In this document: positions 1-64,000 of the stretch, in pieces
Layout: each line of letters begins with the position of its first letter
Position numbering within the stretch: position 1 is the first letter of the stretch
DNA from: a virus
Lineage: Duplodnaviria; Caudoviricetes
Strand: one strand, 5' to 3'
Length of the DNA: 64,000 bases
IMG/VR virus record: IMGVR_UViG_3300027710_000022
Coordinates: 1 to 64,000 of that record
The notes under the pieces: generated by a model
Seen by the model: the letters and a program-made list of their open reading frames with translations, nothing else
What the model was told of the DNA's origin: nothing
Database searches by the model: none
Made by a program: the position numbers and the translations under genes

Positions 1-269
1 CGTCCACCACCGAACGAACCACCTTTGTGAACATCAAGTCCAGTTTGTTGGGACACTTTGAATAATAGTTCCATCATTTGGTCATTCTGATATGGTAAAT
101 AACCATTGGAGTGAATACCCAAGATTGTACTATCATCCTCACGAACGATACCAATTTTATCAGGGATAATAATTCCTGACGAAGTTTGAAGTCCTTCGGT
201 ACGGACTTTCCAATTTAAACCAGTTCTATCCAAGAACTGATTAACCCGATTGTTTTCTACGATTTCCAT
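1..269 (-). CDS. DUF932 family phage/plasmid protein (3' truncated by window edge)
   Basis: Manual translation MEIVENNRVNQFLDRTGLNWKVRTEGL...IGIVREDDSTILGIHSNGYLPYQNDQMMELL...GGSFGGG fits the DUF932 N-terminus; host-type promoter at 307-314. Confidence 0.65.
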   Translation of the reverse strand, partial: MEIVENNRVNQFLDRTGLNWKVRTEGLQTSSGIIIPDKIGIVREDDSTILGIHSNGYLPYQNDQMMELLFKVSQQTGLDVHKGGSFGGG

Positions 270-523
270 CTGTTTAATTTTTATGGTTTAATAAATGATT
301 GTATGACAAAGATAAATTAATCTGGGATATAATCCAAATTTATTTTTAAGAAATATTAATTATTTTTTTCCTCCTGATCCACCTGTGATCAGAGCTCCCA
401 ATATTACTGGGTAATACTTGACGATACCCCAGTAATTTTACGGGACGATCAGGTCGAGAAAAATTCTTGGACATAAAAAAACCCCCGACAGAATCGGAGG
501 TCTTATTAAAGTAGGTGGTTTTA

Positions 524-844
524 TTACACCAACAAATCTTGTACTGAATGTTCGGAAGTTTTTTCATCCCACACATCATCATTCCAATCCTCACCGACTT
601 GGGTACAAGTCTTGTAGAAAATTTCAACAACACCATTCTCGATGGTGACAACTCCTTCGGTTCTCTCGTTGATAGGAATCAAATCCTTTTCAACAAGGAA
701 TAGAAGTACGAGTTCGTACTCCAAAAATTGGTCGGTGTTCTCCGACTCAATGTATTCAACTTGTCCTTGGAAATCCAAGGAGAACTCAAACTCCACATTA
801 GAGTTTAGAGTTTTTTCGATTTGGGAAGTGAACAAAGTGTCCAT
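524..844 (-). CDS. Acidic hypothetical phage protein
   Basis: 106-aa ORF between its own promoter and terminator. Confidence 0.75.
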   Translation of the reverse strand: MDTLFTSQIEKTLNSNVEFEFSLDFQGQVEYIESENTDQFLEYELVLLFLVEKDLIPINERTEGVVTIENGVVEIFYKTCTQVGEDWNDDVWDEKTSEHSVQDLLV

Positions 845-1014
845 AGTGTGTAGGTCTATTGGTTAGTAGACAATACAAATATAAAAAAGAAATTCCGTTT
901 TACAATACATTTATGAAAAATTATTTTACTTTTTTTCTGACCCTGGTAATCCAAATACATTACTGGGTAATACAAGAATTCCAGTTCGGGGACCTACTGG
1001 AAATTAATACTGGG

Positions 1015-1097
1015 TAAACTCCCCAGTAAAGTAATACGTCCGAACCGTCGCGTCGGAAATTCTAACACACACTATAAACTCCCCAGTAAAGTAATAC
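1015..1097 (+). repeat. Exact 23-nt direct repeat TAAACTCCCCAGTAAAGTAATAC, two copies 60 nt apart
   Basis: Copies at 1015-1037 and 1075-1097. Confidence 0.9.
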
Positions 1098-1184
1098 ACC
1101 TAACCGGTCGAGGACCTGAGGTATGAACAAAAAAAAAGGATAGTCTTTCGACTACCCTTCTTCACCTTTCCAACCTATGTATTT

Positions 1185-1745
1185 CTACACAACTACTCCT
1201 TCTAAATGTTGTAATACGGACTTACCTTCATCCCAACAATCGTCCTCACTATAATAACTTCCACAACATTCAACTAATGTTTTGTGTTCGTGACCTTTAT
1301 TACAAGTTTCAATTTCATAAACTTTGTATTGATAAACTTCACCCGTTAAGTATTCATCATAAATTCTAACTTCACTATTCATAATCAAACTTAACTTTTC
1401 TTCACCCCTTTCAAATTCTTTACCACACATTAAGTTCAATTGTTTTTCACTTATGAAAACCCAACCAACTTGTCCACTATCCCATTGACAACTGAACGGA
1501 CTTGTGGATATAGTTATACCACTATGGTCGTACATATACAAAGGTTTAATCAAAAGGACTTTATGGTCACTTTCAATTTGTGACTTCAATTCATCCCAAC
1601 TATCAAAGTCAACACTTTTGTAGTCAGTTTTGTCACCAATATCGTACCTTTTGTGAAAACAAATCATTGTAGTAATGTTATCCCATTCGGTACGAGGATT
1701 CATTGGGTCGTTATCGTGTTCGACAACTAATTCATACTTTCTCAT
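1185..1745 (-). CDS. Conserved phage hypothetical protein (NPRxxWDN...LYMYDHSG...WDSGQVG type)
   Basis: Recognisable motif string; start moved to ATG 1745 because the track ATG at 1769 lies inside the promoter. Confidence 0.75.
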   Translation of the reverse strand: MRKYELVVEHDNDPMNPRTEWDNITTMICFHKRYDIGDKTDYKSVDFDSWDELKSQIESDHKVLLIKPLYMYDHSGITISTSPFSCQWDSGQVGWVFISEKQLNLMCGKEFERGEEKLSLIMNSEVRIYDEYLTGEVYQYKVYEIETCNKGHEHKTLVECCGSYYSEDDCWDEGKSVLQHLEGVVV

Positions 1746-2028
1746 TTTAATGTTTTTTAGTGTACACAAATATACAACTAATTCGGTTATATCAAAAATA
1801 AATTTGTTAAAATATTGTCAAAGAATTTTGGATACCCGTGAAGGTAAAATAATTTACTGGGATGTATGACAAGGATACCCCAGTAAATTTTCGACTCTGT
1901 CTTCCTGATGATGAGGTTCTTTTTGTATTACCCAGTAATAAAAACAGATGGACGGAGATGGAGAAATTTTTGAACAAAAAAAATCCACCCCTTTCGGAGT
2001 GGACTTCGGTTAGTAGGGGAACTAACCT

Positions 2029-2559
2029 TTAAATGAACTCGTAAATGTTTCCGTTGTATGACACTTCTTTAACATTATCCAAACTTACCGATAAGGTTTG
2101 TACCTTTCTTTCACTCGGTTGATTTTTGTAATTGTTTGACTTCACCAACCAACTATCAAATTCAGTTTGGTCAATCGGGTTTCCTTCAAACTCAAATTCA
2201 ACTTGTGGTTTCACTTCCATAAACCACTCGTATTGAAGATAAAACTTTTTTGTGTTTTCGTTGTAAAGGATAACATTGTTGATGTGGTTACCAACTTTGT
2301 TTTGACCTACTTGAAAATTACCTTCACCACCTTCCCTCACTTCGTTACCTTTTACTCGTTGTTCGTACTCACCACCGATTAAAACTCTAACCGATTTTTT
2401 CTTCACAACTTTTCCATAATACTTGTTCAAACCTTCTCTACCACCTTTGTTCATTTTAGGGATAGTGTGTGTAACTAAATTCATAAATGTAGGATTTTTA
2501 ACCTCGTTCATCATTTTGATAAACTCACCTTGTAGGATTTTGAAACGATTTTTTTTCAT
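2029..2559 (-). CDS. Hypothetical phage protein
   Basis: 176-aa ORF with promoter and terminator. Confidence 0.75.
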   Translation of the reverse strand: MKKNRFKILQGEFIKMMNEVKNPTFMNLVTHTIPKMNKGGREGLNKYYGKVVKKKSVRVLIGGEYEQRVKGNEVREGGEGNFQVGQNKVGNHINNVILYNENTKKFYLQYEWFMEVKPQVEFEFEGNPIDQTEFDSWLVKSNNYKNQPSERKVQTLSVSLDNVKEVSYNGNIYEFI

Positions 2560-2975
2560 AACATTATTTTGTTTATTTTTTCAATACTCTAAATTACAAC
2601 TTTTATCCAATATAACAAAATATATTTAATATTTTTTTATCCACATTCTTAATTTTTTTTTGTGGACAAATTGTGGATAACTTTTTTCCCCGTGATCCAG
2701 AAAATAAATTACTGGGGAAACGAAGAAAAAAAAAATTACAAGGTTGTAAGAAATAAAATACTGGGGTATAAAGAAAAAATCTGTGTTCGATGTGTTTGAT
2801 ATTACTGGGGTGTAATACGTTTACCCCAGGAAACTTTTCCTGGAGGATCTGATCCAATGGTCGTTGTTATGTAATACCCAGTAATTTTTTCCTGGAGACT
2901 CAGGTTCCACTCCTTCTTCTAAACAAAAAACCCCCGAACTAAAAGTCCGAGGGTTTCAAATAAATTGTGTCGAGT

Positions 2976-3188
2976 CTAATACATTATTTCAAACTTATCT
3001 TCTTCGGGAATTACGGATAAACTTCTTCCGTTATCCCAATTCACACCATAATAACCCATATCATCAACGAATACAATCGTACCCATTGTGTTAGGTTGAA
3101 TAGGGTTTGTCTTTGGGTCATCATCCATTAGAATCAATCTAATTCTTTTACCGACCATTTCTTTTCTGATTTTTAATAGTTCAAACAT
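2976..3188 (-). CDS. DUF4314 family protein
   Basis: GKRIRLILMDDDP...GTIVFVDDMG...VNWDNGRSLSVIPEEDKF. Confidence 0.7.
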   Translation of the reverse strand: MFELLKIRKEMVGKRIRLILMDDDPKTNPIQPNTMGTIVFVDDMGYYGVNWDNGRSLSVIPEEDKFEIMY

Positions 3189-3199
3189 TGTTAAAGATT

Positions 3200-3400
3200 T
3201 TATTCGTTAGAAAATAACATTTCCATTAAACCAATAACGACGGGATGAATGTCTTTATTGTTTGAATCTCCCCATTGTTTGACTTCCCCATTTTCTTGAA
3301 TGTGAAAGTTTGTCTTTGTACCATCGGTTAGTTTAAACCAACCCTTAACTTCATTGTTCCCAATGAAATTCATTTTTTGTGTTGTGATTTGTGTAGTCAT
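3200..3400 (-). CDS. Hypothetical phage protein
   Basis: ATG 3400 lies downstream of the promoter at 3422-3429. Confidence 0.65.
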   Translation of the reverse strand: MTTQITTQKMNFIGNNEVKGWFKLTDGTKTNFHIQENGEVKQWGDSNNKDIHPVVIGLMEMLFSNE

Positions 3401-3752
3401 TTTGTTTAGATGTTTAGTACCCAAATATACAACTATTATTTTTATATACAAACATTATTTGTTAAAATTTTGTGAAAGAATTTTTCCCGTGTTGTAACAT
3501 GTAATTGATTACTGGGGTAATACGAAGATGTGGTTTTCCCGTCGCACGGTGTTCACATTTACTGGGGTGTTCACGTTCCGTGAACATTGGTAATACGTGA
3601 ACATAGAATATATCCCAGTAATTTATTAGCATGTGCATGTGCTGCTACGGCGCCTGGTGTTGTGCTGCATTAGTAATACGCACAAAAAGAAAAACCCCCA
3701 CCATTTCTGATGAGGGCTCACTTACTAACCACACTATTAAACAAAACTATTG

Positions 3753-3899
3753 TCACATATCGTACGCAAATGTAGGGATAAAAAACCAAAACATAAAATA
3801 AAACGTTAAGCCAATTAGTATTACACCTAAAATGCCGTCCCAAAATTCCCTTCGGTCGTTTTTATACGTCCACACAAAGGTTTCTATAAATTCTTTCAT
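3753..3899 (-). CDS. Small single-TM membrane protein
   Basis: MKEFIETF...GILGVILIGLTFYFMFWFFIP; start abuts the stop of the upstream ORF. Confidence 0.55.
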   Translation of the reverse strand: MKEFIETFVWTYKNDRREFWDGILGVILIGLTFYFMFWFFIPTFAYDM

Positions 3900-3900
3900 C

Positions 3901-4260
3901 TTAATAAGAGTTTTGGTTATAGGTATCATACGTGTTATAATTTCTTCCACGATTGTTATCTCGATAGTCATTACGAGAAACACGTTGAGGATATCTCGGT
4001 CTTGGTACAAAGGAGTTTTCCATTTGTTCATCAATCGGTTGAACATTCCAATCTAAATCTTGTTGCTTGCATTCTGCCCAATGAATGTTATAAATCAACT
4101 CAAGTCGTTCAGTTACAATGATATAACTATTCTCGTTGAAGTGGATTTTGGTCACAGGCTCACCAGTGTTCTTGTCAATGATTTCATACATTGAATGTAC
4201 ATTTTGTGGATTCATTACCACCGGTCTTTTTGAATTTGAATTTGTCAGTTTGATTAACAT
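3901..4260 (-). CDS. Hypothetical phage protein
   Basis: 119-aa ORF with an R/N/Y-rich tail. Confidence 0.7.
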   Translation of the reverse strand: MLIKLTNSNSKRPVVMNPQNVHSMYEIIDKNTGEPVTKIHFNENSYIIVTERLELIYNIHWAECKQQDLDWNVQPIDEQMENSFVPRPRYPQRVSRNDYRDNNRGRNYNTYDTYNQNSY

Positions 4261-4290
4261 AACATTTAAATTTAAGAGTGAATAAATAAT

Positions 4291-4383
4291 TTATAACATT
4301 TGAAATGTAAAATATGATAAAAGAACCACCCAACAGATTGCACCAATAGTTAATGCACGTTTTTCGTTATTTGGTATTTTCAT
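4291..4383 (-). CDS. 30-aa putative membrane peptide
   Basis: Manual translation MKIPNNEKRALTIGAICWVVLLSYFTFQML; first ORF after the promoter at 4429-4436. Confidence 0.45.
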   Translation of the reverse strand: MKIPNNEKRALTIGAICWVVLLSYFTFQML

Positions 4384-4667
4384 TTTCTTTTTTTTTTAAT
4401 ATGATTAATTTGGTTTCTTTTGTTGATACAAAGATATAACAATTATATTAAACTTCCAAATTTATTTTAAGAAATTTATTAACCGGTCTGTTGATGGAAA
4501 GTTTATTACTGGGGAAAGTGTTGATGAGAAATCTGACGAAAAACAAAAATACGTTACTGGGATAATTCCCCAGTAAAAAGTCCGGATGGGAAGATGATGT
4601 AGAAATTCTTGGACAAAAAAAAGGGATATCATTTCTGATACCCCGATTTTCACTAACACCACAAATA

Positions 4668-4928
4668 CTAATCTTTATAAATGATTTTATTTGTAATGTC
4701 CTTTATAACCTCTCGTATTGTAATACCTTTAACTCCAACCTCAACCATACAACCATAAATGTTGGTTATGATAGTGTTAACGTGTTTAAAATCACGATAC
4801 ACTTCTCGGTTACCCCAACTATTACCTTTTTTAATTGTCAACCTTGTTGTTTCCCAACCTTTCTTATTGTTGACATATACTGATATGTTGAAATTAGTAT
4901 CGTAATACGTTCTTCTATATGTTTCCAT
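4668..4928 (-). CDS. Hypothetical phage protein
   Basis: 86-aa ORF coupled to the upstream gene. Confidence 0.65.
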   Translation of the reverse strand: METYRRTYYDTNFNISVYVNNKKGWETTRLTIKKGNSWGNREVYRDFKHVNTIITNIYGCMVEVGVKGITIREVIKDITNKIIYKD

Positions 4929-4929
4929 A

Positions 4930-5565
4930 TTATTTAGTTAAGATACCCAACTTGTGTAGGTCGTTGTAATTAAATGTGTTATTCAACTTCTTACCGAATA
5001 TGTTCTCGTATATGATTTCCATATTAACCTTATTCAATTTTGGTTTCTTAATACCATACTTCTCACAAAGTTTTACAAAGTTTCGTGTATCACAAACGAT
5101 TTCAACATTCCTACTTTCTTCGGTATTAAACCATTGATTACCTGACTTGGTACCCACACCACTTACTCCAATCATACAATACCTAAACCCACCACAATCA
5201 CCCCACCAATTATCTTTCATATCCATTTCATACACTTTGGTAATTAGAACAAAGATATTTTCATTGTTCCAATGTTTTCTAACTACGATTTGACCTTCAA
5301 CGAATTTTTTAGTGTCTTTCTTAACAATCTTTTTAGTTAATCTTTCCACTTCTTCCTCGTAGATTTTTCTTCTCATCATATAGTCATTAAACATATTATC
5401 CTTGATTTTATCCACTCTACTAACGAAAGAGGTTTCACTTTGATAATACTTGTTTTCTAACTCTTTGATTTTTTCTTTTGTCATTAAGATTTCATTTTCG
5501 AAATTTCTTAATGTTGTCGTTTCGTTTTTACGAGGTCGACCAACCTTTCTTTTTAATGTTTCCAT
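4930..5565 (-). CDS. Hypothetical protein with AT-hook-like N-terminus and coiled coil
   Basis: KRKVGRPRK followed by a heptad-rich segment. Confidence 0.7.
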   Translation of the reverse strand: METLKRKVGRPRKNETTTLRNFENEILMTKEKIKELENKYYQSETSFVSRVDKIKDNMFNDYMMRRKIYEEEVERLTKKIVKKDTKKFVEGQIVVRKHWNNENIFVLITKVYEMDMKDNWWGDCGGFRYCMIGVSGVGTKSGNQWFNTEESRNVEIVCDTRNFVKLCEKYGIKKPKLNKVNMEIIYENIFGKKLNNTFNYNDLHKLGILTK

Positions 5566-5901
5566 TGTTTATGTGTTTAGTGTCCACAAATATAAAACTA
5601 ATTTCATTATATACAAAATAAAAATGTTAATCTTTTCTAAAAATTTATTAACCGGTCACCGACGGGAACAATGTATTACTGGGGAAATGAAGATGAAGAA
5701 TTCCTCAAGAGGTGAAAACGATTTTACTGGGATGTAATACCCAGTAATGTAATACCGATGATCGTTATAAATTTCTTCAGACTCTGTGTTGAATATCCCA
5801 GTAATATGTCTTACCTGTCACGGTGTGTCGGAGATTCCTCCTCAAACAAAAATCCCCCGAAGAAAAACTCCGAGGGATTAAACAAGAATGGAAAAACAAA
5901 T

Positions 5902-6240
5902 CTAACTTTCAATCAACCTATCAATAACATCGACCAATTCATCAAACATAATGTCGTGGTCAATAGTTTCAACCACAACCATCATATCATTTACCAATCG
6001 GACTTCATAATAATCTAAACCATTTAGAGTAATCAATACGAATTGTTTCCACTTCGCACCCGTTACTTTCAATAGAATACCCTTAACATAACCATCTTCC
6101 GTTAAACCTATACGGATAAGTTTTGTAACACCCCAACACATAAAAGGAATACCTCCTTGTGTTTTGTACAATACATACATAGTATCACTGGGGTTAAACT
6201 CTCGTACCCCCAAACTGGAAAGTTTTTGTTCCGTTGTCAT
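5902..6240 (-). CDS. Conserved phage hypothetical protein
   Basis: 112-aa ORF ending DIMFDELVDVIDRLIE; own promoter and terminator. Confidence 0.75.
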   Translation of the reverse strand: MTTEQKLSSLGVREFNPSDTMYVLYKTQGGIPFMCWGVTKLIRIGLTEDGYVKGILLKVTGAKWKQFVLITLNGLDYYEVRLVNDMMVVVETIDHDIMFDELVDVIDRLIES

Positions 6241-6299
6241 ATCATTTTGTTTTTAGTGTATACAAATATAACACTATTACCAGTTTATTCAAAATTTTT

Positions 6300-6930
6300 T
6301 TTGTTAAACTTTTGTGAAGGTGAGGTTCCCTGAAAATATATTCCTGGGGTACACCCCAGTAAGGTTATTTGAAAAACTAGAAAATTTTTTTTATACGGGT
6401 TTTTCATCCCAGTAATTTTATTTCAATTTTATAATTTTTTTCTCTGTATTTTTTTTACCCCAGTAAGGTTTTTTTGAAAACCAGGAAAATTTTTTTTTTT
6501 CTTCGTAAAAATAATATTACTGGGTTGTTGAAATAAAAAAACTCAAAAAAAATTTGGATGTACTGGAATTAGTAAAAAATCGGAGAAAAGTAAAACTATA
6601 TTACTGGGGTGACGGAATGAATATTTTTTTTTTAGAATATAAAGATAAAAATTTTTTTTGTTGTTTACAAACTTTTTTTATTACTGGGGTAACTTTTTCT
6701 GATCCCCGGACGATCATCCAAAATAAATTACTGGGGTGTGCAGTTGAGTCGTACACCCGGATGTCGTGAAAAACATTCCTGGGGTAACAATCCTAAAATG
6801 TGCGCAGTAAAAAGTCTTAAATGTGCGCAGTACCCCAGTAAACAAAAACAACGATCAGGAAAAAAATCAGGTTTCCTTCCAAAACAACCCAGTAATATTT
6901 CCCTGATGATGACCCGGTAACGGGTTGTGG
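6300..6930. other. Non-coding block with long A/T tracts, nine motif copies and direct repeats
   Basis: Imperfect ~40-nt direct repeat at about 6354-6392 and 6457-6500; AAATGTGCGCAGTA at 6797-6810 and 6819-6832. Confidence 0.65.
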
Positions 6931-6995
6931 TAGAAATAAAAAACCCCCACCGAATTAACGATGAGGGTTTGGGGGAGGGGGAAACGACTAATCTT

Positions 6996-7202
6996 TTATT
7001 TTGAATCTGTGTTAGGAACACTAATTAATATTAACAATACACCGAATAGGAATACCATAGTCCATAAGGTACCTATCCAATTAAAACTACTATCAAGTTG
7101 AATACTCCCGTCATCAACCAAAAAACCGAGGAATAGGAGTAGGGAACATACGGACACCAATGTCATTCCGACATTAAACATTCTGTTATAAGTTTTTTTC
7201 AT
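6996..7202 (-). CDS. Small two-TM membrane protein
   Basis: MKKTYNRMFNVGMTLVSVCSLLLFLGFLV...LWTMVFLFGVLLILISV; start placed after the promoter at 7221-7228. Confidence 0.65.
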   Translation of the reverse strand: MKKTYNRMFNVGMTLVSVCSLLLFLGFLVDDGSIQLDSSFNWIGTLWTMVFLFGVLLILISVPNTDSK

Positions 7203-7289
7203 ATCATTTGATTTAGAAGACAAAGATATAACAATAGTTTCATTATACAAAATATAATCGTTAATGTTTTCCTAATAGATGTGGGACCT

Positions 7290-7500
7290 CAGGATACACA
7301 GGGGGATTATTACTGGGTAGACCTCCCTATACCCATAGGTGGGGGGTCCCCCCTCCCCGTATCCCCCCTTATATAGGGGGTATTTTGACATCCTAAAAGG
7401 GGGGTCAATGCCGTAACAGAAATTTTTCCGGAAAAAAAGTTGAAAAATCGACTTTATACCCCTAAACTGAAAAAAAAATTTTCCAGAATTTTTTGGGAAT
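7290..7500. other. G/C-run-rich non-coding junction at the coding-strand switch (candidate genome end, pac site or origin)
   Basis: GGGGGGTCCCCCCTCCCCGTATCCCCCCTTATATAGGGGG and similar runs in an otherwise AT-rich genome; genes diverge from this point. Confidence 0.45.
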
Positions 7501-7507
7501 ATTTATA
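7500..7507 (+). promoter_or_regulatory. TATTTATA upstream element (putative phage-specific middle/late promoter), representative copy
   Basis: TATTTAT(A) lies shortly upstream of more than 20 start codons on both strands, e.g. 7500, 11177, 62758; a further copy at 54007 lies about 80 nt before the envelope operon. Confidence 0.65.
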
Positions 7508-7511
7508 ACAT

Positions 7512-8939
7512 ATGAAATTATTAGACATTGTATATGAATCTGTTGTTGACGAGGGGTTAAAAGTCACTCAAGACGAATTCATGCAAAGAGTTAAGCGTAA
7601 ATTCAAGAATGATTTAGTTACACTACCTAATGGTAAAAAAGTTCCTCGTTATGACTTTTCCAAAACAGTTTATAAAGGTGCTAGAGTTCCTATAACTTTT
7701 TATTGTAACAAAATAGGTAAGGACGGTAAACCACATGGTACACAACAAGTGGGTGCTTTAAACAACATGTTAAATAGAAACGATGGTTGTAAATTGTGTG
7801 GTGCTGAGAACACATCATCTCGTTTTGGTCATAATCAAGATAAGTTTATAAAAAAAGCGGAAGAAAAATGGGGAAAGGGTAGATGGGACTACTCTAACTT
7901 AAAATATACAGGGAGTGAAGAACCTGTAGATATTATCTGTCACAGAAAAGATGAAAATGGTGTGGAGCATGGACCATTTAGAATTAATAGAGCACAGTGG
8001 TTCTTAACAAAGAATAATCCCATGTATTGTAAACAATGTTCCAATGAATATCGTGCAAATTCAAGAACTGAAAAATCACGTACCCGTGAGGAGTTTATAA
8101 AAAAGGCTGAAGAAGTAAACGGTAAGGGTACATACGATTATAGTCAGATGATTTATAAACAAGGTAAGGGTAAGGAACCTGTAAAAAATATCATATGTCA
8201 TAAAAAAGATGAGAATGGTGTGGAACACGGTTTGTTTAATGTGAAACTGGCACAAAGTTTAATTGCCCAAGAGAGACCTGTAGGTTGTCCAAAGTGTGGA
8301 AAACTTAAGAAAACAGAAAGAGTATCATATAAAAAAGATGAATGGATTGAATTTTCTCGTAGTATACATAAATTGAAAGATGGAACACCAAAATATACCT
8401 ACGAGAAAATTGATTTGATAAAATCACCCTATATACAATCCCTTGATTATGTGATTCTAAACTGTCCAAAAAAAGGACATGGTGATTTTTCTATTAAATC
8501 TGGTGCTCATTTATATAGTAAATCAGGTTGTCCCAAATGTGCAACATCCAAAGGTGAGGATGCTGTGGCACAATATCTTTATTCTTTAGGTTATGACACA
8601 ATAAAGGATAAAAGATTTGATGACTGTACAAACGCTTGGAAAGGAATTCAATGTTACAGATATAAATTTGATGCATATTGTCCAGAACTAAACACCATAT
8701 TTGAATTTGATGGTGGATTTCATTTTATAAGAACCTTTAAACAGACCGAGGAACATTTTCAATTACGTGTAATGGATGATAAATACAAAAACAACTATTG
8801 TAAGAGGAAAGGTATCAAATTGGTGAGAATTGCATATACTGATATGAAAGATATCAAAGGACAGATTGATAAAGCATTAAAGAGTAATAAGATGTTATGG
8901 TTATCTGATAATTACCCTAAGAAGGGTTGGAACAGTTAG
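7512..8939 (+). CDS. DUF723-type Zn-ribbon repeat protein with C-terminal Vsr/DUF559-like nuclease (homing-endonuclease-like)
   Basis: Repeats of EFI..A....G.YDYS...Y...V.IIC...HG.F...GCxxC; C-terminal SKGE...KFDAYCPELNTIFEFDGGFH...D..KN.YC...I.L.RI. Confidence 0.75.
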   Translation: MKLLDIVYESVVDEGLKVTQDEFMQRVKRKFKNDLVTLPNGKKVPRYDFSKTVYKGARVPITFYCNKIGKDGKPHGTQQVGALNNMLNRNDGCKLCGAENTSSRFGHNQDKFIKKAEEKWGKGRWDYSNLKYTGSEEPVDIICHRKDENGVEHGPFRINRAQWFLTKNNPMYCKQCSNEYRANSRTEKSRTREEFIKKAEEVNGKGTYDYSQMIYKQGKGKEPVKNIICHKKDENGVEHGLFNVKLAQSLIAQERPVGCPKCGKLKKTERVSYKKDEWIEFSRSIHKLKDGTPKYTYEKIDLIKSPYIQSLDYVILNCPKKGHGDFSIKSGAHLYSKSGCPKCATSKGEDAVAQYLYSLGYDTIKDKRFDDCTNAWKGIQCYRYKFDAYCPELNTIFEFDGGFHFIRTFKQTEEHFQLRVMDDKYKNNYCKRKGIKLVRIAYTDMKDIKGQIDKALKSNKMLWLSDNYPKKGWNS

Positions 8940-9442
8940 TAATCGAATAATACTATATTATTCTCTTCATCAATACCAAGATTACTTAGGTGGAAATCTA
9001 ATAATACCAAACCTCCCAACTTTAACATATTGAACTCTTGGATAATCCCAAGTATGTTACCATATAAAACATCGTTGTTTTTAACTTCTTCTGATAGGTC
9101 GTTTTTCTGATTAACTATATAAGCCATGATGTTACTCGAATGTTTTTTAACAATATCCACTACATCCATAAATTCGGGTACATCTGTGATAAGTTTATAC
9201 TTGTGTTTTACTATAATGTACCTATCCTCATCAAATGCATTCTTCCCCGTCTTTTTCATGGAATATATCTTAGGGAAGTGTTTCAGGTCACCCTTGAATT
9301 TTAAAATTCTCTTTGATACTAATATTTCGGTGTCATCCTCGGTTAGTTTGTATATCTTACCGTTCTTTTCATATACCGACCCCCAATTACCTTTTCCGAT
9401 TTTCTCGTAGTGGGATTCCTTTATTATGTCTATTAGTTTCAT
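8936..9442 (-). CDS. Minimal protein-kinase-like protein
   Basis: Gly loop IGKGNWGSVY, IYK lysine, catalytic-loop-like DFHLSN, metal-binding LFDY. Confidence 0.65.
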   Translation of the reverse strand: MKLIDIIKESHYEKIGKGNWGSVYEKNGKIYKLTEDDTEILVSKRILKFKGDLKHFPKIYSMKKTGKNAFDEDRYIIVKHKYKLITDVPEFMDVVDIVKKHSSNIMAYIVNQKNDLSEEVKNNDVLYGNILGIIQEFNMLKLGGLVLLDFHLSNLGIDEENNIVLFDY

Positions 9443-9548
9443 GATTTATAAATATTAACGGTAAATTTTTTAGAATATGAGTACACAATATTCGTAAAAT
9501 AAACTACATTTTAAAAAAACATGGACATAGATGTCCGAATTATATATT

Positions 9549-10964
9549 ATGAAAATCAACGAACTTTACGAAACGGTAATTAATTATCAAACACAGAACA
9601 GGGTATTCTTTCAGAATGCCGAGAATTGGGACATTAGAAGATTGGGTGAAATGTATAAAGAAGGTGAACTAATCTTGCAGGATTGGTTTCAACGAGACTA
9701 TTGTTGGAACAAACCTCAGATATGTTCATTAATGCACACCTTGCTACACACCCCAACTTTATTACCCGAGATTGTACTCATCAGAATCGGAGACAAGTAC
9801 CACGTGGCTGACGGTCACCAAAGACTTCGTAGTATTTTATTGGAAGTTTTAACCAATCCCGATTTCAAGTACTTTTCAAAGGAACTTACCGAATCAACCA
9901 AGTACTTTAACGTGGGACCTAAGAATGCAGAACTATGGAAGGAGTTTAGTAGGGAGATTGAAAGAAAAACTATTACAGTTAAAGTTATCATCAATAATAA
10001 CTTGGATGAAAATGAATTACGTAACCTCAGTTCTTATGTCTTTAAGAAATGGAATAATGGTACAGCTTTGAGTCCTGCTGAAAAGAGAGGAGCATTTCCA
10101 TCCGATTTAAATATCAATATCGTTCAAAGACTTAAAAATAACATCCCAGTGGAGAAACAAATATCTCTATTGGTTTCAAGAACGTCAAGTAAGAATAAGT
10201 TTAATGAGTTGGTGGAAAAGGTTTTCTTTCACTTCATGAATCCAAATGCACTACATGACCCAAATGACGATGGGTATAGTACCATACATTCCTATTCCGA
10301 AGATGAATACAGTGGTAAATTTAAAACCTTCTATAAGTTGTTTAACGTTATGACGGATACGGTTTATAACTATACCAACTTCAATGGACATTTTGGACCA
10401 GGTTCTTGTTGTATGAGAGATGTTCTTACCTTTGTGAATGATTTATATCTTAAGAACGAAATTAAATCCTTTGATGAGTACAGTTGGTACCTTACATCTG
10501 TTCTTGATACTCTACATACAACTTATTACAATAACAAACGATTTGACGATTACCATGGAGGTAACTACGAAATAATTGATATGGAAATCAATAACACTTG
10601 GTTTAAAGGTTTCTTCTGCCATTTCGGTAAAGGTCAAGATCATAAATTCGAAAATCGTAGAACATTCCTATATGACAATAGAGAGTTGTTTGGCAAACTT
10701 ATTGAGTACGACCACCAAAGATTGTTTACACAGGTACAGAAACAAATAAAATATATTGAACAAAATAGAATCTGTGTTGGATTCGATGGTGGCGGTTGCA
10801 GATACCACGGGACCGAACCTTTGTCATATGGTGAAATGGAAGGTGACCATATCGTTGAACATACCAATGGAGGAAAAACGGTTATCGAAAACCTTCAAAT
10901 GTTATGTATGGAATGCCATTCCGAAAAAACAAAACAATTCAATACAAAAGAAATTGTTGAATAA
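9549..10964 (+). CDS. DUF262 plus C-terminal HNH nuclease (GmrSD-like)
   Basis: FQRDYCW and DGHQRL in DUF262; GDHIVEHTNGGKTVIENLQMLCMECH in HNH. Confidence 0.8.
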   Translation: MKINELYETVINYQTQNRVFFQNAENWDIRRLGEMYKEGELILQDWFQRDYCWNKPQICSLMHTLLHTPTLLPEIVLIRIGDKYHVADGHQRLRSILLEVLTNPDFKYFSKELTESTKYFNVGPKNAELWKEFSREIERKTITVKVIINNNLDENELRNLSSYVFKKWNNGTALSPAEKRGAFPSDLNINIVQRLKNNIPVEKQISLLVSRTSSKNKFNELVEKVFFHFMNPNALHDPNDDGYSTIHSYSEDEYSGKFKTFYKLFNVMTDTVYNYTNFNGHFGPGSCCMRDVLTFVNDLYLKNEIKSFDEYSWYLTSVLDTLHTTYYNNKRFDDYHGGNYEIIDMEINNTWFKGFFCHFGKGQDHKFENRRTFLYDNRELFGKLIEYDHQRLFTQVQKQIKYIEQNRICVGFDGGGCRYHGTEPLSYGEMEGDHIVEHTNGGKTVIENLQMLCMECHSEKTKQFNTKEIVE

Positions 10965-10995
10965 AATATACTTATCTTTGTAAAAACTTAATACT

Positions 10996-11118
10996 ATGTC
11001 AAAATCAACTACAGTACGTCCACACAACTTCCAAAGAGTTGTTAAGACCAAGAACGGTCCAGTTGTAAAGAATTGTATCCGTAAGGGTCATACCAGAACA
11101 ACAAAGAAAAGAGCTTAG
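10996..11118 (+). CDS. 40-aa basic peptide
   Basis: MSKSTTVRPHNFQRVVKTKNGPVVKNCIRKGHTRTTKKRA; own TATCTTTG promoter (10973-10980) and terminator. Confidence 0.6.
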   Translation: MSKSTTVRPHNFQRVVKTKNGPVVKNCIRKGHTRTTKKRA

Positions 11119-11132
11119 ATTTTTTCAAAATT

Positions 11133-11162
11133 AAAACCCTCTCAACCCGAGAGGGTTTTTTT
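11133..11162 (+). terminator. Intrinsic terminator
   Basis: AAAACCCTCTCAACCCGAGAGGGTTTTTTT. Confidence 0.8.
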
Positions 11163-11190
11163 ATTTCAAACCATAATATTTATATAACAT

Positions 11191-12036
11191 ATGAAAAGTT
11201 TAAATGAACAAACATCCCGCATCAAACAAATGATGGGATTAAATGAACAAACATCGTTGGATGAAATTGGTTATGGGGCATATGCAATGCAACAAGCAGG
11301 AAAAACATCCATTCAAACCACAGTATCACCAGAAAGTAAATCGATTGCGGACAAATTACGTAATTCAGTTGGGCATGAAGAATTTCTTAATGATATTAAA
11401 TTAATTAAAAACACCAAACAATTTTGGGAAGTGGATGCCGCTATAAGAAAATTTAGAGCCGATAGACCAGATTATGGTTTTGAGAAATTGGCAAATAGTG
11501 GTGGTAATTATGGTAGAGGGGTAATGACCTCAGTTGTTGAACATCTTAAATCAATTGGTATTCAATCCGCACCGGCAAACCAATTTAGTAGTAGTATTGA
11601 AATTCTAAGTAAACCAACTGTTGTCAAACAACAATGGGTTAAAAATAATGGTTTCCCATTAAAGTTTGGACAAATGACCGAAAAGTACCCAAATGGTATT
11701 ATCGGTAAATTCCAAGTTGCATTAAATTCGGGATTGAATGGGGATGGTTATTTTGGTTCAACAACTGAAAATAAAGTAAAGGTGAAATTTCCTCAGTATA
11801 AAAGAGAAATAGGGGTAACTGAAGAAATGTATAATACAATTGTAAAAAATGTTGCTGTTAGTAAAGACCTAAAGACAACATACGATATGAACACACAAGC
11901 AGGTAAAGATGCATATCTACAACAACAATTGAAAACCACACCATCGTTTAACCCTGCAGCCAAATATTCACAAGTAACCGCACAACAACAAGCTAATGCC
12001 GATGCACTTAAAAACGGTCAACCGTTACCCAAATAA
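11191..12036 (+). CDS. Leader-bearing hypothetical protein with a peptidoglycan-binding-like segment
   Basis: MKSLNEQ..RIKQMMGLNEQ leader; FQVALNSGLNGDGYFGSTT. Confidence 0.6.
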   Translation: MKSLNEQTSRIKQMMGLNEQTSLDEIGYGAYAMQQAGKTSIQTTVSPESKSIADKLRNSVGHEEFLNDIKLIKNTKQFWEVDAAIRKFRADRPDYGFEKLANSGGNYGRGVMTSVVEHLKSIGIQSAPANQFSSSIEILSKPTVVKQQWVKNNGFPLKFGQMTEKYPNGIIGKFQVALNSGLNGDGYFGSTTENKVKVKFPQYKREIGVTEEMYNTIVKNVAVSKDLKTTYDMNTQAGKDAYLQQQLKTTPSFNPAAKYSQVTAQQQANADALKNGQPLPK

Positions 12037-12068
12037 AAAAAAGAATAATTAATCATAAAAAAATATTT

Positions 12069-12097
12069 AAATCCCTCCCACAAAGAGGGGTTTTTTT
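12069..12097 (+). terminator. Intrinsic terminator
   Basis: ATCCCTCCCACAAAGAGGGGTTTTTTT. Confidence 0.65.
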
Positions 12098-12142
12098 ATT
12101 CCATATATTTTTTGTTGTATTTATATAAAAACAATATACAAT

Positions 12143-13168
12143 ATGTTAAAAGAACAAATTCCTACAGGTTGGCAAGGTGGTTTTCCATCTGAAAACCAAA
12201 AACAAATGTTATATCCTACTACAGATTTAACTTCATTACCTATGTTGGGTAATATGGATAATATTAATTTACTACAAAGACAATGGGGTGTTAAATGGCC
12301 AATGTTTAGTTGGAATACACTAAATGGAGAAAAAGACCCAAAACGTTGTTATGTACAATTTGCTCCTTATATTTCAAGAATCGGATATACCAATGAAGGT
12401 AGAATCTATTCCATAATCTGTCCACAACAAGGGATGTGGATTAAAGATGAGATTTGTATCAATGTGGAAGTAACAGTTACGGGACAAAGAGGATGGGTTA
12501 ATGAAGACACAAAAGAGATTGCTGCAGATATGATGGTAGAGGGAAAAATTTGGTTAACACCAGGTGAACATCAAGGTAAGTTATTAAAATTAATTTGGCC
12601 ATTATTAAAATACAGTTCTCGCAAATACCCTATCGACAAAGATCATGCTATTCGTGTTTTAACACATCTACCAGGAAACCCTAAAGAACCTATATTCCAA
12701 CTTGGAAAGGGATTATCTCCAAGATTTAAGAATCCTGATTTTGCCATAAAGGAAGAAGCATATAGTACAGGACATATCAATGTGGAAATAGGAGAAGTGG
12801 TTCTTACAAATGACCACAAATTAGATAAGTTTAATCAATACTTCTTAAACCTTTTTAACTTAGGTACGGGTAATATGTTACAAAAGGGTAACGTATTATC
12901 GTGGAATCTATTTTTTGATTCACCTGAATTGGTTTCAATTCCTGAATGGCAAAATCATGCTGACTATTGGCGTACATCCATAGGTGCCCATCACGGTTCA
13001 CCAGGTGGTGAAGGAACAAGTCCAAGATATTTTGATGGAACCTATTTTGACACGAAAAATTTCGCAATTAAGGAAGTTATTAAAGATGTTTTAGATCACG
13101 TTGTTAAAAACTCCGTATTGAATAAGATTCTAAAATTGGTTGTGGAATATTACCCTAAAACAAAATAA
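12143..13168 (+). CDS. Hypothetical protein
   Basis: 341-aa ORF with TATTTATA upstream; family not recognised. Confidence 0.75.
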   Translation: MLKEQIPTGWQGGFPSENQKQMLYPTTDLTSLPMLGNMDNINLLQRQWGVKWPMFSWNTLNGEKDPKRCYVQFAPYISRIGYTNEGRIYSIICPQQGMWIKDEICINVEVTVTGQRGWVNEDTKEIAADMMVEGKIWLTPGEHQGKLLKLIWPLLKYSSRKYPIDKDHAIRVLTHLPGNPKEPIFQLGKGLSPRFKNPDFAIKEEAYSTGHINVEIGEVVLTNDHKLDKFNQYFLNLFNLGTGNMLQKGNVLSWNLFFDSPELVSIPEWQNHADYWRTSIGAHHGSPGGEGTSPRYFDGTYFDTKNFAIKEVIKDVLDHVVKNSVLNKILKLVVEYYPKTK

Positions 13169-13197
13169 AGTTTGTATTTATATAAAAACAAAATACT

Positions 13198-13437
13198 ATG
13201 GACGAATTAATTGGAGTTGTAAAATTATTCGGTGGGAACTTTACCCCACAAGGATTCATGGAATGTAATGGACAATTACTACCAGTAAATAATTATCAAG
13301 CGTTGTACTCAATACTCGGTAATACCTATGGAGGTAATTATCAATCCATGACATTCGCTTTACCTAAATTAACACCTCCCAATGAGAATATGAAATATAT
13401 TATGTGTGTGGAAGGTATATACCCATCAAGACCTTAA
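13198..13437 (+). CDS. Phage tail collar domain protein
   Basis: IGVVKLFGGNFTPQGFMECNGQLLPVNNYQALYSILGNTYGG...FALPKL. Confidence 0.85.
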   Translation: MDELIGVVKLFGGNFTPQGFMECNGQLLPVNNYQALYSILGNTYGGNYQSMTFALPKLTPPNENMKYIMCVEGIYPSRP

Positions 13438-13441
13438 TACA

Positions 13442-14173
13442 ATGACAAAAGACGAAGTACTCTATAACGTACAATTATGTGACGTTGTATACAAAGACCA
13501 AAAAGACATTGACTTCAAATCACTTGGATTAAGTTCCGTTAAGTGGATTGACGAAAAGAAATCAGATACCCAAGGATTTGTTGCCATGAAAGGGAAGTCA
13601 CTATATGTGGTCTTCAGAGGTACGTCATCAAAGAAGGATGCTCAGAATGATGTATCCATCGACAAGGTTCCCTTCATCAATGAGGGTGATAAGGTCCATA
13701 TTGGATTTAAGTCCTCTTGGGATGCCGTTAAGAACACCATCCTCAAAGACATCACCAAGATGAGTGGGTATAATAAGATTGTTGTATGTGGTCATAGTCT
13801 TGGAGCTGCAGTTGCTACTCTATGTGCTTATAATCTTTCCCACGTATTTGAGGATACCACTATTGAATGTTGTACCATAGGAAGTCCAAGGGTCGGTAAT
13901 AAGACCTTTAAGAACAACTACGACAGTCGTAAGATTAAAACCCTTAGAATCGTCCATAATAACGACGTGGTGACACGTTCTCCCAACATAGGGTACTATC
14001 ACGTCAATTACATGTTACGAATCGATAACGAGGGTAATATTAAGAAATTTATGATTGATTGGGAACGTGCTTGGAATTTCCTTAAATCTATGGTTACCGG
14101 AAAGAACATTAAGGACCATATGACGGATGGGTATATAAGTTCATTAAAGAAGTGGTACGATAAACAACCGTAA
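13442..14173 (+). CDS. Class 3 lipase (alpha/beta hydrolase)
   Basis: VVFRGT, VHIGF, GHSLG nucleophile motif, GSPRVGN, D.V.R.P. Confidence 0.85.
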   Translation: MTKDEVLYNVQLCDVVYKDQKDIDFKSLGLSSVKWIDEKKSDTQGFVAMKGKSLYVVFRGTSSKKDAQNDVSIDKVPFINEGDKVHIGFKSSWDAVKNTILKDITKMSGYNKIVVCGHSLGAAVATLCAYNLSHVFEDTTIECCTIGSPRVGNKTFKNNYDSRKIKTLRIVHNNDVVTRSPNIGYYHVNYMLRIDNEGNIKKFMIDWERAWNFLKSMVTGKNIKDHMTDGYISSLKKWYDKQP

Positions 14174-14174
14174 T

Positions 14175-14537
14175 ATGAAAGTTATTATATCAGAGTCCCA
14201 ATTAAGGACCATTATTGAACAACAAACCACCAACCTTACCGTTCCCGAGCAAACCCTATTGGGTTTCTTAAATCGGTTCCTTAAAGGGGAAGAAGGGGAG
14301 TTTCAGAATACCCCCATAGATCAGCTTAGAAAGACGATGTTGTTTAATAGTAAGACAATATACCCGATGGCACAGAAGTTAATTGAGAAGAAAACCACCA
14401 GTAAGAAAACCTACGACGATAAGACTTTTAATTCCCTGTTTATGGCCATGGATAAATCCATCACAAAGGAACAAAGATATATGTTCTTTAAGGAAGGTGG
14501 TTCCATCACAGACATAAAGTACAATTCACAGTTTTAA
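14175..14537 (+). CDS. Leader-bearing hypothetical protein
   Basis: MKVIISESQLRTIIEQ N-terminus. Confidence 0.7.
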   Translation: MKVIISESQLRTIIEQQTTNLTVPEQTLLGFLNRFLKGEEGEFQNTPIDQLRKTMLFNSKTIYPMAQKLIEKKTTSKKTYDDKTFNSLFMAMDKSITKEQRYMFFKEGGSITDIKYNSQF

Positions 14538-14770
14538 TGAAACATTACCAGATATCGAGTGTAATCGAGAATAACCCCTGCTTTAACTGCAAACCTTGTT
14601 TAAGATTAAGGTTGATGGATATGGGGTTTATTCCCGGACAAAAGATTGATGTGGAAGACACTAAGTTGGGGTTATACTTGGTTCATTTAAAATCCTTTAA
14701 TGGTAACCACGAACAGACATATGCATTGAGGGAAGATGAGTTTGAACGTCTGTGTGTTCTTCCTTTGTAA
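14537..14770 (+). CDS. FeoA-like SH3 domain protein
   Basis: LRLRLMDMGFIPGQKIDV. Confidence 0.6.
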   Translation: MKHYQISSVIENNPCFNCKPCLRLRLMDMGFIPGQKIDVEDTKLGLYLVHLKSFNGNHEQTYALREDEFERLCVLPL

Positions 14771-14873
14771 TTTCTAACCTCGTATATCCCCGTTCACAGT
14801 TCTCGTACTCCGGTACCCCCGTTCGCAATTTGTGTCCGTTATATTTTTGGGATATTTATAATGAAACAATTAT

Positions 14874-14996
14874 ATGGGAACTGCAGCAAAAAAACCACGT
14901 GCAATGAGAAGTGTACGTTCAGGAAGAAAGAAAATGGAAATCTATAAAAAGAATCAAGAAATTCTTAAGAAGTATTTGAAATTAGCTAAAGGGTAA
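14874..14996 (+). CDS. 40-aa basic peptide
   Basis: MGTAAKKPRAMRSVRSGRKKMEIYKKNQEILKKYLKLAKG; TATTTATA upstream; stop overlaps the next ATG. Confidence 0.6.
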   Translation: MGTAAKKPRAMRSVRSGRKKMEIYKKNQEILKKYLKLAKG

Positions 14997-15634
14997 TGAA
15001 ATTTGAAAATATCATTATTGAAATGATTCAACATGATGTTGAGGAGATTGCAACGAAAGAAAAAGAACTCGTTGGTAAAGGAGCATTTCATAATGTGTAT
15101 CCATCAAATAAAAATCCAAATATAGTTTATAAGATTGGGTTTGATGAGGATGTTAATGGTTGGGTGGATTTATTCAAAAGTCGTCCCGATATTTTTCCGA
15201 AGGTGTATGGTGCGGGTCACGTTAACATCAAATTGAAAAAACAAGTAACGAACTTCTCTTGGAGAACTGGTGAATTTAAACCTATTACATATAACCCCGG
15301 AGATACTGTTAAAGTAAAGTATGTTGCGGTTGAGAGGTTGGATACCGATAAATCAAAACAACATTGGAATTCGTTGGCTAATGTTATTTCAACAATGTCA
15401 GGTAAATCATTACAAACATATCTTACAAGTTTGGGGATGGATGAGGAAATGGAAGAAGAATTTTTATCTCTTGGTGAAAAAATAAAAGAAACGGGTAATG
15501 ATTTCATTTATGAAATCTTTGTTGAGTTATACAATCTTATTCATTCTGTATACGAATTGAAACCAACTGCTGATGTTCATGTCGGTAACTATGGATATGA
15601 TAAGGATGGTAACTTAAAATGCTTGGATATTTAA
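14996..15634 (+). CDS. Minimal protein-kinase-like protein
   Basis: LVGKGAFHNVY, VYK, VAVERL, DVHVGNYG, KCLDI. Confidence 0.7.
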   Translation: MKFENIIIEMIQHDVEEIATKEKELVGKGAFHNVYPSNKNPNIVYKIGFDEDVNGWVDLFKSRPDIFPKVYGAGHVNIKLKKQVTNFSWRTGEFKPITYNPGDTVKVKYVAVERLDTDKSKQHWNSLANVISTMSGKSLQTYLTSLGMDEEMEEEFLSLGEKIKETGNDFIYEIFVELYNLIHSVYELKPTADVHVGNYGYDKDGNLKCLDI

Positions 15635-15638
15635 TAAT

Positions 15639-16697
15639 ATGAAGTTACTTGATGTTATATTTGAATCGGTAATTGAGTTAAATGAAAAAATGACTCAAGA
15701 TGAGTTTATTGATAAATCCAATAAAGTTCATGGAGACAGATATGACTATAAAGACGTAAATTATGTTAATAACAGAACTAATGTAACAATTATCTGTAAA
15801 AAACATGGACCGTTTAGAGTCATTCCAAGTAATTTTTTGGCGGGAGGTAATTGCCCCGAGTGTGGAAAAGAAAGTAGAAGACAAAAACAAATAAGTAATA
15901 CGGACGAATTCATAAAAAGGTCAATCGAAAGACATGGGGATAAATACGATTATACTAAGGTCGATTATAAAACCGCTAAAATTCCGGTTACCATCACTTG
16001 CCCAAAACACGGAGATTTTCAAATTACACCAAACAAACATCTGTTAGGTAGTGGATGTAAAAAATGTCATTTTGATAGAAAAAGACATTCGGTTGATGAT
16101 TTTATTAGAAAGGCAAAACAAAAACATGGAGATACATATGATTATAGTAATGTAAAATATGTAAATGACATGACTCCTGTTGAAATTATATGTGCAAAAC
16201 ACGGACCCTTCTATGCATCCCCAAATAATCACATAAGTAAAGGTTCAGGATGTGCACCATGTAAACATTCTAAAGGTGAAAAAATGTTAAATCAATTATT
16301 GGAAGATAAAGGTTTAAAATTTGAGACAGAATTTAAGTTTAGTGAATGTATTGGTTATAGTGATGAACATACATGTATTAAATCTAGAAAATTAAAATTT
16401 GATTTTTATGTGCCAGAATTAAATACGTTAATTGAATATGATGGAGCATTTCATTTTATTCAAATGGGAATGGTTAACGACGAGCAATTTTTAAGGGATA
16501 TATTAAATGATAAACAGAAAAATGATTTTACTAAACGTAAAGGAATTAAATTAATTCGTATCGCTTATACTGATTTTGATAGTATATCTGAAGAATTAGA
16601 AAATGGTTTAAATAGTAATAAACAACTATATTTAAGTAAAAACTATCCCACGGATAAGGGTTGGGTAAGTTTTGATATGAAAACAATACAAAAATAA
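15639..16697 (+). CDS. DUF723-type repeat protein with C-terminal Vsr/DUF559-like nuclease
   Basis: Three repeats of HGD.YDY..V.Y......V.I.C.KHG.F...P..H..G.GCxxC; KFDFY.PE.N.LIEYDG.FH. Confidence 0.8.
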   Translation: MKLLDVIFESVIELNEKMTQDEFIDKSNKVHGDRYDYKDVNYVNNRTNVTIICKKHGPFRVIPSNFLAGGNCPECGKESRRQKQISNTDEFIKRSIERHGDKYDYTKVDYKTAKIPVTITCPKHGDFQITPNKHLLGSGCKKCHFDRKRHSVDDFIRKAKQKHGDTYDYSNVKYVNDMTPVEIICAKHGPFYASPNNHISKGSGCAPCKHSKGEKMLNQLLEDKGLKFETEFKFSECIGYSDEHTCIKSRKLKFDFYVPELNTLIEYDGAFHFIQMGMVNDEQFLRDILNDKQKNDFTKRKGIKLIRIAYTDFDSISEELENGLNSNKQLYLSKNYPTDKGWVSFDMKTIQK

Positions 16698-16704
16698 TAA
16701 TATT

Positions 16705-17016
16705 ATGAAACTAACAGACATACTAACGGAATCAAAATCATTTGATGAGTTTGCAGAAAAAAGAATGGGTGGAGCAACTAAGATTGCTAATAATGCCAAA
16801 GAAAAGGGTGGCCCATCAATGTTGACTTATCATCATTTTAAAGTAAAACTTCCTTACTATAAGAAAGCATCTGAAGGTAAATTTGATATGGAAGAGTCAA
16901 AGAAAGAGTTTATTAAAACATTAAAAAGTATATCTTTAGATATGAACCAAACTGAATTTCAAACAGAGGTTGGTCGTTTAGAGGTACTTGGTGAACTTAT
17001 AATCAAACATAAATAA
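16705..17016 (+). CDS. Leader-bearing hypothetical protein
   Basis: MKLTDILTES N-terminus. Confidence 0.7.
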   Translation: MKLTDILTESKSFDEFAEKRMGGATKIANNAKEKGGPSMLTYHHFKVKLPYYKKASEGKFDMEESKKEFIKTLKSISLDMNQTEFQTEVGRLEVLGELIIKHK

Positions 17017-17531
17017 TGAAATTATTAGACATTTTAAAAGAACAAGGTTATTGGAGTGATGGTGCCGATAAGGTCGCATCTGAGAAACAGAAATGTGGTA
17101 TTAGTGGACAACAAGGTAATAATTCTCGTGAAATGAGACAACAGGACAGAGAGCTTGCTGCAAGTAATAGAGCCGAAGCCAAAGCAAACGCTGCGGAACT
17201 CAAGAAGACCTTTGATATGAGATATAATAGAGATAATGAACCTTTAGATAAAGCAACCAGAAATCAAATATTTGGTGAGTATAAACAGTTTAACCAAGGT
17301 TTATTAGGTGGAGGTTCATATTCTCCCGAACAAAAATTTGCAGTCTTATATAAGGTTTATGATTGGGTTAAGAACGTACCGAGTATATCATACACCAAAA
17401 AATTATCAGTTAAATTTAACAATCCAAATATAAAATCAATCTCTCTTGAACAACTTGCTGGTTATGCAAATCAAATGGGATGGGACAATTTTATAAATTG
17501 GTATAATGCAGGTGGACCTGTCATTAAGTAA
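17016..17531 (+). CDS. Leader-bearing hypothetical protein
   Basis: MKLLDILKEQ N-terminus. Confidence 0.7.
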   Translation: MKLLDILKEQGYWSDGADKVASEKQKCGISGQQGNNSREMRQQDRELAASNRAEAKANAAELKKTFDMRYNRDNEPLDKATRNQIFGEYKQFNQGLLGGGSYSPEQKFAVLYKVYDWVKNVPSISYTKKLSVKFNNPNIKSISLEQLAGYANQMGWDNFINWYNAGGPVIK

Positions 17532-17537
17532 GATACC

Positions 17538-17620
17538 TCCGGTTTGAAGACCGGACTTAGGGCCGGGACTAGTTACTAATCCCGTTGGGACAAGAATTCG
17601 CTACTCTTGTCCCTTTTTTA
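17538..17620 (+). terminator. Three-hairpin 3' element ending in an intrinsic terminator
   Basis: CCGGT/ACCGG, CGGGA.TAG/CTA.TCCCG, then GGGACAAGA/TCTTGTCCC followed by a T-run. Confidence 0.6.
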
Positions 17621-17668
17621 TTTAAATTATTTAACAAATCCGTATATTTATAAAGATACAATATCAAA

Positions 17669-18052
17669 ATGGGAAAGAAAATCAAAATCACAGAAGAACA
17701 ATTAAAGAAAATAATTGCTTCTAAACAAGTAAACGAACAAAATCATTTTCCTACCAATCCAATTTCTGGACCAGTTTCCGCAGGTTCTACGGATGTGGCT
17801 AGTGAATCAGAAAGAATGATTGATAGTTTTGTTAATCAATATAAAGATTTAGTTGCAGGTTCAGAATTCGACACTGAAGAGTCTCTATTAAATGCTTGTG
17901 ATGTATTAAAATCTAAACTATGCGGTAATAACGAACCGGTAGATTATACAATGGGTAGTGATGATGAAAACATGATGCCAAACCCACCATCAGAAATTGA
18001 AATGAATGAATCGGTAATTAAAATAAAATCGGAATTTAATAGATTTTTATAA
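17669..18052 (+). CDS. Leader-bearing acidic hypothetical protein
   Basis: MGKKIKITEEQLKKII...VNEQ; C-terminal MNESV..IKSEF.RF. Confidence 0.7.
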   Translation: MGKKIKITEEQLKKIIASKQVNEQNHFPTNPISGPVSAGSTDVASESERMIDSFVNQYKDLVAGSEFDTEESLLNACDVLKSKLCGNNEPVDYTMGSDDENMMPNPPSEIEMNESVIKIKSEFNRFL

Positions 18053-18056
18053 TATT

Positions 18057-18084
18057 AAAAACCCTCATTAATGAGGGTTTTTTT
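18057..18084 (+). terminator. Intrinsic terminator
   Basis: AAAAACCCTCATTAATGAGGGTTTTTTT. Confidence 0.8.
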
Positions 18085-18303
18085 ATGCCCATGGAGAAAC
18101 AAAAATGTAATTTTATTGGTTGTGGTAGAGACGCTGAATATAAAGAAACATATAAAGTTCTTGATAGTAATTTAGGTCTATATTCGTTTACAACCAATTT
18201 ATGTACAAAACACTTTTGGGAGATTCATAACTTCAAGGAAAAGGTTATTGGTGACTTTTCAGTGTTCTTTAAGGAGAGTCCAGATAAATCCTATTACGTA
18301 TAG
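18085..18303 (+). CDS. Small Cys/His-containing hypothetical protein
   Basis: CNFIGC and LCTKH; 72 aa. Confidence 0.5.
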   Translation: MPMEKQKCNFIGCGRDAEYKETYKVLDSNLGLYSFTTNLCTKHFWEIHNFKEKVIGDFSVFFKESPDKSYYV

Positions 18304-18315
18304 TATTTATACTAT

Positions 18316-18924
18316 ATGAAAATAGTATTAACCGAAAATCAATACAAATCTGTTATTCTTGAAGAAACGAATGGTATTGACTCATTTATTGGTGAGTTGT
18401 TAACCGCTTACCCAAGATTGGAGTCTCATATTGATTTAGTTAAGAAATTCATAGAAGAATCAAATTGTCAAAATATTGAATTTGGTACCTTTAAGTTACC
18501 TGCCGCTGGTATATCATTACACAACAAAGTTGTTATCAATAATAAAGTATTAAAATACACATTAGAAAATACCCTATTTGTTATTTTCCATGAAGTTGCT
18601 CATCAATACCAATACAAGAAATATGGTTCAGATATGATGCACAGATTTTATGTTGGGGAGGTTGATATGGATGAAGCTGTTAGATTTTTAAAATATACGG
18701 AAAATGTTGCGGATCAATTTGGGTTGAGAAAGTGTAGAGAATTTGTTAAATTAGGCTTATTAACCAAGGAATACATTCCCAAAATGGGCGGATATGATAA
18801 TTTTAGTGATATGATGTTCGTGAACTATCTTAACATACTTAGGGATAAAATAAAAGAAAGTGGTGAAACGGATGATGAAAAAATAAGTGAGTCTCTTTAT
18901 AACTGGGCGATTGTAAAATTATAA
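18316..18924 (+). CDS. Leader-bearing zincin-like (HExxH) protein
   Basis: MKIVLTENQY leader; IFHEVAHQYQY. Confidence 0.65.
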   Translation: MKIVLTENQYKSVILEETNGIDSFIGELLTAYPRLESHIDLVKKFIEESNCQNIEFGTFKLPAAGISLHNKVVINNKVLKYTLENTLFVIFHEVAHQYQYKKYGSDMMHRFYVGEVDMDEAVRFLKYTENVADQFGLRKCREFVKLGLLTKEYIPKMGGYDNFSDMMFVNYLNILRDKIKESGETDDEKISESLYNWAIVKL

Positions 18925-18925
18925 C

Positions 18926-19276
18926 ATGAAAATAGTATTAACAGAATCACAATTAAAGTGTATTATTGAATCTGAGAAAAACGGAGTTATACATTGTGAC
19001 GGTTGTGGGTGGGAATGGAAGAAATCAGATGGGGGAAAAGATATATATGTGTGTCATAAATGTGGACATGACAATGAGAAATTAAATGAAGATGATGGTG
19101 AGGAAAGAAAAGATGTTTACAGTTCTTTAACTGACAAACAAATTAAAAGTATTGATGATTTAAACAAGGACGCAAAATTCTTGAAATGTAAGGCGTGTAG
19201 AAAATTATACACCCAAACAACGTACAAAAAGAAAAAATCGTTACCCATTTGTCCTTGGTGCGGGAAACATAATTAA
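18926..19276 (+). CDS. Leader-bearing double zinc-ribbon protein
   Basis: CDGC/CHKC and CKAC/CPWC pairs. Confidence 0.7.
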   Translation: MKIVLTESQLKCIIESEKNGVIHCDGCGWEWKKSDGGKDIYVCHKCGHDNEKLNEDDGEERKDVYSSLTDKQIKSIDDLNKDAKFLKCKACRKLYTQTTYKKKKSLPICPWCGKHN

Positions 19277-19312
19277 TAACAATTAGGTATTTATATAACA
19301 AAGATAGTCCAA

Positions 19313-20581
19313 ATGAAGAAAATAATAGTGACAGAAAATCAAGCAAGAGTAATTGTTAATCATTTTATTAATGAACAAAATGAGATAAAAACAGAAGGGA
19401 TTACTGTTGACTTTGGAGCTGTTTGGCCTATGGGTAAATGGAAACTAACTAATGAGCAGATAACACAGATTACTCAAAAGGCAATACAAATAACCAATTT
19501 TATAACTAAACATAAGGGTAGTAAAATAACAATTCAAATAGAAGCCGGAGAAAGTCAAATTACAAATAAAGATAATGAAGTGTCACCACCAGTTGAATTA
19601 GCACAAGGAGTATTATCACAAAAAAGGGGTGAGTCTATGGTAAATTTCTTAAAAAATTATTTCCAATCATTGGTAGGTAAGACTATAACACAAAATGAAT
19701 TACCAAACATTCCTGAACCTAAAACAATAATTGGTACAACTCCATATAAAAAGGGTGACATTACAGATCCTAAAACAGGTAAAGTAGACCCACAGAAGGC
19801 TGCTGTTTATCAAAATGAACAATTTGTTAGAGCGGTGATTACTGCATCAAAAGATTACGAATGTCTTGTGGGTATGGAAATTACCATTGGATACTATCAG
19901 GGTCAAAATAAAGCGAATCACGAATGTGATGAGGCTATTTTTGATTTAAGAATGAACGGAATATCGTTAGGTGTGGTTAATTTAAATAACTCAAGTTTAG
20001 ATATGGGAACTGATTATGCAAAAAATAATCTTCAAAGAAAACAAACGAATTACGAAAAAACAGTATCAGAATTTGAAAGGTTGCTTGCTGCCGGAACATA
20101 TAAAGAAAGGGATAGAAAAAAATACGTTCCAGAACAACCAACAATCGCTTGGCCGCAATCATTTAGGTTACAGGCATCTAAACTTGGATATAAAACAGTA
20201 GAACCGTTTGTTGAGGCTTTACAAACAATTAATGACTCTTTTAAACAATATGGTAGAAAAAGTGATGGTAAAAGTGGTGGAAACAGATCTCAAACTTTTA
20301 TACTAGACGGAGCAAAGGCTAAAACTATAATTGATAATTCACCTTCGGATAAAATAGTTTTATCTATCGTCCCATTGGTAACAAAAGATGGTAATTACAA
20401 AATATTTTATCAGACGGGTACACACGCAGACACTCCATGGGTAACTATTAAAAGTAAAACGTCCCCTGACCCACTATTTAACGGGGAACCAAACGTGGGT
20501 ATGGGTAGGGGTAGTACAAAGGAGACAATTCTTTTACAAACTGACCTATGCGGTAACCCAATTACTAAACCCCAACCTTAA
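19313..20581 (+). CDS. Leader-bearing protein with a divergent OmpA-C-like domain
   Basis: MKKIIVTENQ leader; ITIQIEAGES...N....LSQKRGESMVNFL resembles an OmpA-like peptidoglycan-binding domain. Confidence 0.55.
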   Translation: MKKIIVTENQARVIVNHFINEQNEIKTEGITVDFGAVWPMGKWKLTNEQITQITQKAIQITNFITKHKGSKITIQIEAGESQITNKDNEVSPPVELAQGVLSQKRGESMVNFLKNYFQSLVGKTITQNELPNIPEPKTIIGTTPYKKGDITDPKTGKVDPQKAAVYQNEQFVRAVITASKDYECLVGMEITIGYYQGQNKANHECDEAIFDLRMNGISLGVVNLNNSSLDMGTDYAKNNLQRKQTNYEKTVSEFERLLAAGTYKERDRKKYVPEQPTIAWPQSFRLQASKLGYKTVEPFVEALQTINDSFKQYGRKSDGKSGGNRSQTFILDGAKAKTIIDNSPSDKIVLSIVPLVTKDGNYKIFYQTGTHADTPWVTIKSKTSPDPLFNGEPNVGMGRGSTKETILLQTDLCGNPITKPQP

Positions 20582-20757
20582 TTATCGGGTGAGTAGTTTT
20601 TAACAAAATTAATTGTGTGATTATAAAGAAGTGAGTCGTACTCTTTTTTTGTGACCATTTTATTTTCCCAAACATGTGTTTTTTTTGTTACAATTTTTTG
20701 TTGTGAACACCCACATGTTACCATGATAAGAATCATAACCATTATAATATTTCTCAT
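20578..20757 (-). CDS. 59-aa putative lipoprotein
   Basis: Manual translation MRNIIMVMILIMVTCGCSQQKIVTKK...; lipobox-like Cys. Confidence 0.5.
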   Translation of the reverse strand: MRNIIMVMILIMVTCGCSQQKIVTKKTHVWENKMVTKKEYDSLLYNHTINFVKNYSPDN

Positions 20758-20852
20758 ATTGTAATTTTTTACAAAACTAATATTATTTTCTTAATTCTAC
20801 AAATTTTTTTGGAATATTTATAAATAAATAAACATTTAATCAAACACAAAAT

Positions 20853-21695
20853 ATGTTATTAAAATTAGGATCAGAAGGGGAAGACGTTAAAAAACTACAA
20901 GTTAAATTAGGCGTTGACCCAATCGGTAAATTTGGACCAAAAACTGAAGCTGCCGTTAAATCTTGGCAATCTTCCAATGGATTAACAGCAGATGGTATTG
21001 TTGGTGATGGTACTTGGGGTAAATTATTTGCTGAGGGTACAGTATCTGCACCTACGGTAATTACTGAACCAGCACCTATTGCCAGTGTAGGGGGATTAAA
21101 ATTAGAAAAATTAAAGGGACATATTCCCGATTCAGTTATTAAAATGATACCCGACACTGCGGCTAAATTTCAAATTAACACACCATTAAGACTTGCACAT
21201 TTCTTGGCTCAATGTGGTCACGAATCAGGAGGGTTTAGAGCAACAAAAGAAAATTTAAATTATTCCGCTAAAGGATTAGTTGGCACATTTAAGAAGTACT
21301 TCCCTACTGAGGCAGCCGCGAAACCATACGAAAGACAACCTACTAAGATTGCAAATAAAGTTTATGGAAATAGAATGGGTAATGGCCCTGAATCATCAGG
21401 TGAAGGTGCAAAATTCTGTGGTCGTGGTTACATCCAATTAACTGGTAAAGAAAACTACACTGCATTTGGTAAATCAATCAATGAAGACATTTTATCAAAT
21501 CCTGATAAAGTTGCTTCGGATTATGCGTTATTATCAGCGGCTTGGTTCTTCTCAAAGAACGGTCTACATAAAATGGCAGATGGTGGAGCAACCGATGCTG
21601 TCGTTACTTCAATTACAAAAAGAGTAAATGGTGGAACTATCGGATTAGCTGATAGAATTAAACACTTTAAAGAATACTATTCGTTATTATCATAA
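20853..21695 (+). CDS. Modular endolysin: peptidoglycan-binding domain plus GH19 catalytic domain
   Basis: VKKLQ..LG...G.FGPKTE.AVK.WQ...GL.ADGIVG..TW; RLAHFLAQCGHESGGF; GRGYIQLTGK.NY; VNGG..GL.DR. Confidence 0.9.
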   Translation: MLLKLGSEGEDVKKLQVKLGVDPIGKFGPKTEAAVKSWQSSNGLTADGIVGDGTWGKLFAEGTVSAPTVITEPAPIASVGGLKLEKLKGHIPDSVIKMIPDTAAKFQINTPLRLAHFLAQCGHESGGFRATKENLNYSAKGLVGTFKKYFPTEAAAKPYERQPTKIANKVYGNRMGNGPESSGEGAKFCGRGYIQLTGKENYTAFGKSINEDILSNPDKVASDYALLSAAWFFSKNGLHKMADGGATDAVVTSITKRVNGGTIGLADRIKHFKEYYSLLS

Positions 21696-21697
21696 AT

Positions 21698-21726
21698 AAA
21701 AAAAGGGACTTAACGTCCCTTTTTTT
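21698..21726. terminator. Bidirectional intrinsic terminator
   Basis: A-run AGGGAC TTAAC GTCCCT T-run between convergent genes. Confidence 0.8.
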
Positions 21727-23491
21727 ATATCTCTTCTTGACCATCCTGTTGGGGTTCTTGTGGTACCTCAGGATTAGGTTGTTGTACTTTTTCTTTTTTC
21801 TTCTTAGGAGGTAATCCGTGTTGAATGTCACCGTATTTTCCACCCTCATAACCAACCATAGTCGGTACTCTTTTTCCTTCGATTACGGTTAATCTATGAG
21901 ACAAATCTTCATCCCACATTTGTTTACTAACTAAATAACCTAACGCTTCACCACCATCGGATAATGTTGGATTATCAATTATTACATAGAAAGCATCTCC
22001 ATTATCTGCAGAATAAGATTTAACGGCATATCTCTTACCTTGTTCATCTTCAGTTCTCATCATTTTTTCTTCTGAGAATCTATCATTATACTCTATCTTA
22101 GTTGTACCGTCCATTACCCATTCAAATGAACTGATGTGATAGATACCAAATAAGTGAGAAGATTTACTTTGGTAAATTCTATAGTTGTCATCCTTCTGTC
22201 CTTTTCTAACAAGAACATAGTCTTTTTGCATGAAATCATTAACAAGATATTCAATACCTGGCTTCCCAATTTGTTTTAATTTCCTATCTAATTTTTCACG
22301 ATATGGATAATCAGGAGGACTTGTTTTTAATATTGCGGTTAATAATTTACTATTTGAAATTCTTGATGTTGCATCATGTAATTGCATCATCGTAATATAA
22401 GTCGTCTTTAATTCTGGTGTCATTGCATTCCAAGAATCGACTTCTTTAATTTTACCACCTACAGCAATATATTCTGTCATTCTCTGTGGTGTTTGTGCTG
22501 AAAATTCATTTGGATCACCAGGAGTTTCATTGATAACGTCCGTAACCTTTGCAGATTCTAATTCTTCTTGAGATAATGCTCTCCATTCAAATTTATCTCT
22601 TTCACCATCTAATTGTGGCCAAGTACTAACAATAAAATCCCAACTCTTGGTTTCATCTCCATCATTAAACATTGAACTTACAGTATAAGAACCGTAGTTG
22701 TTTATTTGGATTGCTGCCATATGAAATCTAGCCTCATTGGTATCATCACTTAAATAATTTCTATTATCATCAATAAGGAAATAGAATGTTTTCTTATCAC
22801 TTCTTCTGTAGTAACCGTATTGATTGGTACCATTACCGTAAAGATAGTTTCCTTCATCGTCAGTAATTCTAACATCTCCCCTCCATGTAACACACCAAGG
22901 TGAATTTATTCTACCGTTTCTTCTAAATTTAATGTACTGGTCTCTGTGTAAAGATTGGTAGTAATAACCCATCCTTTTTGCATGAGTCTCACTTAATACT
23001 TTATATACTCTTACACCACCTTTATTTATAATGCAATTCTCATCACTAAACCACATTGGTTTCGACGCCTCAATTTTTGCTACGTTTGGTTGGTTACCGT
23101 CTGACGCAAATATTGCATCAAGTTTAGCCTTTTCATCCTCAACATCGTTTTCCTTTTCTTCACCACCCATTTCAAATTTACCAAACTCAACTAAAAAAGA
23201 AACTAAGTCTTTAAATTTAAAAACTTGTATTTGTTTTAAATCATTTAATGAATATTTCTGTTTGTCCGGAAATCTACCGTCGTGTCTTTTTAAAAATCTT
23301 AAGACACCTGAATTCTCAATAGAAATTTGATTTTTAATGTTGGTGTGTCTATTAAAGACCTTTTCTCCTTGCTCGTCTGTTAACTCGGGAACCTCAGTTC
23401 TCCATTTAGTCATTAGTTCATTGAAAAAGGTTTTTTGATTTGCTTTTATCTCCTCAAAAACCATATCAAATATTAAATCATTAATCTTCAT
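21725..23491 (-). CDS. Large leader-bearing hypothetical phage protein
   Basis: 588 aa; MKINDLIFDMVFEE; SPWCVT...FYFLID motif; TATTTATA upstream. Confidence 0.75.
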   Translation of the reverse strand: MKINDLIFDMVFEEIKANQKTFFNELMTKWRTEVPELTDEQGEKVFNRHTNIKNQISIENSGVLRFLKRHDGRFPDKQKYSLNDLKQIQVFKFKDLVSFLVEFGKFEMGGEEKENDVEDEKAKLDAIFASDGNQPNVAKIEASKPMWFSDENCIINKGGVRVYKVLSETHAKRMGYYYQSLHRDQYIKFRRNGRINSPWCVTWRGDVRITDDEGNYLYGNGTNQYGYYRRSDKKTFYFLIDDNRNYLSDDTNEARFHMAAIQINNYGSYTVSSMFNDGDETKSWDFIVSTWPQLDGERDKFEWRALSQEELESAKVTDVINETPGDPNEFSAQTPQRMTEYIAVGGKIKEVDSWNAMTPELKTTYITMMQLHDATSRISNSKLLTAILKTSPPDYPYREKLDRKLKQIGKPGIEYLVNDFMQKDYVLVRKGQKDDNYRIYQSKSSHLFGIYHISSFEWVMDGTTKIEYNDRFSEEKMMRTEDEQGKRYAVKSYSADNGDAFYVIIDNPTLSDGGEALGYLVSKQMWDEDLSHRLTVIEGKRVPTMVGYEGGKYGDIQHGLPPKKKKEKVQQPNPEVPQEPQQDGQEEI

Positions 23492-23542
23492 AGTATATAA
23501 ATATCCTATAAATATCTTTTTTTAGTGTTAAAATCAAGACAT

Positions 23543-23884
23543 TTATTGGGTTAATTGAGATTCCGATTTAATATATGTTTGTTTTAAGTTATCCAATTCA
23601 TCTAAAATAGATTTACACATCTTTTCGATCATTAGTATTTTCATAAAGTTATCCGCATTGGATTTATCAAACTCAGAATTGTAGTTATTTAAAAGAACCA
23701 TTTTCATGAGATTATCGTTCTCTGATTTTAACGTTCTTTCCTTTTTTCTTTGGAAATACTTCTTAGAATTTTCACGGGTACACTCAATACAGTAATTGCT
23801 ATGACCGTCCAAAACTAATTTGTTTTTGTAAAAATTGTCAAGGGTTTTAGGTGTTTTACAACCCGAACATTTCTTTTCGTTCAT
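23543..23884 (-). CDS. Zn-binding protein resembling an HNH endonuclease N-terminal domain, no nuclease motif seen
   Basis: KKCSGC..PK..DNFY......DG....CIEC. Confidence 0.6.
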   Translation of the reverse strand: MNEKKCSGCKTPKTLDNFYKNKLVLDGHSNYCIECTRENSKKYFQRKKERTLKSENDNLMKMVLLNNYNSEFDKSNADNFMKILMIEKMCKSILDELDNLKQTYIKSESQLTQ

Positions 23885-23980
23885 CTTTTTATTGGTTTAT
23901 TTATGATGCAAAAGTATGTATATTAAAAAAGATTACCAAATATTCTAAAAAATATTTGTGTATAACTAAAATTACGTTAT

Positions 23981-24547
23981 ATGGGAGAACCGATACTAAA
24001 AATAGGATATTACTCAATTTATCAAATAAAGACAGCTAGAGGGGTAAAATATAAAGTTGATAGTGGTAAGACCATATACATCGAAAGGTTCAAAAAATTC
24101 ATCATTAACCCCTATAGAGACACTAAAGAGTTCACTTCTCTTGATAAGGCTAAAGAATATGTGGGTCTTAAATTAGTAAAAAGAGGTCAAGAAAAAAAGA
24201 AAAAAATTGATAAATTACCGAAATCTTTGTATTTGGTGTTAATTAAAGAAGAGTCGACAGGTAAGACATTTGTTAAGGTTGGTATAACATCTAAACGATT
24301 CATAATGAGACGTTTTAGTAAAGCATATGGATATGAAGGTTATATTGTTGAGACGATATTAAGAAGAATAGATACACCTAACGCCGAAAAATTAGAAGAT
24401 GATATTAAAGAAAAACTTAATAAAAAAAAATCTGTAAAAAAATACAGACCAATTTTAGAATCTTTTTCAGGTTATTCTGAATGTTTTAATTATGATGGAT
24501 TAGACGAAATTGTTAAAATTTTCGATGAACTAACAAAAAATTGTTAG
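23981..24547 (+). CDS. GIY-YIG superfamily (T5orf172-like) nuclease
   Basis: LYLVLI...FVKVGITS...RRF...AEKLE..I...GYSECF. Confidence 0.65.
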   Translation: MGEPILKIGYYSIYQIKTARGVKYKVDSGKTIYIERFKKFIINPYRDTKEFTSLDKAKEYVGLKLVKRGQEKKKKIDKLPKSLYLVLIKEESTGKTFVKVGITSKRFIMRRFSKAYGYEGYIVETILRRIDTPNAEKLEDDIKEKLNKKKSVKKYRPILESFSGYSECFNYDGLDEIVKIFDELTKNC

Positions 24548-24990
24548 TCCCAAGCAAAATCTAAAGACAATTTACCGTTATCGTTTTTGACAGTTAATCC
24601 ACCATTTGCAATTGCAAGATGTGAATCGGCACCAACAACACCAAAAACTAATGTTGCTCCGTTGTTTAAACTGATAACCGTTTCATTATCGAATTGTTTA
24701 CCCTTGGCATTCTTATCAATAGGGGTACCTCCAATTGAACCTACAACTGATGGTGATTTATAATTTTTATTATAAACATCTGAATTAGAAACGTCTGAAC
24801 GGAATCCTAAAACCACTAATTTAACTTTTTGTGTTTTTAAACGTTTTATAATATCAATGTTACCTTGTGTTGTAGTTGCAGTTTTAATTGTTCCCGAAAC
24901 TTTAGACACCGTCTTTGGGGACATTTGTTCACTTAATTGTGAATCTATAATTTTTTTTAACTGACCTTCTGTGAATATATATTTTTTCAT
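24544..24990 (-). CDS. Leader-bearing hypothetical protein
   Basis: MKKYIFTEGQLKKII..QLSEQ. Confidence 0.7.
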   Translation of the reverse strand: MKKYIFTEGQLKKIIDSQLSEQMSPKTVSKVSGTIKTATTTQGNIDIIKRLKTQKVKLVVLGFRSDVSNSDVYNKNYKSPSVVGSIGGTPIDKNAKGKQFDNETVISLNNGATLVFGVVGADSHLAIANGGLTVKNDNGKLSLDFAWD

Positions 24991-24991
24991 A

Positions 24992-25291
24992 TTACTTAGC
25001 TCTTGGAGTTTTTTTGTTTAACGTTTCGTTTTCTTTGGTTAGATACTCAACTTTAACACTTAATGCGGCGACTTCTCTAGTCAATGTTAAAACCATTGAT
25101 CTTAAGTCATCTTTTTCTCTTGATGCGGATTCTAATAATCCCTCTAATTTAGAAATTCTATCTTTACAATCGTGGCGAATGAAATCTTCATCTCTTTCTT
25201 TGTGTAACGCTCGCCTTTCGTAATATCTCCAAGCTCCTGTACCACCTAAAACCGTCACCGCAGTTATCAAAACTGAATAAATGTTCTCCAT
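24992..25291 (-). CDS. Single-TM plus coiled-coil membrane protein (holin/antiholin-like topology)
   Basis: IYSVLITAVTVLGGTGAW followed by heptad repeats. Confidence 0.55.
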   Translation of the reverse strand: MENIYSVLITAVTVLGGTGAWRYYERRALHKERDEDFIRHDCKDRISKLEGLLESASREKDDLRSMVLTLTREVAALSVKVEYLTKENETLNKKTPRAK

Positions 25292-25525
25292 ATTGTTATA
25301 AATAGTGTAATACAAAATAAAAATTTAAACTTTTTTAATATATCCTATCTATTATCCCAAATTAATTTTTTAATGACAAATAGTCATGTGAAATTTAACC
25401 ATTTTGGGTAACAAGTTCTTATTTATTTGTGTATGGAAAAAAATAATATAATCGATTCCAAACTTTCTTATATGGTTATTTTTCCGTATATTTTACAAAA
25501 CAATAAATTCTTAAACAAAAAACGA

Positions 25526-28500
25526 ATGAAAAAAACAATTCTAAGTTTACTACTTTTATTAGTGGTAGGGTTTTCTGGGTTTGCTCAAGTAACAACCTCG
25601 ACGATTTCCGGTATCGTAAAAACCGAAAAGGGTGAGACATTACCAGGTGCCACCGTTCAAGTAGTACACGTACCAACAGGAACAAAGTACGGAGCAAGTA
25701 CAAATTTATCTGGTAAATATGTGGTTCCTGCAGTGAGAGTAGGTGGACCGTACAAAGTAATAGTATCATTTGTTGGTTTTAATCAAAACGAACAATCAGA
25801 TGTTAATACTTCTCTTGGTGTTACAACAAACGTAGATGTTGTGTTAGTTGAGTCGAGCACATCATTAAAAGAAGTTGTGGTAACAGGTGGAGGTAGAAAT
25901 AGTACTTTCTCAAAAGAAAGAACTGGAGCATCACAACAATTCAGTAGACGAGAATTACAGGCAATTCCAATTACAGGTGCAAGAACTATCGATGGTATCA
26001 CAAAATACAACCCATTCGGTAATGGTTCTTCATTTGGAGCTCAAGATTCTCGTTTGAATAATTTTACAATCGACGGTTCTCAATTTAACAACAACTTCGG
26101 TTTAGGTTCATCAGCACAAGCAGGTGGTAGAACAGGGGCTTCCGCCATATCGTTAGACGCGATTGAGCAATTGCAAGTGAACGTAGCACCATTCGATATT
26201 CGTCAAAGTGGATTTGTTGGTGCAGGTATTAATGCTGTAACAAGAAGTGGTTCAAACGAAATCGAAGGTTCGGTATACCAAACACAAAGAGATAATAGTT
26301 CTCGTTATGTTGGTGACAATGCAAGAGGTACAACGGTAACCGCATCTAAATTTGATGAGAAGGTACAAGGGTTCCGATTAGGAGCACCAATCATTAAGAA
26401 CAAATTGTTCATCTTTGGTAACTATGAATCAATTGATAGAACCGAACCAGGTACAACTTGGATTTCAACAGGTTCTCCTTTAACAGGTTCACAAGTTAGT
26501 AGACCAACTTTCCAACAATTGACTGACCTTTCTAAATTTATGAAAGACAAGTTTAATTATGAAACGGGTCCGTTCGAAGGATATTCTAACACTAACACTT
26601 CCAATAAATTCTTGGTACGTTTAGATTGGAATATTAATGATAAAAATAAATTAACAACTCGTTATGTGTTCCATAATTCAGAAGCACAAATTGGAATTTC
26701 AAATTCACAATCTGCGGGTTTCGGTAATAGAACTCAAAACATCAATGCAATGTCTTTCCAAAATAGTGGATATACTATTCAGGATAACACACGTTCATTG
26801 GTAATGGAATTAAACTCAAAGTTCTCAAACACTTTACATAACAACTTAATTGTTTCATATGATAAACAAATTGAGAATAGAGGTTACATGTCTCAAATGT
26901 TTCCAACGATTGATATTAAAGAGGGTTCAACAACATTAACATCTGTTGGTTTTGACCCTTTCACTCCTGGTAACAAATTAGATTATAATACATTTAACAT
27001 TACAAACAACTTAACAAAGTACATGGATAAACATACTTTAGTGGGTGGTTTTAACTTTCAAATGTATCAATCAAATAATTTATTCTTTCCAGCTTCTAAT
27101 GGTGTTTACATCTTTAATAGTTTGGCAGATTTCTACACCGCGGCTAATCAATCATTGGCAAATGGTGGTAAACCATCAGCATTCGCACCAGCTCGTTTCC
27201 AATTCCGTTATTCGGCATTACCCGGAGCGATCGAACCAATGCAAACTCTTAAATCTAATAGATTAGATTTGTATTTACAAGATGAATATAATGCAACTAA
27301 AGATTTAGTTTTAACATTTGGTGTTAGAGCGAACATTATTGGATTTGATAATACTGCTTTGGAGAACCCAACAATTACCGCAATGACATTTGCAAATGGT
27401 GAGAAGTTTAATACGGGTACAATGCCAAAAACACAAGTTCTATTAGAACCTCGTTTAGGATTCAACTGGGATGTTAAGGGTGAGAAGAAAACACAAGTAC
27501 GTGGCGGAACAGGTGTATTCACAGGTCGTCCTCCATATGTGTTCTTATCTAACCAAATTGGTAACAATGGTGTGTTAACAGGATTTATCGATGTTAGTGG
27601 AGCCGCAGCTGCACAATACGGATTCACTGCGGACCCTAACAAATACTTTATCCCATCAACCCCAACTTTACCATCAACATTTGACTTGGCGTTAACTGAC
27701 CCTAATTATAAATTTCCACAAGTATGGAAAACAAATTTAGCGGTTGACCAAAAATTACCATTCCTTGGTTTAGTCGGTAGTGTTGAATATTTGTATAATA
27801 AAACAATCAATGCTGTTCATTATTATGAGGCTAACTTACAAAATCCGGTGGGTACATTGGGTGGTGTTGATAATAGACCTCGTTTTGGTGGTACTGATGC
27901 AACAGTTAGAGTAAATAATAGTGTTTCAAGAGCGGCTGTCCTTACAACTAAAGACGGTGCATATCACGAATCATTAACATTGAAATTAGAAAAACCAGTT
28001 CAAAAAGGATTTTGGGGTTCAATTGCTTGGACAACAGCAAACTCAAAAGACTATATGAGTGCGGGTTCAATCGCAAGTGGTTCTTGGCAATCAGCATTAT
28101 CAGTTAATGGTAATAACGATTTAGGATTATCATTCGCAGATGCGTTTGTTAAAAATAGATTTGTTGGTTTATTAGGTTACAGAATTGATTATGGTAAAGG
28201 TTTAGGTGGGGCAACTACATTTACTTTAGGTTATGTGGGACAACAATCTAATCCATTCTCATACATCGCAGCAGGTGACTTAAACGGTGATAGAGTAAAC
28301 AACAACGATTTAATCTTCGTACCTAACAAGGGTTCAGATATCAAATTCGCAAGTTTAACCGCAGGTGGTAAAACATTTACTGAAGCAGAACAACAAGCCG
28401 CATTCGATGCATTTATTGGACAAGATGAATACTTGTCAACTCGTAGAGGTCAATATGCTGAAAGAAATGGTGGATTATTACCATATCTACATAGACTTGA

Positions 28501-28810
28501 TTTCTCAGTTGCACAAGATGTGTTTGTTAAAATTGGAGGTAAAAGAAATTCGTTCCAAATTAGAATGGATATTCTTAACTTTACAAATATGTTGAATAAT
28601 GATTGGGGAGTTTCTCAAAGAGCAACAGCACCTCAATTGTTAAACTTTGTAAGTAGAGATGCTGTTACAAATGTACCAACATATAGATTAGCAACTCAAA
28701 GATTGACAGATGGTTCTACTATTTTAGCTAGAGATTCTTATCAATACAATTCATCAGTATTTGATGTATGGAGTGCTCAATTAGGTATCCGATATATCTT
28801 CGGTAGATAA
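25526..28810 (+). CDS. TonB-dependent receptor, Oar-like, with N-terminal carboxypeptidase-regulatory-like domain
   Basis: Signal peptide; LPGATV...G..YG..T...G.Y....RVGGPY; plug NN.TIDG...NN.FG...SLDAIEQ.QV..APFD.RQSGF.GA.INAVTRSG.N; C-terminal QLGIRYIF. Confidence 0.9.
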   Translation: MKKTILSLLLLLVVGFSGFAQVTTSTISGIVKTEKGETLPGATVQVVHVPTGTKYGASTNLSGKYVVPAVRVGGPYKVIVSFVGFNQNEQSDVNTSLGVTTNVDVVLVESSTSLKEVVVTGGGRNSTFSKERTGASQQFSRRELQAIPITGARTIDGITKYNPFGNGSSFGAQDSRLNNFTIDGSQFNNNFGLGSSAQAGGRTGASAISLDAIEQLQVNVAPFDIRQSGFVGAGINAVTRSGSNEIEGSVYQTQRDNSSRYVGDNARGTTVTASKFDEKVQGFRLGAPIIKNKLFIFGNYESIDRTEPGTTWISTGSPLTGSQVSRPTFQQLTDLSKFMKDKFNYETGPFEGYSNTNTSNKFLVRLDWNINDKNKLTTRYVFHNSEAQIGISNSQSAGFGNRTQNINAMSFQNSGYTIQDNTRSLVMELNSKFSNTLHNNLIVSYDKQIENRGYMSQMFPTIDIKEGSTTLTSVGFDPFTPGNKLDYNTFNITNNLTKYMDKHTLVGGFNFQMYQSNNLFFPASNGVYIFNSLADFYTAANQSLANGGKPSAFAPARFQFRYSALPGAIEPMQTLKSNRLDLYLQDEYNATKDLVLTFGVRANIIGFDNTALENPTITAMTFANGEKFNTGTMPKTQVLLEPRLGFNWDVKGEKKTQVRGGTGVFTGRPPYVFLSNQIGNNGVLTGFIDVSGAAAAQYGFTADPNKYFIPSTPTLPSTFDLALTDPNYKFPQVWKTNLAVDQKLPFLGLVGSVEYLYNKTINAVHYYEANLQNPVGTLGGVDNRPRFGGTDATVRVNNSVSRAAVLTTKDGAYHESLTLKLEKPVQKGFWGSIAWTTANSKDYMSAGSIASGSWQSALSVNGNNDLGLSFADAFVKNRFVGLLGYRIDYGKGLGGATTFTLGYVGQQSNPFSYIAAGDLNGDRVNNNDLIFVPNKGSDIKFASLTAGGKTFTEAEQQAAFDAFIGQDEYLSTRRGQYAERNGGLLPYLHRLDFSVAQDVFVKIGGKRNSFQIRMDILNFTNMLNNDWGVSQRATAPQLLNFVSRDAVTNVPTYRLATQRLTDGSTILARDSYQYNSSVFDVWSAQLGIRYIFGR

Positions 28811-28820
28811 TTTAAATTAT

Positions 28821-28861
28821 AAAAAAGAATGGGGAGATGTTTTTACATTCTCCCCTTTTTT
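28821..28861 (+). terminator. Intrinsic terminator
   Basis: GGGGAGATGT TTTT ACATTCTCCCC followed by a T-run. Confidence 0.75.
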
Positions 28862-28879
28862 ATGTATATTATGTGAGAT

Positions 28880-29431
28880 ATGAGCAAGATAATTAATTTT
28901 TTCGGTGGTCCGGGTATCGGTAAATCCACACAAGCATCTGGTTTATTTACCGAGATGAAAAAACGCCACATGAGTGTTGAATATACATATGAGTTCCCAA
29001 AAGAGGTGGCTTGGGAAGGTAATATATCCCAATTAAGGGATCAGTTCTTTATAACCGCAAATCAACATAGAAACATTAGTCGTCTTTATGGTAAGGTTGA
29101 TTATATAATTGTCGATTCACCGATTATTCTTGGTTGCTTTTATGAACAAAGATATGGTGATGGTTATCCAGCATCATTTTATGGAATGACAGGTTTAGGT
29201 AACTTTATATGGAAGTTGTTTAAACAATATGAAAATATAAACATAATCTTAAAGAGAAATAATGAAACATATGACCCTAACGGTAGGATACAAGATTTAC
29301 GAGAGGCTGAAGAAATTGATAAAGATATTAAACTCACATTGGACATTAATAATATACCTTATAGTGAATTTTCTGTTCATAATGACACTCCTTTGGAGAT
29401 TTACAACTATTTAATAGAAAACAATTTATGA
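28880..29431 (+). CDS. P-loop NTPase / NadR-type (AAA_28) nucleotide kinase-like protein
   Basis: IINFFGGPGIGKST Walker A; YIIVDSP. Confidence 0.75.
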   Translation: MSKIINFFGGPGIGKSTQASGLFTEMKKRHMSVEYTYEFPKEVAWEGNISQLRDQFFITANQHRNISRLYGKVDYIIVDSPIILGCFYEQRYGDGYPASFYGMTGLGNFIWKLFKQYENINIILKRNNETYDPNGRIQDLREAEEIDKDIKLTLDINNIPYSEFSVHNDTPLEIYNYLIENNL

Positions 29432-30030
29432 AAAAAGGTTTACTATTAATCGTCTTTATTTTATTCGGTGCAGTATTATTCGCACAAGATACCATAAGAG
29501 TTAAAAATCAAGTATTTGAGGTACTTTACTCTCAAAAATTAGAATCACCTCTTTGGTTAAAATATCGTTCAATTAATAGACCGACAAATGTCAATAGAGG
29601 GTCTATGGATTTTTACACCGAAAAGAATATTAAAACTTCGGACGCCGAGGACTATAGAGCGAACATATATGATAAGGGTCATTTAGCACCCGCAGCTTCT
29701 TTTTCTGATAATATGGAAAACTTGAAACAAACATTTTCATATTTGAACTGTATGATGCAAGACCAATATCAAAATAGAGGTGAGTGGAGATTGTTGGAAG
29801 AACAAGAAAGAAAATGGGATGATGTTGAACCGTTAACAATAATCATTAAAGTATTTTTTGACGATACACCCAAAAGAGTACCAACAAATGCGGCAATTCC
29901 ATCACACATGCAAAAACACATATATTTTGAAAAACAAAAAAAGTGGAAATGCTTTGTTTTCTTAAATCAAAAGCCTAAATTTAAATGGGATGAACTTGAA
30001 ATGGTATGTCCACCAAGTGATCACAAGTAA
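29428..30030 (+). CDS. Exported DNA/RNA non-specific endonuclease (Serratia NucA-like)
   Basis: Signal peptide; YDKGHLAPAA, F...N...Q...NRG.W..LE...R. Confidence 0.85.
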   Translation: MKKGLLLIVFILFGAVLFAQDTIRVKNQVFEVLYSQKLESPLWLKYRSINRPTNVNRGSMDFYTEKNIKTSDAEDYRANIYDKGHLAPAASFSDNMENLKQTFSYLNCMMQDQYQNRGEWRLLEEQERKWDDVEPLTIIIKVFFDDTPKRVPTNAAIPSHMQKHIYFEKQKKWKCFVFLNQKPKFKWDELEMVCPPSDHK

Positions 30031-30033
30031 ATT

Positions 30034-30234
30034 ATGTTAAACAAAGAATTAGTAAACTATCAAGATAAACTATATTGGGTTTATAGAAGAATTAAACATT
30101 CACAAGTAAAGGAAGGTTCTGTTAATGATTTAAAGGAATTTTGGTACTGTGATATGGTAGTTAGAAATAGAAATCAACAAGACGATACCCTTTTATTTTT
30201 AAGAGAGATTGAAGAAGCTAAAATAGTTTCTTAA
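30034..30234 (+). CDS. Hypothetical phage protein
   Basis: 66-aa ORF in operon context. Confidence 0.6.
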   Translation: MLNKELVNYQDKLYWVYRRIKHSQVKEGSVNDLKEFWYCDMVVRNRNQQDDTLLFLREIEEAKIVS

Positions 30235-30610
30235 TTTCCTTTAAACAAATATTAGAGTACTTTTCTTCGTTTCTCTTAGCTTGTCTTTCTAAAGGGTTTT
30301 GAGAATAATATCTGGACAATTCGTATTCTCTATATTTTCTACGGACCTGCAAGTAATGCGTATATTCGTGAATTACTGTCGATATAATATCGTGTATTGT
30401 GTTATTATTTGGTAGATATATTATAATTTCATTTCTATAAAAACAATAGTTACCGAAAACATCAAAATTATCCATCTTACGTTTTCTTTCACTAAATCTA
30501 AACAATAACTTACGTCTTTTTCTATCACATAGACCAAAATACTTTATACACCACTTCAATGCATATGTGGCATAACGTTTTTTGGTTTCTATGTCAATAG
30601 TTCTACCCAT
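30218..30610 (-). CDS. Zincin-like (HExxH) protein
   Basis: TVIHEYTHYLQ...Y...P.E..A. Confidence 0.65.
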   Translation of the reverse strand: MGRTIDIETKKRYATYALKWCIKYFGLCDRKRRKLLFRFSERKRKMDNFDVFGNYCFYRNEIIIYLPNNNTIHDIISTVIHEYTHYLQVRRKYREYELSRYYSQNPLERQAKRNEEKYSNICLKEIKKLF

Positions 30611-30962
30611 TGTTAGTTTTATCTGTTTTTATAGTTCTCGTGGTCTTTTTAGGTGGTTTAACGAAATCGTTAATCGCGTCGAAGTTGTTTGAAATGTCTT
30701 TTAAAACCGCAGCAAATTCGTAATTTTCATTTTCCTCATGTTTTTTCAATAAAACGATAAGAAAACTTTTTAACTCCATGTCGGTTAATTGGGCTCTGGA
30801 TTTAACCGAACTCTTCATTAACTTAAAAACCATATAAAGTACTGACATTTTTTTCTCTTGTGGTAACGAGAAGTAATTCTCAATGGTAACATTAGATAAA
30901 ATGTTAATACTCACGGTTTCCAAGAATTGGATAAAAGATGGATGATTTACGTTTACTTTCAT
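30603..30962 (-). CDS. Hypothetical protein with a UVR-like helix pair
   Basis: EENENYEFAAVLKD. Confidence 0.6.
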   Translation of the reverse strand: MKVNVNHPSFIQFLETVSINILSNVTIENYFSLPQEKKMSVLYMVFKLMKSSVKSRAQLTDMELKSFLIVLLKKHEENENYEFAAVLKDISNNFDAINDFVKPPKKTTRTIKTDKTNNG

Positions 30963-31062
30963 TATTATTTCGTTTTTAAATAAATAGTGGGTGGATTGTT
31001 ATAATAAATAAAAAAAGGGATAAAATTTTAGTTTTACCCCTTATTTGAAATAGTCTAAAATT

Positions 31063-31422
31063 CTATTTTGCCCATTTTCCTCTGATTACAATTTGAGCGA
31101 TAATGTTATATACAGATAAATCTTGATATGTATCTTCGATAGCCTCACCTACCGTATCGGGTTTACCTAATAACACCAATTGCTTCAATCTCTGAATCTT
31201 ATCGTTCATTCTGAACCAAAGACCTGTCTGAGACAATTTAACCTCTTCAGGGGTCTCTAAACGGGTTCCTACGGAGATATTATCGGGTCCGTAGTTTAAT
31301 TGCTTTCTACAAAAGATTTCATACTGTTCCTTTAGGATTTTTTTGAATTCTGCTGTGGTTTCTGGGTACTTTTCCTCACATAATTTGATGGGGGATAGTT
31401 GTGGAGTGGTATCTTCTGACAT
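31063..31422 (-). CDS. DUF1599 (nucleotide-modification-associated) protein
   Basis: KQLNYG..NI...GLWFRMNDKIQRL...EAIEDTYQDLSVY.IIA.IV..GKW. Confidence 0.75.
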   Translation of the reverse strand: MSEDTTPQLSPIKLCEEKYPETTAEFKKILKEQYEIFCRKQLNYGPDNISVGTRLETPEEVKLSQTGLWFRMNDKIQRLKQLVLLGKPDTVGEAIEDTYQDLSVYNIIAQIVIRGKWAK

Positions 31423-31493
31423 ATTTTTGTGTTTTTTATTAATATAACGAATTTTATTTGTAATACAAAATATTTATATAAAAAACACATATC

Positions 31494-31742
31494 ATGGCAT
31501 CAGACGCATATAAAGAAATGCAAGCATCGAAAGATACACCAGGTTCAAGTCAACCAAAACACAAACAACTGATAAAAATGTTAACATTTAGGGTTGTTCC
31601 AGCATATTATAAGGAAATTGAGAAGGTTGCTAACAACCAAGAGGTAACAGTATCTAAATTAATTAGAAATTACATTAAAGAAGGTATGAAGAGGGACGGT
31701 GAATTAACAGATAGAGAAGAAAAAACCTTTGGTTTAGAATAA
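31494..31742 (+). CDS. Ribbon-helix-helix DNA-binding protein
   Basis: MLTFRV....YKEIEKVA....VTVSKLIRNYI. Confidence 0.65.
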   Translation: MASDAYKEMQASKDTPGSSQPKHKQLIKMLTFRVVPAYYKEIEKVANNQEVTVSKLIRNYIKEGMKRDGELTDREEKTFGLE

Positions 31743-31745
31743 TTT

Positions 31746-32075
31746 ATGGAAAAAAACATTATATCCGAAAATTTGATTAAAGAGGCCGTTGATAAGGTCT
31801 TATTTGAACAAATGTCAAAAGTATCAAGACAGGATTTTAGTAGAGTACAGTTTAAAATAGAGGAATTACAAAATTCTTTAGGTGAAACGGTAAAAGAACT
31901 GAGGAAATTAGAAGATTCTATACCATCAGGACTAAAAAGCACGTCAAACGCTAGAATTTCAGGTATAACCGTGAGTTTAAATAACGCCCAAAAACTATTA
32001 ATTCAACTTAAAGATAAAGTTAGACAATATAAGAAGTCTATTTACACACAATCTTTAGACGAGAAGAAAAAATAA
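31746..32075 (+). CDS. Leader-bearing coiled-coil protein
   Basis: MEKNIISENLIKEAVDKVLFEQ. Confidence 0.7.
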   Translation: MEKNIISENLIKEAVDKVLFEQMSKVSRQDFSRVQFKIEELQNSLGETVKELRKLEDSIPSGLKSTSNARISGITVSLNNAQKLLIQLKDKVRQYKKSIYTQSLDEKKK

Positions 32076-32077
32076 TT

Positions 32078-32434
32078 CTATTTTAACTTTTCATCACTTT
32101 TTAGGACTTTTTTACCCTTTTCAGTTAAGAAAAACATCTCTTCGGTGTCGTCATCTTCGTAAGAATTTACCAATCCTTTTGTTTTAAGTTCATTTAGGAT
32201 TGTACCTGCAACAATTTCACGTAAAAGAGCTTCAAACTCATCTTCATCAAATATTTCATCTTCAGTAAGGTCAGTATCTCCATTTATGAACTTCTCGGTT
32301 AATTTGTTAGATATATGATTTTTAGCGAAATCGGTAACCTCAATTTCATAATCCAAAAAGAACCCAGTTTCCACTAAAGTTTCAATTATCTCTTTCGTTC
32401 TTTCAATAACAATTGGTTGGTATATTTTTGACAT
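32078..32434 (-). CDS. Acidic hypothetical protein, possible winged-helix C-terminus
   Basis: L..KGLV.......FFLTEKGK. Confidence 0.6.
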   Translation of the reverse strand: MSKIYQPIVIERTKEIIETLVETGFFLDYEIEVTDFAKNHISNKLTEKFINGDTDLTEDEIFDEDEFEALLREIVAGTILNELKTKGLVNSYEDDDTEEMFFLTEKGKKVLKSDEKLK

Positions 32435-32544
32435 GATAAAAAATTTGATTTTTATTAAAATATAGGTAAAAAACACCAATAAAAAAAATTATTTGGTTGA
32501 AAGTGTCCACATTTTTTTATATATTATTGTATAATTAAAATATA

Positions 32545-33795
32545 ATGGGTAACAACAAAATTTTCATTCAAATTGCATCATATCGAGATCCGCAATTAAT
32601 ACCAACAATAAAAGACTGTATTAAAAACGCAAAAAAACCTGAAAATTTGGTTTTTTCAATTGCTTGGCAAAGGTCAAAAGAAGATGTGTGGGATAACTTA
32701 GATGAATTTTTAAATGACGAAAGATTTAAAATAATCGATATTAACTACGAAGACTCTAAAGGTGCTTGTTGGGCCAGAAATCAGTTACAACAACAATATA
32801 ATGGTGAGGAGTATACAATTCAATTAGATTCACATCATAGATTTGCGGAGAATTGGGATGATGATTGTATAAAAATGATTAAACAATTACAAAAGAAGGG
32901 ACATAAGAAACCTTTATTAACTGGTTACGTTTCATCATTTGATCCTGATAATGATCCAGCAGGTAGAATTCAAGCACCGTGGAAAATGAACTTTGACAGA
33001 TTTATTCCTGAAGGTGCAGTGTTTTTCTTACCAGCAACAATAGATGATTATCAAGAAAGAACTGAACCAGTTCCCGCTAGATTTTATTCTGCACATTTTT
33101 GTTTTACTTTAGGTTCATTTGTTAAAGAGGTTCCACATGATCCTGAATATTATTTTCACGGAGAAGAAATTTCTATTGCAGTAAGATCATATACTTGGGG
33201 TTATGATTTATTTCACCCACATAAAACAGTTGTTTGGCACGAATATACTCGTAAAGGTAGGACTAAACAATGGGATGATGATAAACAATGGGTTAGTAAA
33301 AATGTACATTGTCATAAAAGAAATAGAAAACTATTTGAAATGGATGGTGAGGTAAAAGATGTTGATTTTGGAATTTACGACTTCGGTAAAGAAAGAACTT
33401 TGGAGGATTATGAAAGATATGCCGGTATTTCATTTAAAAAGAGAGCGGTACAAAAATATACAGTTGATAATAATTTAGCACCTAACCCTCCTTTATATGG
33501 TGATGAATTTAATAATTCATTCTTATCAATTTTTAAACACTGTATAGATGTTACATTTGATAGAGTACCTGAAAATGATTATGATTTTTGGGTGGTTGCT
33601 TTTCATGATGAAAAAGACGAAACTCTTTTTAGAAAAGATGCAGATAGGGATGAAATAAAAAGATTAAAAAATGATCCTGACGGATACTGTAAAATTTGGA
33701 GGGAATTTACGGTGGAAAGTAAACCAAAATATTGGGTTGTTTGGCCACATAGCGAATCTAAAGGTTGGATGGAAAGAATAAAAGGAGATTTATAA
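32545..33795 (+). CDS. GlcNAc-transferase of the Skp1/GT60-like family
   Basis: IFIQIASYRD; GACWAR; QLDSHHRF..NWD; FYSAHF.F; YF.GEEI....R..T.G.D.F.P. Confidence 0.8.
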   Translation: MGNNKIFIQIASYRDPQLIPTIKDCIKNAKKPENLVFSIAWQRSKEDVWDNLDEFLNDERFKIIDINYEDSKGACWARNQLQQQYNGEEYTIQLDSHHRFAENWDDDCIKMIKQLQKKGHKKPLLTGYVSSFDPDNDPAGRIQAPWKMNFDRFIPEGAVFFLPATIDDYQERTEPVPARFYSAHFCFTLGSFVKEVPHDPEYYFHGEEISIAVRSYTWGYDLFHPHKTVVWHEYTRKGRTKQWDDDKQWVSKNVHCHKRNRKLFEMDGEVKDVDFGIYDFGKERTLEDYERYAGISFKKRAVQKYTVDNNLAPNPPLYGDEFNNSFLSIFKHCIDVTFDRVPENDYDFWVVAFHDEKDETLFRKDADRDEIKRLKNDPDGYCKIWREFTVESKPKYWVVWPHSESKGWMERIKGDL

Positions 33796-33803
33796 AAAGT
33801 AAT

Positions 33804-34571
33804 ATGAAAATATGTTTTGCAACCGAGGTAACATATGAAAATTATGTTAATAGAATTAAGAAAAGTTCGTTAAGTTGGTTTTTAGAAAGGGAATTAGATA
33901 AAAGAGGAATTTCATATTATATATCAACAAATTTACCAAATAATTTTAATGAATATAGTGACAATGATTCTATAAAGGTTTTTGATATTGAGGACCTAAG
34001 AAAAAATCATCCTACTTCGAAACAATATGAATTATTTCCTGAAGACCCGAGGGGGTTATATCCTTCTAGATATCCTTGGAATATGAGGAGATTCATTATT
34101 GAGAAGGCAGCACAAGATGGATATGATTATGTGATTTACATTGATGCTGATAATATGGTTATTTCACATTTAACAACTGATGATATCATCAACACATTAG
34201 TTGCAACTTACGAACCGAATGTTGTGTCAACTAACTCCGCAGTTTTTAGATACGAGGGTAGAAAACCAGATGATGTATTCCAATACCATGACAAATATAT
34301 TGAACATTTTAATTTAAACTTTAAAGACGAACAATACGACACTATAGATGGTCCCGTACAAGTTTTTATGGGAAACACAAATGAAGATATATTAAGATTT
34401 ACATCTAACTGGCATAAATTTACTGATTTTGGTTACGCACAAGAATTTGGGTTTGGTTATGGTAATAATAAACACGGTAATTTATCATTTGTAATTCCAG
34501 TTTCAAATTTTAAATTAGAATGGAAGGGGTTTCCATTTAGTCCTCATCATAGACCTGAAGATAGGTATTAA
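33804..34571 (+). CDS. Putative GT-A fold glycosyltransferase
   Basis: RRFIIEKA..DGYDYVIYIDAD (DxD). Confidence 0.55.
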   Translation: MKICFATEVTYENYVNRIKKSSLSWFLERELDKRGISYYISTNLPNNFNEYSDNDSIKVFDIEDLRKNHPTSKQYELFPEDPRGLYPSRYPWNMRRFIIEKAAQDGYDYVIYIDADNMVISHLTTDDIINTLVATYEPNVVSTNSAVFRYEGRKPDDVFQYHDKYIEHFNLNFKDEQYDTIDGPVQVFMGNTNEDILRFTSNWHKFTDFGYAQEFGFGYGNNKHGNLSFVIPVSNFKLEWKGFPFSPHHRPEDRY

Positions 34572-34596
34572 TAATTATAAAAGATTTAAATCACAT

Positions 34597-36117
34597 ATGT
34601 TTAGTATTGATGGTGTTGTATTAGCAAATAAAGGGTTTTATGTAAATTTGGATTCGTCTGTAAATCGCAAGAATCATATTGAAAATCTAATTTTAAAACA
34701 TAATATTGTTGGTTTAGAAAGATTTAGTGCGTTGAGAGATGAGTTAGTACAATCGTCATGTACCAAAAGTCATTTAGGAATTTTTAAACAGGCTTTAGAT
34801 GAGGATTTAGAAATTATATTTGTTGGTGAGGATGATTTTGACATAAAAGAATATTGCTACGCACCATATAGTGATATTCCCGTTAGTTTTAATGAGTCTA
34901 TAATGAAAATTTCAGAGGACTTAAAAAATGTAGAATGGGACGTATTATTGTTTGGGTGTAATCCAAAATCTCATTTAATTCCTGTTACGGAAAATTTAGC
35001 AAAAAACTATTTTAGTACTGGTGCATGGGCATATCTAATAAAAAAGAGAGCTTATAATTATATTTTAGAAAATTCAAATTACTATAGAGATTATATTGCA
35101 ATAGATGATTATCTTCCACTTTTAAGTAAAAAGGGGTTTGTTACTTTAACAACAATACCATTAACAATTAACCACGCAATTGGATTTGAATCCACTTTAC
35201 AACCTAGAGGTCCTGTTAATTACGATGCATGGATACAAGGTAGTTATGGTAAATTTTTATACGGGAATTATAAAGAAAAAAGTTTTAATAGTATGTCATT
35301 AGAAAAACAAACAACGGTAGTAATAACGGGTCATTATGTTGAGAATTATTTTTTTTATTTAAGTTATCTTTTACATAGTTTACCTGACGAATTATTAAAA
35401 TGTAGATTTATTGTTCATTATGATGAAGGACATGGTCACGATAGTTCGACTCAAAAAGTTAAATTAAATGCATTTTTTAGAGACTATGATAAAAACATCA
35501 ATGTAACTTTAAGTTATGGGTACGGTGGATTAATATCAAGTTTAGAATCGGTAATGGAACAAGTAACAACTCCATATTTTATATTTTTAGAACATGATTG
35601 GGTATTTTTGAAAAAAGACAATATTGATTTTCTAAATTTAATGAAGGCATTTAATAATCATGATTTTATAAATGCCGTTTGGTTTTCAAAAGATGACAAT
35701 ACAATGAGAGGTTTTGATATTGCTAGAGATATCGATGATGTAACAACTCCTTTTGGTAAGGAGGATAGAGTAAGTGAGGTTAATTTAGTAACAACTTGTA
35801 GATGGTCAAATAATCCTGTTATGTTCAGATTGAGTAAATTAAAAGAATGGTATTATAACATAATTAAAAATGAATACGTTGGTGTCGTTCATCAGGCTCA
35901 ACAAAATATTGAAGAAACAATGATACCTCATTATAGGGATATAATTAGTAAAAATAAATGGTTAGATATTAGAGATAATTGGGGAACCTTTTTATATGGT
36001 GCATTAAATGAAGGTCCGTATGTTGGTCACACTGACGCATCAAAAAGATACCAAGGTATTGCAAAATCAGGTCCAGAATATAATGGTGAGGAATATATAA
36101 AAAATAACCCATTATAG
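34597..36117 (+). CDS. Two-domain glycosyltransferase (GT25-like plus GT2-like)
   Basis: FYVNLD...RK...CTKSHL.I...GEDD; second domain TPY.IFLEHDW...WSNNP. Confidence 0.7.
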   Translation: MFSIDGVVLANKGFYVNLDSSVNRKNHIENLILKHNIVGLERFSALRDELVQSSCTKSHLGIFKQALDEDLEIIFVGEDDFDIKEYCYAPYSDIPVSFNESIMKISEDLKNVEWDVLLFGCNPKSHLIPVTENLAKNYFSTGAWAYLIKKRAYNYILENSNYYRDYIAIDDYLPLLSKKGFVTLTTIPLTINHAIGFESTLQPRGPVNYDAWIQGSYGKFLYGNYKEKSFNSMSLEKQTTVVITGHYVENYFFYLSYLLHSLPDELLKCRFIVHYDEGHGHDSSTQKVKLNAFFRDYDKNINVTLSYGYGGLISSLESVMEQVTTPYFIFLEHDWVFLKKDNIDFLNLMKAFNNHDFINAVWFSKDDNTMRGFDIARDIDDVTTPFGKEDRVSEVNLVTTCRWSNNPVMFRLSKLKEWYYNIIKNEYVGVVHQAQQNIEETMIPHYRDIISKNKWLDIRDNWGTFLYGALNEGPYVGHTDASKRYQGIAKSGPEYNGEEYIKNNPL

Positions 36118-36118
36118 A

Positions 36119-36739
36119 ATGAAGATTAATCTTTTTACCGGATGGTATTATGTACCTAAAAATCCTATAAGGGAGGACGAGTTTAATTTTTGTTATGAAA
36201 AAAATAAAAAACTAAACTTTGGTGAGTATTATATTGATAGAACTCAAAGACCGACTTATAATTCATTTTTAAACGAAATGAAAAAATATCCAAATGATAT
36301 TAACATAATAGCAAATCCTGATAATTTTTTTGACGAGAAATTTTTAAATGATGTATATGAACTATACTCCAAATATGAAAACAAAGAAAAATTGTGTTTA
36401 GGGTTAACAAGATGGAACTATATCAATGAGGGAGATGTAAGATATTTTAATGCCAAGGACTCACAAGATATTTTTATATTTTACGGTTCAGTAGATTTAA
36501 ACGTTGGCGAACAAATACCTTTAGGTAGACCCGGATGTGATAATAGATTGGCGGCAATATTAATAAATGATTTAAAAATGGATGTCTTTAACCCAAGTTT
36601 AGATTTAAAATATTATCATTATCACCCATCTGACGATTCAACAAGAACCTATTTAAATGAAAAATTAGAAAGGACTGAATTTGTTATGGGACCTCATGAA
36701 TTTATATATTCATGTAGATTAAATGATGTTAAAAAATAA
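36119..36739 (+). CDS. Glycosylation-cluster protein, putative glycosyltransferase
   Basis: IIANPDNFFD, SQD..IF, LGRPGCDNR.A...NPS. Confidence 0.5.
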   Translation: MKINLFTGWYYVPKNPIREDEFNFCYEKNKKLNFGEYYIDRTQRPTYNSFLNEMKKYPNDINIIANPDNFFDEKFLNDVYELYSKYENKEKLCLGLTRWNYINEGDVRYFNAKDSQDIFIFYGSVDLNVGEQIPLGRPGCDNRLAAILINDLKMDVFNPSLDLKYYHYHPSDDSTRTYLNEKLERTEFVMGPHEFIYSCRLNDVKK

Positions 36740-39089
36740 AATTATGGAAATTGTTAATAAGATATTGTCATTTGACAATAAAAAAATAGATGGTAGTATA
36801 ATAAATGATGAACAAATAAAAAATTTAGTTTTTTATTTGTTAGACTCAATTGATAATAATGTCGACGGAGATGTTGTTGAATTTGGATGTTATGTTGGTG
36901 AGTCCAGCAAATATCTAATGAAAACTTTACTAGAAACAAATTCAAGTAAAAAACTTTTTGTTTATGATTCTTTTGAGGGTCTTCCTCCATTATCTAAATG
37001 GGAGGAAAATACAGGATGGAGAGCAGGGACGTTAAAAAGTACCGAAGAAATACTAATATCAAATTTTGAACAAAACAATTTACCAACACCAATCATCCAT
37101 AAGGATTGGTTTAAGGATGTCCCTGAAGATAAAATACCTGAGAAAATATCCTTTGCATTTTTAGACGGGGATTTTTACGATTCAATTTATGATAGTTTAA
37201 ATAAAGTTTTTGATAAAGTTACTGATGGAGGTTACATATGTTTTCACGATTATCAAAGAAATGATTTACCGGGTGTTCGTGCGGCAATAGAGGATGTTTT
37301 TAAAGAAAAAGGTGTTGATTATACCGTAGAGGAAGTTTGTGGTCAATTAGGAATTTACAGAAAAAATAGTACCATTGAAAATAGAATACCCCAAAGACCA
37401 ACTAGTGAAGTTAATTATGGTGGGACAACAATCGTTACAGGTATTTGGGACATTAAAAGAGAAGAACTTACCGAAGGGTGGAGTAGAAAATTTGACCATT
37501 ATTTAAATCATCTTTCTAATTTAATGAAGACAGATGATAACATGATAATTTATATTGAGGAGAAGTATAGGTCATTTGTTGAGGACCATAGACCCAAAGA
37601 AAACACATTAATAATTGTTAGGGAGTTGGAATGGTTTAAGAAGAGTGAATTTTTTAACAAAATTCAAAAAATAAGAAATGATTCTAATTGGTCCAACACT
37701 TCTGGTTGGTTACCTGAAAGTACGCAAGCAAAATTGGAAATGTATAATCCAATTGTTATGTCGAAGGTATTTCTTTTAAATGACGCATCAATAATGGATC
37801 CGTTCAATTCATCACATTTAGTTTGGGTGGATGGTGCAATTACAAATACTGTACATGAAGGATATTTTTGGAAAGATGGGGTAATTAAAAACGTTTCTAA
37901 ATTTTTTAATAAATTCTCATTTGTTTGTTTTCCTTATGACGGAAAAGTTGAAATACATGGATTTAAGTATAATGAAATGTGTATCTATTCTGAGGATGAG
38001 GTAAACAAAGTTGCAAGAGGAGGTATATTCGGGGGTCCAAAACATTTAATAAGTAAAATCAACGAAATATATTATTCATTATTAAACGATACCCTATCTA
38101 ACGGTTTAATGGGTACGGAAGAGAGTATATTTACAATCATCACATACAAATATCCTGAACTAGTTCAGTATTTTGAAATTGAACAGAATGGATTGTTGGG
38201 TTTGTTTTTTGAAAATTTAAAAAATGGTAATTTAATTCCGAGACAAGAAAAAAGTGAAACGATAAAAATAAATCCTCATAGTAAAGAAAATATTGCACTT
38301 TACGTAATGACGTATAATTCACCAAGTCAGTTTGAAAAATTATGTATGTCGTTTGAAATGTATGATAGAAATTTTTTAGATAGACCTAAGAAATTTTTAT
38401 TAAATAATTCAATAGATTCGGATACAGATTTAACATATTCAAATCTTTGTGAAAAATATGGATTTACTGAAATTAAAAAAGGTAATTTAGGTATTTGTGG
38501 TGGTAGACAATTCATATCAGAACATGCTGATGAGAATAATTTTGATTACCATATGTTTTTTGAGGATGATATGTTTTTTTATTTAGGTGATGATGAGTTT
38601 TGTAGAAATGGATTTAGAAGAAAAATAAAGGACTTCTATAATGTCATGTTAGATATCATATGGAACGAAAACTTTGATTTTTTAAAATGGAATTTTAGTG
38701 AGTTCTTTGGTGATAATACAAGACAGTGGTCTTGGCATAATGTACCTGGCGATACAAGAGCTCGGTTATTCCCTGAAAAACCTGTTAAAATAAATAATGA
38801 CCACAACTACGCTCCCTATTTAAATTTTAAAAACATTAAGTCATATAAATCGGTACCGTACGCATCGGGAGAGATATATTATTGTAATTGGCCACAAATA
38901 GTCTCAAAAGAAGGAAATAGAAAAATGTTTATAGATACAAAGTTTGCCAATCCATTTGAGCAAACGTGGATGTCTTTTATATATCAAGAAACATTAGAAG
39001 GTAAGATTAAACCGGGAATATTATTAGCAACACCAACGGAACACGATAGGTTCGAATTTTATCCAAGAGAGGACAGGAGAGAAAATTAA
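36723..39089 (+). CDS. Fusion: TylF/MycF O-methyltransferase + HtrL/WlaTC-like glycosyltransferase + GT2-like domain
   Basis: GDVVEFGCYVG, YDSFEGLP, FAFLDGDFYDS; TTIVTGIWDI.R...W.RKF..YL; C-terminal FFEDD. Confidence 0.75.
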   Translation: MMLKNKIMEIVNKILSFDNKKIDGSIINDEQIKNLVFYLLDSIDNNVDGDVVEFGCYVGESSKYLMKTLLETNSSKKLFVYDSFEGLPPLSKWEENTGWRAGTLKSTEEILISNFEQNNLPTPIIHKDWFKDVPEDKIPEKISFAFLDGDFYDSIYDSLNKVFDKVTDGGYICFHDYQRNDLPGVRAAIEDVFKEKGVDYTVEEVCGQLGIYRKNSTIENRIPQRPTSEVNYGGTTIVTGIWDIKREELTEGWSRKFDHYLNHLSNLMKTDDNMIIYIEEKYRSFVEDHRPKENTLIIVRELEWFKKSEFFNKIQKIRNDSNWSNTSGWLPESTQAKLEMYNPIVMSKVFLLNDASIMDPFNSSHLVWVDGAITNTVHEGYFWKDGVIKNVSKFFNKFSFVCFPYDGKVEIHGFKYNEMCIYSEDEVNKVARGGIFGGPKHLISKINEIYYSLLNDTLSNGLMGTEESIFTIITYKYPELVQYFEIEQNGLLGLFFENLKNGNLIPRQEKSETIKINPHSKENIALYVMTYNSPSQFEKLCMSFEMYDRNFLDRPKKFLLNNSIDSDTDLTYSNLCEKYGFTEIKKGNLGICGGRQFISEHADENNFDYHMFFEDDMFFYLGDDEFCRNGFRRKIKDFYNVMLDIIWNENFDFLKWNFSEFFGDNTRQWSWHNVPGDTRARLFPEKPVKINNDHNYAPYLNFKNIKSYKSVPYASGEIYYCNWPQIVSKEGNRKMFIDTKFANPFEQTWMSFIYQETLEGKIKPGILLATPTEHDRFEFYPREDRREN

Positions 39090-39098
39090 AAAAACCTC

Positions 39099-39242
39099 TT
39101 ATTTGGAGGTTTTCTTCTTTTCTTCAGGTTTTTGTAAACCTTTCTTTATCTCACCTTTTTTTTCACCGTCTTTCTTCATTGCGGTTTTGTGTTGTTCAGA
39201 GATTTTCTTTTTCTCCTCTTCAGACATTCCAAATACTCCCAT
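39099..39242 (-). CDS. 47-aa Lys/Glu-rich peptide
   Basis: Manual translation MGVFGMSEEEKKKISEQHKTAMKKDGEKK... Confidence 0.45.
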   Translation of the reverse strand: MGVFGMSEEEKKKISEQHKTAMKKDGEKKGEIKKGLQKPEEKKKTSK

Positions 39243-39243
39243 A

Positions 39244-39534
39244 TTATATTGTATTATTTTTTATTATTTCGGTTGAATCGTCTTTTTTATTTTTAAGTTT
39301 TTCACATTTTTCATATTCTTCTCTTTCCTCAAAAACTATTATTAACGAATCTATTATTTCTATGTACAACTCCAAATCATTATCATATGATAATATCGTA
39401 CATGTATTATTATAATCATTTAATATGTCATTGTCAAGGGAAGTGATGAAATCATAAATCATAGTCAATTCCTCCTCATCATAATTCCCAACATTTAAAA
39501 CTCTTGTTGCCTGTAATAAAAAATTAAAATTCAT
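39244..39534 (-). CDS. Hypothetical protein with a UVR-like helix pair
   Basis: FEEREEYEKCEKLK; TATTTATA upstream. Confidence 0.6.
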   Translation of the reverse strand: MNFNFLLQATRVLNVGNYDEEELTMIYDFITSLDNDILNDYNNTCTILSYDNDLELYIEIIDSLIIVFEEREEYEKCEKLKNKKDDSTEIIKNNTI

Positions 39535-39548
39535 ACTATAAATACATT

Positions 39549-39875
39549 CTACTGTTTATCTCTTATTAATTTATCTAAGATTCTGAAACATTCTAAAAAT
39601 CCATCATATTCTACCTCACTTCTAGTTGTTTTAGAATCTTGTGTTGGACCAAAAACTATACCATTGGCCAACGATATTGAAAATACCCATTGATGTGGGT
39701 TATACATTTCAATAGTCAAATATACACCTTCTTTATCAAAAAAATAATAAAGTTTTTTTGTGTCATAAAACTCTAAAGTTGATAAACTTAGAACCCCGAC
39801 ATTAGGAAACATTACATTTGTAAATTTCTTAAATGAGGAAGGATACAAATATTCAATACTATACCAATCTATCAT
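39549..39875 (-). CDS. Hypothetical phage protein
   Basis: Start moved to MIDWYSIEYLYP. Confidence 0.6.
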   Translation of the reverse strand: MIDWYSIEYLYPSSFKKFTNVMFPNVGVLSLSTLEFYDTKKLYYFFDKEGVYLTIEMYNPHQWVFSISLANGIVFGPTQDSKTTRSEVEYDGFLECFRILDKLIRDKQ

Positions 39876-39961
39876 ATTATTAATTATAATGCATTTATGG
39901 TACTTTGTATATTGTATTTTTTGTTTTTTCAATAAAATCAATATAATTATGATTGTTTACA

Positions 39962-40201
39962 ATGATTATACATGAATTCTATTACAACGATGACAACAGG
40001 ACGTTGTACGTTGAATTTTCAACCGATGATGACAGCGATAATTTTTATCGAGTTCTAAATCTTGGATTTGAGGATGTTGAATATTATTCCCCCGAAATAA
40101 TAGTTGAGGAGGATATGGAAGGTATTGATGAAGATTTTGTGAAAGAATTAATCGTTCAATACGGTAAAGAGAATGATTTACCAGAAGAAAAAACTTTGTG
40201 A
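39962..40201 (+). CDS. Acidic hypothetical protein
   Basis: 79-aa ORF, very D/E rich. Confidence 0.6.
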   Translation: MIIHEFYYNDDNRTLYVEFSTDDDSDNFYRVLNLGFEDVEYYSPEIIVEEDMEGIDEDFVKELIVQYGKENDLPEEKTL

Positions 40202-40213
40202 TATTTATAAGAT

Positions 40214-40582
40214 ATGGGATTTTTAAACGATGATAAGAAGGAAAAGTTAACTGCGTTCGTAAAGTTCGTAAAAGACCAATTGGAACTTAAAACAGTTCCC
40301 ACTATCTCGATTAAGGGTAATAGAGACGGTTTGAAAACGACCGCGAATTATGATTACACTAAAGAAAATAAGATAATCAAAGTTTATGGTAAAAACAGAG
40401 CTTTGGTTGACATTATGAGAAGTGTTGCCCATGAAATGGTCCACCACAAACAATTTGAAGATGGTCGTTTAGAACAAAGACCACCCGATATTGGGGGTGA
40501 GATTGAGGATGAGGCAAATGCAAAGGCGGGACAATACATTAAATTGTACGCAAAAGAAGACCCGACCATCTACGAGGATTAA
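40214..40582 (+). CDS. Zincin-like (HExxH) protein
   Basis: RSVAHEMVHHKQ...EDEANA.AG. Confidence 0.65.
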   Translation: MGFLNDDKKEKLTAFVKFVKDQLELKTVPTISIKGNRDGLKTTANYDYTKENKIIKVYGKNRALVDIMRSVAHEMVHHKQFEDGRLEQRPPDIGGEIEDEANAKAGQYIKLYAKEDPTIYED

Positions 40583-40583
40583 T

Positions 40584-41165
40584 TTATTTTTTATGTAATG
40601 TTATCTCTAAGTGAGATTCTATTGCTTTATCATATACATTGTTACCTAATTTAATACTGGTAAAAAATGATTGACTTGTTAATAACAATTCATTTGATGG
40701 CATGGCCCCATATGTATCTATTGAGAAGGTGTACCTTGTCTTGTTCCCAAAATAACCCCATTCCATGATTGTATTTTTAGTACAATATGTACAAGGAAAT
40801 CCAACAAATATATAGTCATCTTTAACCACATTTTGGTTGTTTTCATATATCCTAAGTTGGTTATACTCAAAAGACCATGTTGTTTTATTTACACTAAATC
40901 TTCTATCTATTGATGAATTTTTAAAATCTTGACTTAAAAGTAATGTACTATCATTAAGAATTTGTTTTACATAAAAATCACTAACCGAAGCCTCGTTTTC
41001 CGATACCACAGTTACGTGACTATTGAAATTTACCTTATCTATAACGACTTTAACTTTAACAACGTCCCATCTACCATTAAGATTTAACATTGGGTTACTC
41101 GGTAATTCATACTTTTCACACCCAAATAGGGTAAAAACAACTAAAATCGATATTAATTTCCTCAT
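40584..41165 (-). CDS. Lipoprotein, possibly lipocalin-like
   Basis: Lipobox LFGC followed by LNGRWDVVKV. Confidence 0.6.
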   Translation of the reverse strand: MRKLISILVVFTLFGCEKYELPSNPMLNLNGRWDVVKVKVVIDKVNFNSHVTVVSENEASVSDFYVKQILNDSTLLLSQDFKNSSIDRRFSVNKTTWSFEYNQLRIYENNQNVVKDDYIFVGFPCTYCTKNTIMEWGYFGNKTRYTFSIDTYGAMPSNELLLTSQSFFTSIKLGNNVYDKAIESHLEITLHKK

Positions 41166-41246
41166 GTCTTTATATTTTAAGCAAAAATAGGTATTTTTTG
41201 GTATATCACAATCAATTTCAAAGATTTTTTTAGGTATTTATATATT

Positions 41247-41504
41247 ATGAGAATGGTCATTAACGAAAAACAACTAAAATTGATACTATCAACTGAAAAT
41301 CAAGATATTGAAGAACAGGGGGAAGTTGCGACTGAACCATCCGCAGGCACATCAAGTACTCAAGCTGGAGGTCAAGGGTACCCTGAGGTTGGGAAATGGG
41401 AAAGTGGTATAGAGAGAGGTCCTGCCAATCAAATTGGGGTTACAAAATGGGCGGATATCGTTGGTGCAAATTTAAAAAGAGGTAAGTCCAATCCACTAAA
41501 ATAA
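41247..41504 (+). CDS. Leader-bearing small protein
   Basis: MRMVINEKQLKLIL; KWESGIERGPAN motif. Confidence 0.7.
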   Translation: MRMVINEKQLKLILSTENQDIEEQGEVATEPSAGTSSTQAGGQGYPEVGKWESGIERGPANQIGVTKWADIVGANLKRGKSNPLK

Positions 41505-41539
41505 GAAATTACAGATATTTATATAGAAATCAAAAAATA

Positions 41540-42748
41540 ATGGTTTATCAAACAAGAAATATAGTTACAGAATCCGAAAGAAATAGAATTAGTTCAATAC
41601 ACGGATTTGTACCAAAAAAACGTGATTATATATTTGAAGCATGTATCACGGTTGATGGAAGATACTTTGTTATACAAGACGAAGTGTTTGATATACAAGA
41701 ACAAAAAACAATAGGAAACGTTTGGGGTTCATTGGATGTTTTTAAAACAATTTTTGAGAGTGTTAAATTAGAAGATGAGGGTTATTCACAAATTAGAGAA
41801 AACGTCCTTTCTTTACCAATATTAGAATCACAACAAAACCTTTATGGTTTAAGGGACATATTACTTGAATTTAATTTTTTACAAGATACGTGGTTAGGTA
41901 GACAATTTAAAAGTGCTGGAGATAGTGTTGCCGATTTTGCAAAAACATCATATGAAGGTGTAAAGAAATTTGGACTTGCAGTATCTCAAGGGGATTGGAT
42001 GGGTATTTTAAAATTATTAGGTCAAGGTGTTAAATACGTTTTAAGAAAATTAAAAGATGCCTTATATAGTAATCTAGGTATGATTGTAGATGCGGTTTTA
42101 ATTGCAACAGGTGTTGGTGCAGGAGCGACAAAAATTGCTTGGGGATTGGTTGTAGCTTTAGACCTTTATCAATTAATAAGTGATGATTGGCCAGAAGAAG
42201 AAAAAAATGATCCGTTTTGGTTAAAATGTTTATTCTTAGGTTTTGATATATTAGGATTTACAACTGCAGCCGCGGCTGCTAAAGCGGCTAAAGCGGGAAT
42301 TATGCCAATTAAAACACTTGTAAGTAATCCAGCAAAAATTGCACAATATTTTGAAAAGAACCCAAAGGTTAAAGGAATGATAACCTCAATGGTTGACGGA
42401 ATAAAACAAGTGCCAGCCTTATTACAATCGGTAATGAAGACACTTTCGGCTAAATTTCCTAAAGGTGCAAGTTTTATTAACGGTGTTTTAGGTGGATTAA
42501 AAACAATATCAACAAGATTCACCGAAAGTTTACAGAGATTGTTAGGACAAAAAGCGGGTACAGGAGCATCTGCTGGTGCGAAGACCACTGGTATACTTTA
42601 CGGTTTTGAGAAAGCAATCGGTGGACACGAAACTAAAGGTGCGACTATGGCTACTAATAGTGCTGCTAATGGTATGGACCCTATGGTATCGAACCAATAT
42701 GCTGAATTAGTTAGAACTAAATATAATGGTAAAGATCCATGGGATTAA
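41540..42748 (+). CDS. Putative virion/ejection protein with hydrophobic helices
   Basis: IVTESERNRI leader-like segment; G/A-rich hydrophobic stretches (LGMIVDAVLIATGVGAG; AAAAAKAAKAG). Confidence 0.55.
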   Translation: MVYQTRNIVTESERNRISSIHGFVPKKRDYIFEACITVDGRYFVIQDEVFDIQEQKTIGNVWGSLDVFKTIFESVKLEDEGYSQIRENVLSLPILESQQNLYGLRDILLEFNFLQDTWLGRQFKSAGDSVADFAKTSYEGVKKFGLAVSQGDWMGILKLLGQGVKYVLRKLKDALYSNLGMIVDAVLIATGVGAGATKIAWGLVVALDLYQLISDDWPEEEKNDPFWLKCLFLGFDILGFTTAAAAAKAAKAGIMPIKTLVSNPAKIAQYFEKNPKVKGMITSMVDGIKQVPALLQSVMKTLSAKFPKGASFINGVLGGLKTISTRFTESLQRLLGQKAGTGASAGAKTTGILYGFEKAIGGHETKGATMATNSAANGMDPMVSNQYAELVRTKYNGKDPWD

Positions 42749-42770
42749 ATTTAAAATTTAAAATTTATAT

Positions 42771-44591
42771 ATGAAAGATAATACAAACCCAATTGACAGA
42801 ATTAAATTAATGATGTCATATGATAATGAAAAAACTTTAAATGAAAATTTAAATGTTTTAAACTTAATAAGTGAAGATGAGTCAACTGAGGTTGGGGAAC
42901 AATTCAGGAAAGAAGTTGCAAGTAGATTTAAAAATACCGCTACAGGTGCTAAGGAAACCGCTATAATTTCTGCAATGGGTAAAGAATTTAAATTGGCAGA
43001 TAATGTTATTGCAACAGCATTAACAAAAGACCTTACTCAATTAACTAAAGAACTTGAAGATGCGATAAAGTTGGATTTGAAAAATGGAGTAAGAGTATCA
43101 ACAACAAATACATTGGGGCCAGCAGCGAAAGAAGCCTCTAAATTAAAGGCAATGAAAGAAATGTCATTAAAAAGTAGTGAATTAAAGGCATCAGGAAAAA
43201 ATATAACAACTAAAGAAATTGATGATATAGTTTTAAGAGCACAAACGGAATCTAAAGAGATGGCTAGAAAATTAGAAACTGGTGTTGTTAGTAAAGAAGG
43301 AAAAAAAGCTGCCAATCAAACAAAGAAAATTGCGGATTTAGAAGCAAAGATTAAACAATTAGAAACAGTTAAAACACCTCAACAAGCGGAAGCAGCAATT
43401 AAAAATGAGGTTAACATTACTATGACTCAGGGAGGTGCCGCAGGAACACACGCTGAAATGCAAGCAATTAAAGAAATGGCACCGGAAGCTAAAGTGGTTG
43501 CTCAAGAATCCAAAGCAATAGTTGAAACAATGAAACCATCTAAATGGGAAAAATTCAAAAAAATTGCAGGTAGATTAAGTCCAAAATATTGGATTATGTT
43601 AGGTTTAGCTGGTGTAGGTGGTTGGTATCTTTGGAAATTTTTTAAAGGTGGAACAACAAAACCAGGAGATCAATTATTTGGTAAATGTTTAGATGATGTT
43701 ATAGACGATAACGGAACAACGATTGTAAATACATCGGGTGGAGATCCAGTGGTACAGGTTAAAAATACAGGTAATACGGAATATGATCAAAAGGGTGGAT
43801 TATGGTTTTACAACAATGGTAGAGTGTGGATGGTTGATGGGACTAAAAAAGGTAGATGGTCATGTAAAGGTAAAGAAACAGTAATTGCAGAACAAGGAGA
43901 CGGTAATCCAAATACAGGTATTGGTAACATTAATATTACTTGGGATGGTGAATCGAGTCCGGTAACAACAGAACCGATAAAAACGGAACCAGTAAAAACG
44001 GATAATCCAAAATATCACGATTGTGCTTCAAAAGATTTTCCGTTTGAATTTGGATGTATTTCACCAAAAATTGCGGAAATACAAAAATGTTTAGGTATAA
44101 CACCACAAAAAGGTTATTTTGGACCTAAGACTAAAAAAGGTTTAGAAGATTTACAATATAATTTATCAGGTGGTATTACTAAAGAAACATATGATAAGAT
44201 TATATCAGCTTGTAACCCAACAACTGGTTCTACAACTGGTACAACTACAGGGTCTACAACAGGTTCTACCACTTCAGTAACGGGTACAACTACAGGTTCT
44301 ACAACTGGTAATACAACAACCGCACCAATAACACCTCCAGCAGTACCTGCTGAACCTGTATACGATAGAAACAGATTACAAGAATTATTGGCTAGTAAAA
44401 ATTTAGTTAAAAAACGTAATGGTGTTATTGTTAAATGGAAAGGTCCTGAATTAGAAGGTAACGACTATTACATCTTAGATAAATATTTGAAAGACCAAGG
44501 TTATATTCAAAAGAAACAAAGAGAAACTGGTGATAGAGACGATGAAGATGTAACAATGAAATATAAGTGGAAATTACAAGGAGAAGAATAG
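42771..44591 (+). CDS. Putative virion protein: coiled coil, TM helix, peptidoglycan-binding-like segment, Thr/Gly/Ser-rich tract
   Basis: YWIMLGLAGVGGWYLW; IQKCLG....GYFGPKT; TTGSTTGTTTGSTTGSTT. Confidence 0.6.
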   Translation: MKDNTNPIDRIKLMMSYDNEKTLNENLNVLNLISEDESTEVGEQFRKEVASRFKNTATGAKETAIISAMGKEFKLADNVIATALTKDLTQLTKELEDAIKLDLKNGVRVSTTNTLGPAAKEASKLKAMKEMSLKSSELKASGKNITTKEIDDIVLRAQTESKEMARKLETGVVSKEGKKAANQTKKIADLEAKIKQLETVKTPQQAEAAIKNEVNITMTQGGAAGTHAEMQAIKEMAPEAKVVAQESKAIVETMKPSKWEKFKKIAGRLSPKYWIMLGLAGVGGWYLWKFFKGGTTKPGDQLFGKCLDDVIDDNGTTIVNTSGGDPVVQVKNTGNTEYDQKGGLWFYNNGRVWMVDGTKKGRWSCKGKETVIAEQGDGNPNTGIGNINITWDGESSPVTTEPIKTEPVKTDNPKYHDCASKDFPFEFGCISPKIAEIQKCLGITPQKGYFGPKTKKGLEDLQYNLSGGITKETYDKIISACNPTTGSTTGTTTGSTTGSTTSVTGTTTGSTTGNTTTAPITPPAVPAEPVYDRNRLQELLASKNLVKKRNGVIVKWKGPELEGNDYYILDKYLKDQGYIQKKQRETGDRDDEDVTMKYKWKLQGEE

Positions 44592-44592
44592 T

Positions 44593-45237
44593 ATGAAAGA
44601 TATTAAAAAAATAGTAAGTGAAAACCTCTCAAAGAAGCATTCTATAAACGAATCCTTTGAGAGGATTTTTCTAAATGAAAATGATGAAGATAAATTCGGT
44701 TTAACCATACAATATTTGGGTAAATTGATAGATGAGGGATATGACAATGAACAAATAGAAAATGTAGTAAACGAACAATTTGATTGGTTAAAAAAACTAT
44801 TCACCCCAAATAAACAAAATCCACAAGATGCATCTACAAGAAGTGGTATTTTAGATAAAGTAGGTGGTGGAGCCATTTCACAATTTAAAGAATATGCAAT
44901 AACGACATTATTAAACCTAATAGGGTTTAAAGGTCCATTAGTGAGTGCAATGGCAACTGCAATGAGTGAAATGACATTAAGTGATTTAATTGCTGTCTTT
45001 AGAGATAAACAAAGTTGTTCATATCATGGTAGTACTGTTGCAGATGCATTATCAGAATCATTAGTGGTATATATTATTTCATCAAGTACTGAAGAAGATT
45101 CAATGGCGGCAAATTTCTTAAGAAATACAGTATTTGAATACATAAAATCAAGTCAATTTGGTGAAATGTTAGCAAATGCTGTTTGTAATGTTGCATACAA
45201 AACAAAATCAAGAATTATTTCAAACATTAATGAATAA
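44593..45237 (+). CDS. Leader-bearing hypothetical protein
   Basis: MKDIKKIVSENL...INES. Confidence 0.65.
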   Translation: MKDIKKIVSENLSKKHSINESFERIFLNENDEDKFGLTIQYLGKLIDEGYDNEQIENVVNEQFDWLKKLFTPNKQNPQDASTRSGILDKVGGGAISQFKEYAITTLLNLIGFKGPLVSAMATAMSEMTLSDLIAVFRDKQSCSYHGSTVADALSESLVVYIISSSTEEDSMAANFLRNTVFEYIKSSQFGEMLANAVCNVAYKTKSRIISNINE

Positions 45238-45369
45238 TAAGATATTTATATGTAGAGTTTAATTGGTTTGGTCGCCATTAAACGATAATACTTATAAAAC
45301 GAAAAGGAGGTGTTCTAAATCTCGACAAAGGGTCTTCGGACCTTTTGCTCGTTTATATGGGTACCAAAT

Positions 45370-45395
45370 AAAAAACCCATCCGAAGATGGGTTTA
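45370..45395. terminator. Intrinsic terminator at the tmRNA 3' end
   Basis: AAAAAACCCATC CGAA GATGGGTTTA. Confidence 0.75.
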
Positions 45396-45805
45396 TGGTG
45401 GAGGTGACGGGACTCGAACCCGTGTCTTTCCTGTTCAACAATAAATGACTACACGTTTATTCAATTAGTTCACAACTGACAAATATTTGGTTCCTATTTT
45501 GACATCGTTACCAACAACTGTGTCGAGTTCACTTTTGTTACGGTAGTCCTCTGAACGAGACCGTTTGTTTCTTTTTGGGTAGAAACCACACCTTAAGTAC
45601 TTCTGTTCCTAGGTTATATGTACGTCGACCCGATTGTAGTTTCGCCTTAGGCTACTGCTACGTTAGAAGTTGCAAGAATACCTGCTACTTCCATGTTGTT
45701 GTAAACGTTGCCGTCTAAAATTTTCCACCGTAGATTTAAGTCATAGATGAAGTCTGACTACGTGCCACTTACCCCTGATACCTGAAATCAATGCCAGGCA
45801 CCCCC
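45396..45805 (-). ncRNA. ssrA: tmRNA
   Basis: Acceptor stem GGGGGUG/CACCUCC with G3-U70, A73 and encoded CCA; T-arm GGUUCGAGUCC; internal tag ORF 45712-45647 encodes GNVYNNMEVAGILATSNVAVA*. Confidence 0.92.
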
Positions 45806-45810
45806 ATATT

Positions 45811-45855
45811 TTAAAGAACTTATACAAATGTAGATGAAAAAGGGTTAAAAAACAA
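45811..45855 (-). promoter_or_regulatory. Host-type promoter plus boxA-like element upstream of tmRNA
   Basis: TTTG-N19-TACATTTG, then AGTTCTTTAA. Confidence 0.7.
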
Positions 45856-45889
45856 ATTTTAACCCTTAAATTCCTATATGTGTAATTAT

Positions 45890-46192
45890 TTATTTCTTAG
45901 CAGATGGTTTTCTTCCTTTACGAGCTTGATTTCCTTTAGTTGCGGTTACAACATCCTTAGATTGTTTAACAACTTTTTTTGCTGCTTCAACAACATCTTT
46001 AGATTCCTCAACCACTCTTTTTGCTCTTTCTTTAACTACTTTAGCAACTTCTTTAACTTCTGCTAGTTTTTCTTCAACCGCATCTGGAATGTTATTACCA
46101 TCTTTGTCTTCGATTTTACCTGATTTCATTAGGAAAAATACTACAGCTCCAGCTACAACCAAAGCCAATAAAATTAAAAGTACTGTCATCAT
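45890..46192 (-). CDS. Small membrane-anchored protein with basic tail
   Basis: N-terminal TM helix, IEDKDGNNIPD, K-rich C-terminus. Confidence 0.7.
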   Translation of the reverse strand: MMTVLLILLALVVAGAVVFFLMKSGKIEDKDGNNIPDAVEEKLAEVKEVAKVVKERAKRVVEESKDVVEAAKKVVKQSKDVVTATKGNQARKGRKPSAKK

Positions 46193-46228
46193 AATTGTTT
46201 GTTTTATATATAAATATCCGTTATTGTG

Positions 46229-46918
46229 CTAAAATCGATTAACCCTTAAAGGGAAGTGTTTCTCATATAATGCTTCAAAAAACAACTTATTTTTCTCCCA
46301 TTGTTTATTAGTCATACCAATAGATTTGTGTGTTACCATTATTTTAGTGGTAACCCCAACTTTAATTCCATCTAAATGGTTGTCAACACAAAATGGTAAA
46401 TCATAAAAATGAAACCCTGTAAATTCTTCATTAAACTTATGTTTAATTCTACCTTTATGAACCATAATAAACAATCCATCAACAATTACCACTTCTTTTG
46501 GTTTGTCACCAAATGATTGTTTTGAATAGTGATTTACATGTCTTTTACCTTCATGTTCATGACCCACAACACCATACATAGATTCTCTATCTTGCCACCA
46601 CATTCCACTCATTAAGTTATCAGTACCTGCCAATCCTAAAATTCCATATTCAGGATTTTCTTCAAAAAGTCTAACAACTTTTGGTGTAATGTTGGAAGTT
46701 TCTAAAATAAGATCATCATGCATAAACACAACAATATCATGTTCAGAATCTTGTAATCCTGTGTTATATATTTTAGGTAGAGAATCCACACCATCATTCT
46801 CATAAATTAATATTTGAGTTTTAGGGTGTGAAAACATTTTCTCAACGTGTTTTAAATAGACATCATCAATTTTACGTGTTGAGATGACGACACTTATTGG
46901 TTCATTATATTTCGACAT
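46229..46918 (-). CDS. GT2-like glycosyltransferase (Glyco_tranf_2_5 type)
   Basis: IYN.G......DIVVFMHDD; G.LGLAG; V.IVDGLFI; FHFYD..FC. Confidence 0.75.
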   Translation of the reverse strand: MSKYNEPISVVISTRKIDDVYLKHVEKMFSHPKTQILIYENDGVDSLPKIYNTGLQDSEHDIVVFMHDDLILETSNITPKVVRLFEENPEYGILGLAGTDNLMSGMWWQDRESMYGVVGHEHEGKRHVNHYSKQSFGDKPKEVVIVDGLFIMVHKGRIKHKFNEEFTGFHFYDLPFCVDNHLDGIKVGVTTKIMVTHKSIGMTNKQWEKNKLFFEALYEKHFPLRVNRF

Positions 46919-47654
46919 GTGTTGCGATTATTTCACCATAAACTTCTTGAAGGTCTATGATTATTGGTTTATTAATTGGACTATATCCAGGATTACATAT
47001 TGACGCATTTACAAATAATGTTTTATTACCGATCTCAACACCGTAACCTTCGTGAATATGACCAAATACACTTACTAATGGATTTATTTCTTCTATTCTA
47101 TTTCGTAACAACTCACAACCAACATTCGTATTTGGTTGTCGCCAATTATTAACTAAATCTCCATATCCATTTGGTGGTCCGTGTGTAATTAACACGTCGG
47201 TATCGGTTGGGATGTTATTCCATTTTTCTAACAACTCTTCACCCATTCTCGGTAAATTAAAAGCCCAATCATAAAACCATGGTTGCCAAGGACTACCATA
47301 AAATTTAATAGGTCTTGAAAATTCATCACTTTCAATTGTTATAAAACTATCCTCTAAATAAGTTACATCAGATTGAGATAAATTTTCGGGTGACATTAAA
47401 TTATGTAACCAATCATAATCACCTTTATGGTGAGGTTGATTAACTCTTTCAAAACAATGGTCGTGATTACCTGATATGAATATTTTTTCATCAAATCCTT
47501 TAATGTTTTGAAACCAATGAATAAATTCGGTAACATCCCTTTCTCCACCTCGATTAGAAATATCACCCGCATGTATTAGCACATCACCAGATGGTATTTC
47601 GTGGGCCATACCACTATGTAAACTATGTGTGTCAGATATACAAACGATTCTCAT
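46905..47654 (-). CDS. Calcineurin-like metallophosphoesterase
   Basis: ISDTH, HAGD, GNHD, THGPP, GHIHE. Confidence 0.9.
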   Translation of the reverse strand: MRIVCISDTHSLHSGMAHEIPSGDVLIHAGDISNRGGERDVTEFIHWFQNIKGFDEKIFISGNHDHCFERVNQPHHKGDYDWLHNLMSPENLSQSDVTYLEDSFITIESDEFSRPIKFYGSPWQPWFYDWAFNLPRMGEELLEKWNNIPTDTDVLITHGPPNGYGDLVNNWRQPNTNVGCELLRNRIEEINPLVSVFGHIHEGYGVEIGNKTLFVNASICNPGYSPINKPIIIDLQEVYGEIIATHVEI

Positions 47655-47722
47655 AATATCAAATATAAGTAAAATTTATTAAAATGCATAAAAAAAGTCA
47701 GAATAAATCTGACTAATTTTTT

Positions 47723-48589
47723 TTGGGCCGAACGGTTTTAAAACGTTCCAATTCCACCACTTTGTTTTACTAAACAAAGAAAAAAAACACTGAGAATACA
47801 TGTTTTAACAATTGACTTGGGGACATTATTTGATTCTTCCCTTTTCCACTACCTTTTGAGTAGTACCAATCAGCGGCGGTCAATTAGATTAACCAATCCT
47901 TAAGTCGTTATATACTCTTTTAATACTCATTACTCATCAAAGATGCCTCCCTGATTCAACCTTGCGGGTTTAGAGAACTTTTTTAAAAATCACATTGGGC
48001 TTGAGACCCTTTGTGGCCGTGAACCCCTCACGACTATGTAGCCACCTGTCTACAACGACTGACGAACACTTTTTCTTGTATGATTTTAAGTTGTTAAACC
48101 AAAATTAACAAAATTTAGTTTCCGAATTTGGGAAAGTAGTGGTTCGTCGACCAGCCAAGCCACCTTTTGAGCGACTCGATACTAAACTACTCTCTGTAAC
48201 ATCCCTGCTACCATATTTTTGGACCCCTTCAAAACTAAACTCTTGGTAGAGTTTAATAAAGGATGATAACGACACCACTCGTACTTCACCATACCTTTCG
48301 GTTTTAAGATTCCCATCATATTGAATCACGCAATTGTAAAGTCGGATAACGATACTTCTCACAATAACTCTATGGATTATTCTTATTGGTGTTCCCACCT
48401 CAACCAAACAACTCGGATTGCTTGGTCGTCAAACCACTTTCCCTAAAGTGTTACCCTCAGTACTTAAGGTTTAACGATACTCCACTTGCCTACTCGAGAT
48501 CCATTACTGAATCCGCAACTCACCCCAACCAAGGGTTTGTCACTTTATCCCACTTTCATGGTTTATTTTAATCGACCATAGGCGGCCAA
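47723..48589 (-). ncRNA. Large (~870 nt) structured non-coding RNA, GOLLD-like candidate
   Basis: No credible ORF; GC-richer than flanks; 5' UUGGCCG can pair with 3' CGGCCCAA; many hairpins; own promoter (48627-48634) and boxA-like element; next to a phage tRNA array. Confidence 0.6.
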
Positions 48590-48599
48590 TATTTTTAAA

Positions 48600-48657
48600 T
48601 CAAAGAACTATTTCTTGTTTCTTTTACAAAGATAAGAAAACTTTTTTAAAAAACAAA
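48600..48657 (-). promoter_or_regulatory. Host-type promoter plus boxA-like element
   Basis: TTTG-N19-TATCTTTG, then AGTTCTTTGA at 48600-48609. Confidence 0.7.
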
Positions 48658-48664
48658 ATATTTT

Positions 48665-48898
48665 TTAATTATTTTCTACTTTATTTTTTTTCAATGTTTT
48701 TTTAGAAGATACTTTCTCAGTTGTCTTCTTTGTCTTGTACTCAGGATTTTTATAAAGTTTATATTCGGTCTTTGGTGCAAATGACCAATAACCACCCTTA
48801 ACTCTTAAATCCGCTTCATTGTCATCTACTCTCAGTACCTCACCAATTTCATGACCCTTACTTGCTTTAATTAATTTAATACATTTCATATTTTCCAT
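48665..48898 (-). CDS. Small basic hypothetical protein
   Basis: 77-aa ORF. Confidence 0.6.
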   Translation of the reverse strand: MENMKCIKLIKASKGHEIGEVLRVDDNEADLRVKGGYWSFAPKTEYKLYKNPEYKTKKTTEKVSSKKTLKKNKVENN

Positions 48899-48939
48899 GT
48901 TTATAATAAAATATAAGAAATAAAAACCATAAAAAAAAA

Positions 48940-49767
48940 TTAAAGTACATTTCTTTTAAATTCCTTATTAACTAAATTTGGTTCATCGTCATAACCAAAG
49001 AAGATACATTCTTTTTTAAACATTTCACATACGGTCAAATACTCATTAAGTGTAATTTCATCATAATAGTAATTCGGATTTTTTGAATGGTGATATCCTG
49101 ACAAAGAATCCTTAAAATAGGTATAGAAAACCATAAATGAATTATTCATACCGTTTGGAAAATCTTTTAAAAAATAAAATGGTTTTATATAGGGTTTATT
49201 TAATATGCCAAAATTTTTTAAATTACTTTCACTTAATAAATTGTTATTAATTTTTACAATATCATTAATATCCTCTATTCTAAAAAATCTATAATTATAA
49301 TTTTCAAAACGTTTATCATATTCTTTTCTAAAATTAAAATTTAAATTTGATATAATTTCATTACCCAATGGGTCATTTAGAAAAAAAGAACTTTGTGGTA
49401 AAAAATGAGTATCATTTGAACTTTCAATAAAAGAGTTATATTTTTGAATAAATTTTGATAAGGAGTCTATCTCAAGATCCTCAAATGTTTTTAACGACTC
49501 TTCTGTTCGTTCTAACTCTTTTTTTGTTAGTTTATTTAACATATTAAGGTCATATAATCTTTTCAACTTTACATACCAATCGTATGACGAAAAAAATCTA
49601 TCGATAGGGTTTCTTATAAATAAGAAACAATTTTTTTCTAATTCTTCATTAACAAAATTAAACTCGATTGAATTTAATTGTAATATATCTGATAAAGTTG
49701 AGTAAATTATTGTATTTCCAGATTTATGGGGGATAATAAAACTTGTATTATATTCAGGTACATTCAT
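48940..49767 (-). CDS. Sulfotransferase family 2-like protein
   Basis: IIPHKSGNT (5'-PSB-like), FIRNPIDRFFSSY (3'-PB-like), HFLPQS. Confidence 0.65.
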   Translation of the reverse strand: MNVPEYNTSFIIPHKSGNTIIYSTLSDILQLNSIEFNFVNEELEKNCFLFIRNPIDRFFSSYDWYVKLKRLYDLNMLNKLTKKELERTEESLKTFEDLEIDSLSKFIQKYNSFIESSNDTHFLPQSSFFLNDPLGNEIISNLNFNFRKEYDKRFENYNYRFFRIEDINDIVKINNNLLSESNLKNFGILNKPYIKPFYFLKDFPNGMNNSFMVFYTYFKDSLSGYHHSKNPNYYYDEITLNEYLTVCEMFKKECIFFGYDDEPNLVNKEFKRNVL

Positions 49768-49810
49768 ATGTGTATTATAAATACCATTAGGTTAACAAGA
49801 ACAATTTTTG

Positions 49811-49961
49811 CTGTAGTGGGTGGGTTCGAACCACCAAGTGGAGATTCAACCGATAACATGACGCTTGCAAGCTGGTGGTCTACCCCCTAATATTATCAAT
49901 CTGTTTCTTTGTCCACACCCCCGAGACAGGAGGGTACGTTTGCCAATTTCGTCACACTACA
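49811..49961 (-). ncRNA. 151-nt tRNA-like RNA with a greatly expanded variable region
   Basis: Acceptor UGUAGUG/CACUACA, D-arm, stem CCCUC/GGGGG with loop CUGUCUC, T-arm GGUGG UUCGAAC CCACC; about 80-nt structured insert closed by GUGGA/UCCAC. Confidence 0.7.
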
Positions 49962-50154
49962 ATATAACACCCTTTTATCAGCCGAAGCCTCACATAACCT
50001 TAGTGTGGAACCACAGGTAGGTGTCATGAATGATTACCACTGAGAATGTAGATTTTCACTAACTCGATTTAGCGGTCTCTATGGTAATTTTTTTGATGGA
50101 TGAAAAACATCTATTTTTCTTGCGGATTTCCATCGGAATCCCATAATTTAAAAG

Positions 50155-50228
50155 TGGACCAGATAGGAATCGAACCTATTACCTTCACATTATGAGTGTG
50201 CCGCTCTAACCGAGTGAGCTACAAGTCC
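50155..50228 (-). tRNA. tRNA with CAT anticodon (probably Ile2, otherwise elongator Met)
   Basis: GGACTTGTAGCTCACTCGGTTAGAGC...CTCATAA...GGTTCGATTCC cloverleaf. Confidence 0.85.
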
Positions 50229-50299
50229 AATTAATAGGTGGGGCTTAATTATTTAACTCTTTACCACCATTAAGTCTTTAATGCTTTAGACACCTATCG

Positions 50300-50373
50300 T
50301 GATCCCGTTTGGATTCGAACCAAAGACCCACATCTTAGAAGGATGTTGCTCTATCCAACTGAGCTACGGAACC
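50300..50373 (-). tRNA. tRNA-Arg(TCT)
   Basis: Anticodon arm ACATC CTTCTAA GATGT. Confidence 0.95.
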
Positions 50374-50489
50374 AAAGTAATGTAATGTCTGTACGGTTTG
50401 TATCTAATCCACACCTTTGTACGTGTTTCAAAAGTTTCCATTTCATACGTAGCGTCTGTTCCGTCACTTATTTCTAAGTCATTACATTG

Positions 50490-50574
50490 TACCTGGGGCG
50501 GGACTTGAACCCGCACGGGACTTTCGCCCCAACAGATTTTAAGTCTGTCATGTATACCATTTCATCACCCAGGC
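50490..50574 (-). tRNA. tRNA-Leu(TAA)
   Basis: Loop CTTAAAA, long variable arm. Confidence 0.95.
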
Positions 50575-50592
50575 ATTTGTTTTTCCAATACA

Positions 50593-50640
50593 TCAAAGAA
50601 CTATAATCAAATATAAGAATAAAAAATGATATAAAAAAAC
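50593..50640 (-). promoter_or_regulatory. Host-type -7 promoter box plus boxA-like element
   Basis: TATATTTG at 50608-50615, then AGTTCTTTGA at 50593-50602. Confidence 0.65.
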
Positions 50641-50691
50641 CCCGAACATTTTTTTTAGTTTGTTCGGGGGAATTAACTGAACTAAAAATGT

Positions 50692-51141
50692 TTATTTTAC
50701 TTTATACGATAACCCAAGTCCTAATGTAAAATCACTACCAACTAAATTACCGATAGTCCATAAATTTATGACATTACTTGGTCTAAGTGGATTGTACATT
50801 ATAAGAAAATTTGGTTTATTACCATTAATTGTTGGTTGTAACCCAAATCCAATAATTGCTTTGTCCTCTTTTAATTCTCTAAGAACACCAAACTTCATAT
50901 TATCAGATAAAGTTCCTGTATTGGTGTTGACACCAGGAGGAAGTGTTATTCCACCATTTTGGCTTTTCAATTCACCATATGGAAGACCTGCATAAAACCC
51001 CCAACCTTTTTTCATAAAACCACCTGTTATATAACCATCTGATGGGCCACCTTTTCGAGTGGCGGTTATAAACCACTCTTGCCCATTTGCCACGACTTCT
51101 ACTCCCAAAAGTAACGTTAGCACTAAAAAAATTTTTTTCAT
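50692..51141 (-). CDS. Exported small beta-barrel-like outer-membrane protein
   Basis: Signal peptide, alternating aromatic strands, C-terminal LGLGLSYKVK. Confidence 0.55.
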   Translation of the reverse strand: MKKIFLVLTLLLGVEVVANGQEWFITATRKGGPSDGYITGGFMKKGWGFYAGLPYGELKSQNGGITLPPGVNTNTGTLSDNMKFGVLRELKEDKAIIGFGLQPTINGNKPNFLIMYNPLRPSNVINLWTIGNLVGSDFTLGLGLSYKVK

Positions 51142-51440
51142 TTTTTTGATTTGGACAAGGAGTCTTCCGTTGCCCATTTTTCTTTTAACTTTGCTACCTT
51201 CTCAATCTTTACAATTTTACCATTCAATTTGGTAATCTCGTCCGCGATTTCTTTGGTTTTGACGGCCCTGCTAGCGAAATTTTCATCTGTTACTTCAACC
51301 CATTCAATTTTTCTTTCCAGAGATTTAATCTCTTTCTTTATTTGATTGACTGACTTTCTTTCGTCTGAAAGACTTGGGTCGATAGATGATGTTAATGTAT
51401 TAAAAAATAGCATTAACGATAGTGTGATTTTATCTATCAT
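51138..51440 (-). CDS. Exported or anchored coiled-coil protein
   Basis: Hydrophobic N-terminus followed by heptad repeats. Confidence 0.6.
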   Translation of the reverse strand: MIDKITLSLMLFFNTLTSSIDPSLSDERKSVNQIKKEIKSLERKIEWVEVTDENFASRAVKTKEIADEITKLNGKIVKIEKVAKLKEKWATEDSLSKSKK

Positions 51441-51518
51441 ATATTATAAATATTAATAATATGATAAATATACAGAATAAAATATTGTAAATCAATATCT
51501 TAATATAAAAAAATTTTG

Positions 51519-51590
51519 TACTCGGTACGGGATTCGAACCCGTGCAACCACCGTGAAAGGGTGGTGACCTAACCACTAGTCGAACCGAGC
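51519..51590 (-). tRNA. tRNA-Glu(TTC)
   Basis: CCACC CTTTCAC GGTGG. Confidence 0.95.
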
Positions 51591-51826
51591 AAGTAATCAC
51601 TCAAATGGGTATTTGTTATAATATCACAATTGTTGCACTATACTTTGGTTAATTACTCCGTCTGTATCCAACAGCTTTATGTTGGCTTATAATTGGCTAC
51701 TTTATTATAACTCACATTTTTATTTGTGATTAATTAAGAACTAACATTGCTATCAGGGTTTAAATGGTTCACAGATAAATCCGGAATCACCACCTACCGA
51801 TTTTACGGTATCTTAGTTAATTCTTG

Positions 51827-51911
51827 CAGAGAGTTAGGGATTCGAACCCCAGATACCTTTCAGTATGCCAGTTTTCAAGACTGGTGCCATCAACCACTCG
51901 GCCAACTCTCT
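51827..51911 (-). tRNA. tRNA-Ser(TGA)
   Basis: CCAGT CTTGAAA ACTGG, long variable arm, G73. Confidence 0.95.
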
Positions 51912-51998
51912 AAAATTGATTCTAACTCACCTTAAGTTGCACCATCCGAGTCACTGCTCTGGTTGACAAAGTCCTCGTTGAGTTAGTCTCAAAAAGTT

Positions 51999-52208
51999 AC
52001 AGGTTTTTCGTACCATCTATGTACATCATGACCGAAGTTTGGTTGGATTTACATCACGTCTCAGCAAACTTTACTCGGTGGTTACATTTTCGTATTGGGG
52101 TAATTATTCCCGACTTATAGTAACTCTACCCTCACCGCCCTACCTCGCGAGTCAGACGGATCTTTTGGGATTCATAGACAGTGGGGTTACACCACCGTCG
52201 TCACCTGT
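51999..52208 (-). ncRNA. Candidate ~210-nt multibranch structured RNA between tRNAs
   Basis: Closed by ACAGGU/ACCUGU; internal GACGGUGG/CCACUGUC, UCUAUG/CAUAGA, CGGUG..GUUAC/GUAAC.CACCG, GUUUG/CAAAC. Confidence 0.5.
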
Positions 52209-52210
52209 TG

Positions 52211-52284
52211 AGCCCAAACTCAGATTCGAACTGAGGACCTACTGATTACAAATCAGTTGCTCTGGCCAGCTGAGCTATTCGGGC
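52211..52284 (-). tRNA. tRNA-Thr(TGT)
   Basis: ACTGA TTTGTAA TCAGT. Confidence 0.95.
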
Positions 52285-52418
52285 TACTATGGAAAACAGA
52301 AGATGGGGGTGTGGACATCTGTTTTTATGATTGGCGTTTCTCGCTATTCGCTAGCCCCGTTAAATCCCAATCAACCATTTGTTTTACAAAGATAAAAAAT
52401 AATTTTAGATATTCCAAA

Positions 52419-53216
52419 TTATTTATTATCTTTTATATATTTTTTTAATATTTCAAATTCATTTTTAACAAATTCGGGGTCATAACTTCCCATATCTTTT
52501 ATTATATATGGTTCATATCCCATTTTTTTAATCTCATTAATTTTAATATTGTCACGATTTTTAACTTGTTTAAGTGAATGTTTTTTAGTTATTTTTTCAT
52601 AATGCCATTTACCATTCCACATAATTGCTAATTTATAGTCATTAATTATTACATCGGCATCCCATCCATTAAACATATTTTCATTAGATAAAACATCGTT
52701 ATATTCTTTTTTACAAAGTTCAAATAATAAAATTTCATTTTTACTTCTTTTACCTTGTTTTGATTTTTTACCACCCGCAGATCCCGAGCATTTGTATGAA
52801 CAAAATCTTCCTTTTAAATTTTCTTTACGTTCAAAATGTTTACCACAGTTATCACATCTACGTATTGTATATTTTATTTCTTTTTTGGGTCTCGGAGGTT
52901 TGTTTTTTAACGAAACAGATATTTTAATTCTTGTTTCTTCATTAAAATCTCTACTATTTGAACATTTATAAGAACAATGTTTTGGGTAATCCCCTATTGA
53001 AAATATATGTTCAGTTACATTTATTTTATATTCTTTATCACATTTTACACAATTTAATATCTTTTCATTTTTAATTTGGTTTTTTGTAATTAACGATTTT
53101 TCAATCATTAATTTTTTATTTGGGTTCATAGAACAATTAGTCACGTGAGCTCCTGCTTGTTGTTTCTTTTCAAAAACAAACGTTTCATTACAAAACTTAC
53201 ATTTATATTCCATCAT
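52419..53216 (-). CDS. Homing-endonuclease-like protein (Zn-finger repeats plus Vsr/DUF559-like nuclease) inside the tRNA array
   Basis: CKFC, HCSYKCS, FCSYKCS; SKNE...WDADVII...AIMWNGKWHY...RD..K. Confidence 0.7.
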   Translation of the reverse strand: MMEYKCKFCNETFVFEKKQQAGAHVTNCSMNPNKKLMIEKSLITKNQIKNEKILNCVKCDKEYKINVTEHIFSIGDYPKHCSYKCSNSRDFNEETRIKISVSLKNKPPRPKKEIKYTIRRCDNCGKHFERKENLKGRFCSYKCSGSAGGKKSKQGKRSKNEILLFELCKKEYNDVLSNENMFNGWDADVIINDYKLAIMWNGKWHYEKITKKHSLKQVKNRDNIKINEIKKMGYEPYIIKDMGSYDPEFVKNEFEILKKYIKDNK

Positions 53217-53254
53217 ACTCATTAATATAATTAATAAATATGACAAAATCAAAG

Positions 53255-53341
53255 TTGCGGGTGCAGGATTCGAACCTGACGTGTCGTTTTACCGACGTGT
53301 GCTTATGAGACACCTGAGTTTGACCACTACTCTAACCCGCA
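53255..53341 (-). tRNA. Atypical tRNA-Met(CAT) with fMet-like acceptor stem and long variable arm
   Basis: TGCGGGT/ACCCGCA-A, loop CTCATAA, extra arm GTCG GTAAAA CGAC; 87 nt. Confidence 0.7.
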
Positions 53342-53346
53342 AAATG

Positions 53347-53417
53347 TTGTCCCTCGTGGATTCGAACCACAACTAGATGGACCAAAACCACCTGTACTAC
53401 CGTTATACTAAAGGACA
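53347..53417 (-). tRNA. tRNA-Gln(TTG)
   Basis: GGTGG TTTTGGT CCATC. Confidence 0.92.
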
Positions 53418-53422
53418 ATATG

Positions 53423-53502
53423 TACCCAAGGTCGGACTCGAACCGACACGCCTTTCGACACGGTTTCTAAGACCGCTGTGTATACCATTCCACCACTCGG
53501 GT
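53423..53502 (-). tRNA. tRNA-Leu(TAG)
   Basis: GCGGT CTTAGAA ACCGT, variable arm. Confidence 0.95.
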
Positions 53503-53509
53503 ATTATTG

Positions 53510-53581
53510 CACGCATGTAAGGACTCGAACCTTCATCTTCGGTTTTGGAGACCGAAATTCTACCAATTGAACTACACACGC
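53510..53581 (-). tRNA. tRNA-Trp(CCA)
   Basis: TCGGT CTCCAAA ACCGA. Confidence 0.95.
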
Positions 53582-53587
53582 GTTTTG

Positions 53588-53659
53588 CGTTGATGATAGG
53601 ACTCGAACCTATAATCGTTCGGTTAACAGCCGAAAGCTTCACCATTAAGCTACATCAAC
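53588..53659 (-). tRNA. tRNA-Asn(GTT)
   Basis: TTCGG CTGTTAA CCGAA. Confidence 0.93.
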
Positions 53660-53664
53660 AACTG

Positions 53665-53739
53665 TAGGGTAAAGAGGACTCGAACCTCCATGATACCTTG
53701 CTCCCAAAGCAAGTGACTTAGCCATTAGTCCATTACCCT
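53665..53739 (-). tRNA. tRNA-Pro(TGG)
   Basis: CTTGC TTTGGGA GCAAG. Confidence 0.9.
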
Positions 53740-53752
53740 ATTTGTATAAAAC

Positions 53753-53786
53753 AAAAAACCTCGAGATTTTTAAGTCCCGAGGTTTT
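53753..53786 (-). terminator. Intrinsic terminator between the promoter and the first tRNA of the array
   Basis: AAAACCUCGGGA CUUAAAAA UCUCGAGGUUUUUU on the minus strand. Confidence 0.75.
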
Positions 53787-53809
53787 CTAATATTTTAAGT
53801 TAAACTAAA

Positions 53810-53905
53810 TTAACCAACATCAGTATCATCGAGACATATGTGCATAGGTTGCTCATTCCAATTTAGTTGGTTTGAAAACGATGTCATGTTTGTTAATTGT
53901 CTCAT
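53810..53905 (-). CDS. 31-aa putative leader peptide
   Basis: MRQLTNMTSFSNQLNWNEQPMHICLDDTDVG, between the TATCTTTG promoter (53933-53940) and the terminator. Confidence 0.45.
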   Translation of the reverse strand: MRQLTNMTSFSNQLNWNEQPMHICLDDTDVG

Positions 53906-54089
53906 TGAATTTAGTTTTATCTTTTTCTTTTACAAAGATAACAATAAATATGTATATAATCAAGAAAAGTTAATAAAGATTTTTTTTGACTAGTTGCCGG
54001 AACGTGATATTTATAAGGGACAAATAAAAATTATCTCTCTCCTGACTGTTTTCATATGAAAATTGCGGGAGCATTTTAAAAAATTTCAT

Positions 54090-54740
54090 ATGGAAAGAAT
54101 TAGAACATTATCACTTAGTTTAGGCAATAAATTAGCCCACGCATTTTTCTTATTAGTTGGGGTTTGGATTGTATTCGCTCTATGCTTCCAATTATTCTTC
54201 GTTTATTTAGAATTTTCCGGTAAACATGAACTACAAAGAAATGTTGTAAATTGGATTGAATGGAGAATCGATGGTACATTCAAAAATAATCCTGAAAATA
54301 TATGGTACGATGCCGACGACCATATTTGGGTTGAAAGTGTAACCAATGAGGTTAAAATCGGTAAATTAGCTGGTAATAGAAATTTAGCATTTGGAGTTAA
54401 AAACATCTTAGAAGAGTTTTTACAAGAAAAGGGCTACGATTTATCGGCATCATCTCCGTACAAATTACAAGTACAAATTGTTTATTTAGATGTTCTTACA
54501 ACAAAGAAGAACATATCTGTTTTCCATTCTGGTGAGGAGGAAGTGGTTATTAGACTGAAGGGAACATTGACAAAAGACGGTAAAAAGGAAAAAGAACTTA
54601 TTGTTGAGGAGTCGTCATCTGAGGTATCTATGTCTACTCTAATTGTTGATGAAGGAGGGTCGTTTAATCAAACTTCTTTAAGTAACGCACTCAAAAAAGC
54701 CAGTGAAAAACTAATAAATAAATTAATGGTTAAAAAATAA
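54090..54740 (+). CDS. Membrane-anchored CsgG-like protein
   Basis: N-terminal TM helix; GVKNILEEFLQEKGYDL...C-terminal FNQTSLSNALKKA, matching the 61982 protein. Confidence 0.45.
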   Translation: MERIRTLSLSLGNKLAHAFFLLVGVWIVFALCFQLFFVYLEFSGKHELQRNVVNWIEWRIDGTFKNNPENIWYDADDHIWVESVTNEVKIGKLAGNRNLAFGVKNILEEFLQEKGYDLSASSPYKLQVQIVYLDVLTTKKNISVFHSGEEEVVIRLKGTLTKDGKKEKELIVEESSSEVSMSTLIVDEGGSFNQTSLSNALKKASEKLINKLMVKK

Positions 54741-54746
54741 AAAAAA

Positions 54747-56414
54747 ATGAGAAATCTATTAATAATAATCGGGGTAATAACACTATCCCTAATTACGTTT
54801 AAGTCAAATGCACAATTAACCGTTAACCAATCGGTAACTCCAACAACGGGGTTAAAAGTTGGAGATACAATTTCAGTAAAGTATACGGTTGCAAGAGGTA
54901 CAACCACACCTCGTTATTTTTGGTTAAGATACCAATATAATAACAAAGCATTAGCATATGTTTCAACTACATTCTCACAAGGAACATCGGTTCAGACATT
55001 CTATACAGGTTGGTCGTCATATAAATTCACTGCGAGTACTGCGAATAGTATCACCGCTAAAGATTTATATGCTCAATATTTGGTATCACCTTGGGGTTAT
55101 GCCGCTAACGCAGATTGGAGTGTTGGTCAATTAACTGTTCAAAGAACTGATGCATCAATCAACGGAGACATTGCAACTCAAAAATATGTAATTAAGGATT
55201 TGGGTGCATATACTGATATTCACAAATTAGACTTATCATATTCAATTGACGCAACAAGTGCCAACATTACACCAATAACAACCGACCCAGGTACAATGTC
55301 TTTAACAAATGTAACGGGTAACACATCTCAATTTAAAGTAAGAGTTTTATTCCCAACAGGATACGATATTACCGCTCATAGTGTTTCATTAATACCATTA
55401 ACAACCGCAGGTGAAGTTAACTGGACGGCACAAGCAATTGCTTCTAAGGTATTGGATGCAAGTGGTGAGGCAATATTTACAACTGAAACAAAAGTGGGAG
55501 ACACATTTGCAGTATTTGTAAATGCAGCATTACAAAAAACGTTTATGAATAACATTATAACTGTATCTGACGCATATAGAGCATTTTTAGGTATTTCACA
55601 AGTGGATATATCAGGTACACAAACATATTTCACAAGACCAATATTACAAAAGAAAGTTGGTTTAATTACAAAAGATAAAACAACATTTAGTGAAAGTGAT
55701 TCATATAATTTATTTGCACATGTAATGGGAATAGATGTTAAGTCATCTGCTATGATTCCATCAAACGCAGCACCTGTAAATGGTGTTGTAAATTATAAAT
55801 GGTATAATGGTTTATTAAATCAAAGTTGGTTAGATGGGACACCGACATATAAAACTAAGGTAACATCTTCAAATCAAGCGGTGGACATGGTATTTGCATG
55901 GGGTGGTGATTTAGATTGGTCTCATTCGTCAGATCCTGACGTAATTGCCTCGAGAATAGCTTCGGGAAATTATGCAAATTCAATTAATCCATCTGAAAAT
56001 GTTATTAAAACAATGTCAACAACAACAATGTCATACACACCAACAGTTGAAAAGGCGACATTGAGTTTGAATTCCACAATTGCCAATAATAAAGTTGTAT
56101 TAACAGGAACATTAACTAAAGAAGGTTTGGCTGGTTTAGAAGTTATATTACAATATGATAATTCTAAATTGACTTTTGATAATATTGCATTTGATGCTGG
56201 CGCCAATGTAACTAACTTCTCAACAAATGAGGACGGTAGATTAACATTTGGTTCAATGGACCAAACAAAAACTGCAAGAATTAAAGTAGGTACACCTTAT
56301 AAATTAACATTTATACCAAAACAAACTTTAACGAATACAGCTGGTTTATTTTATACTGTTTTATCAGATGCCGTTGATGGTGGTGGAAACAAAATAAATT
56401 TAATAGTAGAATAG
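54747..56414 (+). CDS. Exported protein with cohesin-like and dockerin-like modules
   Basis: Signal peptide; VGDTISV..Y.YNNKALAYV; TVSDAYRAF; C-terminal LQYDNSKLTFD...LTFGS.D. Confidence 0.6.
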   Translation: MRNLLIIIGVITLSLITFKSNAQLTVNQSVTPTTGLKVGDTISVKYTVARGTTTPRYFWLRYQYNNKALAYVSTTFSQGTSVQTFYTGWSSYKFTASTANSITAKDLYAQYLVSPWGYAANADWSVGQLTVQRTDASINGDIATQKYVIKDLGAYTDIHKLDLSYSIDATSANITPITTDPGTMSLTNVTGNTSQFKVRVLFPTGYDITAHSVSLIPLTTAGEVNWTAQAIASKVLDASGEAIFTTETKVGDTFAVFVNAALQKTFMNNIITVSDAYRAFLGISQVDISGTQTYFTRPILQKKVGLITKDKTTFSESDSYNLFAHVMGIDVKSSAMIPSNAAPVNGVVNYKWYNGLLNQSWLDGTPTYKTKVTSSNQAVDMVFAWGGDLDWSHSSDPDVIASRIASGNYANSINPSENVIKTMSTTTMSYTPTVEKATLSLNSTIANNKVVLTGTLTKEGLAGLEVILQYDNSKLTFDNIAFDAGANVTNFSTNEDGRLTFGSMDQTKTARIKVGTPYKLTFIPKQTLTNTAGLFYTVLSDAVDGGGNKINLIVE

Positions 56415-56415
56415 T

Positions 56416-58701
56416 ATGAGGAAATTATTAGTAATATGTTTTTTACTAATCTCATTTTTAGGGTTCGGACAGAGTGTATCTGCTCCGGACTCTAAGTCGT
56501 TTATACCGTCTACAATTGGGCAAGATGCAAGTGGGTTTAGTTTAAGTGGATTTTCTACGACATCTAATTTGTTAGCATCAATAAGTTTAATCAACCCATC
56601 AACAAATACTACGTTCTACCTTAATACAACAACGGGTTTAACCGCAGCAAGTGGATTTACTTTAACAGGTAATAAAACTCGTTTAGTGGTAACAGGTACA
56701 ATGGCTAGTATCAATAATGCATTAGCATCTTTAAAAATAACCACAGGCTCAGTAGTTGGTAATGTTCAAATATCGGTAGCGGCAACTGTAAACCCTGTTG
56801 GATATTTTTACAATGGTGTAAACGGACACTTTTATAGACCAATATCAACAGGTACAACATACACCGGAGCAAGAGCCGCATCATTATTAACAACATTCAA
56901 AGGACAGACAGGATATTTAGTAACAATAACATCAGCATCTGAAAATGCTTTTATATTTTCCAACGTACCACAAGCTAATATATGGTTTGCGGCAACCGAT
57001 GAAGTTAAAGATGGGACTTGGGTAATTGACGCGGGACCTGAAAAGGGGACGGTAATGAAAACCTCAAATGGACAAACCGCCGGAAATATTCCTGGTGTTT
57101 ATAATAACTGGGCATCAGGTGAACCAAATGGTAATAATGGTAGTGAGAATTATGCAGTAACAAACTGGAACAGTCAACCAACATGGAATGATTTATCAAA
57201 CAATTGGAACAATCCTTATATAATTGAATACGGAACTTGGACTAACCCTGATGATGCAACATTTACTGAATTTTATACCAATAGTGTAACTCACTCAAAC
57301 GGAGAAGTATTAAGAGCATCATTTAATGTTGATTTTGGAACTAATATAGATGAAACTAAATTTTCAGCAAAAGGATATACATACACAAATAATACTTGGA
57401 ATGTAGTAAACGGAACCGCTAAACAATTAAGTGGTTTAGGTAAAGTTGATTTAACGAGTTTATTAGATACTTCTAAAACTGCAAATGGAGTTAAAGCGAC
57501 AACATCCGCTGGACAAGTTGAATGGGCAATAATAAATCCATATGACGCCAATTTAGGTGGACATCAATTATTAATAGACGAAAGAGAATTTGATGGAACG
57601 GGTGTTTCTCCAAACAATGTAACTTCAATTAAATTATTTGATATATACGATGGACCAGTTACCGTTAGTAATGTAAGTGGTTTTTGGAAAACCTATATAA
57701 TGTCAGGTAATTTAACAACCAAAATAACTTCATCAACATTTCAATCTCAATTAAGATTACAAGATGGTTGGTATGGAACGAAAGCTGAATTTACTTTTTC
57801 ACCAACGATGACATATAAACCACACGGAATGGAATTATCTCATTCTAATCAAAACGAACTAAACACATTATATAATAGTATTGTTACAGTATCGGATGTT
57901 TTTTTAGCGTTTAAGGAATTGGCGGATGGTGGGATATTTGGAAATCAAAGTGGGATGGGATTAACAAATGGTATTCAGTATTTGAACGCAGATGTGGACG
58001 GTAATGGGGTATTTAATGAAAGTGATACATATAAATTATTACAACATCTTACAGGAGTTCAATCACTTTCACAATCCACGGCATTAACTTATTTGATGAA
58101 GTTATATAACAAATCCGATTATGATGGGATAACAACATCAAATTGGGCGACTCAATTTAATTCAACTCGTAATCTACTTCCATTTACATTGAGTAGTTTG
58201 AATAACACGTATAATTTAAGTGTAACTTGGTTGGGTGATGTAAACCTTTCACATTCAGCACAGCAAAGTGTAAGTGGTGTTGCAACTAATTCATATAGGA
58301 CAATGAGTTTAACAACTAATTCAGTTTCAAATGAAATTAACGCATCACTTATGGGTGAAAATATAGGTGGTAAAGTTGTAGTAACTATATCAATAGACCC
58401 GTTACAACAAGAGTTAGTTGGTGCACAATTCCAATTAAATTATGATAATACGATATTAGAATTCCAAAAGGTAGAGTTTATAACAAAAGGTAACCCAACT
58501 AATTTTGGAACCGATAAAGGTACCTATGTAAAAATTGGGTCTCTAATTGGTGATGCATCAACTACATTGGATAAAACAACGGAATATAAAATAACATTTG
58601 TACCAAAAATTGGAATAACCGGAATATTAGGATTGACTTCAATATCAACAACTGATGCGGTTAATAAAAATGGAACACAATTAAAAGTGAAAGTAAACTA
58701 A
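56416..58701 (+). CDS. Exported protein: C-type lectin domain plus dockerin-like and cohesin-like modules
   Basis: GYLVTITSASENAFI...IW.AATD...NWASGEPN...WNDL...YIIEYG; ADVDGNGVFNESDTYKLLQHL; GAQFQLNYDNTILEF. Confidence 0.7.
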   Translation: MRKLLVICFLLISFLGFGQSVSAPDSKSFIPSTIGQDASGFSLSGFSTTSNLLASISLINPSTNTTFYLNTTTGLTAASGFTLTGNKTRLVVTGTMASINNALASLKITTGSVVGNVQISVAATVNPVGYFYNGVNGHFYRPISTGTTYTGARAASLLTTFKGQTGYLVTITSASENAFIFSNVPQANIWFAATDEVKDGTWVIDAGPEKGTVMKTSNGQTAGNIPGVYNNWASGEPNGNNGSENYAVTNWNSQPTWNDLSNNWNNPYIIEYGTWTNPDDATFTEFYTNSVTHSNGEVLRASFNVDFGTNIDETKFSAKGYTYTNNTWNVVNGTAKQLSGLGKVDLTSLLDTSKTANGVKATTSAGQVEWAIINPYDANLGGHQLLIDEREFDGTGVSPNNVTSIKLFDIYDGPVTVSNVSGFWKTYIMSGNLTTKITSSTFQSQLRLQDGWYGTKAEFTFSPTMTYKPHGMELSHSNQNELNTLYNSIVTVSDVFLAFKELADGGIFGNQSGMGLTNGIQYLNADVDGNGVFNESDTYKLLQHLTGVQSLSQSTALTYLMKLYNKSDYDGITTSNWATQFNSTRNLLPFTLSSLNNTYNLSVTWLGDVNLSHSAQQSVSGVATNSYRTMSLTTNSVSNEINASLMGENIGGKVVVTISIDPLQQELVGAQFQLNYDNTILEFQKVEFITKGNPTNFGTDKGTYVKIGSLIGDASTTLDKTTEYKITFVPKIGITGILGLTSISTTDAVNKNGTQLKVKVN

Positions 58702-59594
58702 TGAAAAAACTATTATTAATCATATCGTTAGTTTTGATTGGATTTGTATCAAATGCACAAATACAAAAACCCGATACATTACAACTATCGGCAAAAGAAT
58801 TATTTGGAGAGAGTGATGATTGGAACGATGTGGGTATATTACAATCCTATGTTAATTTTTCAAAAGATGTACTTTCATCCTCAAACTTATCAGTTGGTAT
58901 AATTGGAAAACAAATATCAACTACTCTTAATTTGGGTTACAATAAATCATCTATGAATGGGCAGTGGGGACATACATTCGCGGGATCAATAAATCCTATA
59001 TGGAACTACTATGGTGTGGGTTATGGCCTTAGTAAAAATACTGAAAAAAGAACTACTACATTACAATCATTTTATTCAACGGATTTTGATTTCCAAAAAG
59101 ATATTACATTATCATTTATCGATGTATTCAGAACTAAAAAGTTTGGAACATTCGGTTATAGTGTAATTGCGTCAAAATCATTTTGGGAGACTTATCAGGG
59201 TGAGTGGGAAGGAAAATATACGGTAGATGAAAATGGTGATTTTAAAGATTTAATATACCCAATGATACCGGCATCAAGTGAAATAAGTTATAGAGGTATG
59301 GTGATGTACACATATACATTGAAAACAAAGAGAGTAAACATATCACCACAAATATTTGCAATGAGCGATGTATATAAAGTATTTAAAGATGGTACTGAAT
59401 CGGATTTAGCATATATAGACGATTTCAATTTGGACTTATATTATGGAACATCTATTGATTGGAAAATAACTAAAAGGTTCATTTTGAATACTAATATTAG
59501 ATATAACACAACTTTTGACAAATTGAGCGAATCGGTTGGGTATAAAAAGAGTAATCCAATAATGTTTATGATAGGAACAAACTTTCAATTTTAA
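58701..59594 (+). CDS. Outer-membrane beta-barrel protein
   Basis: Signal peptide, amphipathic aromatic strands, terminal IGTNFQF (BAM-type signal). Confidence 0.65.
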   Translation: MKKLLLIISLVLIGFVSNAQIQKPDTLQLSAKELFGESDDWNDVGILQSYVNFSKDVLSSSNLSVGIIGKQISTTLNLGYNKSSMNGQWGHTFAGSINPIWNYYGVGYGLSKNTEKRTTTLQSFYSTDFDFQKDITLSFIDVFRTKKFGTFGYSVIASKSFWETYQGEWEGKYTVDENGDFKDLIYPMIPASSEISYRGMVMYTYTLKTKRVNISPQIFAMSDVYKVFKDGTESDLAYIDDFNLDLYYGTSIDWKITKRFILNTNIRYNTTFDKLSESVGYKKSNPIMFMIGTNFQF

Positions 59595-59597
59595 CAT

Positions 59598-59939
59598 ATG
59601 AAAAAAATACTATTCATATTTGTGATTTTACTATGGGGTTGTACTAAGATGGATATCCCAACCCCAACTTCCCCTGTTGAAAAAATATTCAATGTGGGTG
59701 AAAGTAGTGTAACAAATGGTCAATCAATTTTTTTTGATTTAACCTCTAATACTGTACATTATTTAATTTTAATCGATAAAAATAGTGGACAAGTAATAAG
59801 TCGAGAAAAATTTAATGGTCAAATAGGTGAAAATGAAAAAAAGATTTATACCAATTCACTACCCAAGGGATATTTATATTTAGTACTTGAGGATGTGGAT
59901 AAAAAAGAATTAAAAAAGACAACAATAATAGTAAATTAA
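59598..59939 (+). CDS. Small lipoprotein with Ig-like/T9SS-CTD-like fold
   Basis: Lipobox LWGC; YTNSLPKGYLYLVL. Confidence 0.55.
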   Translation: MKKILFIFVILLWGCTKMDIPTPTSPVEKIFNVGESSVTNGQSIFFDLTSNTVHYLILIDKNSGQVISREKFNGQIGENEKKIYTNSLPKGYLYLVLEDVDKKELKKTTIIVN

Positions 59940-59942
59940 AAA

Positions 59943-60323
59943 ATGACAAAAATGAAAAAGATTCTCTTATTGGTATTGGTATCCACAATTTTAACAGGAT
60001 GTTATAAGGACGATATCTTACCCGCACCTCAATCAATATCAGAAGACCTTAAAATGGCAAGTTCTGTTGGTATTAAACTACAATCAGCATTTGTCACTTC
60101 AGAAGTGGCTATGAACGTTAAAATTGAAACCGCAGGTTCGGTAACAATTAAAATATTTGACATTTCAAATAGGGTGGTATCTAAAGAAACAATGAATGTA
60201 ATTGCCGGTGATAATTTATTGAAGGTTTACACAAACGCATTACCATCATCAGCATACAGAATTGGATTGTTTGACTCTAACGGTAAACAATTAGGAATTA
60301 CAGATTTTAATAAAATACAATAA
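59943..60323 (+). CDS. Small lipoprotein with Ig-like/T9SS-CTD-like fold
   Basis: Lipobox LTGC; GSVTIKIFDISNRVV...GDN...YTNALPSSAYRI. Confidence 0.6.
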   Translation: MTKMKKILLLVLVSTILTGCYKDDILPAPQSISEDLKMASSVGIKLQSAFVTSEVAMNVKIETAGSVTIKIFDISNRVVSKETMNVIAGDNLLKVYTNALPSSAYRIGLFDSNGKQLGITDFNKIQ

Positions 60324-60343
60324 TTATATAAAAACAAAATACA

Positions 60344-60661
60344 ATGTCAGAAGAAGTAGAAAATTCAAACGATGGGACTTTATCAGGATTGAAAAAAACT
60401 ATTATTGGTGTAATAACAACAGCAGTAATGGGATTAGGAACTTGGGGAGTAACCCAAATAACGGGTGGTGGTGATGAACCTGCACCGGTACAACAGGCAG
60501 CACCTGTAATTAACATTACAAACTCAAACCAACAGGCACAACAAGCGTCAGGTGGTGGTAAGACAGTTGTAATTAAAGAAAAAGAAACAATTAAAGAAAA
60601 ACCAGCACCGGTTAAGAAAAAAGAAGGTGATGAGTTTAAAGAAGAGGCTCCTAAGTGGTAA
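60344..60661 (+). CDS. Single-TM protein with P/Q/K-rich tail
   Basis: LKKTIIGVITTAVMGLGTWGV followed by a low-complexity region. Confidence 0.65.
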   Translation: MSEEVENSNDGTLSGLKKTIIGVITTAVMGLGTWGVTQITGGGDEPAPVQQAAPVINITNSNQQAQQASGGGKTVVIKEKETIKEKPAPVKKKEGDEFKEEAPKW

Positions 60662-60662
60662 T

Positions 60663-60815
60663 ATGGAACAGGGGTTAAGTTTTATATCAGTGGTTTCTAT
60701 ATCTATGATAGGAATAGCAATCGATTCACCAATATGGTTTTTATCATCATTCGTAATCGGTTGTACATATCTAGTTATTAGAGGAAAGAAAAAGGGCTGG
60801 CGTTGGGAAAGATAA
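60663..60815 (+). CDS. Small membrane protein
   Basis: 50 aa, two hydrophobic segments, basic tail. Confidence 0.5.
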   Translation: MEQGLSFISVVSISMIGIAIDSPIWFLSSFVIGCTYLVIRGKKKGWRWER

Positions 60816-60837
60816 AAATTTAGTAAAACAATTAAAA

Positions 60838-61467
60838 ATGTCAGAAAAAAAAGAACAACCGAGTGGTTTTAAAGATTTATTGAGTAATATGATGAAACGC
60901 AGATGGTATATTACTGCGTTAGTATTGGGTGGATTTATGTTTATTATAGGAGGAATGTTTTTCGCCATACTAAACAAATCAGAAATAGCGGGAGAATGGA
61001 AAGAACTTCTTTTATTGTTATTAGGTGCTTTCATTGGTTCTTATGGTAAAATCATTGACTATTGGTTTAGTGATACCGATAAGGATAAGATGTTAGTTCA
61101 GAAAATGGATGAGGAAGATGGTACATCATTAAGTAACACAGCTGATATGCCTGTAACTCCACCGAATAATAGTCCTTTAATTCCTGAATCATTTCAAACA
61201 GCATTAGAGAATTCAAAAGTTGAAAAGATAAACGATACGTTTGAACAAGTACCGACTACACAACCAAGAACTGGTGTGGAGGTTGATGAAGATGGTGATG
61301 GTACAATGGATGGTATTGATTTTGATGGTGATGGTAAAATTGACATGTATTTCGCACACAGACAATGTGAACACGTTTGGGGAGATTTAGACGGAGATGG
61401 TACTGAGGAATGTTTGAAATGTGGTAAGATAAAAGATGAAATTGCAGAAATGCATATGGAAGGATAA
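60838..61467 (+). CDS. Two-TM protein with acidic Ca-binding-like DxDGDG repeats
   Basis: DEDGDG, DFDGDG, DLDGDG; CEH...CLKC. Confidence 0.65.
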   Translation: MSEKKEQPSGFKDLLSNMMKRRWYITALVLGGFMFIIGGMFFAILNKSEIAGEWKELLLLLLGAFIGSYGKIIDYWFSDTDKDKMLVQKMDEEDGTSLSNTADMPVTPPNNSPLIPESFQTALENSKVEKINDTFEQVPTTQPRTGVEVDEDGDGTMDGIDFDGDGKIDMYFAHRQCEHVWGDLDGDGTEECLKCGKIKDEIAEMHMEG

Positions 61468-61492
61468 TAAATAAAATTAAAAATTGACAAAA

Positions 61493-61741
61493 ATGAAATT
61501 TAAAGAATGGGTTATCGAACTTTTCAAAGATGAAAGGGGATCAATATCGGTTAAGCCGGTAATAGCAATGGTAGGTGCAATGTTCCTATGTATTACGATG
61601 GTATTAAATTCGTTCTCTCACGCGGATTTCGCACCGTCACCTGAATTAGTTAATGCTGTGATGTTAATCACAGGAATTGGTATGGGTGCTGATACGGTGG
61701 ACAAGTTCACACACAAAAAGAAAGACGAAATGGAAGGTTAA
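61493..61741 (+). CDS. Two-TM holin-like membrane protein
   Basis: DERGSISVKPVIA...two TM helices, charged C-terminus. Confidence 0.55.
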   Translation: MKFKEWVIELFKDERGSISVKPVIAMVGAMFLCITMVLNSFSHADFAPSPELVNAVMLITGIGMGADTVDKFTHKKKDEMEG

Positions 61742-61745
61742 TATT

Positions 61746-61771
61746 AAGGGGGGATAAAACCCCCCTTTTTT
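61746..61771 (+). terminator. Intrinsic terminator
   Basis: AAGGGGGG ATAAAA CCCCCCTTTTT. Confidence 0.75.
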
Positions 61772-61800
61772 AATAAAAATTTATTTAAAATTAATTAAAA

Positions 61801-61971
61801 ATGGAAGAAAATAATGAAATCGTTACAATTATTGAAGAAATAATTACGGAACCCGAAATTGTCGAGGTTGTTGAAGAAGTAATTTCAGAACCTGAAATTG
61901 TTGAGGTTGTTGAAGAAGTAAAAAATAAAACATTTAAAAGAAAATCACACCCAAAAAATTGGAAGGGTTAA
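61801..61971 (+). CDS. 56-aa acidic repeat peptide with basic tail
   Basis: EPEIVEVVEEV twice, then KNKTFKRKSHPKNWKG. Confidence 0.5.
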   Translation: MEENNEIVTIIEEIITEPEIVEVVEEVISEPEIVEVVEEVKNKTFKRKSHPKNWKG

Positions 61972-61981
61972 AATAGAATGT

Positions 61982-62704
61982 ATGAAAAAATTATTAATAT
62001 TATTAAGTGTTCTTTTACTAAGCGTTGTTGCCGTTAGTGCACAAACAATTGGTAAAACTAAAACAGAAGAGTATAAGGCAGACTTTGAAAAGAAAAGAGA
62101 TATAAGTGCTTACATGGATTACGATGGACCCCAAATTCCAATTCAAATATTAAAGGCCGGAATTTCTGATGAAATGTATGAGATGTATCCTGAATTAAAA
62201 GAAAAACGTGTTGGTTTAGGTGTTGCCAATATTTCAATGGAATACCTTGAAAACTTAAACAGATTCAAATTTACCGAAGATAAAACGGAAATTAAGAATC
62301 GTATGGTAAAACAATTCCAAGCATCTGCAGCAGGCATATCTGAAAACAAATTAGATGGTCGTGGTAAAATCAATTTGGCGGAGTATTTTGTCACTATTGA
62401 GTGTTATGACTACTCGGTATCAGAAGATGAAACCATTAACCTAAAAGACGGTATTAAAGACAATATGGTAACTCGTATAGGTCTTCAGGTTAGATTTACA
62501 AATGCTGAAACTGGAGTAGTATTCGGTGGATCAGGTTTAGGTGAAGCCACAACAAAAAGAGAACTAACCTTATTGTCAGATGCAACGATAGACCCAATTA
62601 AGTTTAATCAATCAACAATATCAATTGCAACAAAAAAGGCTTTAGATGTTGCTTGTGCTAACATTTTAGATAGAATGATTAAAAAGGGTATTTTCACAAA
62701 ATAA
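61982..62704 (+). CDS. CsgG/HfaB-family exported protein
   Basis: Signal peptide; LGVANI..EYL...NRF...E...AEYFV...YDYS; IGLQVRF.NAETG.V..GSG.G.A. Confidence 0.65.
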   Translation: MKKLLILLSVLLLSVVAVSAQTIGKTKTEEYKADFEKKRDISAYMDYDGPQIPIQILKAGISDEMYEMYPELKEKRVGLGVANISMEYLENLNRFKFTEDKTEIKNRMVKQFQASAAGISENKLDGRGKINLAEYFVTIECYDYSVSEDETINLKDGIKDNMVTRIGLQVRFTNAETGVVFGGSGLGEATTKRELTLLSDATIDPIKFNQSTISIATKKALDVACANILDRMIKKGIFTK

Positions 62705-62726
62705 AATCTTAACATAAAGAATTATT

Positions 62727-62756
62727 AAAAAGGGGGTATAATAACCCCCTTTTTTT
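62727..62756 (+). terminator. Intrinsic terminator
   Basis: AAAAAGGGGGT ATAATA ACCCCCTTTTTT. Confidence 0.75.
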
Positions 62757-62778
62757 ATATTTATATAAAAACAAATCT

Positions 62779-63597
62779 ATGAAAACTCTCTTATTTGTAT
62801 TATTATTAATACCGTCCCTGATATTTGGACAAGTGTCAAATTGGAGAACCAATCCTCCACAACAATCAACTCCACAAACAAGAGTGGAAGTGCCTAGAGT
62901 ACAACAAAACACTACACAAACAAACGATATAAGTAGATGGAGAAATAATTCACCTAGACAATCACAACCAGACCCTCGTGGAAGAGTTAGAATTCAAAAT
63001 TGGGGCAGACCTAATCAATTTGGTTATTATTGGGGTAATTGGGGATGGTACCAACCATTCCCATACATATGGTATGATGATTTTGGGTGGAGACAAAGAA
63101 GTGTGATTCGTGTATATGAAAATGGTAAAAGAGACACTATTAGAAAAGAAAAGGTATATACATCGTTTGGTATTGGTCACACAAACAATAAACAAGCATC
63201 ATTTTGGGGAACTATCGGAGGTAAGAAAGGATATTTCATTATGGATTATGTGATGAGTTATGATATAGATAGAAATCAGTATTTTCCAAATGGTAATTTA
63301 GTTATTGCAGATTTTCCTGTTAGTAAAGAGATATTCACAAAAGAACATACACTTTATTTAGGAGGTGGAAAGAGATTCAATAAATTCGGAGTACATACAA
63401 TGATAGGATTTGGTAACGAAATTCAAAGATATCAGGGTAAAGATGACTTAGGTGGTATATCATTTCCAAAATCAAATATAAACTTTACCACATTCAAAGT
63501 CGGACTAATAAGAGATTTCAAATGGTTCACATTAAAATTAGATACTGACCCAATTAGAAAGTATTCTCAAATATCAATCGGACTGAACAATAAATAA
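62779..63597 (+). CDS. Exported protein with Q/P/R-rich linker, W/Y/G-rich segment and beta-barrel-like C-terminus
   Basis: Signal peptide; YYWGNWGWYQP; terminal SQISIGLN strands. Confidence 0.6.
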   Translation: MKTLLFVLLLIPSLIFGQVSNWRTNPPQQSTPQTRVEVPRVQQNTTQTNDISRWRNNSPRQSQPDPRGRVRIQNWGRPNQFGYYWGNWGWYQPFPYIWYDDFGWRQRSVIRVYENGKRDTIRKEKVYTSFGIGHTNNKQASFWGTIGGKKGYFIMDYVMSYDIDRNQYFPNGNLVIADFPVSKEIFTKEHTLYLGGGKRFNKFGVHTMIGFGNEIQRYQGKDDLGGISFPKSNINFTTFKVGLIRDFKWFTLKLDTDPIRKYSQISIGLNNK

Positions 63598-64000
63598 TGA
63601 AAAAATATATTATCTCTCTCCTAATATTATTTTTTTGTGGTAAGTCTTTTGGTCAAAGTACAATAACACAGACTTACATTGACCCATGTGATAATAAAGT
63701 TTACGTGGTTACAATTCCATTTGGTCAAAATCAAACAATTGCAATTATTAGAGGTAAATCAAGAATTGTCACATTAGCGGATATTAATAGTGGAGCGTTC
63801 CAATTATGGGTAAATTCTATATTTGCAACACCGTGTTCGACACAAGATGATGCAATTTTCTTAGCTCAACAAGCAGCGGCAAGAGCGGCGGCAGATGCTG
63901 CAGCTAAAGCGGCCGCGGATGCGGCGGCGGCTGCCGCGGCCAAAGCGGCTTCAGATGCTGCAGCTAAAGCTGCGTCAGATGCCGCAGCCGCTAGTGCCGC
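63597..64000 (+). CDS. Exported protein with Ala-rich repeats (3' truncated by window edge)
   Basis: Manual translation MKKYIISLLILFFCGKSFGQSTITQTYIDPCDNKVY...AAADAAAKAAADAAAAAAAKAASDAAAKAASD. Confidence 0.7.
   Translation, partial: MKKYIISLLILFFCGKSFGQSTITQTYIDPCDNKVYVVTIPFGQNQTIAIIRGKSRIVTLADINSGAFQLWVNSIFATPCSTQDDAIFLAQQAAARAAADAAAKAAADAAAAAAAKAASDAAAKAASDAAAASA

Follow-up and report, generated by a model that had tools for sequence, protein, structure and literature searches.

Oriented repeat words between the early gene cassettes of a freshwater jumbo phage: candidate docking sites for a polar boundary factor

Why should a phage place 33 copies of one short word in the gaps between its early genes, and what might read them? 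The question is raised by a 64-kb stretch of DNA (the window), a fragment of the ~335-kb genome of an uncultured freshwater jumbo phage putatively assigned to Bacteroidota hosts. At 3..7250 lies an early block of nine promoter-to-terminator units with 12–13 small, probably anti-defence, genes on the minus strand, in which GpC and alanine are almost absent. Each cassette is self-contained and follows one plan, namely a host sigma-A promoter of the Bacteroidota type, one or more genes and an intrinsic terminator, promoters and terminators alike being predicted from sequence.

Number, placement and orientation of the words

An exact search of the window found TACTGGG/CCCAGTA 33 times, always at 405–7317, and not once in the remaining 56.5 kb; dinucleotide shuffles gave 4.9 copies on average and never more than 12. 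The extended form TTACTGGG accounts for 31 of the 33 copies, and the strands are almost evenly represented (17 plus, 16 minus). All copies in the window sit between a predicted terminator and the next predicted promoter (Table 1), with 2, 4, 3, 4, 3, 3, 4 and 9 copies in the eight gaps in order and the 33rd at the array edge (7311), outside these gaps. In seven of the eight, every plus-strand copy lies to the left of every minus-strand copy, an arrangement with a chance of ~1/7776 by our own count, and the cassettes are flanked by inverted copies (TTACTGGG...CCCAGTAA). The exception is the 620-bp gap at 6325–6940, in which the order is - - - + + + + - -. Region 8, to which this gap belongs, also shows an internal duplication of ~104 bp.

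These counts agree with a preliminary description of the window, which had noted about 33 copies confined to the early array, two to nine in every spacer and a tendency for the two orientations to lie left and right. The TTAC-N3-GTAA forms and GTAATAC flanks that it mentioned are likewise both present, and GTAWTAC occurs 17 times in the array region compared with eight elsewhere in the window. Its placing of the spacers outside transcripts holds in that the gaps lie between predicted terminators and predicted promoters, the word 'untranscribed' being itself based on prediction. Its start of the array at 404 has to be abandoned, as the window opens inside the array and relatives show a word block of 18–19 kb. 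A 131-kb relative carries 67 of its 70 copies inside one 19-kb early block and a 69-kb relative all 64 within one 17.6-kb stretch (40335–57942), these relatives not being independent samples.

Several gaps have features of their own. Region 5 is the only one in which the terminator-to-word distance is longer (62 nt) and GpC frequent. In the relative L001 an additional cassette interrupts region 6, separating the sense word from the next CCCAGTAA. The last word is followed by a G/C-homopolymer element (7320–7405), which contains CCCATAGGTGGG and is kept in the related genomes G001 and G008; downstream of the array edge, plus-strand genes run from 7512.

Table 1 Inter-cassette regions and early ORFs of the window (promoters and terminators are predictions)
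Feature	Span	-7 box or promoter	Words (strand)	Other sites	Terminator
Region 1	307..504	307-314 (CAAAnnTA), of gene 3-269	405(+), 428(-)	GATC 379, 389, 447	478-504, of next gene, minus strand
Region 2	876..1163	876-883	961(+), 1008(+), 1022(-), 1082(-)	GTAATAC 967, 1031, 1091	1132-1163
Region 3	1767..2007	1767-1774	1855(+), 1879(-), 1931(-)		1980-2007
Region 4	2610..2957	promoter ~2610-2625	2710(+), 2759(+), 2803(+), 2877(-)	one-mismatch variants TTCCTGGRG; GATC 2693, 2845, 2850	2927-2957
Region 5	3422..3719	3422-3429	3510(+), 3560(+), 3614(-)		3692-3719
Region 6	4429..4644	4429-4436	4507(+), 4555(+), 4569(-)		4623-4644
Region 7	5587..5879	5587-5594	5677(+), 5725(+), 5740(-), 5797(-)		5851-5879
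Region 8, long AT-rich gap	6263..6970	6263-6270	6355(-), 6408(-), 6459(-), 6518(+), 6602(+), 6682(+), 6729(+), 6834(-), 6888(-)		6941-6970
Array edge	7221..7420	7221-7228, of last minus-strand gene	7311(+), last word		
Early-cassette ORFs, first six (-)	3-269, 524-844, 1185-1769, 2029-2559, 2976-3188, 3200-3451				
Early-cassette ORFs, last six (-)	3753-3899, 3901-4260, 4668-4928, 4930-5565, 5902-6240, 6996-7250				

A composite site, its spacing and its lineage-specific word

The word proved to be the lineage-specific half of a longer, polar composite site (~33 bp), which runs from GATC through N11-12 and an AT-rich stretch to TTACTGGG(G) and GTAWTAC, and whose asymmetry and extra length are visible in a position profile of 204 distinct copies. 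Across 282 sites GATC peaks at -16 to -13 (47 of the 282 in that bin) and is found 62 times in the tail window, whereas the mirror window has 15. GTAWTAC peaks at +7, +8 and +10 relative to the word and is enriched 10–30-fold within the arrays in three genomes, and nine control palindromes displayed no such enrichment. The word columns are 98.8% conserved, compared with 91% in the remaining spacer columns that could be aligned, and on this comparison the word is under purifying selection.

The spacing of the copies is equally strict. Between neighbours in the same orientation the distance is 44–60 bp and never less; head-to-head pairs are separated by 11–24 bp, and the few tail-to-tail pairs have at least 59 bp between them. 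In the gaps, terminator and promoter are 130–620 bp apart. The first sense word starts 37–45 nt past the T-tract at seven of the eight window terminators and at 13 of the 14 in G001, and the sequences between T-tract and word are not all alike. In G008, with its other word, the distance is 32–44 nt for six of eight terminators, such that in the window, G001 and G008 an oriented site stands at a fixed short distance past the T-rich release element, the arrangement looked for in a roadblock or polar terminator. Taken together, selection, the longer asymmetric site, the strict spacing and this locking to terminators support the DNA-level role that had been proposed for the words.

The word itself is specific to a lineage. 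The complete genome of the related phage G008 shares both the layout and GTAWTAC and carries a different but alignable word, TGTTTGGCAA; it holds a single TTACTGGG copy, but TGTTTGGCA occurs 33 times, 28 of them in the early block, where spacing and edge position are the same. The two lineage words align at ~10 of 14 positions, every genome retains one or two copies of the other lineage's word beside its own, and both types were found in phages from similar lake samples. Mirror-image (antisense) copies are abundant in the TTACTGGG lineage only; elsewhere almost all copies are sense-oriented behind terminators and none faces a promoter. In the gene-dense far part of the relatives' block, copies are nearly all in one orientation, several lie 17–80 nt upstream of start codons and eight sense-oriented copies fall inside ORFs.

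Polar boundaries and the competing explanations

Among the four explanations offered in the preliminary description, an array of sites for a DNA-binding protein fits best. The reading that we tentatively favour is that the units are docking sites of a candidate DNA-binding factor, forming polar boundaries between early cassettes; this factor would most likely be phage-encoded and co-evolve with the word. Docked sequence-specifically on every composite unit, it would cover ~45–55 bp, chiefly on the AT-rich 'tail' side, which would bring the edge of the first unit to ~21–29 nt beyond the T-tract, approximately where a host RNA polymerase halted on the terminator would have its front edge. It is on account of this edge position that we read the units as polar boundaries. 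DNA-bound proteins block RNA polymerase both during elongation and when it slides after termination (PMC11364550), and the units may similarly halt polymerase that fails to stop at the terminator or keeps sliding once transcription has ended, insulating each cassette. In the TTACTGGG lineage, mirror-image units would guard the next promoter from the opposite side, a half of the model that is not general, since antisense copies abound in that lineage alone. A strong roadblock would truncate the transcripts of the relatives' ORFs that contain sense copies, so the factor would need to act weakly on elongating polymerase or to be made later in infection. Because identical short words recur in every gap, they are also points of cassette gain, loss and reordering, which we take to be a by-product. 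The fullest form of this proposal is that a giant freshwater phage family encodes a lineage-specific polar boundary protein that docks ~40 nt behind every early terminator, in the TTACTGGG lineage also in mirror image ahead of the next promoter, stopping host RNA polymerase, and that it would be, by analogy, a bacterial-virus counterpart of the protein-bound eukaryotic rRNA gene terminators, site and protein co-evolving; this we hold to be possible yet doubtful.

The RHH protein at 31494, suggested earlier for a binding test, cannot be the reader of the words, as phages that differ in their word share an identical DNA-reading strand in this protein. A parS/ParB centromere is disfavoured (PF02195 gave no match over threshold in G008, G001 or G002; control positive), as are HU/TF1 sites (HU-family PF00216 absent from the complete G008; control positive).

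Alternatively, the words might constitute an operator array for temporal control, bound by an early or middle phage regulator that shuts down or raises expression of the entire early block; the regulator might do so by spreading from the word toward the promoter instead of acting at terminators. The last word lies a fairly constant 69–89 nt (mostly 79–81) upstream of the -7 box, the AT-rich tail of promoter-proximal copies points to the promoter, and the words keep to the early block even though host-type promoters exist elsewhere in the genome; a lineage-specific word would also be in keeping with operators and their repressors. However, the terminator link, with its 9-nt range, is tighter than the promoter link (20 nt), the other lineages lack copies facing a promoter, and sites at ~-90 and beyond do not overlap it; we consider an operator array unlikely. 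Distinctly less probable still is that host DNA-binding proteins read the words and that phage lineages match the factors of different hosts. No phage-encoded reader was found, and the word differs between phages that possibly infect different hosts. Against this, similar lake samples yield both word types, and five candidate (inferred) host genomes contain only 26–93 copies per 1.9–5.6 Mb, at or below a reversed-word control, although a small regulon would be invisible to such counts.

The same host counts weigh against the Chi-like signals and restriction-enzyme decoys of the preliminary description, neither of which is upheld. An 8-mer on DNA that probably enters first, in a single orientation in the gene-dense part, would be compatible with either, and the core ACTGGG is the BfiI/BmrI site. 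Yet the word is neither over-represented nor visibly skewed in the candidate hosts, both orientations occur in the window, copies are confined to gaps at fixed terminator distances and a related phage has replaced the word with one whose core looks unrelated; ACTGGG is also not clearly avoided elsewhere, with five copies in 56.5 kb against ~9 expected from our own composition estimate. Both possibilities are barely credible. Entry of the DNA could involve the words in another way, as KOPS/SRS-like polarity signals that direct a translocase pulling in the rest of the 335-kb genome. The almost uniform orientation in the gene-dense part and in other lineages, the presence inside ORFs and the distinctive G/C-run element at the end of the block, possibly a genome end, would be expected of such signals; inversion of half the window copies, terminator locking and 50-bp tiling would not, and the contig ends of G008 are read through in G001. 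We regard this as very unlikely. Highly improbable, too, is a recombinase that moves cassettes at TTACTGGG...CCCAGTAA pairs in the manner of integron attC sites or transposon ends, a possibility also raised at the outset. When cassette order was compared between the window, L001–L004 and metagenome strains, both indels and reordering were seen: words form the junctions of the extra L001 cassette, of an additional unit in L003 and of a small L002 cassette, and metagenome contigs have many inter-cassette joints and different cassette orders. An attC site is a single imperfect inverted repeat at each cassette border, with crossover at one fixed base. In the window inverted pairs stand at every border, but with 2–9 copies each, and several junctions fall at words, others in promoters and terminators; alignments end naturally at conserved islands, and recombination needs neither several copies per border at 50-bp spacing nor terminator locking. 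Moreover, Phage_integrase (PF00589) and Resolvase (PF00239) are absent from the complete G008, G001 and G002, with positive controls, and in view of the lack of such a tyrosine or serine recombinase in a complete relative, cassette shuffling at words seems to be a side effect of the DNA being repeated. Lastly, the words might be promoters or promoter boxes recognised by a phage RNA polymerase or by a host polymerase that the phage redirects, like T7 promoters or T4 MotA boxes. T7, T3 and SP6 are related phages with related promoter words, and here too the word is asymmetric and lineage-specific, related phages carry related words, and sense copies in the gene-dense part precede start codons. 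Such promoters are nevertheless extremely improbable, as head-on pairs merely 11–15 bp apart would collide, the 204 copies share no conserved -7/-10-like element downstream of the word and half of the window copies are directed away from any gene; a search for a T7-type polymerase, run without a working control, found none.

If polar boundaries are indeed what the words provide, phages would add to hairpin terminators a dedicated, evolvable layer of protein boundaries that keeps densely packed, strong early genes independent. They would also offer a natural system for RNA polymerase after termination (its sliding, recycling and re-initiation), behaviour known mainly from single-molecule work so far. 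The word swap between related phages gives a direct handle on the reader protein and its recognition code, and the arrays, which mark the early block in a large group of uncultured Bacteroidota phages, should make these blocks readily recognisable in metagenomes.

Comparison with known systems

A close layout is that of the PeSLs (promoter-early stem-loops) of the T4-type phages RB49 and phi1, compact units between which recombination shuffles genes among related phages (Arbiol et al. 2010, PMC2839356). In both cases a hyperplastic early region of small genes, each with a strong host-type promoter and a stem-loop terminator, gains, loses and replaces genes at these units between relatives. In PeSLs, however, the stem-loop lies within or beside the promoter and there is no separate repeated word, whereas here the units are not compact, terminator and promoter being held apart by a gap tiled with a polar, lineage-specific composite site.

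The omega RHH protein of pSM19035 binds contiguous heptad operators, short non-palindromic words, direct and inverted, upstream of several promoters, all read by one small protein; the present words resemble these in form, but they are ~50 bp apart and terminator-locked. TF1 of SPO1 is an HU-family protein with preferred sites in the host-takeover module, where it affects early transcription, and that module, like the early block, has many strong host promoters and terminators (predicted here). TF1 sites, unlike ours, are not one fixed repeated word, and the complete relative has no HU-family gene.

At the ends of eukaryotic rRNA genes, a protein bound to DNA (TTF-I at the Sal box, Reb1 or Nsi1) stops polymerase in one direction. 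Although these terminators belong to another domain of life and another polymerase, and the likeness is one of possible working with no homology implied, both systems have repeated, oriented words at a fixed short distance past a T-rich release element, several of them at each gene end and another copy upstream of the next promoter.

Placement of the word in the early array

An exact count found 33 copies of the word TACTGGG/CCCAGTA in the window, 31 of them in the form TTACTGGG, all within positions 405-7317 and none in the other 56.5 kb, in agreement with the preliminary description, which had restricted the word to the spacers of the early array. Dinucleotide-preserving shuffles of the window gave a mean of 4.9 copies and a maximum of 12, so the number is above chance. 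A literature search for the word gave primer matches only. Nine minus-strand cassettes occupy bases 1-7250. In each, one to three small genes are framed by a predicted promoter of the Bacteroidota type (TTTG, 18-19 nt, TAnnTTTG) and a predicted hairpin-plus-T terminator. The eight gaps from a terminator to the next promoter hold 2, 4, 3, 4, 3, 3, 4 and 9 words, with one further copy at the array edge. Along the gene direction, the order is terminator, TTACTGGG copies, CCCAGTAA copies and promoter, with perfect sorting in seven of the eight gaps (a chance of approximately 1 in 7776 by our own count), which bears out the left/right arrangement reported earlier.

The first sense word lies 37-43 nt past the T-tract at 7/8 terminators of the window, 37-45 nt past it at 13/14 terminators of G001 (a 131-kb relative with the TTACTGGG word), and 32-44 nt past it at 6/8 terminators of G008 (a complete genome with another word). 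As the DNA between T-tract and first word falls into several unrelated sequence classes, this spacing indicates a distance constraint beyond shared descent. Distance to the next promoter varies more, at 69-89 nt from the word to the -7 box. A short shared element, TGTCCAAGAATTT or TGTTCAAAAATTT, stands between T-tract and first word behind several terminators and is missing behind others.

No deposited phage matched the window at the nucleotide level. Its IMG/VR relatives include G008, which at 335,630 bp is rated 100% complete, so the window is one piece of a jumbo-phage genome; tRNAs and a tmRNA are encoded in it, and its DNA occurs across 17 studies, in metagenomes of freshwater and the subsurface. 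A diverged relative was present, in contig form only, in the one metatranscriptome-labelled run. In G001, 67 of the 70 word copies lie inside one 19-kb block, and in the 69-kb relative G002 all 64 lie inside a 17.6-kb stretch, so the window starts inside the array. The best host clue is a TonB-dependent-receptor-like outer-membrane barrel gene, with 67-70% identity to counterparts in Sediminibacterium and further Chitinophagaceae; G008 is without it.

The early region also has an unusual composition. GpC is nearly absent from early genes and most gaps (window 1-3500 and 4356-6055), with two occurrences in bases 1-3500 and eight in 4,070 nt of coding DNA, whereas the remainder of the window has 17 per kb; the depletion does not extend to 3544-4355 or to the long gap at 6740-6827. 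Early proteins are consequently almost without alanine. The supposition that GpC avoidance is weaker in the gaps proved wrong, as the GpC-free state spans genes and most gaps alike, and G008, whose word contains GC, has no such depletion. GATC occurs 0 times in the 4,070 nt of early coding DNA and ten times in 2,055 nt of gaps (345-7420), i.e. 4.9 per kb in gaps compared with 0.65 per kb genome-wide. The corresponding coding and gap counts are 0 and 8 for CCWGG and 1 and 7 for CCGG; several of the gap CCWGG sites, five by eye, belong to TTCCTGGRG, a form of the word with one mismatch.

Features of the window and its relatives
Feature	Sequence	Position	Strand	Remarks
TGTCCAAGAATTT/TGTTCAAAAATTT element	window	440-475	minus	just after T-tract
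TGTCCAAGAATTT/TGTTCAAAAATTT element	window	1950-1978	minus	just after T-tract
TGTCCAAGAATTT/TGTTCAAAAATTT element	window	4590-4620	minus	just after T-tract
Skipped segment	window	4287-4417		131 bp, small ORF
g6a	window	4930-5565	minus	211 aa, basic
g7	window	5902-6240		behind largest word cluster
G/C-homopolymer-rich edge element	window	7320-7405		with CCCATAGGTGGG
G/C-homopolymer-rich edge element	L010 (relative)	1390-1500		with CCCATAGGTGGG
G/C-homopolymer-rich edge element	G008	40358-40450		with CCCATAGGTGGG
HNH/homing-endonuclease-like gene	window	7512-8939		directly beside array
HNH/homing-endonuclease-like gene	window	9531-10964		directly beside array
TonB-dependent-receptor-like gene	window	25427-28810
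Small RHH-type protein	window	31494-31742

Anatomy of the site and the words of other lineages

A position profile of 204 distinct copies gave the conserved context AAWANA-TTACTGGG-D-W-R-W. In addition, GATC is most frequent at 13-16 nt on the upstream side of the word, a 4-nt bin that holds 47 of 282 distinct sites, with 62 GATC sites in the tail-side window versus 15 in its mirror. The palindrome GTAWTAC peaks 7-10 nt from the word start, and its density is raised 10-30 times within the arrays of the window, G001 and G008, in which nine control palindromes of the same composition had no such enrichment. As profile, GATC and GTAWTAC all extend beyond the word, the unit is an asymmetric composite of approximately 33 bp. 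Where gap DNA could be aligned among five relatives, identity was 98.8% in word columns and 91% in other gap columns (Fisher 1e-18); the relatives lack independence and conserved islands are preferred by local alignment, but the direction of the result is clear despite both biases. The comparison demonstrates purifying selection on the composite site.

Same-orientation words lie 44-60 bp apart, with modes at about 48 and 55 and never closer, head-to-head words 11-15 or 20-24 bp apart, and tail-to-tail words, which are rare, at least 59 bp apart. The simplest account would be an occupant of approximately 45-55 bp per unit, reaching mainly over the AT-rich, GATC-bearing tail side; tails would therefore be unable to overlap and heads able to abut.

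In the 335 kb of G008, TTACTGGG occurs once, 6 nt from a copy of that phage's own word. Of 33 TGTTTGGCA copies in the whole genome, 28 lie in the early block (22.3-40.4 kb), with the consensus ATATTGTTTGGCAA and a direct spacing of 52-54 bp. The two lineage words can be aligned at about 10 of 14 positions (ATATTACTGGGGTA versus ATATTGTTTGGCAA), and at the G001 array edge a TGTTTGGCA pair is interleaved with two copies of TTACTGGGG. The array word is GTTTGGCA in L139 and L158, and an extended GTAATACGAAT in L162 and L164. Word identity thus differs by lineage. Copies are nearly all sense-oriented in these other lineages, whereas abundant mirror-image copies characterise the TTACTGGG lineage. 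In two IMG/VR contigs of more distant phages with one early gene in common, L140 (251 kb) and L145 (124 kb), the array words are AAAACTAGACAAAATC, with one divergent pair (20-29 bp) to each cassette, and AAACTAACTAATATGAA, with one sense copy to each; having other words and a different layout, these arrays were not counted as the same system.

In the gene-dense part of the early block of G001 (60.7-65.9 kb), genes are tightly packed without gaps and eleven single words occur, eight within unrelated ORFs in at least two reading frames and three in short intergenic stretches; G008 has a similar pattern with its own word. These copies reflect DNA-level or RNA-level selection over coding sequence and, as all eleven are sense-oriented, indicate that word orientation matters. 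Their presence inside ORFs speaks against elongating polymerase being strongly blocked at the words. The part of the early block that is absent from the window (L009 4750-11202 and L129, corresponding to G001 60.7-70.8 kb) encodes DUF932, GP88, L5 gp82-like and DUF4314 proteins and, by eye from an NYWGCKWD motif, an Api92-like protein, families typical of first-expressed or leading-region gene sets.

Alternative readings and candidate readers

A Chi-like or other abundant host signal is disfavoured, the word having no enrichment in five candidate host genomes. A promoter reading is disfavoured both by the lack of any conserved -7 element downstream of the word among 204 copies and by head-on word pairs 11-15 bp apart. 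A search with PF00940 (T7-type polymerase) gave no matches, but neither did its control. No ParB was found in G008, G001 or G002, which disfavours parS sites, and no HU-family gene in the complete G008, which disfavours TF1-like sites.

Cassette insertions and deletions do join at words: in L001 an additional cassette separates a sense word from the next CCCAGTAA, L002 has a small added cassette at a word, and L003 has an additional 82-bp unit inside a word pair. Metagenome contigs contain many inter-cassette joints, and cassette order differs in one strain. However, breakpoints were also found in promoters and terminators, and no tyrosine or serine recombinase was found in G008, G001 or G002, which disfavours integron-like recombination; on both grounds we read the shuffling as recombination between short repeats, resembling the PeSL-mediated gene shuffling described in phages (PMC2839356). 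The skipped segment is bypassed in contigs of three runs and also in L001 and L004. In one low-depth metagenome contig 7494 is joined directly to 11200, and both HNH/homing-endonuclease-like genes may therefore be missing from some strains; L001 has a different 3.7-kb insert at this place. The G/C-homopolymer-rich element marks the array edge at the transcription divergence, is conserved in relatives and is abutted by the last word of G008. At the opposite edge of G001 are the reverse complement of the 12-mer CCCATAGGTGGG and several clustered GC-rich hairpins such as GGGGACCGAAGGTCCCC. Possible readings of the element are a genome end, an origin and a boundary.

Pfam scans of 20 array proteins found no DNA-binding domain, and about half of the ORFs lack a counterpart between the G001 (TTACTGGG) and G008 (TGTTTGGCA) proteomes, too many for their subtraction to resolve a single reader of the word. 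The protein g6a combines an AT-hook (KRKVGRPRK) at its N-terminus with a 60-residue helix and a β-rich C-terminal domain that has an invariant IGVSGVGTK (model pLDDT 74), and matches no Pfam family. It occurs in arrays of three word types and its divergence follows the word, with at least 83% identity in TTACTGGG arrays, 62% with GTTTGGCA and 59% with GTAATACGAAT, the diverged homologues coming from loci on metagenome contigs. Its absence from the complete type-2 genome G008 and from the L139 array rejects it as an obligatory reader. The g7 protein is acidic and without a DNA-binding signature. The RHH-type protein at 31494, suggested earlier for binding tests, has β-strand and helices identical in phages with different words and, as its reading strand is the same for both word types, cannot read the word; the palindrome GTAWTAC, which the word types share, may be its target.

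A putative boundary behind terminators

The comparisons together establish, as properties of the DNA, a composite polar site under purifying selection, tiling at approximately 50 bp, locking to terminators and lineage-specific words. On the mechanism that we propose, a factor, probably phage-encoded, would dock on each unit, and host polymerase would meet the first unit at or just past termination. Taking GATC at -16, the unit edge falls approximately 21-29 nt past the T-tract, roughly where footprints place the front edge of a polymerase with its active site on the T-tract. In single-molecule work, as many as half of E. coli polymerases go on sliding once they have terminated, and DNA-bound LacI blocks this sliding (PMC11364550), which makes a boundary at the units plausible. 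The array would insulate cassettes from one another. Eukaryotic rRNA genes have polar terminators that are bound by protein, and these offer the closest working analogy to the proposed boundary.

Follow-up and report, generated by a model that had tools for sequence, protein, structure and literature searches.

Between positions 7,512 and 45,237 of the window, a 64,000-nt stretch from an uncultured giant lake phage, about 20 unrelated proteins begin with one of three short tags of 9-25 residues. Class A leaders read MKLxD(I/L)xxE, class B leaders MK-III-(T/S)ExQ(L/Y)Kx(L/I) and class C leaders LxEQxxRIKxMMGLxE. Twelve genes in the window carry a strong class A leader (7512, 9442(-), 15639, 16705 and 17016; 15.7-22.9 bits in a position-weight scan) or class B leader (14175, 17669, 18316, 18926, 19313, 24990(-) and 41247; 14.2-31.7 bits). 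Two carry a class C leader and about six have weaker variants, among them 14996, in which D is replaced by N, 23491(-), in which the final Glu is Asp, and 31746 (Table 1).

Table 1. Leader genes and TATTTATA elements in the window; genes are named in the text by their start coordinate.
Position	Strand	Feature	Leader, then next residue	Support or remark
7500..7507	+	TATTTATA late-type promoter element		4 nt upstream of ATG of 7512
7512..8939	+	class A; HNH/DUF723 nuclease-like body	MKLLDIVYE, then S	PSSM A 15.7
8936..9442	-	class A; kinase-like body	MKLIDIIKE, then S	PSSM A 22.8
9447-9454		TATTTATA		4 nt upstream of 9442(-)
9531..10964	+	GmrSD_N + HNH protein, doubtful member	MKINELYE, then T	possible class-A-like start at 9549
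11177-11184		TATTTATA		before class C gene 11191
11191..12036	+	class C	MKSLNEQTSRIKQMMGLNE, then Q	class C family pattern
13175		TATTTATA		heads operon containing 14175
14175..14537	+	class B	MKVIISESQLRTIIE, then Q	PSSM B 31.7
14853		TATTTATA		heads operon containing 14996
14996..15634	+	weak class A	MKFENIIIE, then M	kinase-like glycine-loop motif by eye
15639..16697	+	class A; HNH nuclease-like body, paralogue of 7512		PSSM A 20.3; phrog_559 E 8.2e-70
16705..17016	+	class A; 103-aa helical cargo of very large family	MKLTDILTE, then S	PSSM A 21.1
17016..17531	+	class A	MKLLDILKE, then Q	PSSM A 22.9
17645-17652		TATTTATA		before 17669
17669..18052	+	class B	MGKKIKITEEQLKKII...VNE, then Q	PSSM B 29.7
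18304-18311		TATTTATA		before zincin-like gene 18316
18316..18924	+	class B; zincin-like (HExxH) body		PSSM B 29.9
18926..19276	+	class B; Cys-rich body	MKIVLTESQLKCIIE, then S	PSSM B 30.6
19288-19295		TATTTATA		before 19313
19313..20581	+	class B; 422-aa ORFan	MKKIIVTENQ...INE, then Q	PSSM B 14.2
21725..23491	-	weak class A; 588-aa protein	MKINDLIFD, then M	VFE then E at residue 14
23496 and 23507		TATTTATA, two copies		before 23491(-)
24544..24990	-	class B	MKKYIFTEGQLKKIIDSQLSE, then QM	PSSM B 19.9
31746..32075	+	degenerate class B	MEKNIISENLIKEAVDKVLFE, then Q	G005 orthologue MEKQIITENQVKNIL scores B 22.9
41235-41242		TATTTATA		before 41247
41247..41504	+	class B; 85-aa protein		PSSM B 18.1
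41516-41523		TATTTATA		before 41540
41540..42748	+	weak hybrid B/C start	NIVTESERNRISSIHG	PSSM B 6.9
42771..44591	+	class C	..IDRIKLMMSYDNEKTLNE, then N	class C family pattern
44593..45237	+	doubtful leader	MKDIKKIVSE, then N	seen by eye only, PSSM gives no support

The pattern is real and lies far above chance. The leaders score 14-35 bits at protein starts, whereas the highest scores among about 200,000 internal positions in 1,169 proteins are 9-18 bits, with only seven of these positions (class A) and one (class B) above 10 bits. Within the window, a regex search of all six frames places the class motifs essentially at ORF starts only, and class C is a real family, MNLQExIxRIKxMMG(L/I)xxE, with 13 distinct N-terminal matches against one internal match in all fetched loci. 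The three classes, proposed in an earlier note on this DNA together with a leader profile scan as a check, are upheld by these scans and counts, and all 17 starts that it listed are present and read as described. For every class the promoter-plus-leader pattern recurs in more than 119 stretches of IMG/VR, and in 596 Gb of cellular genomes MKIIITE(S)Q is matched at only four places. The leaders are a phage-specific clade trait, essentially missing from cellular genomes. Their copies use differing synonymous codons, so the leaders are kept at the level of the protein and not of the DNA.

The bodies behind the leaders are as unrelated as the earlier note had claimed: 20 proteins fall into 19 clusters, with 7512 and 15639 the sole paralogous pair. 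The domain labels given to them hold in part. That of nuclease is firm (HNH/DUF723), the 7512 body matching PF05265 (E 7.5e-9) and phrog_559 (E 1.1e-37); alignments with homologues from other phages begin only at about residue 17. That of kinase has moderate support and applies to 9442(-) only (phrog_18305, E 1.8e-5), Pfam and PHROG family searches with the 14996 body returning no match. In the zincin-like family of 18316, H92, E93 and H96 are invariant, as is the junction Glu16, although the Pfam SprT-like score falls under its cut-off. The Zn-ribbon label (weak matches of 18926, all under cut-offs) and the OmpA-like label (a 0.81 atlas lead only) are unconfirmed. The doubtful 9531 gene matches PF03235 and PF01844 in Pfam and scores under the class A threshold; its orthologue in the closest relative, G001, begins at the internal Met. 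The 23491(-) protein is conserved in relatives, and the 41247 protein corresponds to the N-terminus of a 669-aa protein in a larger relative, G005. Since most of the bodies are ORFans, 'effector arsenal' is a tentative description of this cargo. None of the 20 cargo proteins has a transmembrane segment, and across three genomes leader-gene bodies have a median pI of 9.0 where other genes have 5.75, a basic bias in keeping with the internal proteins of T4. In AlphaFold models low confidence is confined to the leaders (pLDDT 56 for residues 1-10 of 16705 against 90 or more elsewhere; below 50 for residues 1-15 of 18316, with 84-95 in the body), which lie outside the folded body as extensions that are probably flexible.

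Between the window and G001 the cargo is replaced exactly behind the leader, and leader genes are located in indel hot spots. The 7512 gene is exchanged for another behind the same leader, 24990(-) is identical up to codon 26 and unrelated beyond, homology ending right after ..LSE then QM, and 19313 retains its leader on a strongly diverged body. The class C gene 11191 is absent from G001, and the 42771 orthologue there retains KMKLMMSYD. Leaders are exchanged as well, near-identical cargo carrying leader A, B, C or none. Among the best 120 of 3,002 homologues of 16705, whose bodies are 74-97% identical to the query, 58 have class A and 41 class B leaders; homologues of 14996 in the relative G002 (264362, 264909) have the same body under class B leaders; and those of 18316 have class B, class C, hybrid or no leader, the junction Glu remaining constant while the class varies. 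These natural swaps of cargo and of leader fit the idea of a portable leader.

Every leader gene in the window lies directly behind TATTTATA or within an operon headed by it, which bears out the shared upstream element proposed earlier. In G005 the element is found before the genes for terminase, portal, protease, scaffold and tail; 12 of 19 leader genes have it immediately upstream, compared with 51 of 397 other genes. It resembles the T4 late promoter, which is TATAAATA. From this shared element we infer that leader genes are expressed late, together with head genes; the promoter type points to a host that is probably a freshwater member of the Bacteroidota.

The leader endings provide a candidate cleavage motif. 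Hydrophobic-x-Glu, named earlier as the common ending, is found in all three classes, with 23491(-) (Asp at P1) as the exception. It terminates class A at residue 9 with I/L/V at P3 and class C at residues 17-20; in class B it occurs at residue 7 and again at residues 14-24, where its summed per-position frequency is about 86% and the background rate predicts about 22%. The motif is short and common, at about 2% of positions. In class A cargo bodies its observed/expected ratio is 0.84 (0.71-0.97) against 1.11 (1.08-1.15) in non-leader proteins, and in the same bodies hydrophobic-x-Asp, the control, is not depleted and hydrophobic-x-Gln is enriched.

A matching protease is encoded by the relatives. 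All four large relatives searched (G002-G005, 220-336 kb) have a gp21-type Pfam Peptidase_S77 above cut-off (82-88 bits against 27) and a T4-type head module, which in G002 comprises TerL, a T4-type portal, the protease, a scaffold-position gene and the MCP in T4 order. S77 proteases are encoded by 348 IMG/VR stretches, some of these contigs also bearing leaders, and a protease contig 89% identical to that of G005 comes from the same sample as G001. The head module is not included in the window's contig or in G001 (131 kb, 39% complete), so a protease in this phage is predicted from relatives at 65-84% nucleotide identity; the prohead protease gene that had been suggested as a check is present in G002-G005 and not on the window's own contig. 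Most leader genes are clustered at a distance from the head module. Conserved class B genes adjoin the MCP gene in most of the 23 head-module loci whose flanks are complete.

Because the tags end in the T4 head-protease motif and sequenced relatives encode the protease, the tags most likely load proteins into the capsid for injection. On balance, the three classes are probably capsid-targeting propeptides like those of T4, serving a cargo set that has expanded and changes fast. The tagged proteins would be made late in infection, together with head proteins, from TATTTATA promoters, and the leader would give them affinity for the scaffolding core while the prohead assembles. A gp21-type (S77) prohead protease would then cut after the Glu of the terminal hydrophobic-x-Glu, freeing the mature protein in the head, and the cargo (nuclease-like, kinase-like, zincin-like and many of unknown kind) would exit with the DNA at the next infection. 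With so short and portable a tag, cargo genes could come, go and be exchanged while the promoter and leader in front of them stay constant as a cassette. Each sequence-level prediction of such a system that the analysis could test was borne out, and the capsid-targeting role proposed in the earlier note finds partial support in the protease of the relatives, the leader ends, the promoter, the swaps, the AlphaFold models and the class A depletion, its domain labels having stood only in part. Several points count against this role: HNH homing-endonuclease-like cargo is not an obvious candidate for packaging, the motif at the leader ends is short and common, and most leader genes lie apart from the head module. 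No cultured clade member or virion proteome was found.

Class B raises a different prospect, namely that the leaders are address or docking tags to a destination other than the capsid interior, such as another part of the virion, a replication or transcription factory, or a chaperone or other partner, and are perhaps not removed. Class B is longer than the T4 tag and its conservation extends beyond the first Glu as a strand-plus-amphipathic-helix pattern (residue 13 hydrophobic in 97%, residue 10 in 84%). The terminal hydrophobic-x-Glu is missing in some members of a class B family (MKIIITEEQAKRL then SFDEF), so the mature protein might retain some of the leader. Class B cargo has no basic bias and no clear hydrophobic-x-Glu depletion, its ratio of 1.01 (0.89-1.14) making for a weak test; three distinct codes could also signify three destinations. 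Against this stands the swapping of A, B and C on near-identical cargo, which favours a single function common to all. Regulation is shared between the leaders and the head genes, the T4 propeptides agree with class A at each position, and no alternative receptor is known. We regard such docking as rather unlikely.

The promoter allows another reading, in which the conserved start serves to enhance translation initiation on near-leaderless late mRNAs, the host being sparing of Shine-Dalgarno sequences, and the peptide is a by-product. The end of TATTTATA lies 3-7 nt before the ATG (mode 4), so mRNAs may have almost no 5' UTR, and the leader codons are A/U-rich. Yet synonymous codons are free to vary while acidic and hydrophobic positions are kept across hundreds of contigs, many genes lack a leader despite the same 4-nt spacing (40214, 51440(-) and 25291(-) among them), and operon-internal genes without a promoter of their own (14175, 16705, 17016, 18926 and 24990) still have one, which makes this reading improbable. 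It is very improbable that the shared 5' ends are recombination scars, with promoter-plus-first-codons cassettes serving as homology arms and a functionless peptide. The replacement of cargo exactly behind the leader and the indel hot spots would suit such scars, but homology arms should be kept as DNA, whereas here synonymous sites vary among the copies and the peptide pattern survives at 65-75% nucleotide identity between genomes and in distant contigs; shuffling at the leader also occurs at T4's internal-protein loci and so fits capsid targeting. Degrons, or tags through which a protease or unfoldase of host or phage would time cytoplasmic turnover, are hardly credible: the motifs are short, N-terminal and begin Met-basic-hydrophobic, on low-confidence, probably flexible extensions, but nothing points towards degrons, and the terminal Glu, the hydrophobic-x-Glu depletion in cargo and the co-expression with head genes would be left unexplained.

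Capsid-targeting propeptides are best known from T4, where they occur on IPI, IPII, IPIII, Alt and gp24 and are removed by the prohead protease gp21 (Mullaney & Black 1996; PMC9026906, PMC3012670); the gp21 motif is L/I-x-E and the tags are 10-19 residues long (PMC9026906). As read from NC_000866, the T4 propeptides are MKTYQEFIAE then A (IPII/III), MAKINELLRE then S (gp24) and MELITELFDE then D (Alt). Class A (MKLLDIIKE then S) and those of IPIII, gp24 and Alt have hydrophobic P7, P4 and P3, acidic P5 and Glu at P1 throughout. Both T4 and this clade have a short N-terminal tag on unrelated proteins ending in (I/L)-x-Glu, a gp21-family protease with a T4-order head module (in this clade, in the large relatives), a promoter common to tagged genes and head genes, and cargo loci that change fast behind a conserved leader. 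In contrast with T4, the peptide sequences differ and there are three interchangeable classes; T4 has a handful of client genes, compared with about 20 in these 64 kb and no fewer than 20-30 per genome; and the putative cargo reaches 600 aa and includes enzyme-like proteins.

In the phiKZ-type giants phiKZ, 201phi2-1 and SPN3US, S77-related proteases (gp175/gp245) cut after Glu at an (A/S/G)-x-Glu motif, most propeptides exceed 100 residues, and the SPN3US paralogues gp53 and gp54 have identical N-termini (PMC5694885, PMC7411985, PMC10052503). Those phages share with this one their jumbo size and an S77-related protease, and many of their internal head proteins have propeptides. Long propeptides of the phiKZ type do not fit the I/L/V/F at P3 and the leaders of 9-25 residues seen here, and the tags with their hydrophobic-x-Glu are T4-like.

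Repoila et al. (1994, EMBO J) are said to have described hyperplastic internal-protein loci in T-even phages, in which unrelated ORFs are exchanged behind a conserved promoter and CTS-coding segment. The same exchange of unrelated ORFs behind a conserved promoter and leader is seen here, although it extends to many loci over tens of kilobases, and the leader classes are exchanged too.

The leaders, short N-terminal tags shared by otherwise unrelated proteins, are features of the encoded peptides. All of the starts listed in the earlier note translate as it described, and the motif search it proposed, carried out with position-weight matrices trained on independent IMG/VR examples, recovers twelve window N-termini at 14-35 bits: those of class A (MKLxD(I/L)xxE) at 7512, 9442(-), 15639, 16705 and 17016, and those of class B at 14175, 17669, 18316, 18926, 19313, 24990(-) and 41247. 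Only 7 (A) and 1 (B) of ~200,000 internal positions exceed 10 bits, and in a six-frame regex scan of the window the motifs are essentially confined to ORF starts. Weaker versions stand at 14996, 23491(-) and 31746, the last with a clear class B orthologue in the large relative G005. Class C (11191, 42771) is a genuine family too: across all fetched loci its pattern, MNLQExIxRIKxMMG(L/I)xxE, is matched at 13 distinct N-termini and at 1 internal position. Synonymous codons vary between leader copies (TTA/CTA/CTT; GAC/GAT; five Ser codons), so it is the peptide that is conserved and not the DNA. The class B consensus of the encoded peptides is MKIIITESQ(L/Y)Kx(L/I)I; among the matches listed, hydrophobic residues make up 84% at position 10 and 97% at position 13, neither being imposed by the search pattern. 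Sec, Tat or lipoprotein signals were rejected because the leaders are without a hydrophobic core. A sliding-clamp-binding motif (QLxLF or PIP box) was rejected by eye for class B, whose hydrophobic residues 10 and 13 fit neither register, and is also disfavoured by class A, which is without Gln. Class B leaders are repeatedly followed by a module made up of an acidic/Pro-Thr linker and, after it, AGTSSxQAGGxGYPEVGKWESG; the proteins that contain it are between 76 and 669 aa long and occur on many contigs (including window 41247-41504 and G005 78819-80828).

Searches of IMG/VR for TATTTATA, the promoter-like element ahead of leader genes, combined with a degenerate class B or class A start, match at least 120 and at least 119 stretches, respectively, with contigs of 200-336 kb among the matches listed. 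In bacterial and archaeal genomes totalling 596 Gb there are only four occurrences of MKIIITE(S)Q, each in a MAG contig, three of these being ~3-4 kb; from this distribution the leaders are a trait of a phage clade. The window (~32% GC) has near-identical IMG/VR contigs (93-97% protein identity). One of these, its closest relative G001 (131 kb, CheckV 39% complete), overlaps with it from position 70,523 of G001 onward. Seven tandem small genes of G001 (48775-53927, L012), in a region without TATTTATA, share another start, M..(F/P)FKFF(x)G, which is a separate N-terminal family. Two large genomes, both more distant than G001, are syntenic with the window: G005 (335,630 bp, rated 100% complete), at 70-84% nucleotide identity, and G002 (310,542 bp, direct terminal repeats), at 65-76%. 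On this synteny the window is part of an uncultured jumbo phage of ~0.33 Mb. Megablast and tblastn found no close relative among cultured phages, the only matches there being a glycosyltransferase and a weak MCP N-terminal match to Xanthomonas and Stenotrophomonas jumbo phages; huge metagenomic phages were also matched. Window 32545-39089 is a glycosyltransferase/methyltransferase gene block, one gene of which has 50% identity to a gene of Xanthomonas jumbo phages; in G001 (105351-109969) other genes take the place of part of this block.

The bodies behind the leaders are as unrelated as had been claimed, 20 proteins forming 19 clusters, and none of the 20 has a transmembrane segment. Chance or simple paralogy as the origin of the leaders was rejected on this clustering and on the matrix scores relative to internal positions. 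The domain types named earlier found support in 7512 and 15639 (HNH/DUF723 nuclease-like), 9442 (PHROG kinase match, E 1.8e-5) and 18316 (HExxH, invariant); for 14996 no family match was found, its glycine-loop resemblance being by eye only. Cargo identity is firm for few proteins and the remainder are ORFans: Pfam, PHROGs and the ESM Atlas left most without a name, NCBI cluster look-ups yielded none, and neither the 18316 nor the 16705 model had a significant Foldseek match in the PDB, with Zn peptidases in the weak top rows of 18316. Leader-gene bodies have a median pI of 9.0 versus 5.75 for other genes (window, G002 and G005); in the IMG/VR sets the basic bias is seen in class A only. Two further window genes were noted. 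A phage-encoded GmrSD_N + HNH protein (9531-10964), with the type IV restriction architecture that attacks glucosyl-hmC DNA, may be directed against competing phages. A 79-aa ORF behind TATTTATA (13198-13437), absent from G001, aligns with no more than a short stretch of tail-fibre or collar proteins (phrog_9116, E 4e-10).

Judged from sequence, the leaders are probably a T4-type capsid-targeting/propeptide system, enlarged to ~5% of genes and written in three interchangeable codes. The capsid-targeting sequences of T4 comprise 10-19 residues and gp21 cleaves after L/I-x-Glu; in the IPIII tag, targeting needs residues 4 and 7, and processing residues 8 and 10 (PMC9026906). When class A (MKLLDIIKE↓S, the arrow marking the predicted cut) is aligned by cut site with the T4 N-termini (see table), a hydrophobic P7, an acidic P5, a hydrophobic P4/P3 and a Glu at P1 are in common. 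The claim that most leaders end in hydrophobic-x-Glu was borne out in all three classes: the Glu is at P1 in class A; class B carries (I/L/V)-(T/S)-Glu with the Glu at residue 7, and 42% of examples have a second hydrophobic-x-Glu whose Glu is residue 15 or 16, versus 2% background; class C ends in (L/I/V)-x-Glu at residues 17-20. A leader that is kept as a docking tag or aimed at another destination is a less probable alternative, to which the extended conservation of class B, and members of it without the terminal Glu, would be suited.

Positions of TATTTATA close to the ATG, and N-termini of T4 proteins with the cut site marked by an arrow
Feature	Source	Position or sequence	Strand
TATTTATA	window	7500-7507	+
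TATTTATA	window	18304-18311	+
TATTTATA	window	40202-40209	+
TATTTATA	window	41235-41242	+
TATTTATA	window	9447-9454	-
TATTTATA	window	51445-51452	-
TATTTATA	G005	terminase and portal genes	
T4 IPII and IPIII	NC_000866	MKTYQEFIAE↓A	
T4 gp24	NC_000866	MAKINELLRE↓S	
T4 Alt	NC_000866	MELITELFDE↓D	

AlphaFold2 models built from family alignments have low-confidence leaders: residues 1-15 of 18316 are mostly at pLDDT <50 (body 84-95), and residues 1-10 of 16705 average 56 (remainder >=90). Cargo that meets a Glu-specific protease would be expected to be selected against exposed hydrophobic-x-Glu. The ratio of observed counts to shuffled expectation, taken once per homology cluster and bootstrapped, is 0.84 (0.71-0.97) in class A bodies and 1.01 (0.89-1.14) in those of class B, and 524 non-leader clusters stand at 1.11 (1.08-1.15). 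With hydrophobic-x-Asp as the control, the three ratios are 1.06, 1.21 and 1.13, respectively, and hydrophobic-x-Gln is higher in both cargo sets (1.31 vs 1.08). Class A bodies show a clear depletion of hydrophobic-x-Glu, and class B bodies no more than a trend.

The prohead protease gene that the earlier note proposed to look for is present in G002-G005, all four of the large leader-bearing genomes searched, as a Peptidase_S77 (T4 gp21) match of 82-88 bits against a Pfam cut-off of 27. The window and G001 do not reach the head module, and for this reason the protease of the window's phage is one that we infer; PF03420 was not found in G001, as fits the incompleteness of that contig. In G002 the large terminase gene is followed by those of the T4-type portal, a 243-aa protein, the protease, a 405-aa protein that has no family match and occupies the scaffold position, and the major head protein, and the head module of G005 is collinear with it. 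The large terminase of G002 (10453-13458, L148) has LAGLIDADG-type homing-endonuclease domains, with an intein-splicing match below cut-off, and its portal gene (13516-16290, L148) holds an intein; both insertions are missing from G005. The protease family has 348 IMG/VR matches, including leader-carrying contigs and one contig from the sample of G001, and in most of the 23 head-module loci whose flanks are complete, conserved class B genes directly adjoin the gene for the MCP. Complex prediction for the G005 protease and a 63-aa class B protein scored 0.00, which speaks neither for nor against binding.

Two promoter-like signatures occur in the window: TAnnTTTG elements of Bacteroidota type, ahead of leftward early genes at 0.5-7 kb, and TATTTATA, which precedes many other genes. 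Leader genes do follow TATTTATA, as had been noticed, all in the window lying directly behind it or in an abutting operon that it heads. In G005 it is directly upstream of 12/19 leader genes versus 51/397 others, and stands <=60 nt upstream of terminase, portal, protease, scaffold and many tail genes. Its reading as a putative late promoter rests on where it lies, ahead of head and tail genes, and on its resemblance to the T4 late promoter, TATAAATA. In many genes only 3-7 nt (mode 4) separate the end of the element from the ATG, so late-type transcripts may be leaderless or nearly so, which would be unusual. That the start of the leader is itself an expression element is a weakened explanation: synonymous codons vary among copies, neighbours without a leader share the same promoter spacing, and operon-internal genes also bear leaders.

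The window and G001 differ mainly at leader genes, which are replaced or affected by indels. At 24990(-) both sequences are the same through codon 26 (..DSQLSE↓QM) and unrelated beyond; at 7512 homology stops within the leader. Pure recombination scars would explain such breaks, but conservation at the peptide rather than the DNA level weakens this idea. Homologues of 14996 (class-A-like) in G002 bear class B leaders. In the 18316 zincin family class B leaders are found on most homologues, class C or an A/C hybrid on some and no leader on others, and the Glu where leader meets body never varies. For the 16705 cargo there are 3,002 homologues; the best 120 of 3,002 are 74-97% identical to the query, with class A on 58 and class B on 41. 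One cargo can therefore bear different leader classes, and this speaks for a function that the classes share.

In a 642-kb uncultured huge phage (L311, LR756502.1 72486-114075), at least 14/63 ORFs start with MK(H/Y)LKxYExF behind TTAATATATA. This is a different leader code, and the leader phenomenon looks general among large phages with T4-like heads; the LR756502.1 genome has only a weak S77-like match, at 22.7 bits and below cut-off. A bolder proposal is that the three classes are a sequence-readable sorting code of a large clade of uncultured freshwater jumbo phages, reaching 0.6-Mb huge phages with their own code. The code would then list every protein that each phage injects, amounting to thousands of unknown early-acting effectors, or the classes would route proteins to different destinations or times via a receptor without a T4 counterpart. 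This seems unlikely.

Should the tags be capsid addresses, the proteins injected ahead of gene expression, which are the likeliest to disarm host defences, would be readable from sequence in hundreds of uncultured jumbo phages. They would directly supply a list of candidate effectors for anti-defence and takeover (nuclease-like, kinase-like, zincin-like and many new families), as well as natural portable tags to load foreign proteins into large phage heads. The small internal-protein system of T4 would then be expandable to ~5% of a genome with several interchangeable codes. No account of these leader motifs was found in literature searches. T4 already shows the principle, as do phiKZ-like phages in a different form; what is new here is the motifs themselves, the presence of three classes that can replace one another, how many clients there are and how widely the uncultured clade extends.

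Follow-up and report, generated by a model that had tools for sequence, protein, structure and literature searches.

The window analysed here, a 64,000-nt stretch of a virus record from IMG/VR, holds a segment (47723-48589) that a first-pass annotation, made from the letters alone, had described as a non-coding RNA of about 870 nt, "GOLLD-like or a new giant RNA". This locus raises the question of which of the two alternatives holds, where the RNA begins and ends, and how it is transcribed. GOLLD RNA was reportedly described by Weinberg et al. in 2009. The gene is no new kind of RNA but a complete representative of this already known family, apparently with high expression.

Identity and extent of the RNA

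The core RNA extended from 48588 to 47787 on the minus strand (about 800 nt) and comprised two structured, covarying domains:

48195-48588, minus strand, 394 nt: GOLLD 5' domain, 22 helices, delimited by alignment with 57 distinct relatives; outside the Rfam model
47787-48194, minus strand, 408 nt: GOLLD 3' domain, the universal part of the family, delimited by the full-length match to RF02032

Family membership rests on a covariance model match. An Rfam scan of the whole window matched 47787-48194 on the minus strand to GOLLD (RF02032) with 309.6 bits (E 1e-87), twice the gathering score of 150 bits for this family, and the match spanned model positions 1-416 of 416 without truncation. Since the match runs end to end, the GOLLD half of the first-pass annotation was right and its "new giant RNA" half was excluded. 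The annotation had also called for a cmsearch with the GOLLD and ROOL models; this search was run, and besides the full-length GOLLD match it returned no match to ROOL at E<=1 in a permissive Rfam rescan of 47500-48900. Like GOLLD, ROOL is a large ornate phage RNA encoded near tRNA islands, and it forms a cage made of RNA only, with a disordered linker inside, but in sequence and secondary structure it is unrelated to GOLLD (PMC12286853). Matches to mir-287 and RsaF obtained in the same rescan (about 20 bits) were considered as noise, and no other credible Rfam family was found there.

In the GOLLD RNA env-38, whose structure was solved by cryo-EM (Kretsch et al. 2025, PMC12286853), the 5' domain encompasses residues 1-420 and the 3' region residues 421-833. 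The 416-position model of Rfam corresponds to the GOLLD 3' region, and a 5' domain was therefore expected upstream on the minus strand, i.e., at higher window coordinates, where the segment of the first-pass annotation indeed extends. At the other end, the conserved RNA stopped near 47787, about 60 nt short of the 3' end given by that annotation.

Relatives and conserved structure

A degenerate motif from the 3' domain retrieved 103 IMG/VR loci, 99 of which aligned to the window sequence with nhmmer, 84 of them over both domains (63 distinct). Many of the IMG/VR contigs carrying these relatives were 200-320 kb long. The annotated phage collection provided one distant match only, in an uncultured phage of 634,780 bp (LR745206.1), where 206 nt of the 5' domain aligned at 73% identity. 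The motif scan of bacterial genomes gave 49 loci, mostly chance matches. The sole locus of the bacterial collection aligning with the GOLLD clade of the window copy (88.8 bits) was found in a Melioribacteraceae MAG (L142, 6247-7066); this Ignavibacteriota MAG may include a prophage there, or a phage contig may have been mis-binned into it.

The window copy and 57 distinct relatives were aligned (58 sequences), and RNAalifold on this alignment gave 193 pairs, of which 142 changed in a compensatory manner; the covariation term amounted to -50 kcal/mol. In the 5' domain, 103 pairs in 22 helices were counted and compared with shuffles and with pairs whose partners were slid by 1-3 columns:

Cells forming standard pairs: observed 97.5%; shuffles 82.2%; partners slid 37-42%
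Pairs changed on both sides: observed 71; shuffles 50.6; partners slid 22-27
Covariation score: observed 0.533; shuffles 0.232; partners slid 0.07-0.11

None of 500 shuffles reached the observed value on any of the three measures. As it exceeded both the shuffle and the slide controls, the 5' domain qualifies as structured and conserved, which brings the core RNA to about 800 nt.

These results bear on whether the locus could represent a new giant structured RNA family, GOLLD-like in size and context only. The Rfam model is silent on the 5' 394 nt and on the 3' tail, as a new family would have it, and the GOLLD 5' region is less conserved according to the literature. Against this, the 3' domain fitted the GOLLD model end to end at twice the cut-off, the 5' domain was common to the 84 loci retrieved through a motif of the 3' domain, and size, linker and tRNA context were all typical of GOLLD, making a new family extremely improbable. 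With very high confidence, 48588-47787 on the minus strand is a bona fide GOLLD RNA gene, from a very large freshwater phage with Bacteroidota-type promoters.

The 5' domain opened with a local helix, in which 48588-48585 pairs with 48576-48573 on the minus strand. Its outer pair was formed in all 58 sequences (GC in 28, UG in 12, UA in 10, CG in 7 and AU in 1). The loop of this helix (GCCUAU, 48583-48578) was complementary to GUAGGC (48493-48488), a stretch located 90 nt downstream, and all six positions were paired in 58 of the 58 sequences. Two of these positions covaried, the first as UA (40 sequences) or CG (18) and the second as GC (24), CG (22), AU (11) or UA (1). Together, 48583-48578 and 48493-48488 form a predicted pseudoknot or kissing contact, either within one chain or between chains.

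Two further elements of the 3' domain were compared with env-38:

48071-48137, minus strand, 67 nt: AU-rich linker inside the 3' domain, unpaired in the model
47944-47966, minus strand: adjacent hairpin loops GCAA (47965-47962) and GGCA (47947-47944), each with a self-complementary GC

The linker was poorly conserved, varied between 54 and 76 nt among the 58 sequences, and contained no tRNA. Its position matches that of the disordered linker of env-38 (nt 497-538), which lies inside the cage (PMC12286853). The first of the two loops read CGCAA in 53 sequences and GUCGA in five, a switch from GC to CG; the second was almost invariant, with GGCA in 53 sequences, CGCA in four and CGCG in one. In GOLLD, the self-pairing loop L21a shows a GC/CG switch and L21b is conserved (PMC12286853). 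As counterparts of the symmetric kissing loops L21a and L21b, the GCAA and GGCA loops, mapped by counting offsets, are suggestive candidates. The hairpin loops named in the first-pass annotation (CCGAAAGG, CCCGCAAGG and two UCAAAAG loops) were all present and conserved.

Composition and coding potential

The segment had been described as GC-richer and poor in open reading frames, and both statements held. Its G+C content reached 0.38-0.40 vs 0.25-0.33 in the flanks. The minimum-energy fold of the minus strand amounted to -240 kcal/mol (z -4.0) vs -182 kcal/mol (z -1.7) for the plus strand. The largest open reading frame (48105-48407, minus strand) encoded 100 aa and was open in only 10 of the 58 homologues. 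It is the one feature that would favour degenerate or unannotated protein-coding DNA, with structure as a by-product of base composition. This frame was however interrupted by internal stops in 48 of the 58 homologues and its aligned length was out of frame in 28, 97.5% of the pair cells were retained through 1016 double changes, and the region matched GOLLD in Rfam. A coding reading of the region was rejected on these grounds, its probability being negligible.

Promoter, 3' end and RNA libraries

With a promoter, a leader and a terminator of its own, the gene forms an independent transcription unit:

48657-48627, minus strand: Bacteroidota-type promoter TTTG-N19-TAtcTTTG (-33 box TTTG at 48657-48654, -7 box TAtcTTTG at 48634-48627)
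48608-48600, minus strand: leader 9-mer GTTCTTTGA (GUUCUUUGA), rrn-type boxA-like, 18 nt after the -7 box
47730-47786, minus strand: close-clade 3' tail of 55 nt with two hairpins (47779-47760 and 47748-47730), U-run included in the coordinates; defined by sequence and alignment
47689-47714, minus strand: strong intrinsic terminator, a 7-bp stem (47714-47696) followed by U7

The promoter proposed by the first-pass annotation was recovered as TTTG-N19-TAtcTTTG, the -33/-7 promoter consensus of the Bacteroidetes. This motif occurred 19 times in the window vs 3.9 expected, and none of 100 shuffles reached 19. It was also found before the tmRNA (45825-45856) and a tRNA-Thr gene (52387-52418), and the same promoter box was located upstream of most relatives. 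Transcription probably starts at about 48621.

At the other end, a run of eight U (47787-47780) directly followed the last GOLLD hairpin. The 3' tail beyond it could be aligned within the close clade only, where its stems changed in a compensatory manner; other relatives displayed a tRNA-Met or a terminator in its place.

The stretch or its close relatives were detected, at half or more of the sampled words, in 20 runs from 14 studies; six of these runs, belonging to five studies, were metatranscriptomes, for the most part of freshwater. Four RNA runs, each from a separate study (X15, X17, X18 and X19), were compared with window positions 46500-50000. In these four freshwater metatranscriptomes, contigs covered only about 47754-48605, and the 2.6 kb of flanking protein genes were essentially uncovered, uncovered parts being weak evidence. 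Summed word depth reached 5.6e5 in X15 and 3.9e4 in X17, values to which relatives at 90% identity or more contribute and which, coming from contigs, carry no strand, exact ends, timing or true expression level. Depth fell about 30- to 80-fold between the bins flanking 47787 and was low over the 3' tail, although one contig ran to 47754. Adapter-like loose ends at 47790 and 48578 in the RNA contigs are weak hints, not mapped ends. This depth pattern fits an abundant, discrete and stable RNA that mostly ends at the U-run, and it argues against DNA carry-over.

GOLLD of the clade in question was among the deepest-covered sequences in the four freshwater metatranscriptomes. Its variants were spread there over hundreds of contigs (669 in X15), a diversity suggestive of a mixture of many phage strains.

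Pairing of the two ends

According to the first-pass annotation, the 5' and 3' ends of the RNA pair with each other. The complementarity exists in the window sequence, between UUGGCC (48589-48584) and GGCCCAA (47729-47723), and the minimum-energy fold of the single sequence uses four of these pairs (GGCC/GGCC). Both partners were present in 15-17 of 20 close relatives. If this pairing closed the whole RNA, the GOLLD core would be an insert in a closed frame. The pairing was nevertheless confined to the closest clade, showed zero compensatory changes among the 20 close relatives and was broken in 3-5 of them; it was absent in the other 38 sequences, in which the 3' tail cannot be aligned. Moreover, the 5' GGCC is occupied by the strongly covarying local helix described above, and RNA depth dropped sharply before the 3' partner. 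End pairing as a conserved feature was rejected, and a closed frame is very unlikely; of the earlier description, complementarity in this one sequence stands and conservation does not. The preferred reading remains a GOLLD core that opens with its local first helix and ends near the U-run.

A boxA-like element in the leader

The boxA-like element noticed in the first-pass annotation was recovered as the leader 9-mer GTTCTTTGA, 11 nt before the first GOLLD helix. It was widespread among the relatives: of 53 unique upstream regions, 52 contained GTTCTTT[GA]A, at a distance of 13-106 nt from the first GOLLD helix, for a background of 0.026 per 250 nt. In the relatives, the element was mostly located 17-28 nt after the TAnnTTTG box, and in many of them a hairpin directly preceded it. 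The leader in the window was without such a hairpin.

The same phage carried further copies. The 9-mer was also present at 50601-50593 on the minus strand, between a TAnnTTTG box and the tRNA-Leu/Arg/Met unit, and the tmRNA leader contained the copy GTTCTTTAAAA, with the 9-mer at 45819-45811 on the minus strand. In these two leaders, the TAnnTTTG box was followed after 5-6 nt by GTTCTTTAA (tmRNA, 45806-45856, minus strand) or by GTTCTTTGA (tRNA-Leu, 50575-50625, minus strand).

The gamma-proteobacterial boxA consensus is GYTCTTTAANA (PMC5725501). The tmRNA copy matched it perfectly, and the GOLLD and tRNA-Leu copies deviated from it at two of the 11 positions (8 and 11). In the phylum Bacteroidota, an identical 9-mer was found 114 nt before both 16S genes of a complete Cyclobacteriaceae chromosome (L154 and L155). 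In both of these rrn leaders, TAtcTTTG was followed by a hairpin and next by AAAGTTCTTTGAAC, which provides a concrete example of a boxB/boxA-like arrangement in this phylum. When bacterial genomes were searched for copies of the 9-mer located 95-125 nt before the 27F primer site, at least 120 loci were obtained, with Bacteroidota and Bacillota dominating the matches listed; some tens of these matches are possible by chance, and the search was counted as supporting evidence only. A literature search returned no paper connecting GOLLD with boxA.

The 9-mer could instead be a phage signal other than a Nus-factor boxA, such as a promoter-proximal element, a site for an antiterminator encoded by the phage, or a site at which stable RNAs are processed. 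Its position only 5-28 nt after the -7 box, near the transcript start, would suit such a signal, as would the deviation of the GOLLD and tRNA-Leu copies from the E. coli-type consensus at two positions. The perfect fit of the tmRNA copy to GYTCTTTAANA points the other way, as do the identical 9-mer in both Bacteroidota rrn leaders, preceded there by a hairpin as in many relatives, and its spacing from 16S in at least 120 genomes, which is that of an rrn leader. A signal of this kind is rather unlikely, although it keeps a sizeable share of the probability. The element is probably an rrn-type boxA leader, common to the phage tmRNA and one tRNA unit and possibly unreported for GOLLD. More broadly, GOLLD genes of lake Bacteroidota phages may be built like miniature rRNA operons, in which a host-type promoter is followed, often after a boxB-like hairpin, by a boxA identical to the rrn boxA of the host; the chances of this are about even.

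As in an rRNA antitermination leader, the 9-mer is part of a leader that is transcribed, and the RNA that follows is long, structured and not translated. The window gene differs from such leaders in being a phage gene for a non-ribosomal RNA, in having no hairpin and in placing the element very near the promoter; binding of NusB/S10 is putative.

Genomic context

The tRNA neighbourhood invoked by the first-pass annotation was present, with a tmRNA and 12 tRNAs on the same strand within 6 kb:

45396-45805, minus strand: tmRNA (Rfam scan and ARAGORN)
50154-53739, minus strand: 12 tRNAs (Rfam scan and ARAGORN)
46229-46918: glycosyltransferase, neighbouring gene (Pfam/PHROG scans)
46905-47654: metallophosphoesterase, neighbouring gene (Pfam/PHROG scans)
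48940-49767: sulfotransferase-like protein, upstream of GOLLD (Pfam/PHROG scans)

ARAGORN and Rfam agreed on the 13 RNA genes, all on the minus strand. Among 20 neighbouring and large proteins searched against Pfam and PHROG, HNH endonucleases and a methyltransferase were also matched, and no phage hallmark protein was seen. Few of the large proteins matched PHROGs, which is usual for very large uncultured phages. Two large HNH/homing-endonuclease-like proteins were encoded close together on the plus strand (7512-8939 and 9531-10964), with matches to PHROG 559 (E 1e-37) and several HNH PHROGs. Promoter type and rrn-type leader agree with a probable Bacteroidota host.

Nothing essential separated the window RNA from GOLLD. 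It shared with the family the full-length match of the 3' domain, the two-domain core of about 800 nt, the variable AU-rich linker and a phage-borne position beside a tRNA island, and some relatives carried a tRNA-Met directly downstream. Its differences lay in the Bacteroidota-type promoter, the boxA-type leader, the 55-nt two-hairpin tail of the close clade and a linker without tRNA, as well as in a Bacteroidota host lineage and a very large phage, whereas the cases in the literature come from Lactobacillales and Mycobacterium.

Proposed biogenesis and function

A sequence of events can be proposed from these elements. Transcription would start near 48621, and the nascent leader GUUCUUUGA would act like the boxA of a host rRNA operon, loading NusB/S10 and other Nus factors on RNA polymerase. 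So equipped, the polymerase would carry the long untranslated transcript past Rho termination, and the RNA would fold while being made. Most molecules would end at the U-run at about 47787, and a minority would continue to the terminator at 47714-47696.

GOLLD RNA is reported to rise during phage lysis. The RNA-only cage of 14 subunits is known for env-38 only (PMC12286853), and by homology with it the window RNA may assemble, free of protein, into a 14-subunit cage. In such a cage, the 5' domains would form the caps and the 3' domains the ring, with the AU-rich linker inside. The RNA may help to take over or to buffer translation during late infection; this best guess, of low confidence, is put forward because the tmRNA and 12 tRNA genes adjoin the gene and because GOLLD was reported to bind ribosomes in pull-downs (PMC12286853).

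Significance

As an RNA, the molecule is ordinary for its family, which has been on record since 2009 and whose cage structure was solved in 2025. The locus provides a cleanly delimited GOLLD gene (promoter, leader, core, tail and terminator), and the 57 distinct full-length relatives define the 5' domain omitted by Rfam. The RNA appears to be very abundant in freshwater metatranscriptomes. The conserved rrn-type boxA leader suggests how an untranslated RNA of 0.8 kb gets transcribed to its end and folded: if the element loads NusB/S10, GOLLD would be made and folded by the antitermination/chaperone complex that the host uses for rRNA. If true, this would offer a first way into GOLLD biogenesis and hint at a connection with the ribosome binding reported for GOLLD. 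Taken together, the delimited gene, its leader and the abundance of the RNA open GOLLD biogenesis to testing in Bacteroidota phage-host pairs.

Follow-up and report, generated by a model that had tools for sequence, protein, structure and literature searches.

The closest described counterparts of the RNAs considered here are those of bacteriophage T4, whose rnaD and rnaC genes (species 2 and 1) are transcribed from the tRNA region as detectable stable RNAs without a known function (PMC3014915; PMC9697503). In T4, tRNA-Arg is followed after 1 nt by rnaD (119 nt) and, 6 nt further on, by rnaC (139 nt), and a homing endonuclease gene lies within the cluster. The locus described here resembles this arrangement in that non-tRNA RNA genes lie on the tRNA strand and abut tRNAs within a phage tRNA cluster, and T4 rnaC combines a T arm with paired ends, as does our module c. 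Whereas in T4 two such RNAs end one subcluster, approximately 10 modules from at least nine families are here interleaved with the tRNAs and shuffled between phages. The modules also differ from rnaC and rnaD in having no sequence similarity to them (nhmmer with nine module profiles gave no match in the T4 tRNA region at E up to 10), and the host group differs from that of T4, as judged from Bacteroidota-type promoters. The first-pass annotation had described the spacer elements as undescribed ncRNAs; this holds for the families, for which Rfam 15 and the literature were searched, but the arrangement was already present in T4. RNA D and RNA C share that arrangement with the modules and, as far as is known, the way in which they are made, although for the modules we infer the release step.

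A functional RNA is also released during tRNA maturation in Escherichia coli, from the 3' external transcribed spacer of the glyW-cysT-leuZ pre-tRNA (3'ETS-leuZ; PMC8383071). That trailer is short, has little structure for the most part and works as a base-pairing sponge for the sRNAs RyhB and RybB, whereas the modules are predicted to be compact multi-helix folds with invariant junctions. GOLLD and ROOL are phage-associated structured RNAs that often lie beside tRNAs and are possibly co-transcribed with them (PMC5737381); they reach several hundred nt and occur singly, in contrast to the modules, which are 47-210 nt long, occupy gaps between tRNAs and have no match to either family. Y RNAs (YrlA/YrlB, with Ro60/Rsr) are stem-closed RNAs of ~100 nt, some with tRNA-like domains cleaved by RNase P, and are present in some phages (PMC4201824). 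YrlA (RF02553) had no match in the spacers of our window or in a 95%-complete 316-kb relative, no TROVE/Ro60 gene was found in that relative or among the 28 window ORFs scanned, and inspection of the module closing stems did not reveal the GNCGAA motif. With both YrlA and TROVE missing, identity with Y RNAs acting with Ro60 was rejected for the phage side, a host-encoded Ro60 being possible. Folds of tRNA or tRNA-like type recruit RNase P or RNase Z, and so define the ends of an adjacent RNA that is not a tRNA, in mitochondrial tRNA punctuation, in the tRNA-miRNA units of murid herpesvirus 68 and at MALAT1-mascRNA; these systems are eukaryotic or organellar, and yield mRNAs, miRNAs and lncRNA ends rather than compact ncRNAs of a bacterial virus.

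The window, that is, the whole 64,000-nt stretch of DNA analysed, derives from a large uncultured freshwater phage and contains an RNA-gene island comprising a tmRNA, GOLLD and 12 tRNAs. Within this island are two minus-strand tRNA operons, in which ~10 distinct structured RNA modules of 47-210 nt lie among the tRNAs. The GOLLD gene is 1.6 kb from the array, and GOLLD was present in 9/9 relatives whose locus extended that far. We think that the modules are probably small structured RNAs that share a transcript with the tRNAs and are released from it when the tRNA ends are processed, as with RNA C and RNA D of T4. Positions of modules, stems, tRNAs, promoters and the terminator given below are all on the minus strand.

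Modules of the two tRNA operons

The Thr-Ser-Glu operon begins with S1 (52285-52380), a 5' leader RNA of two predicted hairpins (UGAUUGG/CCAAUCA at 52373-52367/52334-52328, then ACAGAUG...CAUCUUCUGU) that ends 1 nt before tRNA-Thr (UGU; 52210-52284, without encoded CCA). The first of these hairpins had been assigned to a tRNA spacer along with the other stems, but it sits in the operon leader and not between tRNAs; in relatives it varies by one G-U alone. Over 52290-52377, 6 distinct relatives match the window at 93-100% identity; the second hairpin is also found by itself at other loci, and 8/11 S1 contexts end at most 12 nt from tRNA-Thr. Beyond tRNA-Thr lies S2ab (51999-52208), a multi-branch RNA of ~210 nt with 9 distinct homologues, closed by ACAGGU/ACCUGU (52208-52203/52004-51999). 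Its closing stem becomes ACAAGU/ACUUGU in relative L079 and several of its hairpins covary; the window copy carries an additional insertion of ~30 nt in one hairpin, and the 5' part begins 0-2 nt past a tRNA in 14/20 contexts. S2c (~65 nt; 51922-51986) is closed by CUAACUCA/UGAGUUAG (51986-51979/51929-51922) and shows two-sided changes in 8/19 predicted pairs among 14 sequences (alignment A5). It is separate from S2ab in L015 and L017, and 14 of its 20 contexts end at most 12 nt from tRNA-Asp or tRNA-Ser.

After tRNA-Ser (UGA; 51826-51911) follows S3a, a 90-nt module (51736-51825) closed by AAGAAUUAAC/GUUAGUUCUU (51825-51816/51745-51736), which begins 0-1 nt after tRNA-Ser in all 13 of its contexts. 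Its alignment (A6) is of low diversity, at 96% identity, with a single compensatory change in an inner hairpin, where C-G becomes U-A, and another in the closing stem. Within S3a, the stretch CCAUUUAAAC..UGAUAGC resembles the 23S GTPase-associated centre by eye only, and we make no claim for it. In most relatives S3a leads directly to tRNA-Glu (UUC; 51518-51590, with a run of U after the gene). Here the two are separated by S3b (51592-51735), an accessory AT-rich insert limited to L016/L064 and L050 (94-97% identity), the 3' part of which (51592-51657) is closed by AGUAAUUA/UGAUUACU (51657-51650/51599-51592). Because the S3b homologues are all near-identical, this pairing is not backed by covariation.

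In the Leu-Arg-Met operon, tRNA-Leu (UAA; 50489-50574) is followed by S4 (50379-50488), a 110-nt RNA with four predicted helices, invariant junction strands and a closing stem, P1, of AAUGUAAUG/CAUUACAUU (50488-50480/50387-50379). In an alignment of 38 distinct sequences (A2), 99.5% of cells are paired and 9 pairs have changed on both sides, pairing and covariation values that were reached by none of 500 shuffles; the G-U pairs are compatible with the tRNA strand alone. Every one of its 45 contexts touches a tRNA on at least one side: in 40 of them no more than 3 nt separate the start of S4 from the 3' end of a tRNA (Leu, Ala, Ser or Glu), and in 34 S4 ends at most 12 nt before the next tRNA, which is tRNA-Arg, -Ala, -Thr or -Asp. 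A search of 185,579 species genomes with the S4 pattern gave six matches, all attributable to chance (~4 expected; without flanking S4 sequence and without tRNAs), and at that stringency there was no sign of S4 in cellular genomes. Between tRNA-Arg (UCU; 50299-50373) and tRNA-Met (CAU; 50154-50228) lies S5 (50229-50298), a 70-nt accessory module that is 96% identical in L077 and L112. It is closed by a tenth stem absent from the original list, AUAGGUG/CACCUAU (50297-50291/50240-50234); in other relatives the Arg-Met spacer is 9 nt, or a distinct stem-closed spacer of 51-52 nt.

The operon ends in a chain of four modules, a-b-c1-c. Module a (~47 nt; 50095-50141) is a predicted pseudoknot in which GAUGGA (50134-50129), located in a hairpin loop, pairs with UCCAUC (50100-50095) at the 3' end, with a second hairpin nested between them. 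This pair, listed as a terminal stem in the first-pass annotation, is a pseudoknot arm and not a simple outer stem. Among 17 sequences (A3), 95% of the module a cells are paired and 6 pairs show two-sided changes. Module b (~56 nt; 50033-50088) is closed by AUUACCA/UGGUAAU (50088-50082/50039-50033); its 9 aligned sequences (A4) are 100% paired, with two-sided changes in 3 closing-stem pairs around a core of 36 invariant nt, and the exact core pattern matches 27 IMG/VR contigs. Module c1 (~60 nt; 49966-50025; 6 distinct sequences) is closed by GACACC/GGUGUU (50025-50020/49971-49966), a stem with one compensatory and one G-U change, and nearly all of its 14 contexts are immediately 3' of b. Module c (49807-49965), adjoining but outside the range first annotated, is a tRNA-Asp-like RNA with a 7-bp acceptor stem, a D arm, the loop CUGUCUC, a T arm and an insert of ~80 nt in the variable region; in 61 distinct sequences (86 IMG/VR contigs) its acceptor, D, insert and T helices covary.

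All nine stem pairs listed in the first-pass annotation were found exactly, on the minus strand and within the ranges given, and when homologues were collected and checked for covariation, seven of the nine showed compensatory or G-U changes. A closing helix of at least 7 bp was present in 47% of 59 inter-tRNA spacer clusters from related phages, as compared with 13% of dinucleotide shuffles, a three- to fourfold excess; on these two grounds, the stems exceed chance expectation. A chance origin of the stems, as inverted repeats in AT-rich intergenic DNA, is hardly credible: although shuffled spacers do form 7-bp closing helices at that lower rate, and minimum-free-energy z-scores for three long spacers against shuffles were not significant (+0.07, -1.63 and -0.50), the conservation, covariation and flush modular placement of the units all speak against it. 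Whole-spacer folding energy is uninformative for multi-module spacers and was left out of the support, so that the case for the predicted structures is comparative, not thermodynamic. This comparison refutes a chance origin of the stems in S4, a, b, S2c and S2ab; such an origin may still apply only to the AGUAAUUA/UGAUUACU stem of S3b.

Conservation, exchange and identity of the modules

Module identity to IMG/VR relatives is 91-98%, a value that falls to 80-86% for third codon positions in the neighbouring ORF, and in L011 the S4, a and b modules are 92-94% identical while the flanking tRNAs are 75-81% identical. Compensatory changes, with almost no broken pairs, characterize the predicted helices of S4, a, b, S2c and S2ab; the folds of S3a, S3b, S5, S1 and c1 rest on few changes because their sequence diversity is low. 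As judged from these alignments, each module proves to be a separate conserved family, with purifying selection on helices and unpaired strands alike. Spacers are bimodal in length, either <10 nt or at least 40 nt, with most tRNA pairs of the arrays 1-10 nt apart, and ~80 spacer clusters were distinguished across 147 loci. Modules occur singly between differing tRNA pairs, flush with the tRNA ends (in L011, module a exactly fills the gap between tRNA-Thr and tRNA-Gly, and b that between tRNA-Gly and tRNA-Gln), and their presence or absence differs among close relatives. From their distribution among relatives, the flush modules prove to be swapped between phages as cassettes.

We considered whether these cassettes belong to described classes of RNA. 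At gathering score, Rfam found only the tmRNA, GOLLD and the tRNAs in the window, leaving the modules without a match in Rfam 15; with E up to 10, the region and the isolated modules gave noise only (plastid UTRs, snoRNAs, and sX4 over a tRNA). ARAGORN reported the six flanking tRNAs and nothing else in the array, and the tRNA model (RF00005) had no match in any spacer at E up to 10; these two results rule out that the modules are tRNAs. A distant blastn search of GenBank phages (INPHARED) with the whole 2.8-kb region matched tRNA parts alone, so that there is no cultured relative in that collection. By these searches, the modules are new RNA families, uncatalogued in Rfam 15. A 6-mer survey of the 80 spacer clusters revealed no motif common to all, and the idea of a common 'handle' in the form of one stem or a YACAGC-type motif was dropped; ACAGAC is repeated in S4 and S3b, and the clearest enriched words were TATCTT, from promoters, and GGTTCG, from T loops.

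That the units are selfish or decayed DNA, be it miniature inverted-repeat elements, homing-endonuclease footprints or eroded tRNA genes, appears very unlikely. Such an origin would fit their cassette-like presence and absence, the HNH endonuclease gene inside the array (52419-53252) and the enrichment of T-loop-like GGTTCG among the spacer clusters (7 clusters, 1.4 expected). However, pairing is kept while the sequence changes, with G-U on one strand only, unlike in transposase-bound terminal repeats; the modules are more conserved than synonymous sites; and the tRNA model finds nothing in the spacers. S4 is present as a single copy in the 95%-complete 316-kb relative, and this, together with stems that covary rather than being conserved in sequence, led us to reject miniature inverted-repeat or other repeated mobile DNA.

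Transcription and proposed release of the modules

The Thr-Ser-Glu operon has a promoter at 52387-52418, composed of TTTG, 20 nt and TATCTTTG, which we take to be of Bacteroidota type. This composite motif, which heads S1, occurs in 5 copies in the window, where 0.26 are expected; all are on the minus strand, and one of them precedes the GOLLD region. For the Leu-Arg-Met operon, a candidate -7 box, TATATTTG (50608-50615), is proposed from its position alone, its match being no better than chance. The array is interrupted by two protein genes, behind which lies an intrinsic terminator, CCCCGAACA...UGUUCGGGG followed by seven U (50633-50670); no terminator was seen inside either tRNA operon. Proteins encoded nearby include glycosyltransferases, a sulfotransferase-like protein, a metallophosphoesterase, the HNH endonuclease, an outer-membrane barrel, a lipase and a lysin, with no RNA-related or partner protein found among the window neighbours.

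The modules are covered by metatranscriptome contigs of four studies, which also connect them with adjacent tRNAs (50379-50578 and 50089-50376), and S3b too is covered by RNA-library contigs; over the same searched stretch, contig depth for the two ORFs within the array is 0-5. This cover consists of assembled contigs, in which RNA ends and sizes are not visible, and since the runs were picked for holding the stretch, contig depth is weak evidence; contig-free parts and per-gene bin depths are no measure of absence or expression level.

We suggest that modules and tRNAs are transcribed together from common promoters, and that the 5' end of each module would then arise when the upstream tRNA undergoes an RNase Z-type cut or is trimmed at its 3' end. 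Such processing is suggested because CCA is encoded in none of the six array tRNAs (0/6) and because, for tRNA-Thr, -Ser, -Leu and -Arg, a closing stem begins 1-2 nt past the discriminator base. RNase P acting at the next tRNA would form the 3' end, 1-10 nt past the stem, and the near-blunt closing helix might then shield the module RNA from exonucleases.

For the a-b-c1 chain, the tRNA punctuation proposed in the first-pass annotation cannot by itself account for separate RNAs. There is no tRNA between these modules in the window, although a and b are bracketed by tRNAs in relatives, and we must assume either another nuclease or a joint a-b-c1 RNA of ~190 nt. Some modules, for example the pseudoknotted a or the four-helix S4, might instead be catalytic, as self-cleaving ribozymes or in some other form, and cut the transcript where a tRNA is absent. 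Variable, covarying stems around invariant junction nucleotides are typical of small-ribozyme architecture, and the a/b and b/c1 junctions have no tRNA to direct processing; nonetheless, neither the whole region nor the isolated modules matched an Rfam ribozyme (hammerhead, twister, twister-sister, pistol, hatchet and HDV-like families) at E up to 10, no cleavage site could be inferred, and we regard catalysis as quite unlikely.

It is also conceivable, if rather unlikely, that the modules are cis-acting parts of the tRNA precursors, serving as insulators against tRNA misfolding or presenting ends to RNase P or RNase Z, and are degraded afterwards with no function in trans. Closing stems within 1-2 nt of tRNA ends would suit such a role, as would the generality of stem closure among the long spacers of these phages and the variable presence of modules among close relatives, which implies that no single module is essential. 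Yet most tRNA pairs of the arrays, at their short distances, need no insulator, one module serves differing tRNA neighbours, and a mere insulator would not need long invariant unpaired stretches such as the 36 nt of b or the S4 junction strands, which are constant in 38 sequences. For RNAs freed by tRNA-end processing, the invariance of the unpaired cores suggests a specific trans-acting job, most likely the binding of a host or phage protein or RNA. The first-pass annotation proposed hypothetical roles as decoys, antitoxin mimics or guide-like RNAs. More tentatively, the tRNA operons of these freshwater jumbo phages may hold dozens of interchangeable RNA cassettes that bind proteins, a library that would be made in bulk by host tRNA-processing enzymes and would act in host takeover or anti-defence; the RNAs could, for instance, inhibit or serve as decoys for nucleases that attack tRNAs, enzymes that modify them or immune systems that sense RNA.

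Implications for phage tRNA arrays

RNA C and RNA D of T4 have gone for some fifty years without a function, and this locus and its relatives indicate that they are not a T4 oddity. In widespread uncultured freshwater jumbo phages, most long gaps between tRNAs appear to be conserved, covarying, cassette-like RNA genes that are missing from Rfam. The present work supplies several compact families (47-210 nt), including the well-supported predicted fold of S4 (38 sequences) and module c (61 sequences). It also calls for caution in annotation, as counting such arrays as tRNA genes alone overlooks RNA genes that form a second layer. Should the modules be trans-acting, phages would have in their tRNA operons a general platform for expressing ncRNAs; and if the idea of a cassette library is correct, the tRNA array would be an RNA counterpart of the phage anti-defence island, which would provide a function for the class of RNAs to which RNA C and RNA D of T4 belong.

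Layout of the RNA-gene island

The minus strand of the window carries an RNA-gene island with tmRNA (45396-45805), GOLLD RNA (47787-48194; Rfam RF02032, 309.6 bits) and twelve tRNAs. The region studied includes the groups Thr-Ser-Glu (52284-51518) and Leu-Arg-Met (50574-50154, with 390 nt beyond). A pair of protein genes (51440-50692), followed by a strong intrinsic terminator (50670-50633), divides the groups; tRNAs, genes and terminator share the minus strand. Between and around these tRNAs, on the same strand, lie six non-tRNA stretches: S1 (52285-52418), S2 (51912-52209), S3 (51591-51825), S4 (50374-50488), S5, the Arg-Met spacer (50229-50298), and S6 (49768-50153). Spacer by spacer, blastn against relatives divided S2 into modules S2ab and S2c, S3 into the widespread S3a and the rare S3b, and S6 into units a (50092-50153), b (50030-50091), c1 (49966-50029) and c (49807-49965).

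The two dividing genes encode a 100-aa coiled-coil-like protein and a 161-aa protein with a signal-peptide-like N-terminus; both genes are kept in 21 IMG/VR loci, and neither product could be placed convincingly in a Pfam or PHROG family. A free-standing HNH endonuclease gene (52419-53252, minus strand; phrog_1271, E 1.5e-10) sits inside the array between two tRNA blocks, much as the homing endonuclease gene segB sits inside the tRNA cluster of T4, and is missing at the matching position in several relatives. Glycosyltransferase, methyltransferase and sulfotransferase-like genes flank the island (32545-39089 and 46229-49767), which suggests phage-encoded surface-glycan modification. No RNA-related protein was found among the window proteins scanned.

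Conservation, placement beside tRNAs and exchange

GenBank phages showed no likeness to the region beyond its tRNAs. Relatives in IMG/VR, on contigs of up to 333 kb, were collected via the 161-aa protein (21 loci), the module c motif (86), the S4 motif (44) and the module b core (27). Across them the spacers are conserved yet mosaic. In comparisons with ten relatives, identity is 91-98% for the modules, and for the neighbouring ORF it is 80-86% at third codon positions and 91-97% at the first two; in one locus (L011), S4, a and b reach 92-94% whereas the flanking tRNAs reach only 75-81%. S4 occurs once in a 316-kb relative that is 95% complete, and its motif gave chance matches only in 185,579 species genomes. 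Taken jointly, module identity, the single copy of S4 and the chance-only matches oppose a reading of the modules as relic DNA or a repeated mobile element.

Placement was assessed by running a profile HMM for each unit over all fetched loci and comparing the matches with ARAGORN tRNA calls. Each of the 45 distinct S4 contexts has a tRNA adjoining the module on one side or both; in 40 the module starts no more than 3 nt from the 3' end of a tRNA (Leu 33, Ala 3, Ser 3, Glu 1), and in 34 it ends within 12 nt of the next tRNA (Arg 21, Ala 11, Thr 1, Asp 1). Because the S4 motif scan spanned the whole viral collection, this placement is not owed to the choice of loci. Similarly, S3a directly follows tRNA-Ser in 13/13 contexts, the 5' part of S2ab lies within 2 nt after a tRNA in 14/20, S2c ends at tRNA-Asp or tRNA-Ser in 14/20, and module a adjoins a tRNA in 25/28. 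The modules also part company: in L011 the gap from tRNA-Thr to tRNA-Gly has exactly the extent of unit a, and that from tRNA-Gly to tRNA-Gln the extent of unit b; S2c and S2ab lie far apart in L015 and L017.

The 510 unique inter-tRNA spacers of all loci are bimodal in length, 116 being shorter than 10 nt, few 10-40 nt and 364 at least 40 nt, and the long ones form ~80 similarity clusters. A closing helix of at least 7 bp joins the spacer ends in 47% of cluster representatives (one per cluster), compared with 13% of dinucleotide shuffles. At the Arg-Met gap, three related loci (L007:5207-5258, L014:7857-7907, L016:5087-5138) carry a stem-closed spacer of 51-52 nt, UAUCGUUG...AAACGAUA, that is unrelated to S5; most other relatives have 9 nt there. 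A further spacer family of 70 members, missing from the window, occupies sites such as Arg>Leu, Leu>Glu, Gln>Ser, Cys>His and other tRNA pairs in related loci, which also hold about 75 further, smaller clusters.

Folds of the modules

A first-pass annotation had described nine stem-closed units between 49965 and 52378; all nine of its stems proved exact in sequence and position, and a tenth, AUAGGUG/CACCUAU, closes S5. Whole-spacer folding energies were not better than those of shuffles, so thermodynamics alone does not support the stems; the support for the putative stem-closed units is comparative, with the stems of S4, a, b, S2c and S2ab covarying in relatives. S4 (alignment A2, 38 distinct sequences) has four helices, namely a closing stem P1, a hairpin P2, an inner stem P3 and a variable hairpin P4, joined by invariant strands; pairing holds in 99.5% of cells and both partners change in nine pairs, values attained by 0/500 column shuffles, and slid controls pair 25-39%. 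Module a (A3, 17 sequences) is a pseudoknot, in which GAUGGA, within the loop of the first hairpin, pairs with the 3' UCCAUC around a nested second hairpin (95% of cells paired, six pairs with double changes). Pairing is 100% in module b (A4, 9 sequences), where three closing-stem pairs covary around a 36-nt invariant core, and S2c (A5, 14 sequences) has eight covarying pairs. The closing stem of S2ab changes from ACAGGU/ACCUGU to ACAAGU/ACUUGU, and several of its hairpins covary. For c1, S3a and S1 the variants are few and none breaks a stem; for S3b, whose fold is a prediction, all homologues are near-identical. G-U pairs place the module RNAs on the tRNA strand. A common 'handle' for all modules was looked for and not found.

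Module c is tRNA-Asp-like, with a 7-bp acceptor stem, D arm, T arm, an invariant loop CUGUCUC (GUC with U37) and a variable region that carries a covarying insert of ~80 nt; the 86 contigs yielded 61 distinct sequences, some with an extra D-loop hairpin. The window holds no canonical tRNA-Asp, and relatives have one between S2c and tRNA-Ser, alongside the module c RNA.

The Rfam scan called for by the first-pass annotation gave no family for any module at E up to 10 (Rfam 15; region and isolated modules), and among the best 150 of 223 matches in 13 relatives only GOLLD, tmRNA and tRNA reached gathering score. None of the modules shares sequence similarity with T4 rnaC or rnaD. A Y RNA/Ro60 system was considered and found no support in the 316-kb relative, which has neither a TROVE gene nor a YrlA match.

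Transcription, tRNA ends and a possible route of release

The window has five copies of a composite promoter, TTTG-N17-21-TATCTTTG, where 0.26 would be expected, and all five are on the minus strand (307-338, 4429-4460, 7221-7251, 48627-48657 and 52387-52418). The last copy lies directly upstream of the conserved part of S1, making S1 the 5' leader of the Thr operon, and the copy at 48627-48657 (TTTG-N19-TATCTTTG) heads the GOLLD region. The motif looks like the Bacteroidota -33/-7 consensus and hints at the host phylum, as does a CarboxypepD_reg-plus-outer-membrane-barrel protein gene (25427-28810).

The modules are covered, with identity of at least 90%, by metatranscriptome contigs from four runs in four studies of lake, freshwater and estuary (49965-50144, 50089-50376, 50379-50578, 51633-51806, 51916-52021, 52031-52130 and 52165-52335), some linking a module with neighbouring tRNAs. 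In runs chosen for holding the stretch, summed depth was 0-5 over its two ORFs versus ~3-560 in bins with modules and tRNAs, and 10^2 to 10^5 in the tmRNA and GOLLD bins. The modules are thus present in RNA libraries, with an internal control, at the level of contigs, which is not proof of stable species. The deepest cover of the whole stretch (up to 10^5) falls at 48311-48611, beyond the Rfam GOLLD match; the GOLLD RNA, with a probable start near 48620, would be about 850 nt long.

The six tRNAs (50154-52284, minus strand) all lack an encoded CCA. The three nucleotides past the discriminator are CAA in four, CGA in one and CUU in one, and only the first C of CCA looks to be encoded. For Thr, Ser, Leu and Arg, a closing stem starts 1-2 nt past the discriminator, and 1-10 nt separate the end of a stem from the following tRNA. 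The modules lie beside the tRNAs as in T4, where tRNA-Arg, 1 nt, rnaD (119 nt), 6 nt and rnaC (139 nt) follow one another. RNA C and RNA D of T4 accumulate late as stable RNAs of unknown role (PMC3014915; PMC9697503), GOLLD and ROOL are known near tRNAs and may share a transcript with them (PMC5737381), and E. coli 3'ETS-leuZ is a functional RNA from a tRNA-precursor spacer (PMC8383071). Because of these precedents, the kind of RNA is already known; the module families, their number (about ten in the window, about 80 clusters in the phage group) and their cassette-like exchange are undescribed in Rfam and the literature searched.

The proposal that tRNA punctuation yields the units stands in part: the geometry fits release, but a, b and c1 in the window are not separable by tRNA punctuation alone. 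The roles that the first-pass annotation suggested for the units, as decoys, antitoxin mimics or guide-like RNAs, are speculative. With its tRNA-like form and 7-bp acceptor stem, module c could offer RNase P a site after c1. Three steps make up the best-supported reading, the latter two drawn from geometry and the T4 precedent. The modules would be transcribed polycistronically with the tRNAs, a step with moderate support; tRNA maturation would then free them, through an RNase Z-type cut or 3' trimming on the upstream side and RNase P on the downstream side; and the near-blunt closing helix may shield each freed RNA, whose invariant unpaired nucleotides would then act in trans.
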